NCBI RefSeq assembly: GCF_022045235.1
Contig: NW_027266308.1
Span: forward strand, 53,382,001 to 53,446,000
Reading direction: 5' to 3'
Source of the DNA: Haliotis cracherodii
Taxonomy: Eukaryota
Length of the DNA stretch: 64,000 nucleotides
How positions within the stretch are numbered: the stretch's first letter is position 1; each line of letters begins with the position of its first letter. The notes below the pieces were generated by a model that made no database searches, was not told the DNA's origin, and saw nothing but the letters and a program-made list of their open reading frames with translations. The position numbers and the translations under genes are program-made. Of the stretch, positions 1 to 64,000 are shown piece after piece.

Positions 1-435
1 CGTAACAAAAGCATCGCCATCAAATAACCATTTCTGGTTTGTTATATGTTAGCCACTATAAAACATGGGTGTATACTTTATTTTGCCCGGCAGTTTCTCT
101 AAAATAGAATATGTCTCTTTTCCCATAACCCGTTAATCCGGACGATTTTAACGGAAACGGTAGCTTCCGGATTAACGGGAATTTATTTATGTGGATTATA
201 TAGTAGTGTGGGTTAATGTGTCTAGTCGGAAAGTGTTCGTCAATACTTAAACCATCGTCCGTGAATACATACGGCAGCTTTGCGGTGCAGTCTGTATTTT
301 AACCAACGAATCAAGCGAGTGCTTAGACCAATGCGCCCTCTGTTTACAGCGCATAAACGCAAATGTTTCTCACCTGACATCATGTCCAGCATGTTTTACA
401 TGCAATGGTGGGGTTCGTACAAAGTTCATGCAGGG

Positions 436-600
436 AGAGGCGCTGGGGTAGCCTAGTGGTTAAAGTGTTCGCCCGTCCCGCCGAGGTCCCTAGTTTAATT
501 CACCAAATGGATACAATTTGTGATAAACATTTCTGGTGTCCCCCGTCGTGATATTATTGGAATATTGCTTAAAGGGGCGTAAAACCATACTCACTCACAC
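436..600 (+). mobile_element. tRNA-derived SINE, family A (diverged copy)
   Basis: A-box TAGCCTAGTGG, body ttctggtgtcccc..gtgatatt..tggaatattgct, 3' tail catactcactcac; similar to 4317-4480. Confidence 0.8.
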
Positions 601-1019
601 ATTCATGCATGTAGTGTTCATTTGACTGCCGTTTCATTACCTGGATAAGATTAGGCACACTACCACTACACCGCAAATGGCCGTGTGGTTTTTCTGGTTG
701 TAATGGAGCATAGTGTATACAAGACCCTGAGGTATTGACGATGGTGCCTCCAGCACCTACAAGCGAAGTGATCAGTTTGATCAGGTTGTGACTTGGCTGA
801 CTGTGTGTCATCATACCCCGACGGCGTTGTAGGCTGCTCACAATGTCAATCACTGGTTCATCACGCCTTGTTTTACGTGACATATTGCTGATCGAGTTTA
901 TCTTGTATATGTTTTTTTCTAGTTCCATCGAAACTAATTGAATAACACTGAGTATCCGATAATATCCACTGCTCCCAGTGATCTTCTCATTGTAATACCA
1001 CCTTTTGCTTAAGGGTACC

Positions 1020-1160
1020 AGTATTGCGTGGATCGATGCTCATGATATCAATCGCTGGATTGTCTGGTCCAGACTCGATTAGTTACAGGCCGCCATCATA
1101 TAGCTGGAATATTGCTGAGTGTGGCGTAAAACATCAAACCAAACCAAACCAAAACCAAAC
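1020..1160 (+). mobile_element. SINE family C, 3' part
   Basis: ctggattgtctggtccagactcgatt...atagctggaatattgctgagtg.ggcgt.aaaca followed by an (AAACC)n tail; homologous to the minus-strand copy at 5184-5416. Confidence 0.7.
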
Positions 1161-1665
1161 CAGTCAGCTAGTAGATGTTGATTCAGGGTCCCTGACTCTT
1201 TACAACAAATTCCAGATGGCTTCTGTGGTCATGGACTTGAGTTTTGCACTCACGTGAACACAGCATTAGCGGTGGATATGAGCATTCCTTGCTTCTTAGA
1301 TTTTCTAATAAATACGTTAATGCTGACCCTTTCTTTGAAACATAAACTGCTGTAAAAGATGGTTTTTTATATATTTTATTTTTTATTGACTGAAACAAAG
1401 AGCTTATAAATGCTTACTCGTTTTAATGAGGTATTTACTTCCCGCAGTATGGTAACCTATTCATGAAAATATAAAAATTTGTTAAGGAGATTCCCCAGAA
1501 CCAAAAAATAATTTGTTGTTGCCTCAGTAATATTGTTCGCACGGGACCCTGGAAGGGTTAGGGTAGAACTTGACCTCTGGACATTGGGTCCATGGTTTCC
1601 AGAAATCTTGTGTTCCTTGACAGTTCCGTATGTTCAATCTGTTGGTTTCCACCGTTCTGTTGCAG

Positions 1666-1828
1666 AGTTTTGAGGCCGTCAAGGCCGAATACTCTGTGAA
1701 GGCCAAGTTCGCCTCCGACGAGTGCATGATGGGGCTGTACATACCTCTTTTGTTGCAAGAGTCCTACCAGTTCGATCCCCAGACCAGTAACATCGTTGTC
1801 GAAGATAACATTCAGGGAAACAAAATTG
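1666..1828 (+). CDS. Penultimate coding exon of a GDA1/CD39 family ectonucleoside triphosphate diphosphohydrolase (NTPDase/ENTPD-like); earlier exons were not identified (probably upstream of the window)
   Basis: Acceptor ttgcag|AGT, donor G|gtaagt (163 nt, phase 0 to 1). Translation SFEAVKAEYSVKAKFASDECMMGLYIPLLLQESYQFDPQTSNIVVEDNIQGNKI resembles the CD39 segment (YCF..TYIL.LL..GY.F....I.F...I.G) that precedes apyrase conserved region 5. Confidence 0.8.
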
Positions 1829-2429
1829 GTAAGTCATGTTTGATTCTTGTTACAATTTCCATTTCTGTTTACAAAGTAAAAAGCGACTAAAACATAAAAG
1901 CTAAAAGTAGAGTCCACTGTGTGATTCTGACTATGTCATAGGCAAGTGTTCAGGAATCACTGACAAATAGTGATGATACAACGCGTTGGCGAAAAAGAGA
2001 GTGATATCAGCAATGTCACGACGAGGGACACCGGGAATGGCTTCACACAGGGAATCCAAACCGGGCATCTGGCGTAACGAACGAACCAGTGCTTAAGAGA
2101 GAGAGGGCTTGGGTTGAAAATTATAACGTACTGCATCATTATGACTAATATTATCCTTGTGTGTTGCCACATTAACTTTCCCTTCGCCATGACCCTGTTA
2201 CTTCATCTCAGTTAGGACGGAGGCATAGTCTGGTAGTTGATGCGTTTGTTTGTCTCGCCGAGGACCCGGGTTCGATTCCCCTGACGGGTGCAATATGTAA
2301 AGTACATTCTTGTTTCTGGAATATGGCTAAAAGCCCCGTAAAGCTATGATCACTCACCCAATTATTACATCGACGGAACGTGAGTTCGCCGTGTTGTGTA
2401 CGCTGTCGTGTAACTGCCACGAGCTAAAA

Positions 2430-3165
2430 CTGCGTGTTGTGTACAACATGGTAGATGTTTCAGACTGGTATTTTGCACTGTATTGTGTGCAGCATTATCG
2501 TGCAACTACCCCTACAAACGAAACTGTGTATTTACCAAGTGACTGGTGTTTCAGACTGGTATTTAACACTGTAATATTCACAGCATTATCGTGTAACTAC
2601 CACAACATGAAACTGTGTATTTACCAGGTGACTGGTGTTTCAGACTGTTATTTAACACTGTAATATTCACAGCATTATCATGAAACTACCACAACATGAA
2701 ACTGTGTATTTACCAGGTGACTGGTGTTTCAGACTGTTATTTTACACTGTAATATTCACAGCATTATCATGAAACTACCACAACATGAAACTGTGTATTT
2801 ACCAGGTGACTGGTGTTTCAGACTGGTATTTAACACTGTAATATTCACAGCATTATCGTGTAAATACCACAACATGAAACTGTGTATTTACCAGGTGACT
2901 GGTGTTTCAGACTGTTATTTTACACTGTAATATTCACAGCATTAGCGTGTAACTATCACAACATGAAACTGTGTATTTACCAGGTGACTGGTGTTTCAGA
3001 CCGTTATTTTTCACTGTAATATTCACAGCATTATCGTGTAAATACCACAACATGCATTTACCAAGTGATAGATGTTTCAAACTGGTGTTGTGCAATGTAG
3101 TGTGTATATTATCGTGTAAGTATCACTGATGTAACTGTGTGACTGTGATTGCTGTTTCAGACTGG
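2430..3165 (+). repeat. 89-bp intronic minisatellite, about 8 units (outer units degenerate)
   Basis: aaactgtgtatttacc recurs at 2521, 2610, 2699, 2788, 2877, 2966 (period 89). Confidence 0.92.
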
Positions 3166-3375
3166 ACAATGGGGGCCATGTTGTACGAGGTGAACATGCT
3201 GTTCCAGTCGTGGAGGTTGCTGCCACACACGCCCGTATCGTGTCAACCAGTCAGTTTCACGGCTGTCCCGGCTGCCCCTGCCGAGGTCCGACCAAGTAGT
3301 GCCCTTTCTCTCTGTCCCGCCTTACAAACTGTGCTTGTCTGTGTACTCTTGGTTATAATGGAAACAAGGCATTGA
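3161..3375 (+). CDS. Terminal coding exon of the NTPDase/ENTPD-like gene (ACR5 plus hydrophobic C-terminus)
   Basis: Acceptor gtttcag|AC joins the phase-1 G to give D-WTMGAMLYE (ACR5 consensus W(T/A)LG.ML), then a Pro/Ala spacer, hydrophobic tail ALQTVLVCVLLVI and a TGA stop. Confidence 0.8.
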
Positions 3376-4316
3376 TTGGTGCTTCGTTGTGTGTGTCAGT
3401 GTCATCATATACCCATCGTCGCCTGTGACAGACCCAGTGACACTTAATACTTGATGATGATAATAATGATAGTAATGATAATAGTTATCAGGTATTGCTG
3501 AAGCTGTGTCATACATGTTTATGTCAGTAACAATAATTTGTAACACCTTCACTATTGCAGCCACGAGTCTAGAGAGAATGGGTAAGTGAGTTGGAGTTTA
3601 ATGCCGCATTACAGTATATAAGTTATCACACGGCGTGCCCGCTGAATGTTGGAAGAACAAACTGAGAAGTGATGGTCGTAGGCGTTCTCCAGCGGTGAAA
3701 CCCACAAACATGGCTCGTAAATAACCAAGGAGAAGCAGCGGTAGGCCTTATGGCGCTTTACCGGACTTCACAGAATAGCCAACTCTAGTCTAAATGTCCC
3801 CCAATATAATGTATTTAATCCGAGGTTCATTATTTAATTTGTGCTTTACCACTGCTTGGGGAAGAGGCTTCGTAATAACCACGTTTCGCTTCTTCTTTTC
3901 AAACTGAGAATAACGACACACATTTTGTCCAGTGCAGTGGTGTAATATAGTCAAGAGGCTGGAGAAGTCTACAATGAAAGATACATGTGTCATTCATCCC
4001 TGGCTCTGGGGAGGAGATATCGTCTGTCAGGTGAATGTCTTGTGCATCTTTGAATTTTATGTTCATTATCAATCAAATGTATGTTCAATTTTCTCCAAAT
4101 ACTTACAAACTCTCCTACTATAATGTGATACAGTTCAGTCACCTTGATCATGGATTACCACGCCGAATGTTGTTGTTATCATGATACTGAGACCTATTCC
4201 AATATATCGTATACACCTGTCTATGTAAAGTGTCCCATGTGTTTGCCAAATTTGTATAATAAACATTTGATACGTCCTTTCACTACACGATGACTTTATA
4301 TTTTCTTTTTGGATAC

Positions 4317-4480
4317 GGGGGCGGTCGGGTAGCCTAGTGGTTAAAGCGTTCGCTCGTCACGCTGACGACCCGGGTTCGATTCCCGATATGGGTACAATGT
4401 GTGAAGCCCATTTCTGGTGTCCCCCGCCGTGATATTGCTGGAATATTGCTAAAAGCGGCGTAAAACCATACTCACTCACT
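4317..4480 (+). mobile_element. tRNA-derived SINE, family A, full length
   Basis: Pol III A box TAGCCTAGTGG, B box GGTTCGATTCC, (CACT)n tail, flanked by near-identical tctttt(t/g)ggatac TSD. Confidence 0.9.
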
Positions 4481-4693
4481 CTTTTGGGATACACGATAAT
4501 GTAGTTAAACGAATCACAACTTTTATATATTAATATTCAACGAATACATATTAATGTTTAAGTCAGTAGGCAAGATATAAATAAATACATTTCCAGCAAA
4601 TACACAACGCTACCACAACGTTGTGGGTATGTTACACTGTAACGTAACGTTCGGTATTGTTGTGACAACGTTGCATTACAACCCCAAGTTTCA

Positions 4694-4968
4694 GGGGGCA
4701 CGGGTGGCCCACCGTCTAAGGCGCCGCGATTCGCTGTGCAGGGTTGGTTCCTTGGGCATGCCAGAAACCGATGATTGTGGGGTCGAATTCCGTTTCGCCC
4801 CGATTATGTTTCTAGGTTTTTCAGCACCATACCCGTGCTCGTGGGTTTCACCGAAGTAGTAAATGTCTGAGACCTGCATCACTTCGGGCTTTCCTCCCAC
4901 ATTAAGCTGACACGCCGCGATATGACTGTAATACTGTTAAAAGCGGCGTTAAACCCAACTCACTCACC
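4694..4968 (+). mobile_element. SINE family B
   Basis: GC-rich head ggggcacgggtggccc, tail aaaagcggcgttaaacccaactcactcac; reverse-complement copy at ~21040-21285. Confidence 0.75.
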
Positions 4969-5183
4969 CAAGTATCATTTATGGTTATTATTATTTTCAT
5001 AAATATAATTATTCACAATTTTAATGCAGTCCTAGATATGAAGAAGTACTTTTAAACCTAATATATTTATTTAAATTGTATAAGAAAACAATACCGATAT
5101 TCGAAAACAGGGGCCAACAACAGCTCTGTCTCTTGACTGCAATTTCCAAAGTACAGATAGACCGCTCAGAGTTGTTGTTGTTA

Positions 5184-5416
5184 GTTGTTGTTTAACGCTG
5201 CACTCAGCAATATTCTATAATCGAGTCTTGAACAGACAATCCAGTGATTAATATCATGAGCATCGATCCACGCAACTGGGATACGATGACATGCATCAAC
5301 CAGGTCAGCGAGCCTGACCACCCGATCCCGTTAGTTGCCTCTTACGACAAGCATAGTCGCCTTTTACGGCATGCGTGGGTTGCTGAAGACCTATTCTACC
5401 CCGGATCTTCACAGGT
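5184..5416 (-). mobile_element. SINE family C
   Basis: Same family as 1020-1160, 6210-6335 (internally deleted) and 14858-15046; flanked by the direct repeat gaccgctcaga (TSD-like) near 5160 and 5418. Confidence 0.75.
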
Positions 5417-6643
5417 CGACCGCTCAGAGAACCACACCACTAACACAACAGTATTTAAATGGAAATTAGCACGCACTTCATGTTAATATCAGCCCTGTCA
5501 AGAAGCGATGAGAATCTATGACAGCCATGCCAGTCATGAATAAAGGTGTATAATAATGCAATGTTGCAGGAAAGTATTTTGGAAATGTTACATCATAACG
5601 TTGCCACAGCAAAAACGAAACGTTGTACCAACGTCTTTGTGTATGCTGGGTGAGTCATTTAGATGATCGACAAACAAGCATACACACCCCGGAACTAATG
5701 TCGGCGTTCCTTTTATTCTACCTCTGGTATAAAACTGTTACTGTCTGTTATGTGTCAAGGAGTTAAGATACATTTTTCATCAAAGTATTACGCATGCTTC
5801 ATCTTACATAGTTGAATGTTTAATGGTTTGATATTACGTCAATAAGCTTCAAGAAAGTGTTACAGCAACGAAAACAAAGCTATACACGCGAGGCCGCACC
5901 AAACGACCAAAGAGCTCGATGTTACACAAGTTCTGTACGTTACACAACTCATAGAGCTAAAATCACTTAATGGATCTCCAATACAGTCATTTAAACATGG
6001 CCTATCTGCAGTCGGAGCGCTAAGATCTATTGGTAGAGTTCTTTTTTTTAAACAGAGACTTACAACAGTTGGTGCAATTATTGGCAATCATTATCAGTTC
6101 TACACATGTTCCTGACAGCCCCCTACAGTAATGTACATATGCATCACGTTTCAACTGATCCCAACTGACACGATAGAGAATCAATGCACGTGGTTTTGAT
6201 AGCCTATATTGTTTATTTGCTTTTTGCTTAACGCTGCGCTCAGCAATATTCCAGCTATATGTCGTCTTTCACGACAAGCATAGTCGCCTTTCACGGCAAG
6301 CATGGGTTGCTGAAGACCTATTCTACCCCGGGTCTGATAGCCTATATTACCTATATATAATGTACCTGTTCTCATTACATAAATACGCATTGATTGAATA
6401 ACGATTCAAAATAATATTTTAAAAATCTACAATCTATCAGTTTTACTTTTTTTATTGAATTTTATTTTCAATCAATTCAATCCAAGGTATACACTGCATT
6501 GTATATACAGTGGATGGGAACGCCAGTTAAAGTTCATAGTCACCACTGTCCCAGCTAAAGCACGGTGGGATGTACCAGACGAACCAGTGACTGAACGCAT
6601 GATTAGTGATAAAATTACACACTGGGCCCCTTTTATTCCCCGA

Positions 6644-6807
6644 GGGGCGGTCGGGAAGCCTAGTGGTTAAAGCGTTGGCTCGTCACGCCGAGGAACCGGG
6701 TTCGATTCCCGACATGGTTACAATGTGTGAAGCCCATTTCTGGTGTCACCCGCCGTGATATTGCTGGAATATTGCTAAAAGCGGCGTAAAACCATACTCA
6801 CTCACTC
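6644..6807 (+). mobile_element. tRNA-derived SINE, family A
   Basis: Near-identical to 4317-4480, with A/B boxes and (CACT)n tail. Confidence 0.9.
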
Positions 6808-7492
6808 CACGGCACGGTCAACTTCTATGAATATGATACAATAAGCGTAGATAGCACATAGCGATTAGCCAAGTATCGGGAAAGCAGTGATTGTCCATCT
6901 ACCAACACACCATCTCGCCGGCTGTAGGTTGCATCAGAGCGATGCCCTGTTCCCCGTCACCGCATTGAGTGAGCTGTACTATGTTTCCGTCTAGTGGAGA
7001 CCCTGGGGAACACGGCTGGTATTTCACGTCTAAATAATACCATTAATCGTATTAAATGTAATTCGGTTTTGAGGACTGGTGGTAATGAAAATCAGATTGC
7101 CTGAATGAGATTCAATCTGGTATCGAAGCACTCCAGTCAACACAACAGTCAGTATATAGCATTTAACAGGGGAAAGTGTTCTATGATTCAAATAAAGAAA
7201 ACCAAATTACTGAAATTTAGATATAGATTTGCTTAATTCCATTTATTTAATGTAGTATTAGTGAGTGCAATATTTCACAGAGGTAATCTGCAACAGATCA
7301 GATTTGGGTGTATAAGTGGTTATGTTGGACAAAGTGAATAAATGGAGATTATCGCGATTGCGTGTTGTACCCTGTACCATACTCTCTATGGTGAAGACGT
7401 TATTGCGGCCTTGCCCCGTAAAACAGCTTTCTCACAGTGTCACATGTTTTAGTTTACTGTTTGATGTTACAATCGACTGTACAACTATATGA

Positions 7493-7654
7493 GTGAGTGA
7501 GTATGGTTTTACGCCGCTTTTAGCACGATTCCAGCAATATCACGGCGGGGGACACCAGAAATGGGCTTCACACATTGTACCCGTGTCGGGAATCGAACTC
7601 GGGTCGTCAGCGTGACGAGCGAACGCTTTAACCACTAGGCTACCCGACCGCCCC
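7493..7654 (-). mobile_element. tRNA-derived SINE, family A, with 13-bp TSD
   Basis: Reverse complement of family A; TSD tacaactatatga at 7480-7492 and 7655-7667. Confidence 0.92.
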
Positions 7655-8084
7655 TACAACTATATGACGTATAATCATAAATTAAGTAGATATTAGAACA
7701 TGCGTTATTAATCGATAGTTTATTCATACAAACAAACATTTCTTATGATTAGTCACGATTAGTCACGATACGTAAATATAAATAATTCTATAACTCAAAC
7801 TTAACAAAAAAGGCCTTTATTGTGTAGAACAAGAAAAAAACCTAACAGTTATCGATCTTCGTCTCGTTGACATTTAGAGAGTTTTAAATTGAGAATAACG
7901 ATTGTATGGACGCCAGGGTCGGATGACTTGAATGTGGGGAACATTTCGACGCTCTGGCGTCAATGGATAATACGTTGTAAAGGGGAGATTACTTTTCTAA
8001 TACGAACTCCCACAGGTGAATGTCGATTGGTTATAATACTCTGCTAAATTTGGCGTTGAAATACGTCATGAGATATCCGTGTTG

Positions 8085-8600
8085 TGAATAAACCGACAAA
8101 ACCCTTTCCATATCCAATAGATATCTCGATTGTACAAATCCGACTATATCATGAGCATGTGTTTACGAATCACTATCAAATAGTAATGATACCATGTGTT
8201 CGCGAAAATGTGAGCATACCCTGCCCCACCGGTGGCCCCCGTCACAAACACGTTCAAAGGCAAGTCATTTGTATACCTGAAAAAAAACCTCGGGAACATA
8301 TGGTACAAAATAGGAAATTGCATTGGACATTGTTTTCGTCACTGATGCATTAATTTTGAAAAAGTCCTCCACATGTCTAATATAAAACGTTTTGAAAGCT
8401 TTACTGGGGCTTTGAATGTTGTAACCTTAATCAAACAACTTCTGAGCAAGAGCCGTGTGAAATCTTGAAATCTTGGTAGAAAGAGCATGCTCGATTGTAT
8501 CTCAAAAGTTGCAAAATGTAAACACCAAGGGCTGGAGCTTCTGGAATATTGCTCGACATGAAGGGAAAGTTGAAGTCATCCCTCTTGTCTAAAGCATTCT
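8085..8600 (-). mobile_element. Penelope-like retroelement remnant (RT C-terminus plus 3' region), degenerate
   Basis: Translation LDKRDDFNFPFMSSNIPEAPALGVYILQLLRYNRACS is typical of the C-terminal part of invertebrate Penelope-like RTs; the downstream DNA is the reverse complement of 9280-9590. Confidence 0.7.
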
Positions 8601-8854
8601 GTGTGAATACCAGACACTTCGTCAGTGAGTGCGTTGTAGACGATGTGGTGTCTGGGTATATGGAGGACGCAAGGGGGTTGTCGACGGAGTCGTGGTCCGT
8701 CACTGAAGATACTATAAAGTCGCTATTTAAATAAATATTCTATTGAGAGAGAACAGCCCTTTAGGGCGGAAGTACTTTCAGTCCGCCTCAATGCCGCTAT
8801 TGTTTTCAGATAAATGGCAGTGAGTACATATAAAACATATAAAAACACTTTAAG

Positions 8855-9600
8855 CATGGTTTTCCCATGGGCACCACTTGCACTCCCGTTCCTGCTGATC
8901 TGTTTCTTTATGCATATTAATCAGAATTTCTGCTCAGAAAGTCAAAACAAGGTAATTTGGCCAAGAAGTTAAACTTCAGTTTCAGGTGTATCGATGATCT
9001 GATATCGTTGAATGACCACCAAAAAGCCAATTCCCGTCCACTGATTTACCCACCTGAACAAGAAATGAAGGAGGCCCGTGTAACCGCCTCATCTGTTTCA
9101 TACTTAGATCTATGTATAAGGATCCAGAGTGACAACACACTCTCCACAAGACTGTATGACACGAGGGGTGAGTTCAACTTTCCAATAGTCAACTGTCCCT
9201 TCATGTCGAACAATATTCCTGCAGCTCCAACCTTTGAGCTACAACCGGGCATGCTCTTTCAACCAAAATATCGAAGAGCGTCATACAACTCTTGCTCAGA
9301 AATTGTTTGATCAAGGTTACAACATTCAAGGCCCCGGTAAAGCTTTCAAAACGTTTTATGGTAGACATGTTTCCAAATCTGAAGCATCAGTGACATAAAA
9401 CAATGTCCGATGCAATTCCCTATTTTGACGTTTGTACAATATGTTCCCGAGTTTTTCAGGTAAACAATTGACTGACTTTGCATGAGTTTGTGACAAGTGG
9501 CACCGGTGGGGCAGTATACACTCACCATTTCGCGAACGCCTGGTATCATCACTATTTGACAGTGATCATGATATCATTGGAATCGTAAAATGGGCATTTC
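8855..9600 (+). mobile_element. Penelope-like retroelement remnant (RT core motifs to C-terminus), pseudogenised
   Basis: GFPMGTTCTP..ADLFLY (GxPMG motif), FRCIDDL (YIDD-like), SYLDL, LYDTRGEFNFPIVNCPFMSNNIP; contains an in-frame stop and a deletion. Confidence 0.75.
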
Positions 9601-11740
9601 TTATGAATATGACATTTGCCCTGGGTTGACAACTGAGAACGGTCACGTGACTGTGCCGTCACACGGATATAAAATTGTTTTCTCGTCCAAGCCTTGTGAC
9701 CATCTTAGGACTGACACTTGGAGCGACATTTTTGGAACCAAATCTGTTGAAGGGAAACAAACATAAACATGCCCATTTGAACCTTTTTTATATTTAAAGA
9801 AAGAGACAGCACGTCAAGTTGTGTATATTTTATCAAATGATAGTTTGCATGACAACACAATATTTTTGGGACATGTTCTCGACAATATATGTGAAATTAT
9901 ATTGCCTGTATTTATCTGTAGAACTGGTGTTTCTAATCAAATAAAGCGACAAAACCCTTTCCATATCCTATAGAAATCCGACTATATCGTGAGCATGTGT
10001 TTATGAATCACTATCAAATAGTAATGATATCAGGTGTTCGCGAAAAGGTAGGTGTATCCTGCCCCACCGGTGTCACCCGTCATAAACACACGCAAAGTCA
10101 AGTCAATTGTTCACCTGAAACAAACGGTCTTTTTATGCTTTGATGTTTCTGGTTTCCGTGCCTCCATGTTGCTGAGTCCATAGATCCACATCTCGCCTAA
10201 AGTAACAATTTTGTATTTACTTATAAGGTTTACAGGTGTGCATGCGAATGGGTTTGACACCTGTTCACCACTATTTTGTCATTTACGACAAATGGAGCTG
10301 TTTGGGAGATAATTGAGACTGATATTCTCTGGCGTTGACCTTTCATATTTCATCTTCTAGTGACTATATTTAGACTTGTGACCTATAACTTGCACCTCAA
10401 ATGATGATAGCGATTACAAGAAATTACAAACTGATATTCATCTCCAGCTTGAAAATGGTTACAAGCCAAACACAATCATTCAGATTTATAAAGACTGCCC
10501 ACTTGCCCACTCAAAATATTTGTGAACATGTCCCTGGAAATGGAATAAAATCTTTCTTTTTTTAAAAAAGACTGCTTTTACTGATGTTAAATTTCACACA
10601 TTTACTATACATTCCGAGACACTATATTTTCTCCTACTATTTCATGTTTCCAACCGTCAAGTTGTAAAGTCGATGACCGATGACACGTGACGTGTATTCA
10701 GGACCCTGCATACAGAACCCAGCTCAACGTGTTTTTCAAACTTTATTACGATTCTGTAAACATGCTTCACATAAAATTCCTATTAAAATATAACCTCATA
10801 TAATACATATCCCACCTTAAAATTGTGTTCCAAGCATGATATCAATTACACCACGACTGGAATACGTGTATAATGATACAACATTGAACAGTATCTGGTG
10901 TTATGATGCTGATAAAATTATACCTTTTATAAATTTAATTGATAATTGATTATAAGAGTAGACATAGAATCCTGGGGTTTCTAGATAAGCCAATAAACCA
11001 GGCGCCTTAATGTGAAAACAGCCCAACCCGCAATAAAGCAGCAATAAAACCAGATACACCAAGATACAGGAGGAGCTACCGCCGAGCCAGACGTGGAGAT
11101 GCAAGCCTAACATACTTCCCTGAAGAGCAAAGTAAGTGTGTATTTGGTTGTGTGGCTACTCTGTGCCGTGTCGAGCCTCACACATCTTATAGTAAAGATG
11201 AGGAGTAAGAGGTTATTGTGATTTCTACATGATGGCAGATGAGGACCAGGGAGGAATTGGTGTTACTCTAAAACCTGAAGACATGTCCATTCCAAAGATC
11301 AAACTAAATCTGTAGAGAGAGATACATCCCTGTCTATTCTATTCTCTGCTGGGACGTATGGGAGCTGCCATATATAAGGAATATTGCAGGATTCATGTGT
11401 AAATTTATACTTGGGCTAAAATCGGATAATGTGCAACACTGGCATCAAGTTCCAAATCAACCCTTTATGATGCTTTTAATATTATTTTTAGATTAGAATG
11501 GTCTTTAAAAGTAAGAATTATATTTATGTGTAAGTGTAAGAACTAAAATCTGAATGATTGAGTTGGGCTAGTCACCGGGGTCAAGCAGGACATGAATATC
11601 AGTTTGTAATAATTTGTAGTCGCTGTCATCCTTGAGATGCAGGTTATACCACATACACTTTATGTGTGCAGTACATTAATAATTTGATGGTTTCAACTGA
11701 TACATCCACTATTCGAAACGTTGCTATCGTTACTTATAAA

Positions 11741-13420
11741 GCAAAGAGGTTGCGACTTGTGTACTTCACCTATATATTGCACACTTAGGGTGGTCAGACG
11801 CGGAGGCTTGATTAATTGCATCTCGTCGTATGCCAATTGATTTGGTCAATTTCTTGATTTATGGACGATATGACAATGAGTTCATATGAAACACCACTCA
11901 TTTTAAGCGTTGTTTCTCTGCGACGTCACCTTTCCCAGACGTTGCTGGTGGGGTGAGCACGTGACATGTGTCCTGAGTTGACAATTGAGAAGGGCCTGAT
12001 GAATGTGCTGTCGCACGTTCAAAAATTGTTTTTTCGTCCTTGCCACGTGGCTATATTTGGAAGGACACATGTAGCGACGGTTCTGGAACTAAATCTGCTG
12101 AAAAGAAACAAATATAAACATGTTCATATGAACGTTTCTTTGTAAAAACTCCATGACTCTTGAGAAACCAACAGACTGCATTAGTATCCTGCTGTCCGTT
12201 CCACAAAGCCATCTTAGCGCTACGATAAGTCTATGTTAAAGTATTGGAGTTACGATCGTCTTAGCGCTACGATCGCTTTGTGGAACGGGGCCCTGGGCAT
12301 ATCTTCATGCTGTTTATGTTGTAATTAAGAAGTATTCTAGTTTCAATGTCAGTCTTTTTTCTCAAGTTTACAACATTGACTAATTTTTGTTTGTATGGAT
12401 AGAGGTATTGATATAAAAATTAATATGGGTAAACAAAACTATCCCATTTCCTTGGAAGCCAACCAAAAACAGTAACAAACATAAATCTCGGAAACCCTGT
12501 TCTTCAACATCTGTTGCAACATATTGTTCAATAAAACTAAGGGATAACATAACCAGACAGAAGTCAATTTCACAAGCTGTGCAAAGAGGTTGCGACTTGT
12601 GTACTTTACCTATATATTGCACACTTAGGGTGGTCAGACGCGGAGGCTTGATTAATTGCATCTCGTCGTATTCCAATTGATTTGGTCAATTTCTTGATTT
12701 ATGGACGATATGACAATGAGTTCATATGAAACACCACTCATTTTAAGAGTTGTTTCTCTGTGACGTCACCTTTCCCAGACGTTGCTGGTGGGGTGAGCAC
12801 GTGACATGTGTCCTGAGTTGACAATTGAGAAGGGCCTGATGAATGTGCTGTCGCACGTTCAAAAATTGTTTTTTCGTCCTTGCCACGTGGCTATATTTGG
12901 AAGGACACATGTAGCGACGGTTCTGGAACTAAATCTGCTGAAAAGAAACAAATATAAACATGTTCATATGAACGTTTCTTTGTAAAAACTCCATGACTCT
13001 TGAGAAACCAACAGACTGCATTAGTATCCTGCTGTCCGTTCCACAAAGCCATCTTAGCGCTACGATAAGTCTATGTTAAAGTATTGGAGTTACGATCGTC
13101 TTAGCGCTACGATCGCTTTGTGGAACGGGGCCCTGGGCATATCTTCATGCTGTTTATGTTGTAATTAAGAAGTATTCTAGTTTCAATGTCAGTCTTTTTT
13201 CTCAAGTTTACAACATTGACTAATTTTTGTTTGTATGGATAGAGGTATTGATATAAAAATTAATATGGGTAAACAAAACTATCCCATTTCCTTGGAAGCC
13301 AACCAAAAACAGTAACAAACATAAATCTCGGAAACCCTGTTCTTCAACATCTGTTGCAACATATTGTTCAATAAAACTAAGGGATAACATAACCAGACAG
13401 AAGTCAATTTCACAAGCTGT
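11741..13420 (+). repeat. Recent 840-bp tandem duplication (2 copies), each containing a small palindromic MITE-like element
   Basis: gcaaagaggttgcgacttgt at 11741 and 12581, near-identical for 840 bp; inverted termini ccgttccacaaagc...gctttgtggaacgg at ~12197-12290 and ~13037-13130. Confidence 0.92.
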
Positions 13421-15404
13421 GTATATTTTATCAAATACAAGTTCATGAGACAACACAATATTTTGTGTTGACAGGTTCTCGCCAATATATGTGAAAGTAA
13501 ATTGCCTGTAATTATCTGTAGAACTGGTGTTTCTAGTTGCAAGGCATCCATGTTGCTGAGTCAGTACATCCATATCTCGTCGATTGCAACACTGTTGTAT
13601 TTACTTATAACGTTTACAGGTATAGGTATATCTCGCATTATATATTGTTATAACGCCCTAAATTACGTGTCAAAAATGAATCACCATGTATGCATGTTCA
13701 AGAAACATATGTACAGTTGATCATGTGTCAAGCGGGAGATGTTAAGTTTGTCAGAAAGTTAAACGATATTTGTCTGTTCGTATATGTGTTTGCTGGCCTG
13801 CAAGAGCCAAATGTTTATTTTTATTTGACAGAGATGTTTATTAAGGATTTCAGCACATTGATCTTGTGAAAAGAAAAGATATTGTGCGAAAACTTCCTGT
13901 GAATCATTATTGAAAAGTATAAAGTAGCTTGCAAATCTACAACTGCATGCTAATGGGTTTGACACCTGGTGGCATCGCCGATTTGCAGTAACCCATTCAG
14001 ATGTTCACCACTTGTATGCTTATTGCGCCTAATGGAATCTGCTTGGGAGATAATCGAGACGGGTTATTCCTTGGCGTTGACGTTTTATATTTTATCTTCT
14101 AGAGACTAAGCTTAGATATGTGCACATAACTACAAATAAAATAGGTCAAACCTAGACTAACATTTAGTCTCTGAAATCTTAGATTACACAATATCCTTCT
14201 TGACTCTAAAAATATAAAAAAAAATCCCTATGCTGATTTCGGAATTGAGCTAGCTTGAGCTGGCTAGATTTGCTTTTGTATGCATTTCTAGAAGAATTTT
14301 TTTTCATAAAATAAATATATTCCACGGTCATGGTGCAGGACTAAGGTCAAACCGTGTCAATGCAAATGTAAAACGTCAACGCCATAGAATAACCAGTCTC
14401 GATTATCCGCCGAAACAGTTCATAGGGCACAGACTCATTCTCTTATGATGAAGTACTATCATAGTTAGATTTTCCAGATGGTGTGACTAACGCATGGTCA
14501 TAAAACATCGACTACCCGTGGGAATACAATACGCTGTAATATATATTCTTTTGTCTTTTCTTCATATATAAGAATTTTACAATAAGTTCGGTAATAGGAT
14601 ATACCAGACATGGAATTAATGCTAGGGATTGTAAAAGTTTTCATGACAAGGCAAATACAACGGTTTCACAACAACGATAAGCATTTGCGCATGTGCGGAT
14701 GAGGCTGTCGTCAAAGTAACGTTTGAAGATTGTCCTTAGTAAATCTCTCTTCGTCACCGTTGGAATTCGAGATACATAACCTTGTTGTAATATGGGTAGA
14801 GTGTTAGATAGATTAACAGTGATTACCTGTTCGGAGGTCGACTCCAGTTTCTAAATATGTTGTTTAACGCCGCACTCAGCAATATTCCAGCAATATGACG
14901 GCGAACTGTAAATAGTCTATCAACGCCGTCGGGCTACGATGACATACAATCAACCAAGACGTCGAGACTTACCATCCGATCCATTTAATCGCCTCTTGTG
15001 ACCAGCATAGGTTGCCGTTATTTGTTCTAACCCGGAATACCCATGTGAATGTGTTTTACTGTGGAAATCCAAAAACAAGTGTAAAGGCTTTACCACGTGT
15101 AAAGGCCAACGAACCTACTCTCGTGCACAGACGGACTTCGGTTTTCCAACTTGTGTTTCTATGCACGACCAATTAGCTGCGACCTTGCGTTGTACAGGGG
15201 TACACGCCCCGAACGGCTATTTCTACTTCTACAAATACACAGAAGACGTAGACACTTCACACATTTTGTCTCTTCGCGTTAGTAGTAATAAGGCAAGTAA
15301 ACAGTTTATATCTCGACCAGGAGACCAAACAGTTATTTTAAGTTCAGCTACTTAAACTTAGGTGAGGTGAGGTGAAATTGGCTTTAACGTCGCGTCCAAG
15401 ATTA

Positions 15405-15570
15405 NNNNNNNNNNNNNNNNNNNNNNNNNNNNNNNNNNNNNNNNNNNNNNNNNNNNNNNNNNNNNNNNNNNNNNNNNNNNNNNNNNNNNNNNNNNNNNNN
15501 NNNNNNNNNNNNNNNNNNNNNNNNNNNNNNNNNNNNNNNNNNNNNNNNNNNNNNNNNNNNNNNNNNNNNN
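15405..15570. other. Assembly gap (166 N)
   Basis: Run of N. Confidence 1.
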
Positions 15571-15761
15571 ACTGATGCCGATTTACAGTGCTAGCTCACT
15601 GAGATGCCATGTCGCGACCAGTCCTTGTTTTAGCCCCTTAATGCCGAGCGCCAGACAGGGTACCATCTTTTAACGTCTTTTGGTATGACGAGGCCGGGGA
15701 TCGGACCCCGAACCTTCCGCTCTCCGGGCGGACACTCTACCACTAGACCACGGAGGCGGTC
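15571..15761 (-). mobile_element. tRNA-derived SINE, family D (interrupted by the gap; tail probably at 15360-15404)
   Basis: Reverse strand reads gaccgcctccgtggtctagtggtagagtg...ggggtccgatccccggcctcgtcataccaaaagacg, with A box TGGTCTAGTGG and a B-box-like GGTCCGATCCC. Confidence 0.7.
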
Positions 15762-17994
15762 CTTAAACTAAGGAGTAATTGGATTGTGAATGTGTCGTTT
15801 TAAACATTGATCCATTGTTATTGTGACACTATAATAACATGATTTCTCCTTCCATTTTAATGTTTCCAATCGTCAATCTGTTAAGTCAATGACCGGGCGT
15901 ATACGTGACGTGTATTCAGGGCCGCTCAACGTGTTTTTAGAATTTTATTAGCATACTGTAAACATGCTTCACATGAAATTCCTTTTAAAACATAACCTCA
16001 TATCATAAATATCCCACCTTCAAATTGTGTTCCAAGCATGATATCGGTTTCACAATGACCCTGTTGCTCTCTGTTTCCGTATTTCATGTTTATCAGAGTT
16101 GGGAAACATGTAGAAAGATATGAAAACTTTGAGAGTATCTGGTGTTAGAATGCTGACAAAATGAAACCTTTCATGAATATAATTGATAATTGACTATTAG
16201 AGTAAACATAGATTCCTGGGGTTTCTAGATAAGCCAATAAACCAGGCCCCGTGAATGTGAAAACAGCCCAGCCCGCAATAAAGCAGCAATAAAACTAGAT
16301 ACACCAAGATACAGGAGGAGCTACCGCCGAGCCAGACGTGGAGATGCAAGCCTAACATACTTCCCTGAAGAGCAAAGTAAGTGTGTATTTGGTTGTGTAG
16401 CCCCTCTGTGTCGTGTCGGGCCTCACACATCTTATAGTAAAGATGAGGAGTAAGAGGTTATTGTGATTTCTACATGATGGCAGACGATGACCAGGGAAGA
16501 ATTGGTGTTGGCTCTATGTCCATTCCAAAGATTAAACTAAATCTGTAGAGAGAGAGAGACAACCTTGTCTATTCTATTCTATTCCCTGTTGGGACGTATG
16601 GGGGCTGCCATCTATAGGCAATAGTGCAGGCTTCGTGTGTAAATTTATACCTCGGCTAAAATCTTATAATATGCAACACTGACATCAAATTCAAAATCAA
16701 CCCTTTATGCTGCATTCAATATGTTTGTTAGCTTAGAATCGTATTTAAACGAAATAACTATATTTAAGTGGAGGGCTGCAAGGCTCCAACATCTTCGAAA
16801 TGAGACAGGGAGATCTGAAAAAGAGAGCTAAAATCTGAATGATTGTGTTTGGCTTGTAACCAGGGTCAAGCAGGAGATGAATATCAGTTTGTAATAATGT
16901 GTAGTCGCTGTCATCATTTGAGATGTAACGTATGTGCAGTACATAAGCTTAATGTTTTGATGGCTTCAAGTGATGTATCCACTATTCAAAACGTAGCTAG
17001 CATGAGCCACTTCTTACTGGGACTACTTTCTATGGCAGCTCTAAATCAAGTATAAAGTAACACTTCTTCAGCTTGTCCTTGATAGACTAATGGGACTTGT
17101 TTCTGTTCCTGGGTCGTACTTGGTCTCAGGGCTCTGCGCCGTCATTGTGAGACTGTAAGCAAGATTACAATTTAGAAGAAAAAGAAGAAAATGTACTATA
17201 AAATATGAAGAAATGATATAACTGCTGCTAGACTCAGTTAAAGGATGGGCACGGTGTGAGGAACCATCAACCATATCCAGATGCCGAGGGGCGGATCCAC
17301 CTGGTCACACGGCAGCATCGCAGACTGTGACAAGGACGCCGTAGAAAAAAAACAATATTACAAAGGGGCGGCCGATATAAACCCTCTCCAATCTCGACAT
17401 GGCTATATCCCGGGAGACATTTCACTATGGAGTAAACATAATCACATCGACATGACGAGACGACCGTGGACCTACAGAACACACAATTAGCACTCATAAA
17501 TTTATAGCAATGAAGTTTGTCTTGACAATTAACGGACAACATTTTGATATTATTGTTGCCATGAGAGGTAAAAATGAAGATAAGTTAAATTTGACATTGA
17601 ACCAAAGCAATCCTGAAGAGAAAGTGATTTCAAGCATAAAATACAACTATTTCTAGGTTGTGGCAGGTTGACTAAGACAAATCATTGTGCATGCCTTTAA
17701 ATGCGAGGAAGGCGCTTGCAGGCCATGCATCATGACTTGATGACACACAATGCACTTGTTTGTGTGAGTAGTTGAAATGACCGAGGGTTCTACCGTGAAC
17801 TGAGGGTCACAGATACCATGACTAATGTGTGAGATGTGGGGTTCGTGGTGAGAATGTTATGGGAATCATTCACAGACGTGCTCTACACACCGATCATGCT
17901 GGTATTACAATCAGATACTAGTATCTGACAAGTTGTTTAAAGAAGACTTTTCCTTTTACAGTTTCTTTCTAACCCATCCTATGTTTATGGAATA

Positions 17995-18063
17995 TCGGGA
18001 ATCGAACCCGGGTCTTCGGCGTGACGAGCGAACGCTTTAACCACTAGGCTACCCGACCGCCCC
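17995..18063 (-). mobile_element. tRNA-derived SINE family A, 5' head only
   Basis: Reverse complement of ggggcggtcgggtagcctagtggttaaagcgttcgctcgtcacgccgaagacccgggttcgattcccga. Confidence 0.8.
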
Positions 18064-18382
18064 TTATGTTTCTGAAACAATCAAATGGGCAAATGATTAA
18101 AAACAGTGTCGCCAGGAGCTTCGTTAAATTTTCACTGCTAAGGCATATTCACTACTAAGGGCGTCTGTTTATTTATCTATGTACAGTTTCATGTTTTCTG
18201 TAGAACCTGCGCGAAGAAATCGATAGTAACCTTAATGCAAGATGAATGTCAGCTTACGTAGCCAATCTTAACTCGGTCTCGGTTACCTTATAAATATCAT
18301 TTCAACTTATCTCCTTAATTTATATTTTCGACATTCATAATAATTATTTTCGTTATATATGGGACCTATCACAGACATCAGT

Positions 18383-19310
18383 ATAGTGTTATACAGTCTC
18401 CTTGAAATCAGGGCGTCTATATATAGTGTTATACAGTCTCCTTTAAATCATGGCGTCGACCTGTACACAGTGTTTTTCAGTCTCCCTGTAATCGGGGCGT
18501 CTATATATAGTGTTATACAGTCTCCTTAAAATCAGGGCGTCTATATATAGTGTTATACAGTCTCCTTAAAATCAGGGCGTCGACCTGTACACAGTGTATT
18601 TCAGTCTCCCTGTAATCGGGGCGTCCATATATAGTGTTATACAGTCTCCTTAAAATCAGGGCGTCGACCTGTACACAGTGTTTTTCAGTCTCCCTGTAAT
18701 CGGGGCGTCTATATATTGTGTAGAACAGCCTATATATAGTGTTATACAGTCTCCCTGTAATCGGGGCGTCCATATATAGTGTTATACAGTCTCCTTGAAA
18801 TCAGGGCGTCGACCTGTACACGGTGTTTTTTCAGTCTCCCTGTAATCGGGGCGTCTATATATCATGTAATACAGCCTATATATAGTGTTATACAGTCTCC
18901 CTGTAATCGGGGCGTCCATATATAGTGTTATACAGTCTCCTTAAAATCAGGGCGTCGACCTGTACACAGTGGTTTTTTTCAGTCTCCTTGAAATTGGGAC
19001 GTCTATATAACATGTAATACAGCCTATATATAGTGTTATACAGTATCCCTGAAATCGGGGCGTCTATATATAGTGTTATACAGTCTCCTTGAAATCAGGG
19101 CGTCGACCTGTACACAGTGTTTTTCAGTTTCCCTGTAATCGGGGCGTCTATATATTGTGTAGTACAGCCTATATATATATAGTGTTATACAGTCTCCCTG
19201 TAATCGGGGCGTCCATATATAGTGTTGAAATCAGGGCGTCGACCTGTACGCGGTGTTTTTCAGCCTCTTTGAAATCAGGGCGTCTATATATAGTGTTATA
19301 CAGTCCCCCT
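18383..19310 (+). repeat. Compound minisatellite of ~38-42-bp variants (tatatagtgttatacagtctcc.t..aatc.gggcgtc alternating with gacctgtacacagtgtttttcagtctcc...)
   Basis: More than 20 related monomers visible directly in the sequence. Confidence 0.9.
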
Positions 19311-21039
19311 GCTAAAATATTGACCCACATGAAAGCTATGTATGTATGTAAAAGGAAGCATGATAAAAGCTTCTATGTGCTTACACTGAAGCCTAACTGA
19401 TTGTCACACGCTTGTAGATGTGTGTAGTGTATTTTCAAAGCTTCATGATTATCAAGTAGTACATGGCTACAAGGAATCAGCCGATGCCAGCTCAACCAAA
19501 AGCTTTTGTAAATGAGGTGTCACTCTGCCTACACGTACTCCTCACTCAACCTGATAACCAGATACATGTATATCGAGTATTATCAACAAATGTCGTTAGT
19601 ACATGTATTCGCCTCATTGGGTATATCAACTGTATCTCCATGGTGACATTATCAGGCGCTTCTTTCAGATACCACTGATTTACACACAGCTGTCAAAACA
19701 CGATACACCACCTAGGGCGTCACATACATCAGCATGTGGAACACACCAGCTGTGCCGAATACGCACAATAAAACAATACATTCATCTAAACAATGAACAA
19801 GATATGAACTGGTTAACAGATTCACCTATATTATGACCTTTGTGTTACAGGCATGGAGGGAAATTTGTGCTACAGCAATCATTTATGGGTACAGTAAACT
19901 ACGTTTATAACGAACACGCTTATAACGAACTGACCGATATAACAAACTTATTTTTTAGTCCCGGCCATTTGTTGCATATATGCTGTATATATCCTTATAA
20001 CGAACTACGGTTATTACGAACTAAAATTTGTGGTTCGTTATAACCGTAGTGTATTTAGATTATAGTAAAATACCTGTTGAATTCTATGTCATTACCACAG
20101 TTTAAAAAGTATTTTGGCCAATTAAAACGTCATGAGATTTTTTTTCAAATCCAAAATGTACAATCCAATTTGGTTTAAACATATTTTTTATATCAATGGA
20201 AATCTTGACAGGTATATGGATGATCTGACATTGTTCAATTTTGGTCAAATAGTCAATTCCCTTCCATCGATATAAAGGCAATTTGAAAGTTGACTACTGG
20301 AAAGTTGAAGTCATCACCTTTGTTATATATTCTTGTGGGAAGTTTTTGTTTTTTGTCCTGCTTAATCTGTTTGATTAGATCCAAACACGAAACAGATGAT
20401 GCGGTTTCACTGAATTATTATTTCACAATGAATATACATGTACTTAAATGTGTCTCATAAGCCTAAAGGGCTGGATGTACAAGCTTTTGTTTTGAACGCT
20501 TATGTCAACTGTTTTTACCATGACGGCTTGTTGTGACACATGTTGTGTCACATGTTGTATGTGTACACATTAGACATAATAAAATTGCATAAAATACATA
20601 CAACATCGATCAGGCCATAAAAGGCATATGAGACACAATGGACAATGAAAAACATTATTTATATAAAAGAATTTTAACCTATAGGATTGCAAAACCCGAT
20701 AAAAATGGATTACAAATTTAAGTAAGGAAATGTTGCCTACGTGCAAACATTTTTTAAATAAGTGCGGCAGGAGGTTTTATATATGTGTTACAATTCATTA
20801 AGAACCCTGTCTGGTCCACAGGAGTAAATGAAATAAATATATGATCAGGCTTTATAATTCTCAACTATAAATCATTAAGAAAGTCCTTCCTTGGGCGTAC
20901 TAAGGACTATCGTTAATCTTCGAGACAGGAATTTGGTGGTTCATATGCTGGACCCAGCATTATATCTCTCTTGGTACGGACTTGTATGGTGCTTTGAAGT
21001 GAGTGAGTAGGGCTTAACGCTGCTTTGAACACAAACTTT

Positions 21040-21285
21040 GAGTGAGTGAGTGAGTGAGTTGGGTTTAACGCCGCTTTTAACTGTATGACAGTTATATCAC
21101 GGCGTGTCAGCTTAATGTGGGAGGAAAGCCCGAAGTGTTGCAGGTTTACCACTTCGATGAAACCCACGAGCACGGGTAGGGTGCCGACAAACCTAGAAAC
21201 ATAATCGGGGCGAACCGGGATTTGAACCCACGATCATAGGTTTCTGGCGTGCCCAAGAGATGCAACTCTGCACAGTTGCTAGTAT
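21040..21285 (-). mobile_element. SINE family B (reverse copy, 5'-truncated)
   Basis: Reverse-complement match to ~4730-4968 with a (TGAG)n tail. Confidence 0.75.
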
Positions 21286-23126
21286 TCATGCGGGGCATTG
21301 TCAGATTTCTTATACCAAGTTCTTTGATCAAACATTAATGTAGCGATGATTACATAATGGTTATGTTGGGGTAGTGTGCCAACCTTTTCGTGAACACTCA
21401 GTGTCATCACTGCTTTTCCGTCATCCGTTCACATAATCTTTTTCCGTAAGCTTGCCTTTTACGCCTCATGGAATCTGTCTGGTCGGATAATTGAGACTGG
21501 TTATTCTTTCGCGTTGACGTTTTATATTTGTTTGAGGTCCTCTCGGTGGGAGAACAACTACAAACGTTTAATGCAGGGCGGTCACACTTTTGATGACAGC
21601 TGAATGTGACAGAACGGGTTTATTCCAATTCTGTTTCCTCTTTTTCAGTTTAGGTATTCTACCATTACCCTCATCACGCACTGACTTTACCCACTCTGAA
21701 AGTCCTTCGACAGGTTCATCTTGTCTATTGGCCGATTTTGGGTATTCACTTCGACAGCACTAATAATGATTTTATTCATTTTAAAGATGCGATCCCAAAT
21801 GGTAGCAGGCTTATTGTGGTTAATATTTGAATCACTGTTATAGCAATCAAGTAGCCTTGCTCCAAGGCTGTATTGAAAGATAAGTTCATGGATGTGTAAT
21901 GGGTAATTCTATGCTCCTAATAGACAAGTCTAGGTAAGTGGGAAGGACGCCAGTCTCACACGGACATGCACATACACACGCACATGCACAAGAAAACGCA
22001 CACATGCACACACACACGTACCTGCATGTCGCGATACAAGTGCAATATTTTTGCACCCCGTGTCACCTCACCTATTACTGACATAGTAACTGTACTCCTC
22101 GGAAATCTCAACGTCCAGATCATCTGAACCCCAAGTTATTCAGTCGGTCACAGGTGATCTGGCCAAACTTTCAGTTGTTATACATAGTTTTATTTCCTCC
22201 AATGATTGAAGATTTGCAACTCCTGAAACAAAAAAACCCCGAACAACCGAATATAAGAAAAAGTTAAATACAATTATCAATACATTATCGGACTCATGGC
22301 GAGAACCATTATTGCCTCTTGTTATGGGTACAGCAGGTCACCCAATCAAGACCAGTCAACAACCCATACAATGCGCACATAATTTCCACATCGATGATAT
22401 AATATGTGATGTGTGCATGTTTTGACTAACAACAGGGCAACTCTGGTGTCGGGGGATTACCAAGTTGTTGGCCCGAACCGTAGGCAAACCCAGTTACACG
22501 TTGAGTACCAGAGTGTACACAGCTGCCCGACACCGTGGGACTCTACCCTCAGATACAATGCCCTGAACAGACATCACTGTCACCAGTTACCCAGGTGGTC
22601 GACTTGTCAGACTCGAAGTCATGTGCTGACTTCCATATTGCTTGACTTGGAAATATATCTATGTCTATAAATATCTCAGTATCTCTGACGATTCATATTT
22701 ATGTGACGACCGTCGAGATTGCTATTTCATTTTTTTCAATGATGTAAATGGATATGCATTGCAAGCTTATCATAAACATAACTGTTTCTTCTTTCAGTGG
22801 CATTTAGAAGTTGGTGTGATGAAGTTAGACAAGTTCTATGGATGAACAACTTCTTGTAATAACACTAATTGTAATAAAGAAGATGTTCATCCATAGAACT
22901 TGTCTTACTTCATAACTGTTTCACACAATAACAAATAAGTTATCCTTGTGAAGACTACGGTGTTGTTTATGTTTGTTTGTTTGTTGTTTAACGCCGCACT
23001 CGGCAATATTCCAGCTATATGACGACGGTTATTGTTAATGCCTTACTTACTTACTTACTTTGGAGATTTAACGTGCGCTTTCCGACTGATGCGTATTTCG
23101 CACACGGGCCCGGCCAGGCCATTTAA

Positions 23127-26100
23127 CAGCTTACACTTTCAGTAGTAAAGCCTGCTTATAGCAGGGGAATCCCGCCTCGTTCTGGTTCTACAGCGCCTAT
23201 GGAGAATGTAATTTGATACTAGGCTGAAACACCACTGATCAACAAGAAAGTGGTGTCATCAGAAATATCTCATTTACTTAGAAGTTAAAATAAAAGAAGC
23301 CCTTACTTTTTTACATATGAATTCATCATAGGTTTACCTCCAATTATCAGTAATTATCCTGATGTAATGATATGGCCTGGCTCCAGTAAACGGTCCAAAA
23401 GTAATATGTTCACACTTCCGGTTGTACAGTTTTTCACTGTAGTTCAAGTTCAATACCAGGATCTTTCTATCTCAAGCTATATAAGGCATTATTCAACATT
23501 TTGTATTGGTTGTTGGTGTATTTGGAAGAGAGTCAATCACTGAAAAAGGTGGAGCTTTAGTATAGTGTAGCAATCTGGTTGGTTAAAGAGCATCCCCCTT
23601 TCTGGATCATTTCATTCAGAAATAGCTGGTTCTGGAATTCTGTTAGTGTCAACAGTTTACACTTTATCGCTGGTATCTATGATCATGGTGAAAGACCTGT
23701 CACCCTAGGTCAAATATATCGTCTTTGTTTTGTGTAAATATAATGATATCATCTATTCAAATGGACAGTTCTTCATTAGGGGTAAACGATGTGACTGGAG
23801 GGTCACATACTTCTTGTTCAGGATCTTTCTATCTCACAAGTGCTAAAAACAAACTGTCATTGCTACAGTCTTGTGGGATAATTAAGTAAACAGTTTATTA
23901 AATTGTATTGACACTTGTATCCTGTGCAAATGAAGAAAAACATTCAGAAGCCACTAGTTGATTCTGCCCCCATAATGAAGTGTTTAGGTCACGTGACCAA
24001 ACCGAGACGCCGGATTGGTTGGAAATGGAAAACTGTCGTCTGCTCCAAATTGCCGTACATTTTTTACTTACATTGCAAGGTAATACCAGGGAGATACTTC
24101 TTTTTATTGTTTCTTTATTGGATTAAGAAAGTGATAGATTTTTAAACATACAGATATGAAATTATCATCTGTATATACAGTTTGCATTGTACTTCTTGTC
24201 TTCCAAACGTGGCATAATATCTATACATGTGCAGATTTAAGTCATCACAGACTAACACCATTAGAAAAAGCTGGTGAAATATACGAAGACTTTGGGACGT
24301 TATCGCCTTTGTGTTGGCAAAATGTGAATTTTATCGTGTACAATTGTGGAATTTCAAATTTTGGATGTTTAGTTTTATTTCTGTGTTGTTTTAAACTTTT
24401 AGCAGTCAAGACCATAAGATATTGTCTGCCTGTGTTTATACTGTGCCGTGTTTGGAACATAATCAGTACTATTTGTTTCACATGTACATTCCCATTCATA
24501 CTGTGTATTTGGATATTTTCACTGATCTGTGCCACAATTTCTACACCCGGAGGAGTGGAAACATATAAAAATAACACTCCACAAACATCAGAAGAGGGTA
24601 CCTGTTGTGGAAAACGGAAGGCACAAGTATCAAACCAACAAATGCCATCTCATGAGGATAATCATATGCCACAAGGTCCTGATCAGCCTAAAAGGCATAA
24701 AAAATGTGACAAACCTGGTGCCGAGCCATCCCCCATGTGCAGTATCTGGGTACAACTTGGAAAAAAACCAAAACATTCCCATCACCATATAGTAAAAAAG
24801 GCAAGATACCCTTTAGTCAGAGCAGAAGTGTTCAGTGCTTATCTTTCATATGGTGGTTACAGAATACACCTGGATGAAGATAGTTGCATGTGTAATGCCT
24901 GTTACATGGACTGTATGAAAAATGCTGGAACACATCAAGATGGACAGAAGCCAAGATGGTCAAAATTATTAACAAAAGATTCAGAACAGGAAAGACATTG
25001 CCCAGTCTGTCATAATGATTCCAGCCAATCAACATGTCAATGTAAGGACACATCACAATTTCTAAACTTTGATGTGTGGTCACTGGATATATCATTAAAT
25101 ATTTGGCAAAAGTACTATGAAATTTCTCGACCAGAATTCTTGGCAACGTTGAGAACTTCTAGTGTTTTATGTAAACGACATTACATGGAATTATATCATA
25201 AAAATCAGAAACGCAAATGCTGTATTTGCTATTGTAAAGATAGTAAAGACTGGGCATTTGTTGACAATGTTAAGGATCGAATTGAAGACATACATGGCAT
25301 GACATGTTCTGAAGATGACTGGATTTGTTGTCAATGTAGTTCCGATTTATTGAAAGAGGAGAGCACAAAAGTTCAATTTGAAAAAGATTTAAGGTCACGT
25401 ATTCCATTCATAAGAAAACTTGCCGAACATACCAAAAATTGCATAGCAGAAGTGAAGAAGAATGGATATAAAATGAGAAGTTCATTTGTTAATGCCTTTC
25501 GACAAACTTTGCCAGATTCATCTGACCAACAAACTCTTGTGAAAAGATTTGAAAATTATCTTGCAAACCAGATACGAAAATGTGTGGATATAAGCTCTTA
25601 TAATGATTCTAGGACTTGTGGGACCATGTTGTATGACAAGACTGTTTTTAATGATTCATCCATTAAGTGCATATATGAAATTGTACAAGAGAATGTGAAA
25701 CTTCGAATGAAACAAGAAGCACCAAGAGAAGGATCTACCACAATCAGTGATATAAAGAGTATGATTGACATTCAAACGGAGCTTATGTGTAATAAACATC
25801 TAACAGTTGACTTTCGAAGTGTTTTAGATCATCATGAAGAAAACGAACCACCATATTTCCTTGACAACTATTTACATTCGCCATTGGTACACTTTTTAGA
25901 AGAGGTCTTAATACGCGATAAAACATCAGAGAAAAACCTACACAAACAGAGATTAAAGATTCAAACTATCATTGGCATTATGTGCAATATTCGAAACCCT
26001 AAAGTACTTTTAGTCCAAATATTGGTTGGACTTTCAGCATATGCTTGTGGATTACGTGACAAGGGATTTGATATTTTGAATGCAATGGGATTATCATGTG

Positions 26101-29100
26101 GAGTAAATGTTATTCGGCAGGAAGCAGCTTTGTGGTCTAAGAAGAGAACCGTTACTGATGAAATTAATAAATCTGCATTTTGGAGGATTACCTTTGACAA
26201 TCTAAATTTCAAGAGAAAGTTTGCAAAAACATTTTCAAGTGGTAGTGAAGTTTTAGGAAGAATGTTGAATCTTATAACTGGCCAAGTTACACACAGGAAA
26301 GTGTGTGTTTCGGACCATGAAATTATTCATGTGCCAAACCAGGAACATGTCACAATTGATGAAAATAGTTTCAGTGGTGATATTAACCTACCTGACAATT
26401 CCTGGATTCAATACCAACAAAATTTGGGACATCATTGCAGACTTCGGATAACAGGAAACATTGACTGCCAGCAAACAACGTTATTGCAAGATTTGAGAAA
26501 TACAATGCCTGATTTCACACCAGCAACAGGGGATAATGTTGCCTATGCTACAGTCGAAACAGCACAGGCATCAAGTATTACAGATGTATCAAAGTATCTT
26601 ATCAAATTGAAACAAGACCTGAAAATAGGTGAAGAAGGATATCCAAATAATGTAGTTGTTGGAGGTGACCAGCAGACATATGCAATTGTGAAAAATTTGA
26701 TGAAAAAATATCCTGGTACATTCCAATGGATTACTCCTGTTCCTGGCGATTGGCACTTACTAAAAAATGCAGCTGAAACTCTTAGAGACATGTTGTGGGA
26801 TGGGGGACTTCAAAACTTATGTAAAGTATGTAAACATATGAAAGATATTGTACAATGGAGAGATATTCATAATATGCTGTCTGCACTCCATGAATCATTG
26901 GTCTGTGAAGCTTTGAATGATATTCAAGAGGGAAATCAACACACTGATTTATCTCTTGGTGAATGGATAGAAAATAAGTCGTCATCAGAAAATTTAGATG
27001 AAGTGAGTCGGTTTTGGGCACAATCATTTAGATTTCTCAATGCGTACACAGGATACTACTTTGCTATTCGTTCAGGAAACTTTCAGCTGAGAAATATTTG
27101 TTTGCCAATTTTAACTGAGCTGTTCTTTTCTTATTCTCATAACAAATATGGAGAATTATCATGTCAAACTATCAATGACGTATTATGTTTGCCATCCAAT
27201 GTTTGTCAACATTTTAATGCTGGAGAATGGACACTAAGTCTGTCTGGTATTCCTTTTCATAATGTTGCATTAGATGAGGGACATGAACAGGTTATAAACA
27301 AGAGACTCAAAGAGATAACAACCAGGGCCTCTGAGCATAGAACTGTAACTTTGGCAAACTTTGTGGCATACTTGGATAAAGTAGTGCATCTATTCCAGAT
27401 GATATTATTCAGATATAAAAGTAAACCTAGACAGAGTGATGCAAGTAGGGTTGACTATTTCAAAGCAATTTATCCACATGTGAAGGCATGCAGTTTATTC
27501 AAATTTTCAGCCGAACCAAGGAAACTTAAGAATATGTTTTCAGACAAAGCAATTGAATTGGATAATGAAGTAAGGAATGATCTCCTAAGAGTTAGTGAAG
27601 AAGGATCAACTAGAATGAAGACATACATTCGTCAACATTTAATGCAGCCACCTCTTAAAATGCCCAAATCCCAAAAGAATAGGAAATTAAAAACGTTCTC
27701 AAAGAGGAAAACAACCCCCCGAACCCAGAACACAAAACTTGGCCAGGTTAGTTTGTTATTAAAGAGAGCATATTCACAACTTCAAAAATGTGGTCATTAT
27801 TTAGATAAAACTGTTGAATATCCATTAGCTCTATGTGATGAATTTGGTGAAATGAGGGCTAGGTCAAAGAGTAAGTTCAAGGATGTTTTAAAGAAATATG
27901 AATCAATCATGGCAATGTTCAAAACAAGTATTCCATTTAACATGTTCATGACAAAGAGTGAGGTTATCATAGATTTTCTAAAATTCATCCATGAACCAAC
28001 TCCACCAGATATTGTCACTTATGGGCAACTGGCAACATATTATTGGTCTCATGTCATTCTACGATTAGGTTTTGAGAGGGGCGCAGATGTCGTCACTATT
28101 GTGATAGATAAGCCAGATTTCTTTCCTCAGATAAGATCAAAACTGCATTCAGAAAGACAACAGAAAAGCAAAACAAACATTCAAAATCTTGACAAAATTG
28201 TTATTGATGAAGAAGGCAGTATATGTCATGGAAGTGAATATGTAAGTGCATTACAACACCATGGCTTTAAAAAACAGCTTATTTCATTTGTATGCCAGCA
28301 ATTTATCTCTAAAGCGAAAGAATGCTCAGGTAAATCCTTAATTATTGACTCCCCATCATTAGGGTGTGCTCCATTTTGCATTAAAGATGGTGTTGTTTCC
28401 AGATGCAGAGAAAATAATAAAGGTGAAGCTGATTGTGGTGTGTGGTTTCATGCAGCACAATCATGCTGCAATCAGATTTTAATAATTGCAAGTGACACTG
28501 ATATTTGGATGTATGGTCTGTCCCTATTCGAATTGGGACTTTTGGAATGTTCATTAGAAAAATGTTTTGTCATAGAACTTGTGTTGAACAGAGAATATGT
28601 CTCAATCAATGATGGAGTATATTTAATTCAACATTATGAGAGCTTCCAGAAGGAGGAAACAATATGTACTATTCTACTGATGATCTATCTTTTAAGTGGG
28701 TCGGATTATATCAGTAACTTTTATGGTATAACTTATCAACGATTCGTCGCCTGTTTTTTTAAATATGTGAATTTCATAAATGAAGTGAATGATAAATTGG
28801 TAATGGTATCACCCAGAGATAATTCAGTTGAAATATCTCACACAGCATACATCAGGCTTATTTGCTGCACCTATTTGGAGAAATATACTCGGCTTTACCG
28901 CCACATACATAATGACCCTGCATCACTGCTTACCTCTTTTAAAGTAGCAAATAGTAATTATAATGCAGACACTAAACATCTCCTTGAATGGCTAGGATAT
29001 AATTTGGAACAAAATTGTGCAAATGTGTCCAGTGAAGCAGGTTGGCTTGATTTTACTCGCAGAGTCTGTTACTTTTCTAATCATGGCTCTAAAGATTTGT

Positions 29101-30394
29101 ATAGACATATACCTCCAACAGAAAGTGCTCTTAATTTACACAGAAAACGAGGGAATTTTATTTTGACAATGGCCATTCAGAGTGTTAAGCCATTTTCAGA
29201 AACCTATTCTGAATGTTTTAGTAATGGTTGGCATAAAAGCAACAATGGCCAGGTAATAGTGGAATGGGATGTTAATTTAGAGCAGAGTAAGCGTATGCTC
29301 ACAAAGAAAAGACCTTTGCCTGCATCAAGATGCGGTTGTAAATCAGATAAAAATATGTGTGCACTTTCTGGAAGAGGGTGCAAAAACTGTTGTAAGATGT
29401 GCAAACCATGTACATCTTTGTGTTATTGCAAGGGAGGTCCTCAATGCATGAACCCACACCGTAATGGAGGCACATGTCCAAAATGTCTAGTGGAAAGTAA
29501 AATTTCTCAAAATGAAAACTCAGATACAGAGAGTATAGTTTCTAAAAGTACTGACTGTGACTCAGACACGACATTAGACTATGAATGGGATGATTTTAAC
29601 ACATATTTTGATGGAGACTACTTAAATATTCCTAATGAGGAGTACCAACTATTGTCCAGTGATAGTGGAGAGGAATTTTGATAACAATAATGGAAGTTTT
29701 GCCCTGGTTGAGGTTTGTGCATTGTTGGACTATCTTGTTGACACAACTAAATATATTACATGTATTCTTTTAACAGATACACATGTCAATGGAATTTTCT
29801 GACTTAAATGAAATATGGGGCTCAACAATTTTTTTATCATGAAATTGTAAACGCATCAAACATGATAATGATCCTCAGTTAATAACCTATATTTCCTCTT
29901 TAATCACAGAATTCATGCCTGTTGAAATTAATGGAACTGTAATATAATAACGTCTTTGCATGAAAACAATATCTGTGATGTTTACAGTTTGTAAAAAGTT
30001 GTATCATATTGTTGTTAATACATAGTATCCTTGTGTATTTTTTAGCATAATTAACAAATAAAACACAAACATTATGATTTCCCTGACAATCAGTCACTTA
30101 CAAAACAGTTTGATTCTATCTGTGGTAATAACATTTGAAAGATACTGAAGTATATTGTTTTTGTGTTATTCTTTGCTGAATGTACTAACATACATATCAG
30201 CAGACAAAGCAGGATACCATGTTTGTGTGTTACTCTCTGCCTTCCTGGGGCGGTTGAACTAGATGTCATCAAGCGGAGTGCTTATCTCTCTTATGGGCCA
30301 GTTTCAGATATCACATTTCGCATTCTCAAAGCGAGGCGATTAAAACGCGGGAAAATGAAGAAAATGGGGAATACCCTACTGAAAGTGTAGACTG
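23127..30394 (+). mobile_element. Full-length autonomous DNA transposon, Academ (AcademX)-like, 7268 bp
   Basis: TIRs CAGCTTACACTTTCAGTAG (23127-23145) and CTACTGAAAGTGTAGACTG (30376-30394), 17/19 match; TAA TSD at 23124-23126 and 30395-30397, confirmed against the uninterrupted LINE copy (ggccatttaatgtgtttccg); single long ORF. Confidence 0.88.
24156..29681 (+). CDS. 1841-aa Academ-type transposase: Cys-rich zinc-finger region, DDE-like core, XPG/FEN1-like (PIN) nuclease, C-terminal Cys-rich (CXC-like) domain, acidic tail
   Basis: Intact ORF. Candidate catalytic motifs ITFDNLNF, VGGDQQTY, PGDWH, DEGHEQVINK. XPG/FEN-like motifs VIIDF, IVID, GEAD, ASDTDI, LSGSDY..FYGI (H3TH-like), then IPPT..AL..H..R, NGW, and CGCK..C..CK.C..C..CT..CYC..C.N. 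Confidence 0.85.
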   Translation: MKLSSVYTVCIVLLVFQTWHNIYTCADLSHHRLTPLEKAGEIYEDFGTLSPLCWQNVNFIVYNCGISNFGCLVLFLCCFKLLAVKTIRYCLPVFILCRVWNIISTICFTCTFPFILCIWIFSLICATISTPGGVETYKNNTPQTSEEGTCCGKRKAQVSNQQMPSHEDNHMPQGPDQPKRHKKCDKPGAEPSPMCSIWVQLGKKPKHSHHHIVKKARYPLVRAEVFSAYLSYGGYRIHLDEDSCMCNACYMDCMKNAGTHQDGQKPRWSKLLTKDSEQERHCPVCHNDSSQSTCQCKDTSQFLNFDVWSLDISLNIWQKYYEISRPEFLATLRTSSVLCKRHYMELYHKNQKRKCCICYCKDSKDWAFVDNVKDRIEDIHGMTCSEDDWICCQCSSDLLKEESTKVQFEKDLRSRIPFIRKLAEHTKNCIAEVKKNGYKMRSSFVNAFRQTLPDSSDQQTLVKRFENYLANQIRKCVDISSYNDSRTCGTMLYDKTVFNDSSIKCIYEIVQENVKLRMKQEAPREGSTTISDIKSMIDIQTELMCNKHLTVDFRSVLDHHEENEPPYFLDNYLHSPLVHFLEEVLIRDKTSEKNLHKQRLKIQTIIGIMCNIRNPKVLLVQILVGLSAYACGLRDKGFDILNAMGLSCGVNVIRQEAALWSKKRTVTDEINKSAFWRITFDNLNFKRKFAKTFSSGSEVLGRMLNLITGQVTHRKVCVSDHEIIHVPNQEHVTIDENSFSGDINLPDNSWIQYQQNLGHHCRLRITGNIDCQQTTLLQDLRNTMPDFTPATGDNVAYATVETAQASSITDVSKYLIKLKQDLKIGEEGYPNNVVVGGDQQTYAIVKNLMKKYPGTFQWITPVPGDWHLLKNAAETLRDMLWDGGLQNLCKVCKHMKDIVQWRDIHNMLSALHESLVCEALNDIQEGNQHTDLSLGEWIENKSSSENLDEVSRFWAQSFRFLNAYTGYYFAIRSGNFQLRNICLPILTELFFSYSHNKYGELSCQTINDVLCLPSNVCQHFNAGEWTLSLSGIPFHNVALDEGHEQVINKRLKEITTRASEHRTVTLANFVAYLDKVVHLFQMILFRYKSKPRQSDASRVDYFKAIYPHVKACSLFKFSAEPRKLKNMFSDKAIELDNEVRNDLLRVSEEGSTRMKTYIRQHLMQPPLKMPKSQKNRKLKTFSKRKTTPRTQNTKLGQVSLLLKRAYSQLQKCGHYLDKTVEYPLALCDEFGEMRARSKSKFKDVLKKYESIMAMFKTSIPFNMFMTKSEVIIDFLKFIHEPTPPDIVTYGQLATYYWSHVILRLGFERGADVVTIVIDKPDFFPQIRSKLHSERQQKSKTNIQNLDKIVIDEEGSICHGSEYVSALQHHGFKKQLISFVCQQFISKAKECSGKSLIIDSPSLGCAPFCIKDGVVSRCRENNKGEADCGVWFHAAQSCCNQILIIASDTDIWMYGLSLFELGLLECSLEKCFVIELVLNREYVSINDGVYLIQHYESFQKEETICTILLMIYLLSGSDYISNFYGITYQRFVACFFKYVNFINEVNDKLVMVSPRDNSVEISHTAYIRLICCTYLEKYTRLYRHIHNDPASLLTSFKVANSNYNADTKHLLEWLGYNLEQNCANVSSEAGWLDFTRRVCYFSNHGSKDLYRHIPPTESALNLHRKRGNFILTMAIQSVKPFSETYSECFSNGWHKSNNGQVIVEWDVNLEQSKRMLTKKRPLPASRCGCKSDKNMCALSGRGCKNCCKMCKPCTSLCYCKGGPQCMNPHRNGGTCPKCLVESKISQNENSDTESIVSKSTDCDSDTTLDYEWDDFNTYFDGDYLNIPNEEYQLLSSDSGEEF

Positions 30395-32152
30395 TAATGT
30401 GTTTCCGAGAGGGGCGAAGGTGGTCTGTGCAACCTAAGAGGGGGGTTTTAGGGGTTGCTTATATAGAATTTGGGAATTTTGAGATTTGGAATAGATGCCG
30501 ATGGGATTGGGGAGGAGAACTAAGGGAGCTGGGTATGGTGGATGTTTGTTTGTTTATGTGATTTTGATTTGGTAGGTTATTGTGTTTTTAGATGCGTTTT
30601 ATTAGTTCCGTTTTTATTAAGAATACGCCTAAGGCCTTGAAGTTTTCTAGTTTATTTTGTGGGTTTAGTATTTCTTCTAGAGTTAGAGCCTTGTTTAGAT
30701 TGAGGGTGGTTTGTAATGCGGTTCGATGTGTTAGGTAGTGTGTGCAGTGGATGAGTGCGTGTTCTGGGGTTTCTGGTTGTTTGCAGTGTGGGCAGTTACC
30801 TGTAGTGTGTTTTTTAATTTTTTTTAGGTGGTTATTTAGGTTGGTGTGTCCTGTTTGGAGTTTAGTGATTACTCTGTCGATTTTTTTGGATGGATGGAGA
30901 ATTTTTGGTTTGGTTAGTGGTTTGCTGAGCACTTTTTTGATTTGGCTATTTGAGTTTAGATATAGGTTGTGCCATTTTTGTGTGATTTTTTGTTTGTTTA
31001 CACTTTTAATTTCTGATTTTGAGATGGGTAAGTTTAAGCTTATTTCTGGGATTTTGAGGGATAGTTTAGCTGCTTTATCGGCGTTTTCATTACCGTATAT
31101 TCCTACGTGGGCGGGTATCCACAAGAAGGTTATTTGTTTGCCTGCCTTAGTTAGGTCGTTGGAGCTTTTAAGTATTTGATTTATTAATTTAGGTCGGTTT
31201 TTGGTATTTTTGTTTTGGAGGGCTTGCAGTCCACTTAGGGAGTCGGTAAGTATTAGGATTTTTTGTGTTTTTTGGATTCTTGATTATGGAGGGCTGAGGC
31301 CATGCCCATTAGTTCTGCCGTGAATATTGATTGGTTATTTGGGAGTCGGAAGGATTGTGTGGTTTTAGTTGGTTGTGTGGTATGGACTCCGAAACCTGTG
31401 TGTTTGGAGGTCGGATTTGAGGATCCGTCCGTGTAAATGTGACACCAACTTGGCCAATGTTCGTGTATGTATGCTAGTGTGGTAGTTTTAGCTATTTTTG
31501 GGTCGGTTTGTTTATTTATTTGGCTAGCTAGTGTTGTGTCTATTTTGGGTATTTTAAGTTTAGGGGTGAAGATATTTGTGTTAATGCCTGGCCCTTCCAC
31601 ACACTATAAGGATTCCTCGCTAGGATTTGTAAATGTTTTGTCCCTGTTTGTTAATGAAATTGTCCCACAAAACAAGATGGACATTTAAACGTAGTGTCCA
31701 CACAGATGTGCTACGTAGGGCGGCCTCTTTGATGTAGGTGTAAAGTTTTGACAGGTAAGTGAGTACACGCTCACCTGGCGGAGGCTACTTTAATGTACCG
31801 CTACCTCGTCGACGACTGCTACCGTTTTAATTAGGTAAACAAAGATATGGTTCTTATTGCTGTGAAAACAATCAAGATGTTTCAACTTAAACAGCATGGC
31901 GGCTATACATGAAGAAAGAATTCCTGATTATTAACAACACAGACGTAGGGAGTAATGAGTGGGTGGTGTATGGTGGTTGACTTAAAAGAAGCCCGATGGT
32001 CATGGTACGGGTATAAAGTCGAAAACTTCCATCCTTGAGTCATCAGTCAAAGAGCTGCCCTAATCGAAACCAGCAAGACTTGTCACCGAGACCATCTTCA
32101 CATTTCGAGCATTTTCTCTTTTAAAAGTATTCTATACAATTACCACATTAAA

Positions 32153-32989
32153 ATGAAAGTGAAGAGCCCCGAAACCAAGCCAAGCAAGTGCACCGCCAAC
32201 AAGACAATCGTTCCGGCAAGGAACAGGATCAAGTACTCTGCTAGTCAGGTAAACATTTAATTGCTCGAAACGTCAATAGGAAGAAAACATAAACTTTTGT
32301 TATTTCAAAAGTAAATCGCAATACAAATTTAACACGTTTTCATCTCCACTATCCATATCCACAGTTGAGGGAACTGGAGAAGGTATTCGTGTCCTCTCAG
32401 TATCCTGACAGCTCCATCTTGGAGGATCTCTCCAACACCATCAACATCGACGTAGAGAGACTATCGGTAGGTAAATCCTCTTTATTAAACTTAACAGAAG
32501 TTCTCGAAAGAGATAATTGATCGCACAATACACAATATCATAGTGATATAAAAATCAAAGTAAGTACACACCAAGTTAGTTTCACAGGCGTGTAGTGGGC
32601 TCTTATTAGCTTCAACACAATAGCATGTCTCGGACTAACAACAATCTCTTCTCTTCTTCAGCCTCCACTACCTACCCAGCACTGGACCCGGCTGCTCCTC
32701 AGTGACGGACTACGACCACGTCTACAACCCCCTGATGTATCCATCATCACACAACGTCTACAGCGCACTCACTGACGCAGTATCCTGTACACGGCCTACC
32801 CAGAATACTCTCCACTACCCACATCTGATGACGGAAACATCCTTCCAAGTCACACCATGCCAGCAACAGTGGACAGAGTATTCCAACCAGTCCAACTTCA
32901 GCTCTCCCGGAACTCCATACTACCAGAATTATATACCCCACTTCAACTTCCTAAGTGATCAGATGACATTTCCCCAGATGGGCGTCTAG
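32153..32989 (+). pseudogene. Homeobox copy 1: exon 3 (recognition helix WFQNRR) removed by a ~385-bp deletion
   Basis: Exon 1 (32153-32248) and exon 2 (32365-32466) are intact; junction gatataaaaatcaaagtaag at ~32550 skips the end of intron 2 and nearly all of exon 3; splicing exon 2 to exon 4 would frameshift. Confidence 0.88.
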
Positions 32990-34167
32990 AACCTTCGGGG
33001 ATGTATTCGTGGCCAGACGAAGCACGAGGGCGTAATTTGTGCAATATGCACTGCAGTCCAATGTTCAACTCATCTTGGGCCTGCTTTGTTACTATTAATG
33101 TATATATTGTTGTGTTTACGTTATGGATTGCAACTGTCATTTGAAGAGGACTGTGTAAATGTTTCTGAGATAATAAACATTATCTGAAAACTATCATTTC
33201 CTGTTCTTATGAAACACGCATTTTCCCACTTTCATGTAAACCACGATTACAAATATCTTACTGATAAACAAAGGATCCTAAACAGGCGAATCTTGGATTC
33301 GAACACATGATTGGTGGATGTTGGTTGGACTAAGAGACAAACCTCTGCACCGTTCAAATGAATCTGCTTGAAGGAAACTTTTATTGTGAAATTTAACCGT
33401 TCTTTAGGTTGTGTGATATGAAATATAAAGCATTGTATAAATCATTTTTAGCAAAGCTACCCTCACAGGTATAGATCCTCACCTCCTTGGAAACATGTGT
33501 GTTGCAACTGCGACAGATATCCTGCTTTGCTCAGGTCACATTTAAGAGTGTTGTGGTTACATATGTTCCATCGTATATAGGTAATAACTAAAACATTAAA
33601 TGAAGCTATGTTTTCACACACTATAAGGATTCCTCGCTAGGGTTGTAAATGTTTTGTCCCTGTTTGTTTATGAAATTGTCCCACAAAACAAGATGGACAT
33701 TTAAACGTAGTGTCCACACAGGTGTGCTACGTAGGGCGGCCTCTTTGATGTAGGTGTAAAGTTTTGACAGGTAAGTGAGTACACGCTCACCTGGCGGAGG
33801 CTACTTTAATGTACCGCTACCTCGTCGACGACTGCTACCGTTTTAATTAGGTAAACAAAGATATAGTTCTTATTGCTGTGAAAACAATCAAGATGTTTCA
33901 ACTTAAACAGCATGGCGGCTATACATGAAGAAAGAATTCCTGATTATTAACAACACAGACGTGGGAGTAATGAGTGGGTGGTGTATGGTGGTTGACTTAA
34001 AAGAAGCCCGATGGTCATGGTACGGGTATAAAGTCGAAAACTTCCATCCTTGAGTCATCAGTCATAGAGCTGCCCTAATCGAAACCAGCAAGACTTGTCA
34101 CCGAGACCATCTTCACATTTCGAGCATTTTCTCTTTTAAAAGTATTCTATACAATTACCACACTATA

Positions 34168-34905
34168 ATGAAAGTGAAGAGCCCCGAAACCAAGCCAAGC
34201 AAGTGCACCGTCAACAAGACAATCGTTTCGGCAAGGAACAGAATCAAGTACTCTGCTAGTCAGGTAAACATTTAATTGCTCGAAACGTCAATAGGAAGAA
34301 AACATAAACTATTGTTATTTCAAAAGTAAATCGCAATACAAATCTCTCCAACACCATCAACATCGACGTAGAGAGACTATCGGTAGGTAAATCCTCTTTA
34401 TTAAACTTAACAGAAGTTCTCGAAAGAGATAATTGATCGCACAATACACAATATCATAGTGATATAAAAATCAAAGTAAGTACACACCAAGTTAGTTTCA
34501 CAGGCGTGTAGTGGGCTCTTATTAGCTTCAACACAATAGCATGTCTCGGACTAACAACAATCTCTTCTCTTCTTCAGCCTCCACTACCTACCCAGCACTG
34601 GACCCGGCTGCTCCTCAGTGACGGACTACGACCACGTCTACAACCCCCTGATGTATCCATCATCACACAACGTCTACAGCGCACTCACTGACGCAGTATC
34701 CTGTACACGGCCTACCCAGAATACTCTCCACTACCCACATCTGATGACGGAAACATCCTTCCAAGTCACACCATGCCAGCAACAGTGGACAGAGTATTCC
34801 AACCAGTCCAACTTCAGCTCTCCCGGAACTCCATACTACCAGAATTATATACCCCACTTCAACTTCCTAAGTGATCAGATGACATTTCCCCAGATGGGCG
34901 TCTAG
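34168..34905 (+). pseudogene. Homeobox copy 2: same exon-3 deletion plus a 99-bp deletion removing the exon-2 acceptor and most of exon 2
   Basis: Junction caatacaaat|ctctccaac at ~34343; distance from ATG to the exon-4 GTG is 450 versus 549 in copy 1 and 938 in intact copy 3. Confidence 0.88.
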
Positions 34906-36654
34906 AACCTTCGGGGATGTATTCGTGGCCAGACGAAGCACGAGGGCGTAATTTGTGCAATATGCACTGCAGTCCAATGTTCAACTCATCTTGGGCCTGC
35001 TTTGTTACTATTAATGTATATATTGTTGTGTTTACGTTATGGATTGCAACTGTCATTTGAAGAGGACTGTGTAAATGTTTCTGAGATAATAAACATTATC
35101 TGAAAACTATCATTTCCTGTTCTTATGAAACACGCATTTTCCCACTTTCATGTAAACCACGATTACAAATATCTTACTGATAAACAAAGGATCCTAAACA
35201 GGCGAATCTTGGATTCGAACACATGATTGGTGGATGTTGGTTGGACTAAGAGACAAACCTCTGCACCGTTCAAATGAATCTGCTTGAAGGAAACTTTTAT
35301 TGTGAAATTTAACCGTTCTTTAGGTTGTGTGATATGAAATATAAAGCATTGTATAAATCATTTTTAGCAAAGCTACCCTCACAGGTATAGATCCTCACCT
35401 CCTTGGAAACATGTGTGTTGCAACTGCGACAGATATCCTGCTTTGCTCAGGTCACATTTAAGAGTGTTGTGGTTACATATGTTCCATCGTATATAGGTAA
35501 TAACTAAAACATTAAATGAAGCTATGTTTTCAAGGCTTGAATGATACATTTGGCATCAAATAACACTCATGTTAAACTTTGAAGCTGCTCAGTTACGGTC
35601 AATGTGATATCCCGATCTATGCCTGTAAGGTATTATCAACAACTTTCGTATGCACTTGTAATCGCCATGTTGCGTATAGGAGCCAAACCTTCATGCTGAC
35701 GTTATCGGATTATCGGGCGCTTCCTTTGGATACCATTGTCTTAAGCAGATGTCGACACAATTTACCGTCTGGGAGCGTAAAACATATATACATGCATAAG
35801 GCGTGTCGGACAAACCAATTACGTCAATCAGTACTGTACATACATTATATACCACTAGTTCAAACCATTCATTATTTCATATGGCGAGAGATACAGACTG
35901 GTAAACGGGAAATTTACCCATAGGGTGACCCTTGTATTGCAGAAAAGCCAAGCAAGTAATGGTACAGCAATCACAGTTTAAGGTGTCATTTACAGGTATT
36001 TGGATTATTACCACGAAAAAGTACATGGCAATAGTTTCAACAGTTTTAAAAATAGTTTGCCAAATCAATACTGACATTAATTTCTTCATAACCATCATTT
36101 AGGATCCGATTTTCTATCATAATACCATATGGATCTTCCAAATGTTATATATCAATTTATTTATGTGTCAGTTTAGGTATGTAATGTGTATTTTATTATC
36201 ATATTGTGAGGCGCTAAATATACAGGTGAGGAACATCAAACGTCCCATGAACTACTTGAACCTTACCCCTCTATAAATTGTAAATATAGTTGCTGAGTTT
36301 TCAGCTTCATGTTGGTTGTGAGACTTCATTAAATATTAAGTACCAAAAACGTCTCTACACTATGGTGGCAGCCAACTTCTACTAATATTTCGATCAAATG
36401 ATAATATACCTTACGTCGGAATATATGCATCGGAATATATAGAATCTGAGCGTGATCTTGAAATAGCTTGGCACATCCGTTCAGTTAGCATAGAGTAAAA
36501 TATTTTGAAGTTAATAAAGTGAAATATAAATAGCTACAAAGAGAAAAGTAATTTTTACGTGTTATCGGTGGTTATGATGAACATGTAACTTGAAAATTGC
36601 AAGGTTTTTACCAAACCTAAAATTCTTAAGAGAGGCGGGTAAAGACAATAAAAT

Positions 36655-37110
36655 AAACTTTCCATATTCATATTAAGAATTTGTGTCAAACACACACTCG
36701 ATTGTATAATTCCGACCATATCATGAGTATGTTTCCATTAGTCGCCATCAAATAGTGATGATACCAGATGTTGGCGAAAAGGCGAGCGTATCCGGCTCCG
36801 CTATTTCCCCAGTTGCACCCCGTCACAAACACATGCAAAACCAAGGCAATTGTTCACCCGAAAAAAAACAACGGAACAAGTTAAAAAGGGAACTGTATCA
36901 AGCATCATTTGGTCACTGGTGCGTCAAATTTGGAAATGTCATCCACATGTCTACCACAAAAGCTTTAAAAGCTTTATGTTGTAACTAAGAACACTCTTTG
37001 AAATCATCGTGGAAAGAGCTTGCTCGAGTGAACCTCAAAAGTTGTGAAATGTAGACAACTGGGAACCATTTTTCTTGGCTCACGACATATATACGCCTTA
37101 TTTCTTTTGA
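36655..37110 (-). mobile_element. Penelope-like 3' remnant carried in the spacer of every full array unit
   Basis: Homologous to 8100-8560 (atcaaatagt.atgatacca..tgtt.gcgaaaa...ccccgtcacaaacac...cacatgtcta); repeats at each unit period. Confidence 0.65.
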
Positions 37111-37755
37111 ACAAATACATGATCATCGAGATTTTTCTGTATCCTCTTATTCCAAAGATGTTCAATTATATAATGGATATGCGTTTCAAGCTTATTACGA
37201 GCATAACTGTTTCACACAATAACAAATAAGTCATCCTTGTGAAGACTACGGTACTGTTAATGTTTGTTTGTTTGTTGTTTAACGCCGCACTCGGCAATAT
37301 TCCAGCTATATGACGACGGTTATTGTTAATGCCTGGCCCTTCCACACACTATAAGGATTCCTCGCTAGGATTTGTAAATGTTTTGTCCCTGTTTGTTTAT
37401 GAAATTGTCCCACAAAACAAGATGGACATTTAAACGTAGTGTCCACACAGGTGTGCTACGTAGGGCGGCCTCTTTGATGTAGGTGTAAAGTTTTGACAGG
37501 TAAGTGAGTACACGCTCACCTGGCGGAGGCTACTTTAATGTACCGCTACCTCGTCGACGACTGCTACCGTTTTAATTAGGTAAACAAAGATATAGTTCTT
37601 ATTGCTGTGAAAACAATCAAGATGTTTCAACTTAAACAGCATGGCGGCTATACATGAAGAAAGAATTCCTGATTATTAACAACACAGACGTGGGAGTAAT
37701 GAGTGGGTGGTGTATGGTGGTTGACTTAAAAGAAGCCCGATGGTCATGGTACGGG

Positions 37756-37792
37756 TATAAAGTCGAAAACTTCCATCCTTGAGTCATCAGTC
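37756..37792 (+). promoter_or_regulatory. Core promoter of the homeobox gene (TATA box plus initiator), present in each unit
   Basis: TATAAAG at 37756-37762 and an Inr-like TCATCAGTC with A at 37786/37789 (30-33 bp downstream); the ATG follows ~110 bp later with no intervening ATG seen. Confidence 0.65.
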
Positions 37793-37896
37793 ATAGAGCT
37801 GCCCTAATCGAAACCAGCAAGACTTGTCACCGAGACCATCTTCACATTTCGAGCATTTTCTCTTTTAAAAGTATTCTATACAATTACCACACTATA

Positions 37897-39122
37897 ATGA
37901 AAGTGAAGAGCCCCGAAACCAAGCCAAGCAAGTGCACCGTCAACAAGACAATCGTTTCGGCAAGGAACAGAATCAAGTACTCTGCTAGTCAGGTAAACAT
38001 TTAATTGCTCGAAACGTCAATAGGAAGAAAACATAAACTATTGTTATTTCAAAAGTAAATCGCAATACAAATTTAACACGTTTTCATCTCCACTATCCAT
38101 ATCCACAGTTGAGGCAACTGGAGAAGGTATTCGTGTCCTCTCAGTATCCTGACAGCTCCATCTTGGAGGATCTCTCCAACACCATCAACATCGACGTAGA
38201 GAGACTATCGGTAGGTAAATCCTCTTTATTAAACTTAACAGAAGTTCTCGAAAGAGATAATTGATCGCACAATACACAATATCATAGTGATATAAAACTC
38301 TCTTTCTTGTCCCCTTAAATGTACATAGGACCCATGAAATGTACTGAAGTGAAATTCTCATTTTTACTGCTTTATTCAGTTTATATGGTAGACTTAAAGA
38401 ATTGTTGGATATTTCATTTCATAATCTTTTCAACCCATATAATAGACCCTGATTTCATTAAATGTCTCGATAATAATGACCTCTCTCTGCCATACAGATC
38501 TGGTTCCAGAACCGCCGTTCCAAGTTCAAGCGTCAGTCTAAAGGTGCTCACGTGAACTGGATGAGACAGCAACTGTATCAACAAGGAACATCACGGTCAC
38601 GTGACATAACGGCTACGGACAAGTGTCACGTGCTCACACCACCAACGACTTCCAAGAAAGATGACGTGAAAGACAAACCCAAATCAAAGTAAGTACACAC
38701 CAAGTTAGTTTCACAGGCGTGTAGTGGGCTCTTATTAGCTTCAACACAATGGCATGTCTGTCTCGGACTAACAACAATCTCTTCTCTTCTTCAGCCTCCA
38801 CTACCTACCCAGCACTGGACCCGGCTGCTCTTCAGTGACGGACTACGACCACGTCTACAACCCCCTGATGTACCCATCATCACACAACGTCTACAGCGCA
38901 CTCAGTGACGCAGTATCCTGTACACGGCCTACCCAGAATACTCTCCACTACCCACATCTGATGACGGAAACATCCTTCCAAGTCACACCATGCCAGCAAC
39001 AGTGGACAGAGTATTCCAACCAGTCCAACTTCAGCTCTCCCGGAACTCCATACTACCAGAATTATATACCCCACTTCAACTTCCTAAGTGATCAGATGAC
39101 ATTTCCCCAGATGGGCGTCTAG
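37897..39122 (+). CDS. PRD-class-like Q50 homeobox protein, copy 3 (intact, 238 aa); exons 37897-37992, 38109-38210, 38498-38688, 38795-39122
   Basis: GT-AG introns (phases 0, 0, 2) give an open frame. Homeodomain SARNRIKYSASQ|LRQLEKVFVSSQYPDSSILEDLSNTINIDVERLS|IWFQNRRSKFKRQS with R5, L16, F20, Y25-P26, W48-F49-Q50-N51, R53; intron between codons 46/47 is typical of PRD class. Confidence 0.92.
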
Positions 39123-39304
39123 AACCTTCGGGGATGTATTCGTGGCCAGACGAAGCACGAGGGCGTAATTTGTGCAATATGCACTGCAGTCCAATGTTGA
39201 ACTCATCTTGGGCCTGCTTTGTTACTATTAATGTATATATTGTTGTGTTTACGTTATGGATTGCAACTGTCATTTGAAAAGGACTGTGTAAATGTTTCTG
39301 AGAT

Positions 39305-39310
39305 AATAAA
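39305..39310 (+). terminator. Probable polyadenylation signal AATAAA of the homeobox gene (present in every unit)
   Basis: AATAAA ~180 bp after the TAG, followed by a T-rich element. Confidence 0.55.
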
Positions 39311-42113
39311 CATTATCTGAAAACTATCATTTCCTGTTCTTATGAAACACGCATTTTCCCACTTTCATGTAAACCACGATTACAAATATCTTACTGATAA
39401 ACAAAGGATCCTAAACAGGCGAATCTTGGATTCGAACACATGATTGGTGGATGTTGGTTGGACTAAGAGACAAACCTCTGCACCGTTCAAATGAATCTGC
39501 TTGAAGGAAACTTTTATTGTGAAATTTAACCGTTCTTTAGGTTGTGTGATATGAAATATAAAGCATTGTATAAATCATTTTTAGCAAAGCTACCCTCACA
39601 GGTATAGATCCTCACCTCCTTGGAAACATGTGTGTTGCAACTGCGACAGATATCCTGCTTTGCTCAGGTCACATTTAAGAGTGTTGTGGTTACATATGTT
39701 CCATCGTATATAGGTAATAACTAAAACATTAAATGAAGCTATGTTTTCAAGGCTTGAATGATACATTTGGCATCAAATAACACTCATGTTAAACTTTGAA
39801 GCTGCTCAGTTACGGTCAATGTGATATCCCGATCTATGCCTGTAAGGTATTATCAACAACTTTCGTATGCACTTGTAATCGCCATGTTGCGTATAGGAGC
39901 CAAACCTTCATGCTGACGTTATCGGATTATCGGGCGCTTCCTTTGGATACCATTGTCTTAAGCAGATGTCGACACAATTTACCGTCTGGGAGCGTAAAAC
40001 ATATATACATGCATAAGGCGTGTCGGACAAACCAATTACGTCAATCAGTACTGTACATACATTATATACCACTAGTTCAAACCATTCATTATTTCATATG
40101 GCGAGAGATACAGACTGGTAAACGGGAAATTTACCCATAGGGTGACCCTTGTATTGCAGAAAAGCCAAGCAAGTAATGGTACAGCAATCACAGTTTAAGG
40201 TGTCATTTACAGGTATTTGGATTATTACCACGAAAAAGTACATGGCAATAGTTTCAACAGTTTTAAAAATAGTTTGCCAAATCAATACTGACATTAATTT
40301 CTTCATAACCATCATTTAGGATCCGATTTTCTATCATAATACCATATGGATCTTCCAAATGTTATATATCAATTTATTTATGTGTCAGTTTAGGTATGTA
40401 ATGTGTATTTTATTATCATATTGTGAGGCGCTAAATATACAGGTGAGGAACATCAAACGTCCCATGAACTACTTGAACCTTACCCCTCTATAAATTGTAA
40501 ATATAGTTGCTGAGTTTTCAGCTTCATGTTGGTTGTGAGACTTCATTAAATATTAAGTACCAAAAACGTCTCTACACTATGGTGGCAGCCAACTTCTACT
40601 AATATTTCGATCAAATGATAATATACCTTACGTCGGAATATATGCATCGGAATATATAGAATCTGAGCGTGATCTTGAAATAGCTTGGCACATCCGTTCA
40701 GTTAGCATAGAGTAAAATATTTTGAAGTTAATAAAGTGAAATATAAATAGCTACAAAGAGAAAAGTAATTTTTACGTGTTATCGGTGGTTATGATGAACA
40801 TGTAACTTGAAAATTGCAAGGTTTTTACCAAACCTAAAATTCTTAAGAGAGGCGGGTAAAGACAATAAAATAAACTTTCCATATTCATATTAAGAATTTG
40901 TGTCAAACACACACTCGATTGTATAATTCCGACCATATCATGAGTATGTTTCCATTAGTCGCCATCAAATAGTGATGATACCAGATGTTGGCGAAAAGGC
41001 GAGCGTATCCGGCTCCGCTATTTCCCCAGTTGCACCCCGTCACAAACACATGCAAAACCAAGGCAATTGTTCACCCGAAAAAAAACAACGGAACAAGTTA
41101 AAAAGGGAACTGTATCAAGCATCATTTGGTCACTGGTGCGTCAAATTTGGAAATGTCATCCACATGTCTACCACAAAAGCTTTAAAAGCTTTATGTTGTA
41201 ACTAAGAACACTCTTTGAAATCATCGTGGAAAGAGCTTGCTCGAGTGAACCTCAAAAGTTGTGAAATGTAGACAACTGGGAACCATTTTTCTTGGCTCAC
41301 GACATATATACGCCTTATTTCTTTTGAACAAATACATGATCATCGAGATTTTTCTGTATCCTCTTATTCCAAAGATGTTCAATTATATAATGGATATGCG
41401 TTTCAAGCTTATTACGAGCATAACTGTTTCACACAATAACAAATAAGTCATCCTTGTGAAGACTACGGTACTGTTAATGTTTGTTTGTTTGTTGTTTAAC
41501 GCCGCACTCGGCAATATTCCAGCTATATGACGACGGTTATTGTTAATGCCTGGCCCTTCCACACACTATAAGGATTCCTCGCTAGGATTTGTAAATGTTT
41601 TGTCCCTGTTTGTTTATGAAATTGTCCCACAAAACAAGATGGACATTTAAACGTAGTGTCCACACAGGTGTGCTACGTAGGGCGGCCTCTTTGATGTAGG
41701 TGTAAAGTTTTGACAGGTAAGTGAGTACACGCTCACCTGGCGGAGGCTACTTTAATGTACCGCTACCTCGTCGACGACTGCTACCGTTTTAATTAGGTAA
41801 ACAAAGATATAGTTCTTATTGCTGTGAAAACAATCAAGATGTTTCAACTTAAACAGCATGGCGGCTATACATGAAGAAAGAATTCCTGATTATTAACAAC
41901 ACAGACGTGGGAGTAATGAGTGGGTGGTGTATGGTGGTTGACTTAAAAGAAGCCCGATGGTCATGGTACGGGTATAAAGTCGAAAACTTCCATCCTTGAG
42001 TCATCAGTCATAGAGCTGCCCTAATCGAAACCAGCAAGACTTGTCACCGAGACCATCTTCACATTTCGAGCATTTTCTCTTTTAAAAGTATTCTATACAA
42101 TTACCACACTATA

Positions 42114-43339
42114 ATGAAAGTGAAGAGCCCCGAAACCAAGCCAAGCAAGTGCACCGTCAACAAGACAATCGTTTCGGCAAGGAACAGAATCAAGTACTCT
42201 GCTAGTCAGGTAAACATTTAATTGCTCGAAACGTCAATAGGAAGAAAACATAAACTATTGTTATTTCAAAAGTAAATCGCAATACAAATTTAACACGTTT
42301 TCATCTCCACTATCCATATCCACAGTTGAGGCAACTGGAGAAGGTATTCGTGTCCTCTCAGTATCCTGACAGCTCCATCTTGGAGGATCTCTCCAACACC
42401 ATCAACATCGACGTAGAGAGACTATCGGTAGGTAAATCCTCTTTATTAAACTTAACAGAAGTTCTCGAAAGAGATAATTGATCGCACAATACACAATATC
42501 ATAGTGATATAAAACTCTCTTTCTTGTCCCCTTAAATGTACATAGGACCCATGAAATGTACTGAAGTGAAATTCTCATTTTTACTGCTTTATTCAGTTTA
42601 TATGGTAGACTTAAAGAATTGTTGGATATTTCATTTCATAATCTTTTCAACCCATATAATAGACCCTGATTTCATTAAATGTCTCGATAATAATGACCTC
42701 TCTCTGCCATACAGATCTGGTTCCAGAACCGCCGTTCCAAGTTCAAGCGTCAGTCTAAAGGTGCTCACGTGAACTGGATGAGACAGCAACTGTATCAACA
42801 AGGAACATCACGGTCACGTGACATAACGGCTACGGACAAGTGTCACGTGCTCACACCACCAACGACTTCCAAGAAAGATGACGTGAAAGACAAACCCAAA
42901 TCAAAGTAAGTACACACCAAGTTAGTTTCACCTGCGTGTAGTGGGCTCTTATTAGCTTCAACACAATGGCATGTCTGTCTCGGACTAACAACAATCTCTT
43001 CTCTTCTTCAGCCTCCACTACCTACCCAGCACTGGACCCGGCTGCTCTTCAGTGACGGACTACGACCACGTCTACAACCCCCTGATGTACCCATCATCAC
43101 ACAACGTCTACAGCGCACTCAGTGACGCAGTATCCTGTACACGGCCTACCCAGAATACTCTCCACTACCCACATCTGATGACGGAAACATCCTTCCAAGT
43201 CACACCATGCCAGCAACAGTGGACAGAGTATTCCAACCAGTCCAACTTCAGCTCTCCCGGAACTCCATACTACCAGAATTATATACCCCACTTCAACTTC
43301 CTAAGTGATCAGATGACATTTCCCCAGATGGGCGTCTAG
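42114..43339 (+). CDS. PRD-class-like homeobox protein, copy 4 (intact); exons 42114-42209, 42326-42427, 42715-42905, 43012-43339
   Basis: Same splice sites and protein as copy 3. Confidence 0.92.
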
Positions 43340-46089
43340 AACCTTCGGGGATGTATTCGTGGCCAGACGAAGCACGAGGGCGTAATTTGTGCAATATGCA
43401 CTGCAGTCCAATGTTGAACTCATCTTGGGCCTGCTTTGTTGTTACTATTAATGTATATATTGTTGTGTTTACGTTATGGATTGCAACTGTCATTTGAAGA
43501 GGACTGTGTAAATGTTTCTGAGATAATAAACATTATCTGAAAACTATCATTTCCTGTTCTTATGAAACACGCATTTTCCCACTTTCATGTAAACCACGAT
43601 TACAAATATCTTACTGATAAACAAAGGATCCTAAACAGGCGAATCTTGGATTCGAACACATGATTGGTGGATGTTGGTTGGACTAAGAGACAAACCTCTG
43701 CACCGTTCAAATGAATCTGCTTGAAGGAAACTTTTATTGTGAAATTTAACCGTTCTTTAGGTTGTGTGATATGAAATATAAAGCATTGTATAAATCATTT
43801 TTAGCAAAGCTACCCTCACAGGTATAGATCCTCACCTCCTTGGAAACATGTGTGTTGCAACTGCGACAGATATCCTGCTTTGCTCAGGTCACATTTAAGA
43901 GTGTTGTGGTTACATATGTTCCATCGTATATAGGTAATAACTAAAACATTAAATGAAGCTATGTTTTCAAGGCTTGAATGATACATTTGGCATCAAATAA
44001 CACTCATGTTAAACTTTGAAGCTGCTCAGTTACGGTCAATGTGATATCCCGATCTATGCCTGTAAGGTATTATCAACAACTTTCGTATGCACTTGTAATC
44101 GCCATGTTGCGTATAGGAGCCAAACCTTCATGCTGACGTTATCGGATTATCGGGCGCTTCCTTTGGATACCATTGTCTTAAGCAGATGTCGACACAATTT
44201 ACCGTCTGGGAGCGTAAAACATATATACATGCATAAGGCGTGTCGGACAAACCAATTACGTCAATCAGTACTGTACATACATTATATACCACTAGTTCAA
44301 ACCATTCATTATTTCATATGGCGAGAGATACAGACTGGTAAACGGGAAATTTACCCATAGGGTGACCCTTGTATTGCAGAAAAGCCAAGCAAGTAATGGT
44401 ACAGCAATCACAGTTTAAGGTGTCATTTACAGGTATTTGGATTATTACCACGAAAAAGTACATGGCAATAGTTTCAACAGTTTTAAAAATAGTTTGCCAA
44501 ATCAATACTGACATTAATTTCTTCATAACCATCATTTAGGATCCGATTTTCTATCATAATACCATATGGATCTTCCAAATGTTATATATCAATTTATTTA
44601 TGTGTCAGTTTAGGTATGTAATGTGTATTTTATTATCATATTGTGAGGCGCTAAATATACAGGTGAGGAACATCAAACGTCCCATGAACTACTTGAACCT
44701 TACCCCTCTATAAATTGTAAATATAGTTGCTGAGTTTTCAGCTTCATGTTGGTTGTGAGACTTCATTAAATATTAAGTACCAAAAACGTCTCTACACTAT
44801 GGTGGCAGCCAACTTCTACTAATATTTCGATCAAATGATAATATACCTTACGTCGGAATATATGCATCGGAATATATAGAATCTGAGCGTGACCTTGAAA
44901 TAGCTTGGCACATCCGTTCAGTTAGCATAGAGTAAAATATTTTGAAGTTAATAAAGTGAAATATAAATAGCTACAAAGAGAAAAGTAATTTTTACGTGTT
45001 ATCGGTGGTTATGATGAACATGTAACTTGAAAATTGCAAGGTTTTTACCAAACCTAAAATTCTTAAGAGAGGCGGGTAAAGACAATAAAATAAACTTTCC
45101 ATATTCATATTAAGAATTTGTGTCAAACACACACTCGATTGTATAATTCCGACCATATCATGAGTATGTTTCCATTAGTCGCCATCAAATAGTGATGATA
45201 CCAGATGTTGGCGAAAAGGCGAGCGTATCCGGCCCCGCTATTTCCCCGGTTACACCCCGTCACAAACACATGCAAAACCAAGGCAATTGTTCACCCGGAA
45301 AAAAAAGGGAACAAGTTAAAAAGGGAACTGTATCAAGCATCATTTGGTCACTGATGCGTCAAATTTGGAAATGTCATCCACATGTCTACCACAAAACGTT
45401 TTAAAAGCTTTATGTTGTAACTAAGAACACTCTTTGAAATCATCGTGGAAAGAGCTTGCTCGAGTGTACCTCAGAAGTTGTGAAATGTAGACAACTGGGA
45501 ACCATTTTTCTTGGCTCACGACATATATACGCCTTATTTCTTTTGAACAAATACATGATCATCGAGATTTTTCTGTATCCTCTTATTCCAAAGATGTTCA
45601 ATTATATAATGGATATGCGTTTCAAGCTTATTACGAGCATAACTGTTTCACACAATAACAAATAAGTTATCCTTGTGAAGACTACGGTGTTGTTAATGTT
45701 TGTTTGTTTGTTGTTTAACGCCGCACTCGGCAATATTCCAGCTATATGACGACGGTTATTGTTAATGCCTGGCCCTTCCACACACTATAAGGATTCCTCG
45801 CTAGGATTTGTAAATGTTTTGTCCCTGTTTGTTAATGAAATTGTCCCACAAAACAAGATGGACATTTAAACGTAGTGTCCACACATATGTGCTACGTAGG
45901 GCGGCCTCTTTGATGTAGGTGTAAAGTTTTGACAGGTAAGTGAGTACACGCTCACCTGGCGGAGGCTACTTTAATGTACCGCTACCTCGTCGACGACTGC
46001 TACCGTTTTAATTAGGTAAACAAAGATATAGTTCTTATTGCTGTGAAAACAATCAAGATGTTTCAACTTAAACAGCATGGCGGCTATAC

Positions 46090-49000
46090 ATGAAGAAAGA
46101 ATTCCTGATTATTAACAACACAGACGTGGGAGTAATGAGTGGGTGGTGTATGGTGGTTGACTTAAAAGAAGCCCGATGGTCATGGTACGGGTATAAAGTC
46201 GAAAACTTCCATCCTTTGGACGTACCAATCCAAACAGAAAACCAAGAACCAAAATTCCATTACAACAAAGCTAACTGGGACCAATTCCAAGATATCTGCA
46301 ACGAAGCTAACTTAAACGAAATAGAAAATAATGATCCAGAAACCTATTGTAACAACCTAACAGACTATATAATAAACGCAGCCAAAACCTCCATCCCCTT
46401 CAAAGTATCTAAGACAGGCAAACCGACGGTACCATGGTGGAATGAGGAAATAGAACAGACTAGACGAAAACGTAAATCAGCCTTCAATAAAGCAAAACGC
46501 GACTACAAATATTTAAACATAGCCCACGAACTAAACCACCAGGTTCAAAAACTAGTCCAAATAGCCAAAAGTAGAGACTGGAAAAAATTCTGCGAAGGTA
46601 TAAATAACCGTACAGATGCCAGAACGGTCTGGCGCAAAATCCACGCCATTAGAGGCTTAAAACGACATAAAAAAAACCCTAACATTAACAACTCAACCAA
46701 CCCCGCCCAAAAAGCAAATAATCTCGCCAACCACTTTTCGGCCGTTAGCAGTAACAGCAACTTCAGCCAAAAATTCCAAGATAAACTTAAAACAGAAAAC
46801 AAACCCACAAAAGAACCAAACAATAACAATCTAGAAATAAATCAACCCTACACAATGGAGGAGCTCCTCTACGTAATCCAAAACAGGAAAAAGGGCACAG
46901 CCCCAGGATTAGACCTAACCTCTTACCAAATAATTAACAAACTCCCCCTAAAACTGCTCCAGGCACTACTCAAACTATACAATCTCATCTACCTAAACGG
47001 ACAGGTTCCTACACCCTGGAAACAGGCCCTAGTCATACCAATCCCTAAACCTAATAAACCAGCTAATCAAGCTAACTCATATAGACCAATATCCCTAACT
47101 TCAAACTTATGTAAAGTAATGGAATCAATGGCTAAAAATAGATTACAACATTACTTAAACCAAAATAACACCATAAACCCAGATCAAAGCGGTTTCACTC
47201 CTGGCCGCTCAACCCTAGATAACCTCGCCCGACTAGAACAAGATATTAAGACAGGACAACTAAATAAACAATATACCACAGGCATCTTCTTAGACTTCTC
47301 TAAAGCTTTCGACATGGTATGGCACGATGGGCTAATACAAAAACTTAAAAAAATAGGACTCAAAGGTCAGATAATAAACTACATCCAGGACTTCCTAAAC
47401 AATCGTAAAATAACCGTGTGTATAGACCAAACTCTATCGGACCAATGTCCCCTAGAAAATGGCACTCCACAGGGCAGTATCCTCAGCCCCACCCTCTTCA
47501 ATATAATGATAAACGATCTATTCGAGGGTCTATCCCCTAAAGTAAACACATCAAAATTCGCGGATGATGGAGCCATCTGGATCCGCACTAAAAGCATGAA
47601 AATGGCCACAAATCTACTCCAAAAATCTCTTAATAAAATACAACAATGGGCTGACAAATGGGGCTTCTCCCTTAACTCAGAAAAAACAACAGGAATAGTA
47701 TTCAAACATAAAAACATGAAACCCGCCTCCCCAATCCTCCAGCTAAACAACCAAACAATCAAATTTCAAAAACAAACCAAATTCTTAGGACTTATTTTCG
47801 ATGAACATCTCACCTGGGATGCTCACATCCAAAACCTAACAACTAAATGCAGTAAAGACCTAAACACCCTAAGATGCCTAACTGGCTCTAACTGGGGAGC
47901 CTCCAAAGATACTCTCCTCTCTCTCTACATATCCCTAATTAGATCAAAACTAGACTACGGCTGCGCCATATACAACACCCTAAACAACTCTCTATCCAAA
48001 AAACTTGACTCAATACAATATCAGGCTCTCAAACTCATTACACGCACCCAACATGGCACCTCCTACACCTCACTTCAGGCCTTAACAGGAGAAATGCCAC
48101 TAAGTCTACGCAGGGAACAGCTAAGCTTAAATTTCTGGGCCGCGTCCCAATCAAACCCTCTCATCCAAAACTTAATAAACCAAAACATCAGCCCTAAAAA
48201 CCAAGCTCTAGCTCGTAAACACCCCTTACTTACCCCAATATCCCAAAGAATAACAAACTACCTAAATGAACACCAAATTAAAAATCTTAAACAAAACTGC
48301 AAACAATCAAATATCTTCACCCCTAAACTTAAAATACCCAAAATAGACACAACACTAGCTAGCCAAATAAATAAACAAACCGACCCAAACATAGCTAAAA
48401 CTACCACACTAGCATACATACACAAAAATTGGCCAAATTGGTGTCACATTTACACGGACGGATCCTCAGATCCGACCTCCAAACACACGGGTTTCGGAGT
48501 CCATACCACACAACCAACTAAAACCACACAATCCTTCCGACTCCCAAATAACCAATCAATATTCACGGCCGAACTAATGGGCATGGCCTCAGCCCTCCAC
48601 AATCAAGAATCCAAAAACAACCAAAAAATCCTAATACTTACTGACTCCCTAAGTGGACTACAAGCCCTCCAAAACAAAAATACCAAAAACCGACCTAAAT
48701 TAATAAATCAAATACTTAAAAGCTCCAACGACCTAACAAAAGCAGGCAAACAAATAACCTTCTTGTGGATACCCGCCCACGTAGGAATATACGGTAATGA
48801 AAACGCCGATAAAGCAGCTAAACTATCCCTTAAAATCCCAGAAATAAGCTTAAACTTACCCATCTCAAAATCAGAAATTAAAAGTGTAAACAAACAAAAA
48901 ATCACAAAAAAATGGCATAACCTATATCTAAACTCAAATAGCAAAATCAAAAGAGTGCTCAGCAAACCACTAACCAAACCAAAAATTCTCCATCCATCAA

Positions 49001-49299
49001 AAAAAATCGACAGAGTAATCACTAAACTCCAAACAGGACACACCAACCTAAATAACCACCTAAAAAAAATTAAAAAACACACTACAGGTAACTGCCCACA
49101 CTGCAAACAACCAGAAACCCCAGAACACGCACTCATCCACTGCACACACTACCTAACACATCGAACCGCATTACAAACCACCCTCAATCTAAACAAGGCT
49201 CTCACTCTAGAAGCAATACTAAACCCACAAAATAAACTAGAAAACTTCAAGGCCTTAGGCGTATTCTTAATAAAAACGGAACTAATAAAACGCATCTAA
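46090..49299 (+). CDS. LINE ORF2 remnant (RT + RNase H + C-terminal CCHC), uninterrupted; the first 42 codons come from the array unit, not the LINE
   Basis: APGLD, YRPISLTS, QSGF, LDFSKAFD, GTPQGSILSP, FADD, IYTDGS, TAEL, TDS, WIPAHVGIYGNE.AD, CPHC..ETPEH...HC. Confidence 0.9.
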   Translation: MKKEFLIINNTDVGVMSGWCMVVDLKEARWSWYGYKVENFHPLDVPIQTENQEPKFHYNKANWDQFQDICNEANLNEIENNDPETYCNNLTDYIINAAKTSIPFKVSKTGKPTVPWWNEEIEQTRRKRKSAFNKAKRDYKYLNIAHELNHQVQKLVQIAKSRDWKKFCEGINNRTDARTVWRKIHAIRGLKRHKKNPNINNSTNPAQKANNLANHFSAVSSNSNFSQKFQDKLKTENKPTKEPNNNNLEINQPYTMEELLYVIQNRKKGTAPGLDLTSYQIINKLPLKLLQALLKLYNLIYLNGQVPTPWKQALVIPIPKPNKPANQANSYRPISLTSNLCKVMESMAKNRLQHYLNQNNTINPDQSGFTPGRSTLDNLARLEQDIKTGQLNKQYTTGIFLDFSKAFDMVWHDGLIQKLKKIGLKGQIINYIQDFLNNRKITVCIDQTLSDQCPLENGTPQGSILSPTLFNIMINDLFEGLSPKVNTSKFADDGAIWIRTKSMKMATNLLQKSLNKIQQWADKWGFSLNSEKTTGIVFKHKNMKPASPILQLNNQTIKFQKQTKFLGLIFDEHLTWDAHIQNLTTKCSKDLNTLRCLTGSNWGASKDTLLSLYISLIRSKLDYGCAIYNTLNNSLSKKLDSIQYQALKLITRTQHGTSYTSLQALTGEMPLSLRREQLSLNFWAASQSNPLIQNLINQNISPKNQALARKHPLLTPISQRITNYLNEHQIKNLKQNCKQSNIFTPKLKIPKIDTTLASQINKQTDPNIAKTTTLAYIHKNWPNWCHIYTDGSSDPTSKHTGFGVHTTQPTKTTQSFRLPNNQSIFTAELMGMASALHNQESKNNQKILILTDSLSGLQALQNKNTKNRPKLINQILKSSNDLTKAGKQITFLWIPAHVGIYGNENADKAAKLSLKIPEISLNLPISKSEIKSVNKQKITKKWHNLYLNSNSKIKRVLSKPLTKPKILHPSKKIDRVITKLQTGHTNLNNHLKKIKKHTTGNCPHCKQPETPEHALIHCTHYLTHRTALQTTLNLNKALTLEAILNPQNKLENFKALGVFLIKTELIKRI

Positions 49300-49573
49300 A
49301 ACCATAATAACCTACCAAATCAAAATCACATAAACAAACAATCATCCACCATACCCAGCTCCCTTAGTTCTCCTCCCCAACCCCATCAGCATCTATTCCA
49401 AATCTCAAAATTCCCAAATTCTATATAAGCAACCCCTAAAGCCCCCTCTTGGGTTGCACAGACCACCCTCGCCCCTTTCGGAAACACATTAAATGGCCGG
49501 GCCGGGCCCGTGTGCGAAATACGCATCAGTCGGAAAGCGCACGTTAAATCTCCAAAGTAAGTAAGTAAGTAAG
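46217..49573 (+). mobile_element. 5'-truncated RNase H-containing LINE (I-group: I/Nimb/Ingi-like), 3357 bp
   Basis: TSD tcctt at 46212-46216 and 49574-49578; (TAAG)n tail; absent from the other units; lacks ORF1 and the APE endonuclease. Confidence 0.95.
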
Positions 49574-49694
49574 TCCTTGAGTCATCAGTCATAGAGCTGC
49601 CCTAATCGAAACCAGCAAGACTTGTCACCGAGACCATCTTCACATTTCGAGCATTTTCTCTTTTAAAAGTATTCTATACAATTACCACACTATA

Positions 49695-50911
49695 ATGAAA
49701 GTGAAGAGCCCCGAAACCAAGCCAAGCAAGTGCACCGTCAACAAGACAATCGTTCCGGCAAGGAACAGAATCAAGTACTCTGCTAGTCAGGTAAACATTT
49801 AATTGCTCGAAACGTCAATAGGAAGAAAACATAAACTATTGTTATTTCAAAAGTAAATCGCAATACAAATTTAACACGTTTTCATCTCCACTATCCATAT
49901 CCACAGTTGAGGGAACTGGAGAAGGTATTCGTGTCCTCTCAGTATCCTGACAGCTCCATCTTGGAGGATCTCTCCAACACCATCAACATCGACGTAGAGA
50001 GACTATCGGTAGGTAAATTACACTTAACAGAAGTTCTCGAAAGAGATAATTGATCGCACAATACACAATATCATAGTGATATAAAACTCTCTTTCTTGTC
50101 CCCTTAAATGTACATAGGACCCATGAAATGTACTGAAGTGAAATTCTCATTTTTACTGCTTTATTCAGTTTATATGGTAGACTTAAAGAATTGTTGTATA
50201 TTTCCTTTCATAATCTTTTCAACCCATATAATAGACCCTGATTTCATTAAATGTCTCGATAATAATGACCTCTTTCTGCCATACAGATCTGGTTCCAGAA
50301 CCGCCGTTCCAAGTTCAAGCGTCAGTCTAAAGGTGCTCACGTGAACTGGATGAGACAGCAACTGTTTCAACAAGGAACATCACGGTCACGTGACGTAACG
50401 GCTACGGAGGAATGTCACGTGCTCACACCACCAACGACTTCCAAGAAAGATGACGTGAAAGACAAACCCAAATCAAAGTAAGTACACACCAAGTTAGTTT
50501 CACCTGCGTGTAGTGGGCTCTTATTAGCTTCAACACAATGGCATGTCTGTCTCGGACTAACAACAATCTCTTCTCTTCTTCAGCCTCCACTACCTACCCA
50601 GCACTGGACCCGGCTGCTCTTCAGTGACGGACTACGACCCCGTCTACAACCCCCTGATGTATCCATCATCACACAACGTCTACAGCGCACTCACTGACGC
50701 AGTATCCTGTACACGGCCTACCCAGAATACTCTCCACTACCCACATCTGATGACGGAAACATCCTTCCAAGTCACACCATGCCAGCAACAGTGGACAGAG
50801 TATTCCAACCAGTCCAACTTCAGCTCTCCCGGAACTCCATACTACCAGAATTATATACCCCACTTCAACTTCCTAAGTGATCAGATGACATTTCCCCAAA
50901 TAGGCGTCTAG
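49695..50911 (+). CDS. PRD-class-like homeobox protein, copy 5 (coding intact; TATA separated by LINE); exons 49695-49790, 49907-50008, 50287-50477, 50584-50911
   Basis: Same exon structure; variant type B (P at homeodomain position 1, E at 15, DVTATEEC, DYDP, QIGV). Confidence 0.88.
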
Positions 50912-53904
50912 AACCTTCGGGGATGTATTCGTGGCCAGACGAAGCACGAGGGCGTAATTTGTGCAATATGCACTGCAGTCCAATGTTGAACTCATCTTGG
51001 GCCTGCTTTGTTGTTACTATTAATGTATATATTGTTGTGTTTACGTTATGGATTGCAACTGTCATTTGAAGAGGACTGTGTAAATGTTTCTGAGATAATA
51101 AACATTATCTGAAAACTATCATTTCCTGTTCTTATGAAACACGCATTTTCCCACTTTCATGTAAACCACGATTACAAATATCTTACTGATAAACAAAGGA
51201 TCCTAAACAGGCGAATCTTGGATTCGAACACATGATTGGTGGATGTTGGTTGGACTAAGAGACAAACCTCTGCACCGTTCAAATGAATCTGCTTGAAGGA
51301 AACTTTTATTGTGAAATTTAACCGTTCTTTAGGTTGTGTGATATGAAATATAAAGCATTGTATAAATCATTTTTAGCAAAGCTACCCTCACAGGTATAGA
51401 TCCTCACCTCCTTGGAAACATGTGTGTTGCAACTGCGACAGATATCCTGCTTTGCTCAGGTCACATTTAAGAGTGTTGTGGTTACATATGTTCCATCGTA
51501 TATAGGTAATAACTAAAACATTAAATGAAGCTATGTTTTCAAGGCTTGAATGATACATTTGGCATCAAATAACACTCATGGTAAACTTTGAAGCTGCTCA
51601 GTTACGGTCAATGTGATATCCCGATCTATGCCTGTAAGGTATTATCAACAACTTTCGTATGCACTTGTAATCGCCATGTTGCGTATAGGAGCCAAACCTT
51701 CATGCTGACGTTATCGGATTATCGGGCGCTTCCTTTGGATACCATTGTCTTAAGCAGATGTCGACACAAGTTACCGTCTGGGAGCGTAAAACATATATAC
51801 ATGCATAAGGCGTGTCGGACAAACCAATTACGTCAATCAGTACTGTACATACATTATATACCACTAGTTCAAACCATTCATTATTTCATATGGTGAGAGA
51901 TACAGACTGGTAAACGGGAAATTTACCCATAGGGTGACCCTTGTATTGCAGAAAAGCCAAGCAAGTAATGGTACAGCAATCACAGTTTAAGGTGTCATTT
52001 ACAGGTATTTGGATTATTACCACGAAAAAGTACATGGCAATAGTTTCAACAGTTTTTAAAATAGTTTGCCAAATCAATACTGACATTAATTTCTTCATAA
52101 CCATCATTTAGGATCCGATTTTCTATCATAATACCATATGGATCTTCCAAATGTTATATATCAATTTATTTATGTGTCAGTTTAGGTATGTAATGTGTAT
52201 TTTATTATCATATTGTGAGGCGCTAAATATACAGGTGAGGAACATCAAACGTCCCATGAACTACTTGAACCTTACCCCTCTATAAATTGTAAATATAGTT
52301 GCTGACTTTTCAGTTTCATGTTGGTTGTGAGTCTTCATTAAATATTAAGTCCAAAAACGTCTCTACACTATGGTGGCAGCCAACTTCTACTAATATTTCG
52401 ATCAAATGATAAAATGCCTTACGTCGGAATATATGCATCAGAATATATAGAATCTGAGCGTGATCTTGAAATAGCTTGGTACATCCGTTCAGTTAGCATA
52501 GAGTAAAATATTTAGAAGTTAATAAAGTGAAATATAAATAGCTACAAAAAGAAAAGTAATTTTTACGTGTTATTGGTGGTTATGATGAACACGTAACTTG
52601 AAAATTGCAAGGTTTTTACCAAACCTAAAATTCTTAAGAGAGGCGGGTAAAGACAATAAAATAAACTTTCCATATTCATATTAAGAATTTGTGTCAAACA
52701 CACACTCGATTGTATAATTCCGACCATATCATGAGTATGTTTCCATTAGTCGCCATCAAATAGTGATGATACCAGATGTTGGCGAAAAGGCGAGCGTATC
52801 CGGCCCCGCTATTTCCCCGGTTACACCCCGTCACAAACACATGCAAAACCAAGGCAATTGTTCACCCGGGAAAAAAAAGGGAACAAGTTAAAAAGGGAAC
52901 TGTATCAAGCGTCATTTGGTCACTGATGCGTCAAATTTGGAAATGTCATCCACATGTCTACCACAAAACGTTTTAAAAGCTTTATGTTGTAACTAAGAAC
53001 ACTCTTTGAAATCATCGTGGAAAGAGCTTGCTCGAGTGTACCTCAGAAGTTGTGAAATGTAGACAACTGGGAACCATTTTTCTTGGCTCACGACATATAT
53101 ACGCCTTATTTCTTTTGAACAAATACATGATCATCGAGATTTTTCTGTATCCTCTTATTCCAAAGATGTTCAATTATATAATGGATATGCGTTTCAAGCT
53201 TATTACGAGCATAACTGTTTCACACAATAACAAATAAGTTATCCTTGTGAAGACTACGGTGTTGTTAATGTTTGTTTGTTTGTTGTTTAACGCCGCACTC
53301 GGCAATATTCCAGCTATATGACGACGGTTATTGTTAATGCCTGGCCCTTCCACACACTATAAGGATTCCTCGCTAGGATTTGTAAATGTTTTGTCCCTGT
53401 TTGTTAATGAAATTGTCCCACAAAACAAGATGGACATTTAAACGTAGTGTCCACACATATGTGCTACGTAGGGCGGCCTCTTTGATGTAGGTGTAAAGTT
53501 TTGACAGGTAAGTGAGTACACGCTCACCTGGCGGAGGCTACTTTAATGTACCGCTACCTCGTCGACGACTGCTACCGTTTTAATTAGGTAAACAAAGATA
53601 TAGTTCTTATTGCTGTGAAAACAATCAAGATGTTTCAACTTAAACAGCATGGCGGCTATACATGAAGAAAGAATTCCTGATTATTAACAACACAGACGTG
53701 GGAGTAATGAGTGGGTGGTGTATGGTGGTTGACTTAAAAGAAGCCCGATGGTCATGGTACGGGTATAAAGTCGAAAACTTCCATCCTTGAGTCATCAGTC
53801 ATAGAGCTGCCCTAATCGAAACCAGCAAGACTTGTCACCGAGACCATCTTCACATTTCGAGCATTTTCTCTTTTAAAAGTATTCTATACAATTACCACAC
53901 TATA

Positions 53905-55121
53905 ATGAAAGTGAAGAGCCCCGAAACCAAGCCAAGCAAGTGCACCGTCAACAAGACAATCGTTCCGGCAAGGAACAGAATCAAGTACTCTGCTAGTCAG
54001 GTAAACATTTAATTGCTCGAAACGTCAATAGGAAGAAAACATAAACTATTGTTATTTCAAAAGTAAATCGCAATACAAATTTAACACGTTTTCATCTCCA
54101 CTATCCATATCCACAGTTGAGGGAACTGGAGAAGGTATTCGTGTCCTCTCAGTATCCTGACAGCTCCATCTTGGAGGATCTCTCCAACACCATCAACATC
54201 GACGTAGAGAGACTATCGGTAGGTAAATTACACTTAACAGAAGTTCTCGAAAGAGATAATTGATCGCACAATACACAATATCATAGTGATATAAAACTCT
54301 CTTTCTTGTCCCCTTAAATGTACATAGGACCCATGAAATGTACTGAAGTGAAATTCTCATTTTTACTGCTTTATTCAGTTTATATGGTAGACTTAAAGAA
54401 TTGTTGTATATTTCCTTTCATAATCTTTTCAACCCATATAATAGACCCTGATTTCATTAAATGTCTCGATAATAATGACCTCTTTCTGCCATACAGATCT
54501 GGTTCCAGAACCGCCGTTCCAAGTTCAAGCGTCAGTCTAAAGGTGCTCACGTGAACTGGATGAGACAGCAACTGTATCAACAAGGAACATCACGGTCACG
54601 TGACGTAACGGCTACGGAGGAATGTCACGTGCTCACACCACCAACGACTTCCAAGAAAGATGACGTGAAAGACAAACCCAAATCAAAGTAAGTACACACC
54701 AAGTTAGTTTCACCTGCGTGTAGTGGGCTCTTATTAGCTTCAACACAATGGCATGTCTGTCTCGGACTAACAACAATCTCTTCTCTTCTTCAGCCTCCAC
54801 TACCTACCCAGCACTGGACCCGGCTGCTCTTCAGTGACGGACTACGACCCCGTCTACAACCCCCTGATGTATCCATCATCACACAACGTCTACAGCGCAC
54901 TCACTGACGCAGTATCCTGTACACGGCCTACCCAGAATACTCTCCACTACCCACATCTGATGACGGAAACATCCTTCCAAGTCACACCATGCCAGCAACA
55001 GTGGACAGAGTATTCCAACCAGTCCAACTTCAGCTCTCCCGGAACTCCATACTACCAGAATTATATACCCCACTTCAACTTCCTAAGTGATCAGATGACA
55101 TTTCCCCAGATAGGCGTCTAG
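53905..55121 (+). CDS. PRD-class-like homeobox protein, copy 6 (intact); exons 53905-54000, 54117-54218, 54497-54687, 54794-55121
   Basis: Same structure as copy 5 at +4210. Confidence 0.92.
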
Positions 55122-58114
55122 AACCTTCGGGGATGTATTCGTGGCCAGACGAAGCACGAGGGCGTAATTTGTGCAATATGCACTGCAGTCCAATGTTGAA
55201 CTCATCTTGGGCCTGCTTTGTTGTTACTATTAATGTATATATTGTTGTGTTTACGTTATGGATTGCAACTGTCATTTGAAGAGGACTGTGTAAATGTTTC
55301 TGAGATAATAAACATTATCTGAAAACTATCATTTCCTGTTCTTATGAAACACGCATTTTCCCACTTTCATGTAAACCACGATTACAAATATCTTACTGAT
55401 AAACAAAGGATCCTAAACAGGCGAATCTTGGATTCGAACACATGATTGGTGGATGTTGGTTGGACTAAGAGACAAACCTCTGCACCGTTCAAATGAATCT
55501 GCTTGAAGGAAACTTTTATTGTGAAATTTAACCGTTCTTTAGGTTGTGTGATATGAAATATAAAGCATTGTATAAATCATTTTTAGCAAAGCTACCCTCA
55601 CAGGTATAGATCCTCACCTCCTTGGAAACATGTGTGTTGCAACTGCGACAGATATCCTGCTTTGCTCAGGTCACATTTAAGAGTGTTGTGGTTACATATG
55701 TTCCATCGTATATAGGTAATAACTAAAACATTAAATGAAGCTATGTTTTCAAGGCTTGAATGATACATTTGGCATCAAATAACACTCATGTTAAACTTTG
55801 AAGCTGCTCAGTTACGGTCAATGTGATATCCCGATCTATGCCTGTAAGGTATTATCAACAACTTTCGTATGCACTTGTAATCGCCATGTTGCGTATAGGA
55901 GCCAAACCTTCATGCTGACGTTATCGGATTATCGGGCGCTTCCTTTGGATACCATTGTCTTAAGCAGATGTCGACACAAGTTACCGCCTGGGAGCGTAAA
56001 ACATATATACATGTATAAGGCGTGTCGGACAAACCAATTACGTCAATCAGTACTGTACATACATTATATACCACTAGTTCAAACCATTCATTATTTCATA
56101 TGGCGAGAGATACAGACTGGTAAACGGGAAATTTACCCATAGGGTGACCCTTGTATTGCAGAAAAGCCAAGCAAGTAATGGTACAGCAATCACAGTTTAA
56201 GGTGTCATTTACAGGTATTTGGATTATTACCACGAAAAAGTACATGGCAATAGTTTCAACAGTTTTAAAAATAGTTTGCCAAATCAATACTGACATTAAT
56301 TTCTTCATAACCATCATTTAGGATCCGATTTTCTATCATAATACCATATGCATCTTCCAAATGTTATATATCAATTTATTTATGTGTCAGTTTAGGTATG
56401 TAATGTGTATTTTATTATCATATTGTGAGGCGCTAAATATACAGGTGAGGAACATCAAACGTCCCATGAAATACTTGAACCTTGTCCCTCTATAAATTGT
56501 AAATATAGTTGCTGACTTTTCAGTTTCATGTTGGTTGTGAGTCTTCATTAAATATTAAGTCCAAAAACGTCTCTACACTATGGTGGCAGCCAACTTCTAC
56601 TAATATTTCGATCAAATGATAATATACCTTACGTCGGAATATATGCCTCGGAATATATAGAATCTGAGCGTGATCTTGAAATAGCTTGGCACATCCGTTC
56701 AGTTAGCATAGAGTAACATATTTTGAAGTTAATAAAGTGAAATATAAATAGCTACAAAGAGAAAAGTAATTTTTACGTGTTATCGGTGGTTATGATGGAC
56801 ACGTAACTTGAAAATTGCAAGGTTTTTACCAAACCTAAAATTCTTAAGAGAGGCGGGTAAAGACAATAAAATAAACTTTCCATATTCATATTAAGAATTT
56901 GTGTCAAACACACACTCGATTGTATAATTCCGACCATATCATGAGTATGTTTCCATTAGTCGCCATCAAATAGTGATGATACCAGATGTTGGCGAAAAGG
57001 CGAGCGTATCCGGCCCCGCTATTTCCCCGGTTACACCCCGTCACAAACACATGCAAAACCAAGGCAATTGTTCACCCGGGAAAAAAAAGGGAACAAGTTA
57101 AAAAGGGAACTGTATCAAGCATCATTTGGTCACTGATGCGTCAAATTTGGAAATGTCATCCACATGTCTACCACAAAACGTTTTAAAAGCTTTATGTTGT
57201 AACTAAGAACACTCTTTGAAATCATCGTGGAAAGAGCTTGCTCGAGTGTACCTCAGAAGTTGTGAAATGTAGACAACTGGGAACCATTTTTCTTGGCTCA
57301 CGACATATATACGCCTTATTTCTTTTGAACAAATACATGATCATCGAGATTTTTCTGTATCCTCTTATTCCAAAGATGTTCAATTATATAATGGATATGC
57401 GTTTCAAGCTTATTACGAGCATAACTGTTTCACACAATAACAAATAAGTTATCCTTGTGAAGACTACGGTGTTGTTAATGTTTGTTTGTTTGTTGTTTAA
57501 CGCCGCACTCGGCAATATTCCAGCTATATGACGACGGTTATTGTTAATGCCTGGCCCTTCCACACACTATAAGGATTCCTCGCTAGGATTTGTAAATGTT
57601 TTGTCCCTGTTTGTTAATGAAATTGTCCCACAAAACAAGATGGACATTTAAACGTAGTGTCCACACATATGTGCTACGTAGGGCGGCCTCTTTGATGTAG
57701 GTGTAAAGTTTTGACAGGTAAGTGAGTACACGCTCACCTGGCGGAGGCTACTTTAATGTACCGCTACCTCGTCGACGACTGCTACCGTTTTAATTAGGTA
57801 AACAAAGATATAGTTCTTATTGCTGTGAAAACAATCAAGATGTTTCAACTTAAACAGCATGGCGGCTATACATGAAGAAAGAATTCCTGATTATTAACAA
57901 CACAGACGTGGGAGTAATGAGTGGGTGGTGTATGGTGGTTGACTTAAAAGAAGCCCGATGGTCATGGTACGGGTATAAAGTCGAAAACTTCCATCCTTGA
58001 GTCATCAGTCATAGAGCTGCCCTAATCGAAACCAGCAAGACTTGTCACCGAGACCATCTTCACATTTCGAGCATTTTCTCTTTTAAAAGTATTCTATACA
58101 ATTACCACACTATA

Positions 58115-59331
58115 ATGAAAGTGAAGAGCCCCGAAACCAAGCCAAGCAAGTGCACCGTCAACAAGACAATCGTTCCGGCAAGGAACAGAATCAAGTACTC
58201 TGCTAGTCAGGTAAACATTTAATTGCTCGAAACGTCAATAGGAAGAAAACATAAACTATTGTTATTTCAAAAGTAAATCGCAATACAAATTTAACACGTT
58301 TTCATCTCCACTATCCATATCCACAGTTGAGGCAACTGGAGAAGGTATTCGTGTCCTCTCAGTATCCTGACAGCTCCATCTTGGAGGATCTCTCCAACAC
58401 CATCAACATCGACGTAGAGAGACTATCGGTAGGTAAATTACACTTAACAGAAGTTCTCGAAAGAGATAATTGATCGCACAATACACAATATCATAGTGAT
58501 ATAAAACTCTCTTTCTTGTCCCCTTAAATGTACATAGGACCCATGAAATGTACTGAAGTGAAATTCTCATTTTTACTGCTTTATTCAGTTTATATGGTAG
58601 ACTTAAAGAATTGTTGGATATTTCCTTTCATAATCTTTTCAACCCATATAATAGACCCTGATTTCATTAAATGTCTCGATAATAATGACCTCTTTCTGCC
58701 ATACAGATCTGGTTCCAGAACCGCCGTTCCAAGTTCAAGCGTCAGTCTAAAGGTGCTCACGTGAACTGGATGAGACAGCAACTGTATCAACAAGGAACAT
58801 CACGGTCACGTGACGTAACGGCTACGGAGGAATGTCACGTGCTCACACCACCAACGACTTCCAAGAAAGATGACGTGAAAGACAAACCCAAATCAAAGTA
58901 AGTACACACCAAGTTAGTTTCACCTGCGTGTAGTGGGCTCTTATTAGCTTCAACACAATGGCATGTCTGTCTCGGACTAACAACAATCTCTTCTCTTCTT
59001 CAGCCTCCACTACCTACCCAGCACTGGACCCGGCTGCTCTTCAGTGACGGACTACGACCCCGTCTACAACCCCCTGATGTATCCATCATCACACAACGTC
59101 TACAGCGCACTCACTGACGCAGTATCCTGTACACGGCCTACCCAGAATACTCTCCACTACCCACATCTGATGACGGAAACATCCTTCCAAGTCACACCAT
59201 GCCAGCAACAGTGGACAGAGTATTCCAACCAGTCCAACTTCAGCTCTCCCGGAACTCCATACTACCAGAATTATATACCCCACTTCAACTTCCTAAGTGA
59301 TCAGATGACATTTCCCCAAATAGGCGTCTAG
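58115..59331 (+). CDS. PRD-class-like homeobox protein, copy 7 (intact); exons 58115-58210, 58327-58428, 58707-58897, 59004-59331
   Basis: Same structure; carries the type-A Q at homeodomain position 15 on a type-B background. Confidence 0.92.
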
Positions 59332-62324
59332 AACCTTCGGGGATGTATTCGTGGCCAGACGAAGCACGAGGGCGTAATTTGTGCAATATGCACTGCAGTC
59401 CAATGTTGAACTCATCTTGGGCCTGCTTTGTTGTTACTATTAATGTATATATTGTTGTGTTTACGTTATGGATTGCAACTGTCATTTGAAGAGGACTGTG
59501 TAAATGTTTCTGAGATAATAAACATTATCTGAAAACTATCATTTCCTGTTCTTATGAAACACGCATTTTCCCACTTTCATGTAAACCACGATTACAAATA
59601 TCTTACTGATAAACAAAGGATCCTAAACAGGCGAATCTTGGATTCGAACACATGATTGGTGGATGTTGGTTGGACTAAGAGACAAACCTCTGCACCGTTC
59701 AAATGAATCTGCTTGAAGGAAACTTTTATTGTGAAATTTAACCGTTCTTTAGGTTGTGTGATATGAAATATAAAGCATTGTATAAATCATTTTTAGCAAA
59801 GCTACCCTCACAGGTATAGATCCTCACCTCCTTGGAAACATGTGTGTTGCAACTGCGACAGATATCCTGCTTTGCTCAGGTCACATTTAAGAGTGTTGTG
59901 GTTACATATGTTCCATCGTATATAGGTAATAACTAAAACATTAAATGAAGCTATGTTTTCAAGGCTTGAATGATACATTTGGCATCAAATAACACTCATG
60001 TTAAACTTTGAAGCTGCTCAGTTACGGTCAATGTGATATCCCGATCTATGCCTGTAAGGTATTATCAACAACTTTCGTATGCACTTGTAATCGCCATGTT
60101 GCGTATAGGAGCCAAACCTTCATGCTGACGTTATCGGATTATCGGGCGCTTCCTTTGGATACCATTGTCTTAAGCAGATGTCGACACAAGTTACCGCCTG
60201 GGAGCGTAAAACATATATACATGTATAAGGCGTGTCGGACAAACCAATTACGTCAATCAGTACTGTACATACATTATATACCACTAGTTCAAACCATTCA
60301 TTATTTCATATGGCGAGAGATACAGACTGGTAAACGGGAAATTTACCCATAGGGTGACCCTTGTATTGCAGAAAAGCCAAGCAAGTAATGGTACAGCAAT
60401 CACAGTTTAAGGTGTCATTTACAGGTATTTAGATTATTACCACGAAAAAGTACATGGCAATAGTTTCAACAGTTTTAAAAATAGTTTGCCAAATCAATAC
60501 TGACATTAATTTCTTCATAACCATCATTTAGGATCCGATTTTCTATCATAATACCATATGCATCTTCCAAATGTTATATATCAATTTATTTATGTGTCAG
60601 TTTAGGTATGTAATGTGTATTTTATTATCATATTGTGAGGCGCTAAATATACAGGTGAGGAACATCAAACGTCCCATGAAATACTTGAACCTTGTCCCTC
60701 TATAAATTGTAAATATAGTTGCTGACTTTTCAGTTTCATGTTGGTTGTGAGTCTTCATTAAATATTAAGTCCAAAAACGTCTCTACACTATGGTGGCAGC
60801 CAACTTCTACTAATATTTCGATCAAATGATAATATACCTTACGTCGGAATATATGCCTCGGAATATATAGAATCTGAGCGTGATCTTGAAATAGCTTGGC
60901 ACATCCGTTCAGTTAGCATAGAGTAACATATTTTGAAGTTAATAAAGTGAAATATAAATAGCTACAAAGAGAAAAGTAATTTTTACGTGTTATCGGTGGT
61001 TATGATGGACACGTAACTTGAAAATTGCAAGGTTTTTACCAAACCTAAAATTCTTAAGAGAGGCGGGTAAAGACAATAAAATAAACTTTCCATATTCATA
61101 TTAAGAATTTGTGTCAAACACACACTCGATTGTATAATTCCGACCATATCATGAGTATGTTTCCATTAGTCGCCATCAAATAGTGATGATACCAGATGTT
61201 GGCGAAAAGGCGAGCGTATCCGGCCCCGCTATTTCCCCGGTTACACCCCGTCACAAACACATGCAAAACCAAGGCAATTGTTCACCCGGGAAAAAAAAGG
61301 GAACAAGTTAAAATGGGAACTGTATCAAGCATCATTTGGTCACTGATGCGTCAAATTTGGAAATGTCATCCACATGTCTACCACAAAACGTTTTAAAAGC
61401 TTTATGTTGTAACTAAGAACACTCTTTGAAATCATCGTGGAAAGAGCTTGCTCGAGTGTACCTCAGAAGTTGTGAAATGTAGACAACTGGGAACCATTTT
61501 TCTTGGCTCACGACATATATACGCCTTATTTCTTTTGAACAAATACATGATCATCGAGATTTTTCTGTATCCTCTTATTCCAAAGATGTTCAATTATATA
61601 ATGGATATGCGTTTCAAGCTTATTACGAGCATAACTGTTTCACACAATAACAAATAAGTTATCCTTGTGAAGACTACGGTGTTGTTAATGTTTGTTTGTT
61701 TGTTGTTTAACGCCGCACTCGGCAATATTCCAGCTATATGACGACGGTTATTGTTAATGCCTGGCCCTTCCACACACTATAAGGATTCCTCGCTAGGATT
61801 TGTAAATGTTTTGTCCCTGTTTGTTAATGAAATTGTCCCACAAAACAAGATGGACATTTAAACGTAGTGTCCACACATATGTGCTACGTAGGGCGGCCTC
61901 TTTGATGTAGGTGTAAAGTTTTGACAGGTAAGTGAGTACACGCTCACCTGGCGGAGGCTACTTTAATGTACCGCTACCTCGTCGACGACTGCTACCGTTT
62001 TAATTAGGTAAACAAAGATATAGTTCTTATTGCTGTGAAAACAATCAAGATGTTTCAACTTAAACAGCATGGCGGCTATACATGAAGAAAGAATTCCTGA
62101 TTATTAACAACACAGACGTGGGAGTAATGAGTGGGTGGTGTATGGTGGTTGACTTAAAAGAAGCCCGATGGTCATGGTACGGGTATAAAGTCGAAAACTT
62201 CCATCCTTGAGTCATCAGTCATAGAGCTGCCCTAATCGAAACCAGCAAGACTTGTCACCGAGACCATCTTCACATTTCGAGCATTTTCTCTTTTAAAAGT
62301 ATTCTATACAATTACCACACTATA

Positions 62325-63541
62325 ATGAAAGTGAAGAGCCCCGAAACCAAGCCAAGCAAGTGCACCGTCAACAAGACAATCGTTCCGGCAAGGAACAGAA
62401 TCAAGTACTCTGCTAGTCAGGTAAACATTTAATTGCTCGAAACGTCAATAGGAAGAAAACATAAACTATTGTTATTTCAAAAGTAAATCGCAATACAAAT
62501 TTAACACGTTTTCATCTCCACTATCCATATCCACAGTTGAGGGAACTGGAGAAGGTATTCGTGTCCTCTCAGTATCCTGACAGCTCCATCTTGGAGGATC
62601 TCTCCAACACCATCAACATCGACGTAGAGAGACTATCGGTAGGTAAATTACACTTAACAGAAGTTCTCGAAAGAGATAATTGATCGCACAATACACAATA
62701 TCATAGTGATATAAAACTCTCTTTCTTGTCCCCTTAAATGTACATAGGACCCATGAAATGTACTGAAGTGAAATTCTCATTTTTACTGCTTTATTCAGTT
62801 TATATGGTAGACTTAAAGAATTGTTGTATATTTCCTTTCATAATCTTTTCAACCCATATAATAGACCCTGATTTCATTAAATGTCTCGATAATAATGACC
62901 TCTTTCTGCCATACAGATCTGGTTCCAGAACCGCCGTTCCAAGTTCAAGCGTCAGTCTAAAGGTGCTCACGTGAACTGGATGAGACAGCAACTGTATCAA
63001 CAAGGAACATCACGGTCACGTGACGTAACGGCTACGGAGGAATGTCACGTGCTCACACCACCAACGACTTCCAAGAAAGATGACGTGAAAGACAAACCCA
63101 AATCAAAGTAAGTACACACCAAGTTAGTTTCACCTGCGTGTAGTGGGCTCTTATTAGCTTCAACACAATGGCATGTCTGTCTCGGACTAACAACAATCTC
63201 TTCTCTTCTTCAGCCTCCACTACCTACCCAGCACTGGACCCGGCTGCTCTTCAGTGACGGACTACGACCCCGTCTACAACCCCCTGATGTATCCATCATC
63301 ACACAACGTCTACAGCGCACTCACTGACGCAGTATCCTGTACACGGCCTACCCAGAATACTCTCCACTACCCACATCTGATGACGGAAACATCCTTCCAA
63401 GTCACACCATGCCAGCAACAGTGGACAGAGTATTCCAACCAGTCCAACTTCAGCTCTCCCGGAACTCCATACTACCAGAATTATATACCCCACTTCAACT
63501 TCCTAAGTGATCAGATGACATTTCCCCAAATAGGCGTCTAG
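62325..63541 (+). CDS. PRD-class-like homeobox protein, copy 8 (intact); exons 62325-62420, 62537-62638, 62917-63107, 63214-63541
   Basis: Same structure as copy 6 at +8420. Confidence 0.92.
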
Positions 63542-64000
63542 AACCTTCGGGGATGTATTCGTGGCCAGACGAAGCACGAGGGCGTAATTTGTGCAATATG
63601 CACTGCAGTCCAATGTTGAACTCATCTTGGGCCTGCTTTGTTGTTACTATTAATGTATATATTGTTGTGTTTACGTTATGGATTGCAACTGTCATTTGAA
63701 GAGGACTGTGTAAATGTTTCTGAGATAATAAACATTATCTGAAAACTATCATTTCCTGTTCTTATGAAACACGCATTTTCCCACTTTCATGTAAACCACG
63801 ATTACAAATATCTTACTGATAAACAAAGGATCCTAAACAGGCGAATCTTGGATTCGAACACATGATTGGTGGATGTTGGTTGGACTAAGAGACAAACCTC
63901 TGCACCGTTCAAATGAATCTGCTTAAAGGAAACTTTTATTGTGAAATTTAACCGTTCTTTAGGTTGTGTGATATGAAATATAAAGCATTGTATAAATCAT

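What the first reader, a model, noticed from the sequence alone, without database searches (positions are those of the whole stretch)
31579..64000. Hidden homeobox-gene macrosatellite: a DUX4/D4Z4-like tandem array in an invertebrate
Seen: a ~4.21-kb unit repeats head to tail up to the window edge. Manual splicing of each unit gives a complete transcription unit (TATA/Inr, 4 exons, AATAAA) encoding a 238-aa homeodomain protein. Six copies are intact and nearly identical. The ORF track shows only the last exon, so annotation or repeat masking could easily miss the gene. Known: in mammals, PRD-class DUX4/Dux genes lie in macrosatellites and act in a brief burst at zygotic genome activation, and lineage-specific PRD genes with early embryonic expression have been reported in oyster. 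Inference: this may be an independently evolved, dosage-amplified early-embryo or germline transcription factor array. Unlike the DUX4 ORF, it keeps its introns, so it was amplified at the DNA level rather than as a retrogene. I know of no description of such an array in molluscs, but I cannot search.
Basis: partly seen in the sequence, partly recalled or inferred. Interest (0 to 1): 0.92.

Follow-up and report, generated by a model that had tools for sequence, protein, structure and literature searches.

The report
Abalone tandem array of PRD-V homeobox genes
The black abalone genome carries a real head-to-tail array of nine intact copies of a small paired-like homeobox gene. The copies are already annotated in RefSeq. 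The gene is the counterpart of the oyster gene PRD4, which is active from egg to blastula, so the array is a good but untested candidate for an early-embryo regulator.

Summary
**Observation: confirmed.**
- A 4.21-kb unit repeats head to tail from window 31579, past the window end, to about 13.2 kb beyond it.
- The array holds 2 decayed units and 9 intact units, 6 of them inside the window. The first unit is split by an 8.5-kb nested transposon.
- Each intact unit has TATA, Inr, four GT-AG exons and AATAAA, and encodes 238 aa with a 60-aa Q50 paired-like homeodomain.

**Identity.**
- The window is Haliotis cracherodii.
- The nine genes match RefSeq XP_071080775 to XP_071080783 letter for letter and in order, so the gene is not hidden.
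- Multi-copy sets are also annotated in H. rufescens, H. asinina and H. rubra. Copies group by species, which fits concerted evolution or separate expansions.
- The family is the known "PRD Clade V" (subgroup A). Its Lottia member is Lg_PRD-V_A1 and its oyster member is Cgi_PRD4, reported as expressed from egg to blastula.

**DUX4/D4Z4 comparison.** It holds only as an analogy. This gene has one homeodomain, keeps its introns and was amplified as DNA. Sea-urchin hbox12/pmar1/micro1 is an invertebrate precedent.

**Gaps.** I found no paper describing this array.

**Earlier notes.** The scan noted this homeodomain twice before, both times on this same window and not on other DNA.

The parts
22911..23043 (+). 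5' piece of the first array unit (unit positions 1211-1343), cut off from the rest by a nested transposon insertion
23044..31578 (.). Nested transposable-element insertion that splits the first unit. It contains one 1841-aa ORF (24156-29681, +) with a DUF6589 match.
   Evidence: unit similarity resumes at 31579
31579..33616 (+). Decayed unit 1: exons 1, 2 and 4 are present, and a 384-bp deletion removes exon 3
33612..35990 (+). Decayed unit 2: exons 1 and 4 are present, exon 2 is partial and exon 3 is absent
35991..40207 (+). Unit 3, intact gene with CDS 37897-39122 (= XP_071080775/776 sequence)
40208..44427 (+). Unit 4, intact gene with CDS 42114-43339
44428..51999 (+). Unit 5, intact CDS 49695-50911 (= XP_071080777), but its core promoter is split by a LINE
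46217..49573 (+). 5'-truncated non-LTR retrotransposon (RT + RNase H). It has a (TAAG)n tail and a 4-5 bp target-site duplication, and sits between the TATA box and the Inr of unit 5.
52000..56209 (+). Unit 6, used as the reference unit
53764..53799 (+). Core promoter: TATAAA 53764-53769 and TCAGT initiator 53795-53799, 28-33 bp apart. The TATA block is matched exactly in 10 of the 11 units and the initiator block in 9 of 11.
   Evidence: sequence motifs; the transcription start was not mapped
53905..54000 (+). Exon 1: Met to homeodomain position 12 (32 codons, phase 0)
54117..54218 (+). Exon 2: homeodomain positions 13-46 (34 codons). Pfam PF00046 E = 9.5e-5 on this exon alone.
54497..54687 (+). 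Exon 3: homeodomain positions 47-60 (IWFQNRRSKFKRQ), then the HVNWMRQQLY and HVLTPP motifs. It ends in phase 2.
54794..55121 (+). Exon 4: completes the split Asn codon, then the LHYLP motif, an S/T/P/Y/Q-rich tail predicted to be disordered, and the stop codon
55307..55312 (+). AATAAA polyadenylation signal, present in all 11 units
52660..53066 (.). Interspersed repeat inside the spacer. Many copies occur genome-wide at 70-80% identity.
56210..60419 (+). Unit 7, intact gene with CDS 58115-59331 (= XP_071080779)
60420..64000 (+). Unit 8 (runs to 64629 beyond the window), intact gene with CDS 62325-63541. Units 9-11 and a diverged single-copy paralog (XP_071080784) follow outside the window.
8613..12875 (-). 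Degenerate exon-3-like and exon-4-like fragments of the same family on the opposite strand, with stops and frame breaks: old pseudogene debris

Best explanation
What is shown.
- This is a genuine tandem gene array on Haliotis cracherodii chromosome-scale contig C45.
- It has nine intact and at least two decayed 4.2-kb units.
- Each intact unit is a complete small transcription unit of about 1.5 kb, with introns of 116, 278 and 106 bp.
- The gene encodes a 238-aa paired-like, Q50, single-homeodomain protein of the mollusc-wide 'PRD Clade V, subgroup A' family, the group that contains oyster PRD4.

What I infer about origin.
- The array arose by DNA-level tandem duplication of a local gene. A diverged paralog with the same exon structure lies directly 3' of it.
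- It is kept homogeneous by unequal crossing-over or gene conversion.

What I infer about the protein.
- It binds TAAT-type sites through a canonical three-helix homeodomain.
- The recognition helix is predicted to extend into the conserved WMR motif.
- The disordered S/T/P/Y/Q-rich tail would act on transcription.

What I infer about function (not shown).
- The many identical short units with TATA and Inr promoters give a high transcript dose in a short time.
- By orthology with oyster PRD4 (egg to blastula), the most likely time is cleavage to blastula.
For: Array and gene model.

Homeodomain and class.
- PF00046 E = 2.3e-16 on the H. rubra ortholog.
- The 25 best PDB matches are all PRD-class homeodomains.
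- The intron lies at homeodomain position 46/47.

Family.
- The Lottia homologs P0021 and P0041 are identical to Lg_PRD-V_A1 and Lg_PRD-V_A2 of Barton-Owen 2018.
- Oyster homologs share the Cg_PRD4 homeodomain plus the HV.WMR.Q, HVLSPP and SNLHY.P motifs.
- Strong hits come from molluscs only.

Constraint. dN/dS between the array gene and its two paralogs is 0.29-0.31 overall and 0.14-0.18 in the homeodomain. All nine ORFs and 27 intron boundaries are intact.

Other Haliotis. Multi-copy sets are annotated in H. rufescens (at least 6), H. asinina (at least 11) and H. rubra (3), and copies group by species.

Unequal crossing-over signature. Neighbouring units differ by 0.07-0.14% and the edge unit by 2.1-2.8%.

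Early expression of the oyster clade member: Paps et al. 2015, PMC5322547.

Fold: three helices with pLDDT above 90, helix 3 spanning residues 62-93, tail below 50.
Against: - Stage, tissue and even transcription are inferred.
- Among the nine copies there are 13 nonsynonymous and 7 synonymous differences, and coding DNA varies as much as introns. Selection on each individual copy is therefore not shown.
- One copy has its core promoter split by a LINE. Two copies are decayed, and pseudogene debris lies upstream.
- The promoters of the array gene and its two paralogs share no detectable similarity, so the expression of relatives may not transfer.
- All H. asinina RefSeq models lack homeodomain residues 47-50 (IWFQ). 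If real, that would abolish DNA binding in that species.
- Paps et al. mention PRD4 only briefly, and the oyster gene is not known to be amplified.
Confidence: 0.55

Rival explanations
1. The array is a nearly neutral copy-number expansion. Unequal crossing-over amplified an ordinary, low-dose developmental gene. One or a few copies do the work at some larval or adult stage, and the rest are redundant passengers on their way to decay.
For: - There is no purifying-selection signal among copies: 13 nonsynonymous against 7 synonymous differences, and exons vary as much as introns.
- Two units are decayed, one promoter is disrupted, and older pseudogene fragments lie upstream.
- Most other novel oyster PRD genes peak late rather than early (Paps 2015).
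Against: - Multi-copy sets are annotated in four Haliotis species, including the distant H. asinina.
- All nine ORFs and every splice site are intact.
- Every complete unit keeps TATA, Inr and AATAAA.
- The closest oyster relative is one of the two novel PRD genes reported as early.
Confidence: 0.3
2. The copies are an assembly artefact: haplotypes or reads of one or two real copies stacked into a false array.
Against: - Units differ in a structured way, 0.07-2.8%, with a gradient towards the edges.
- Individual units carry private events: a LINE with a target-site duplication, deletions, and 3-10 bp indels.
- Independent assemblies of three other species also hold several copies on the homologous chromosome-sized contigs of about 67-68 Mb.
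Confidence: 0.03
3. The array encodes a non-DNA-binding or dominant-negative homeodomain product. Transcripts would use the alternative AG 12 nt inside exon 3 (ttccag|AAC), which removes I47-W48-F49-Q50, as in every H. asinina RefSeq model.
For: - All seven distinct H. asinina array proteins lack IWFQ.
- The H. cracherodii sequence holds both AGs in frame, 12 nt apart.
Against: - RefSeq models of H. cracherodii, H. rufescens and H. rubra, and of every other mollusc homolog, keep IWFQ.
- W48, F49 and N51 are nearly invariant across the family.
- The H. asinina models may simply reflect the gene predictor's choice of splice site.
Confidence: 0.07

Closest known systems
PRD Clade V (Paps et al. 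2015) / PRD-V subgroup A (Barton-Owen et al. 2018): Lottia PRD-V_A1/A2 and oyster Cgi_PRD4
   Same: - Same homeodomain signature: RNR.KY..QL..LE..F..SQYPD...E.L......ER.SIWFQNRRSKFKRQS.
- Q50 and no paired domain.
- Shared motifs outside the homeodomain: HV.WMR.Q, HVLSPP and SNLHY.P.
- The Lottia homologs found here are letter-for-letter the published PRD-V_A1 and PRD-V_A2 homeodomains.
   Different: - In Lottia and Patella caerulea the RefSeq models carry consecutive locus tags on one contig, which suggests a pair of neighbouring genes.
- For oysters I found no report or sign of an array.
- In Haliotis one of three paralogs is amplified to 9 or more near-identical 4.2-kb units.
- No paper I could find describes that array.
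Human D4Z4/DUX4 and mouse Dux macrosatellites
   Same: - Kilobase-scale head-to-tail units, each holding a complete PRD-class homeobox ORF.
- Lineage-restricted.
- The homeodomain is detectably similar (DUX4 is among the best PDB matches, E about 1e-11), as expected within the PRD class.
   Different: - One homeodomain, not two.
- Three introns kept, including the PRD-typical one at position 46/47, so it is not a retrogene.
- Every unit has its own TATA, Inr and AATAAA.
- AT-rich (39% GC).
- Only about 11 units in this assembly.
- Heterochromatin, copy-number polymorphism and expression at genome activation are all untested.
Sea-urchin hbox12/pmar1/micro1 multigene family
   Same: - An invertebrate, PRD-like, intron-containing homeobox gene present in many clustered copies.
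- Copies form species-specific clades.
- Copy number is variable.
- Expression is transient in cleavage and early blastula (PMC5370098).
   Different: - A different homeobox family and phylum.
- The urchin copies are often divergently oriented or sit in two-gene clusters scattered over scaffolds, not in one regular head-to-tail array.
- Function is demonstrated in urchins but not here.
Eutherian ETCHbox, Obox and LEUTX tandem arrays (for example the rabbit LEUTX array)
   Same: - Lineage-specific PRD-like genes expanded by tandem duplication.
- Gene conversion between copies.
- Expression before or around embryonic genome activation (PMC8208926).
   Different: - Those genes derive from Crx (K50) and evolve fast.
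- The abalone gene is Q50, and its homeodomain is well conserved across molluscs.

Membership tests
PRD class, paired-like (no paired domain) | A 60-residue homeodomain that scores as Homeodomain and is closest to PRD-class members | tested here: met
   PF00046 E = 2.3e-16 on the 236-aa H. rubra ortholog, with partial hits on exons 2 and 3 of the window. The 25 best PDB matches are all PRD-class: PRRX2, DUX4, HESX1, PHOX2B, Paired, ALX4, Al, CRX, PITX2, PAX6, PAX3, GSC, OTX2.
PRD class, paired-like (no paired domain) | Intron between homeodomain positions 46 and 47. That this is typical of the PRD class rests on my own knowledge. | tested here: met
   Exon 2 ends after S46 and exon 3 starts at I47, with GT-AG boundaries in all nine copies. 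A second intron lies at position 12/13.
PRD class, paired-like (no paired domain) | Residue 50 is Q or K (S in Pax-type genes), and there is no paired domain | tested here: met
   The sequence W48-F49-Q50-N51 is present. Pfam finds no domain other than the homeodomain.
PRD Clade V / PRD-V subgroup A (oyster PRD4 group) | Homeodomain groups with the published clade members | tested here: met
   Homologs P0021 and P0041, retrieved with the abalone protein, are 60/60 identical to Lg_PRD-V_A1 and Lg_PRD-V_A2 in supplement file 12 of PMC6118893. The oyster homologs carry the Cg_PRD4 homeodomain. I did not build a tree against the complete PRD-class data set.
PRD Clade V / PRD-V subgroup A (oyster PRD4 group) | Orthology supported by sequence outside the homeodomain | tested here: met
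   W87, M88, R89, Q91, H110, L112, S129, N130, L131 and Y133 are invariant across 21 gastropod and bivalve proteins. The same motifs occur in Crassostrea, Ostrea and Saccostrea.
PRD Clade V / PRD-V subgroup A (oyster PRD4 group) | Early (egg to blastula) expression, as reported for Cgi_PRD4 | not testable with these tools
The oyster statement comes from PMC5322547.
DUX4/D4Z4-type macrosatellite | Double homeodomain protein | tested here: not met
   There is a single homeodomain, at residues 22-81.
DUX4/D4Z4-type macrosatellite | Intronless ORF of retrogene origin inside each unit | tested here: not met
   Each unit holds three introns.
DUX4/D4Z4-type macrosatellite | Kilobase-scale head-to-tail units, each with a complete homeobox ORF | tested here: met
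   The period is 4.21 kb, with nine complete ORFs.
DUX4/D4Z4-type macrosatellite | Copy-number polymorphism, repressive chromatin, and a burst of expression at genome activation | not testable with these tools
   No reads, methylation or chromatin data were available. CpG observed/expected in the array is 0.8, against 0.23-0.5 in nearby DNA, which hints at no long-term germline methylation.

The most novel reading that the evidence does not exclude
The array would be the abalone's cleavage-stage burst factor. A PRD-V/PRD4-type homeodomain protein would be made from about ten co-fired short TATA units at or just before zygotic genome activation. It would have been kept as an array throughout the genus Haliotis by concerted evolution. 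That would make it a spiralian functional counterpart of Dux, Obox and pmar1 that arose independently.
Probability: 0.3. Interest if true: 0.75.

Novelty: new member of a known kind. Interest (0 to 1): 0.5.

Why it matters
**The open question.** Regulators of zygotic genome activation and early blastomere identity in spiralians are poorly known. The candidates so far are mostly the expanded TALE (SPILE) genes.

**What this adds.**
- It is a conserved, multi-copy, short-gene array of a mollusc-specific paired-like factor.
- Its oyster counterpart is reported to be on from egg to blastula.
- That makes it a concrete candidate that can be tested in an aquaculture genus with easy access to embryos.

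**A second use.** The array is a clean natural case for studying concerted evolution of a developmental gene. It offers units of graded divergence, a dated LINE insertion, decayed edge copies, and an adjacent unamplified paralog as a control.

**A practical point.** RefSeq gives the copies inconsistent names: OTX1 B-like, Pax-6-like, PRRX2-like, CRX-like. This hides the fact that they are one family, so homeobox surveys may misfile them.

Tried and rejected

I could not check whether the units are homologous between species, compute dN/dS between species, or read the H. asinina splice acceptor.

I neither built nor submitted a joined spliced model. I searched exon by exon by reference. For full-length work I used RefSeq proteins that the tools returned, and showed they equal the exon pieces.

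**Ideas rejected or unsupported.**
- Lopx family: considered because one Patella homolog is auto-named ceh-37. Rejected, because the homeodomain matches PRD-V_A, not Lopx.
- Promoter footprinting against the two paralogs: no similarity apart from a shared interspersed repeat.
- Origin of the array by recombination between flanking copies of the spacer repeat: no such copies lie at the array edges.

**Searches that found nothing.**
- Rfam on one unit: no hit.
- A homeodomain text search in the Paps supplements: no hit.
- Literature searches for the array, for PRD4, for abalone genome activation and for six accession numbers: no description found.

**Inconclusive.** The test for selection among copies, because the copies are too similar.

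Full report
**1.

A self-comparison of the window shows a unit of 4,210-4,220 bp repeated head to tail from 31579 to the window end. TRF did not list it only because its longest period is 500.

I fetched 200 kb beyond the window. The array continues for three more units and ends, degenerating, at about 77183 in extended coordinates, 13.2 kb past the window end.

The units, in order:
- Two decayed units, 31579-33616 and 33612-35990. Both have a deletion that removes exon 3, and the second also lacks part of exon 2.
- Nine complete units.
- The fifth unit holds a 3.36-kb insertion at 46217-49573.

The true first unit starts further left. Positions 22911-23043 are 99% identical to unit positions 1211-1343, and about 8.5 kb of nested transposon follows.

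Units differ by 0.07-2.8% in substitutions. Neighbours are most alike (u3/u4 0.07%, u7/u8 0.14%) and the 3' edge unit is the most divergent. This is the pattern expected from unequal crossing-over, and it argues against an assembly artefact. So do the private indels and the LINE with its target-site duplication.

**2. The gene model**

Reading unit 6 gives:
- TATAAA at 53764-53769.
- A TCAGT initiator at 53795-53799.
- ATG at 53905.
- Exons 53905-54000, 54117-54218, 54497-54687 and 54794-55121, all with GT-AG boundaries.
- 32+34+63 codons, one split Asn codon and 108 codons: 238 in all.
- AATAAA at 55307-55312.

All nine complete units keep every splice site and an open frame.

I searched the exons separately by reference. 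Exons 2 and 3 each hit Pfam Homeodomain in part. Exon 4, searched against 1.8 billion representatives, found a 236-aa Haliotis rubra protein at 80% identity.

**3. Species and annotation**

Cluster look-ups show nine 238-aa RefSeq proteins of Haliotis cracherodii, XP_071080775 to XP_071080783. They lie on a contig of 70,628,833 bp, exactly the length of the window's contig C45.

The exon translations of units 3-11 equal these proteins piece by piece, and in accession order. The gene is therefore not hidden.

What the annotation does obscure is that the copies are one family. They are named 'OTX1 B-like', 'Pax-6-like', 'PRRX2-like' or 'cone-rod homeobox-like'.

**4. Relatives in the same genome**

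A search of the whole genome with exon 3 finds the nine copies plus only two other loci.
- One is a diverged paralog directly 3' of the array, at extended coordinates 80887-82200. It is XP_071080784, 236 aa, with the same four-exon structure.
- The other is on contig C5: XP_071096113.

Degenerate exon-3-like and exon-4-like fragments also lie on the minus strand at window 8.6-12.9 kb.

dN/dS between the array gene and the adjacent paralog is 0.29 overall and 0.14 in the homeodomain. Against the C5 paralog it is 0.31 and 0.18. The lineage has therefore been under purifying selection.

Among the nine copies themselves the signal is absent. There are 13 nonsynonymous and 7 synonymous differences, and exons vary as much as introns. 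The copies are too young or too homogenised to say more.

**5. Other abalones**

RefSeq holds:
- At least six copies in H. rufescens.
- At least eleven in H. asinina.
- Three in H. rubra.

The H. rufescens and H. asinina sets lie on contigs of about 67-68 Mb. In a protein tree the copies group by species: H. asinina 100/99, H. rubra 97/93, H. rufescens 84/93. So either an old array evolves in concert, or each lineage expanded on its own.

One oddity stands out. Every H. asinina model lacks homeodomain residues 47-50 (IWFQ). This corresponds to using a second AG 12 nt inside exon 3 (ttccag|AAC), which is also present in H. cracherodii.

**6. What family it is**

The 25 best PDB matches are all PRD-class homeodomains. 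The intron at position 46/47, Q50, and the absence of a paired domain make it paired-like.

A search with the H. rubra protein, and then with a 21-sequence profile, finds strong matches only in molluscs. These are Haliotis, Patella, Lottia, Gigantopelta, scallops, unionids, Pinctada, Mytilus, oysters, Solemya, Mercenaria, Ruditapes and Mya. Below them the scores drop sharply.

The alignment shows conserved features outside the homeodomain:
- An MKVK start.
- An HV.WMR.Q motif immediately after the homeodomain.
- HVLSPP.
- SNLHY.P at the exon 3/4 boundary.

The Lottia members are letter for letter 'Lg_PRD-V_A1' and 'Lg_PRD-V_A2' in the homeodomain alignment of Barton-Owen et al. 2018 (PMC6118893). 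The oyster members carry the 'Cg_PRD4' homeodomain and the same extra motifs.

The array gene therefore belongs to PRD Clade V of Paps et al. 2015, in the PRD4 group. It is not Lopx, which I considered and rejected.

Paps et al. state that the novel genes PRD2 and PRD4 are expressed at the earliest stages, from egg to blastula (PMC5322547).

**7. How it most likely works**

Shown:
- A canonical homeodomain. AlphaFold gives three helices with pLDDT above 90.
- Helix 3 is predicted to run on through the WMR motif to residue 93.
- The tail is predicted to be disordered.

Inferred:
- The protein binds TAAT-type sites as Q50 paired-like proteins do.
- The S/T/P/Y/Q-rich tail acts on transcription.

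Further inference about dose and timing:
- There are nine near-identical units, each about 1.5 kb from cap to poly(A), with tiny introns and a TATA plus Inr core promoter.
- That build suits a large transcript dose in a short time. It is my own knowledge that early zygotic genes in flies and fish tend to be short and TATA-driven.
- Taken together with the oyster data, a cleavage-to-blastula burst is the most likely use, at odds of about 0.3-0.4.

Points against:
- There is no abalone expression evidence.
- Promoters diverged between the paralogs.
- One copy has its promoter cut between TATA and Inr by a LINE.
- There are decayed copies.
- There is the H. asinina IWFQ problem.

CpG observed/expected in the array is 0.8, against 0.23-0.5 in nearby DNA. 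This hints that the array has not been methylated in the germline over evolutionary time. It is weak evidence.

**8. Comparison with what is known**

The DUX4/D4Z4 parallel is an analogy of architecture only. Two defining features were tested and not met: the double homeodomain and the intronless retrogene ORF.

Closer in kind are two other cases.
- The sea-urchin hbox12/pmar1/micro1 family: clustered, 6-22 copies per individual, species-specific clades, expressed in cleavage and early blastula (PMC5370098).
- The eutherian ETCHbox, LEUTX and Obox tandem expansions (PMC8208926).

I found no paper describing this abalone array. It is therefore a new member of a known kind: a mollusc case of a tandemly amplified, lineage-restricted paired-like homeobox gene.

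**9. Limits**

- The N run at 15405-15570 was left as it is.
- Earlier notes of this scan (s1-823331 and s1-823384) described the same homeodomain on this same window. The scan has not reported it on other DNA.

Noticed in passing
window 54485-54510 (and the same place in every unit); proteins P0006, P0032-P0037: Two in-frame AG acceptors lie 12 nt apart at the start of exon 3 (catacag|ATCTGGTTCCAG|AAC). All H. asinina RefSeq models use the equivalent of the downstream one, and so lack homeodomain residues I47-W48-F49-Q50. This is either a prediction artefact or a real non-DNA-binding isoform.
   Followed up: partly
window 46217-49573: A 5'-truncated LINE with an open 1069-aa reading frame (RT + RNase H), a (TAAG)n tail and a 4-5 bp target-site duplication. 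It is inserted exactly between the TATA box and the initiator of unit 5, and is a natural promoter knock-out of one copy.
   Followed up: partly
extended coordinates 81142-81243 (L002:7142-7243) against window 54117-54218: Exon 2 of the adjacent diverged paralog is 94.5% identical in DNA to the array gene, while exons 1 and 3 are about 77% identical. dS in the homeodomain is 0.31 against about 2 elsewhere. This suggests gene conversion between the array and the paralog.
   Followed up: partly
window 8613-12875, minus strand: Degenerate exon-3-like pieces (QIWFQKCRSKCQS*..., and two copies of QI*FQNRRYM...) and an exon-4-like piece of the same homeobox family, in inverted orientation. They look like remains of older duplications.
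   Followed up: partly
A TTAATTA lies at 53581. They are present in every unit, but there is no matching block in the promoters of the two paralogs, so conservation gives no support yet.
   Followed up: partly
window 23044-31578 (ORF 24156-29681, +): An 1841-aa open ORF of a large DNA-transposon-like element, with only a DUF6589 Pfam match. It is nested with LINE fragments inside the first array unit. Earlier notes call it Academ-like.
   Followed up: partly
unit positions 4017-4210 and 1-1210 (for example window 56017-57420): This 1.4-kb stretch of spacer, which contains a genome-wide interspersed repeat (unit positions 660-1066), occurs only between units and not at either outer edge of the array. 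No copy of the repeat flanks the array, so how the founding duplication arose remains unexplained.
   Followed up: partly
proteins P0042 (Mytilus galloprovincialis, 11 members) and P0052 (M. edulis, 12 members); Lottia LOTGIDRAFT_160290/160291; Patella caerulea SNE40_014563/014564: The same family seems to be duplicated in tandem in limpets (adjacent locus numbers) and may be multi-copy in mussels. Amplification of PRD-V_A genes may therefore recur in molluscs.
   Followed up: no
extended coordinates 84000-240000 (L003-L018): CpG observed/expected falls to 0.23-0.5 in much of the DNA downstream of the array, while the array and the 24 kb upstream stay at about 0.8. This is a sharp boundary between apparently germline-methylated and unmethylated domains.
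   Followed up: no

Follow-up and report, generated by a model that had tools for sequence, protein, structure and literature searches.

A nine-copy tandem array of a PRD Clade V homeobox gene, with an apparently undescribed motif beside its homeodomain, in the abalone Haliotis cracherodii

A divergent PRD-like homeobox lies in a 64,000-nucleotide stretch of the Haliotis cracherodii genome (the window), and the locus raises the question of whether this homeobox belongs to an intact gene, which family the gene comes from, and what its surroundings imply. The four exons of the focal gene (37897-39122) were joined into a 717-nt frame with a single stop, encoding 238 amino acids, and all three introns were bounded by GT-AG; read unspliced, the frame met a stop three codons inside intron 1. 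The two introns that a first-pass annotation had placed inside the homeobox, at 12/13 and 46/47, were recovered by exon joining, both in phase 0, and a third intron in phase 2 (38689-38794), absent from that annotation, was added. An intron at 46/47 is a hallmark of the PRD class, and it was present in the focal gene and in both of its diverged paralogues. The splicing was based on splice signals, on RefSeq models that agree across three species of Haliotis, and on conservation among further molluscs. Moreover, the H. cracherodii RefSeq proteins XP_071080775.1/776.1 (record P0023), labelled 'OTX1 B-like', were identical to the focal protein. In the exon 1-2 region, no spliced joint was found in four runs guessed to be RNA, which gave unspliced contigs only. 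One contig from a single run (X2) began 30 nt before the first donor and ended at the second donor; since such ends are expected of graph branching at both donors, it is a weak hint of splicing. The focal gene is real and intact, and the clade it belongs to is known, though poorly defined (Table 1).

Table 1. Positions of the features at and around the locus, in window coordinates unless marked C45 (the window's contig)
Feature	Position	Strand	Details
Exon 1, focal copy	37897..37992	+	ATG, 20-aa leader, homeodomain 1-12; GT donor
Exon 2, focal copy	38109..38210	+	Homeodomain 13-46; Pfam Homeodomain E 1.6e-4 alone
Exon 3, focal copy	38498..38688	+	Homeodomain 47-60, predicted WMRxQ helix extension, HVL motif
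Exon 4, focal copy	38795..39122	+	NLHY motif, S/T/P/Y/Q-rich tail, stop
Complete repeat unit with focal gene	37340..41556	+	4217 bp; from self-comparison
Tandem array in window	31579..64000	+	Runs on to ~C45:53,458,600, with three more intact copies
Diverged paralogue closing array	~C45:53,462,900-53,464,200		Beyond the window
Intact copy 2	42114..43339	+	Protein same as focal copy (P0023)
Intact copy 3	49695..50911	+	9 aa differences; matches P0020
Intact copy 4	53905..55121	+	Matches P0022
Intact copy 5	58115..59331	+	Matches P0025
Intact copy 6	62325..63541	+	Matches P0022
Broken edge copy	32153..32989	+	Nearly all of exon 3 missing
Broken edge copy	34168..34905	+	First 61 nt of exon 2 and nearly all of exon 3 missing
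Degraded exon 3 relic, same family	9606..9818	-	Contains a stop
Two further relics of exon 3	~11913-12026, ~12753-12875	-	
Young 5'-truncated LINE	46217..49573	+	RT and RNase H, (TAAG)n tail, 4-5 bp target duplication
Inverted fragment, same LINE family	30395..31578	-	Left array edge; 97% to 48308-49491

The homeodomain (aa 21-80) was recognised by Pfam with an E value of 2e-16, as a single homeodomain stretch, and no paired domain was found by Pfam in the focal protein. Its 60 residues carried W48-F49-N51-R53, as in the PRD class, and Y25-P26-D27, L31 and Q50 all stood as previously quoted; the (S/P) and (Q/E) alternatives in that quotation were traced to different array copies. Homeodomains usually possess a salt bridge between R31 and E42. 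In place of the R31 expected of the class, the focal protein had L31 paired with V42, and V19 was paired with I30. R31 was found in none of the 30 tabulated protostome rows and in both hemichordates, and RE or RQ was counted in 130 non-family homeodomains. The aliphatic pair L31/V42 may substitute for the salt bridge, leaving helix 2 compensated rather than decayed; the Hesx1 homeodomain is reportedly stabilised by such aliphatic pairs, and the title of a Hesx1 mutant occurred among the PDB matches. The divergence noted earlier in the N-terminal arm and at L31 was indeed seen, but the comparison of rows presented it as a set of family traits and not as decay.

AlphaFold2 placed helices at residues 30-42, 48-58, and 62-93 of the focal protein, with pLDDT of 92-98 for residues 31-80 and 82 for 81-90, the remainder being of low confidence. 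The predicted fold agreed with Prrx at an rmsd of 0.5 A, Prrx being the best PDB match; the other top matches were DUX4, Hesx1, Phox2b, and Paired. A normal three-helix homeodomain is predicted, the recognition helix of which continues through WMRxQ (62-93). Under established homeodomain rules, R5, Q50, and N51 lead to TAAT-core sites, and the focal protein would be expected to read such sites. The tail (aa 130-238) consisted of 50% S/T/P/Y/Q and 15% aromatic residues, in agreement with its first description, and 6% acidic residues. It may act as a weak, non-acidic activation region, a role that is plausible but weakly supported.

The first-pass annotation had also proposed a homeodomain outside the canonical families, forming an unassigned, lineage-specific family. 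The former part stood, as a clade with Prrx homeodomains was rejected (p-AU 0.008) despite Prrx being the best PDB match. The latter had to be revised; the gene falls in the published PRD Clade V, with relatives in gastropods, bivalves, and annelids. A protein search with exon 3 returned 18 proteins, all molluscan, including Lottia XP_009053595.1 (P0008) and XP_009053594.1 (P0009). Supplement sheet 4 of PMC6118893 names these two PRD-V A1 and A2 and places them next to oyster PRD4 and PRD5, and the same homeodomains are placed under PRD Clade V in supplement figure 7 of PMC5322547. A tree built on the homeodomain alone, with 44 chosen rows, united the proteins of abalone, limpet, scallop, mussel, and oyster in one clade (98/89), which also took in one motif-less rotifer protein, and in which the abalone protein grouped with Lottia A1 and the Ostrea PRD4-like and PRD5-like proteins, labels assigned by eye against the printed oyster homeodomains. 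When the motif was added, oyster PRD4-like and PRD5-like joined (88/96), and both are therefore co-orthologues. A separate tree of 100 rows was a quick tree only. The published clade comprises oyster Cgi_PRD4/PRD5, Lottia PRD-V A1/A2, and Capitella PRD-V A/B (PMC5322547, PMC6118893), and the abalone homeodomain was identical to that of Lottia A1 at 37 of 60 positions. On these sequence comparisons, the focal gene is best regarded as the abalone member of spiralian PRD Clade V, with oyster PRD4/PRD5.

This placement would correct the RefSeq labels OTX1, Pax-6, Prop, and Rx on these genes. Otx was ruled out because Q50 was found where K50 is expected, and no TF_Otx domain was detected by Pfam. 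Lopx (PMC6118893) was also rejected. It resembles the focal gene as a lophotrochozoan Q50 homeobox often automatically annotated as Otx or ceh-37, but a comparison by eye and by accession showed that it differs from the present family in its homeodomain and in its Lottia and Mizuhopecten accessions. In one cluster, a DnaJ fusion from Mytilus looked like a fused gene model, none of the four DnaJ matches lying on C45 or on C5, the contig of a second paralogue. The leads from the protein atlas were all under 0.9. Two weak exon-2 matches, at C2:37686953 and 37729594 (47%, E 0.01-0.03), lay 43 kb apart and are possibly other novel PRD genes. Separately, ENA records P0080, P0191, and P0193-P0200 came from an annelid-like genome with many PRD-V proteins on contigs of two lengths, 665,649 and 246,715, which suggests a separate tandem expansion.

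Next to the homeodomain, the first-pass annotation had pointed to a WM motif and had proposed a test of whether NWMR is conserved. WM forms the core of a stretch of 13 residues predicted to prolong helix 3, and its spacing did not vary among molluscs, annelids, one nemertean, one priapulid, and two hemichordates. Among 30 chosen motif-bearing proteins, M68 was present in all, R69 in 29, Q71 in 26, and W67 in 24; downstream, 23 of them carried HVL[ST] and 17 a word resembling NLHY. Conservation of WM was thereby upheld, whereas N occurred in only 3 of the 30, and the actual core reads W-M-R-x-Q. The conserved residues occupy two faces of the helix extension, a pattern that a binding surface would be expected to show; partners may bind to this additional helix and to the HVL and NLHY motifs. 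The UbdA parapeptide extends helix 3 and contacts Exd. The abalone motif is similar to the Hox parapeptides (UbdA, Lox5) and the hexapeptide in being a short conserved peptide beside the homeodomain, but the hexapeptide lies upstream of it, while the abalone WM is C-terminal, on a predicted helix.

To score the motif, a matrix trained on the 18 molluscan proteins was applied to 258 distinct post-homeodomain segments, 41 of which reached at least 15 bits, 212 fell below 0, and five lay between; the scored proteins had been drawn by a motif-containing profile, and the set is therefore biased toward the motif. Over 85,282 other sequence windows, only nine exceeded 10 bits, all of them family members without the anchor, the highest score among the rest being 4.6. 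The scores were 27.6 bits for Lineus, 26.9 for Saccoglossus, 25.6 for Ptychodera, 21.0 for Priapulus, and 13.3 for Capitella PRD-V A. The hemichordate and priapulid proteins carried an N-terminal eh1-like word, and the hemichordates retained R31-E42. Such a word was seen in none of the 29 other rows, and neither the focal leader nor the 3 kb that precede the next copy contained an eh1-like motif. In the homeodomain-only tree, the hemichordates fell outside the clade, but the AU test did not reject a single clade (p-AU 0.29). Hesx1 was not supported as the orthologue of the hemichordate gene, scoring below ceh-37, Paired, and Prrx, and the echinoderm and amphioxus matches returned by non-exhaustive searches were Prrx-like proteins without the motif. 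The reach of the motif suggests a family older than Spiralia, and an urbilaterian origin is a reasonable inference. In the sections concerned, PMC5322547 gives PRD Clade V as confined to Lophotrochozoa, and PMC6118893 raises an older origin through the amphioxus Aprd genes and warns of long-branch attraction; the same sections of both offer no monophyletic support and give no motif. The family here is, unlike the published clade, tied by WMRxQ, HVL, and NLHY motifs that reach beyond Spiralia. The motif, which is apparently undescribed and possibly ancient, thus supplies a character outside the homeodomain for a clade published without tree support, and it suggests an older age for a gene that has been regarded as new in Lophotrochozoa.

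The most unusual feature of the locus, missed by the first-pass annotation, is the tandem array. Self-comparison revealed a 4.2-kb unit repeated from about 31.6 kb to the end of the window, and a genome search gave 14 matches, 13 on C45 and one on C5. The complete copies numbered nine, arranged head to tail, with six inside the window; all nine had an open 717-nt frame and intact splice sites, and each matched a RefSeq protein. The paralogues at the array end and on C5 had all three intron positions in common with the focal gene. The ATG spacing was 4203-4220 bp when one LINE was removed, and unit identity was 96.9-99.9% among the seven units compared. Across eight units, 540 of 1128 informative site pairs failed the four-gamete test, in blocks, and repeated exchange between units is therefore indicated. 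Since some adjacent units were 99.9% identical and copies 1 and 2 encode the same protein, an assembly artefact was considered, in which haplotypes or reads had been placed end to end. This is highly improbable, as units differed by up to 3% in mosaic blocks, one unit held a private LINE with its target duplication, and the records of other species also showed many copies on one contig. No description of the array or the motif was found in the literature searched, most subscription journals being outside its coverage; the available parts of PMC12550047 and PMC8848322 held nothing on PRD-V, and neither a term search of PMC11393055 nor a search of the PMC4729200 supplement gave matches.

Multiple homogeneous copies were on record in all four Haliotis species found. 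RefSeq accessions, with at most four per protein listed and some of them possibly isoforms, came to at least six in H. rufescens and at least 11 in H. asinina, in both cases on a single contig, and to three in H. rubra, spread over two contigs; the tandem layout was read from DNA in H. cracherodii and inferred from accession runs on one contig elsewhere. Protein identity was 96-99.6% among copies of the same species and fell to 83-87% when H. cracherodii was compared with H. rubra or H. asinina. The copies formed clades by species in H. asinina (100/99) and H. rubra (96/94), 36 fixed columns set H. cracherodii apart from H. asinina, and all three cross-species pairings of single copies were rejected. 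The H. cracherodii and H. rufescens copies did not resolve into species groups (46/57, 2 fixed columns). The grouping by species fits concerted evolution of an old array, and separate expansions in the Haliotis species could also account for it.

The constraint on the copies bears on whether their number matters. Under a neutral birth-and-death process, the array would be a side effect of a locus prone to recombination; one or two of the copies, or the single-copy paralogues, would do the work, and copy number would have no function. Among copies, 13 nonsynonymous and 7 synonymous changes were counted (pN/pS 0.51, p 0.17), which is not significantly below 1 and is indistinguishable from neutral; given this result, the two deleted edge copies, and the three relics, drift may account for the copy number. 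The locus also received two LINE insertions, which fit such a process, and the adjacent limpet duplicates (accession pairs) and the many copies on single contigs elsewhere indicate that the family duplicates readily. However, all nine complete copies are open with intact splice sites, homogeneous multi-copy sets recur across the four abalones, and the array-type homeodomain is constrained between species: relative to H. rubra, changes were found at 3 of 73 positions in the homeodomain and motif and at 24 of 101 in the tail (Fisher p 0.0003), and the greater constraint on the former held between species (p 0.0003 and 0.006). Neutral birth-and-death is considered unlikely. The H. asinina models seen (7 distinct proteins) all lacked four residues at homeodomain 47-50, including W48-F49-Q50; the missing residues match an in-frame acceptor 12 nt downstream, which is present in the H. 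cracherodii window too. The records concerned were P0003 and P0030-P0035 from H. asinina and P0029 from H. rubra. The gap may be an error of the gene models; if real, it would mean that the array is fixed for a homeodomain unable to bind DNA and has been kept in that state.

As for timing, section 12 of PMC5322547 describes expression of oyster PRD4 from egg to blastula and of PRD5 after the trochophore. PRD4, with a short branch (0.09), more likely retains the older role than PRD5, the branch of which is long (0.91). A late or adult role, in larval, gonadal, or regenerating tissue, would instead resemble that of PRD5, a co-orthologue peaking after the trochophore, or of the mammalian Rhox cluster, which serves as an analogy. 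Fifteen runs guessed to be RNA, tissue not given, shared part of the stretch, and none of those listed was on record as RNA. Given the branch lengths, this later timing is possible but somewhat unlikely. The reading that we consider probable is a PRD Clade V gene in nine intact copies on a 4.2-kb tandem unit, likely homogenised and likely raising dose, possibly in the early embryo. The uniformity of the units is likely due to unequal crossing-over and gene conversion, and the nine copies likely raise the dose of a predicted DNA-binding regulator; the early timing is possible by analogy with oyster PRD4.

Known systems offer parallels for this layout. Oysters have two PRD Clade V genes and Lottia has small sets, unlike the homogenised nine-copy abalone array. 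Near-identical multi-copy homeodomains of Lottia PRD-VI appear in supplement figure 7 of PMC5322547, and they are therefore a precedent for the amplification of novel PRD genes in gastropods. According to the relevant passages of PMC13558733, DUX4/D4Z4 has one gene per macrosatellite unit under concerted evolution, a layout distinctive of DUX among mammalian PRD-like families. The abalone array resembles the DUX4/Dux/DUXC arrays of those passages in that each unit (4.2 kb long here, 3.3 kb in DUX) holds a single PRD-like Q50 homeobox gene, in concerted evolution, and in broken copies nearby, and it resembles hippopotamus DUXC in its intron-containing units. In contrast, DUX has two homeodomains and the abalone gene one, and their ancestry is different. 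The array is DUX4-like in organisation and not a DUX gene, that is, a convergent layout. A further proposal, that abalones independently evolved a DUX4-like system in which a macrosatellite PRD-like gene delivers a high-dose pulse at zygotic genome activation, derived from an unrecognised urbilaterian family (eh1, homeodomain, and WMRxQ helix, an architecture that hemichordates and a priapulid retain) whose repressor motif was lost in spiralians, is doubtful. A second macrosatellite homeobox, found in a mollusc whose embryos develop externally, would demonstrate convergence, and the reason for such arrays could then be tested through copy counts and staged expression.

The young LINE sits about 120 bp upstream of the copy 3 ATG and may change the expression of that copy. 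Its family is very young, with 1103 candidate places, all 40 scored being near-identical at the 3' end. A site-specific LINE was rejected on these matches elsewhere, as the array site was met in only one of the 20 3' flanks read. In a low-depth contig from another organism (X3), at window position 37777, a (TAAG)n tail resembling that of the LINE occupied the corresponding place in the unit. On the left, 0.7 kb from the array, a single open frame of 1847 codons at 24138-29678 (+) matched DUF6589 (E 5e-11). Ordinary minisatellites were located at 2456-3054, with a period of 89 bp, and at 18382-19311, with periods of 40/84/146 bp.
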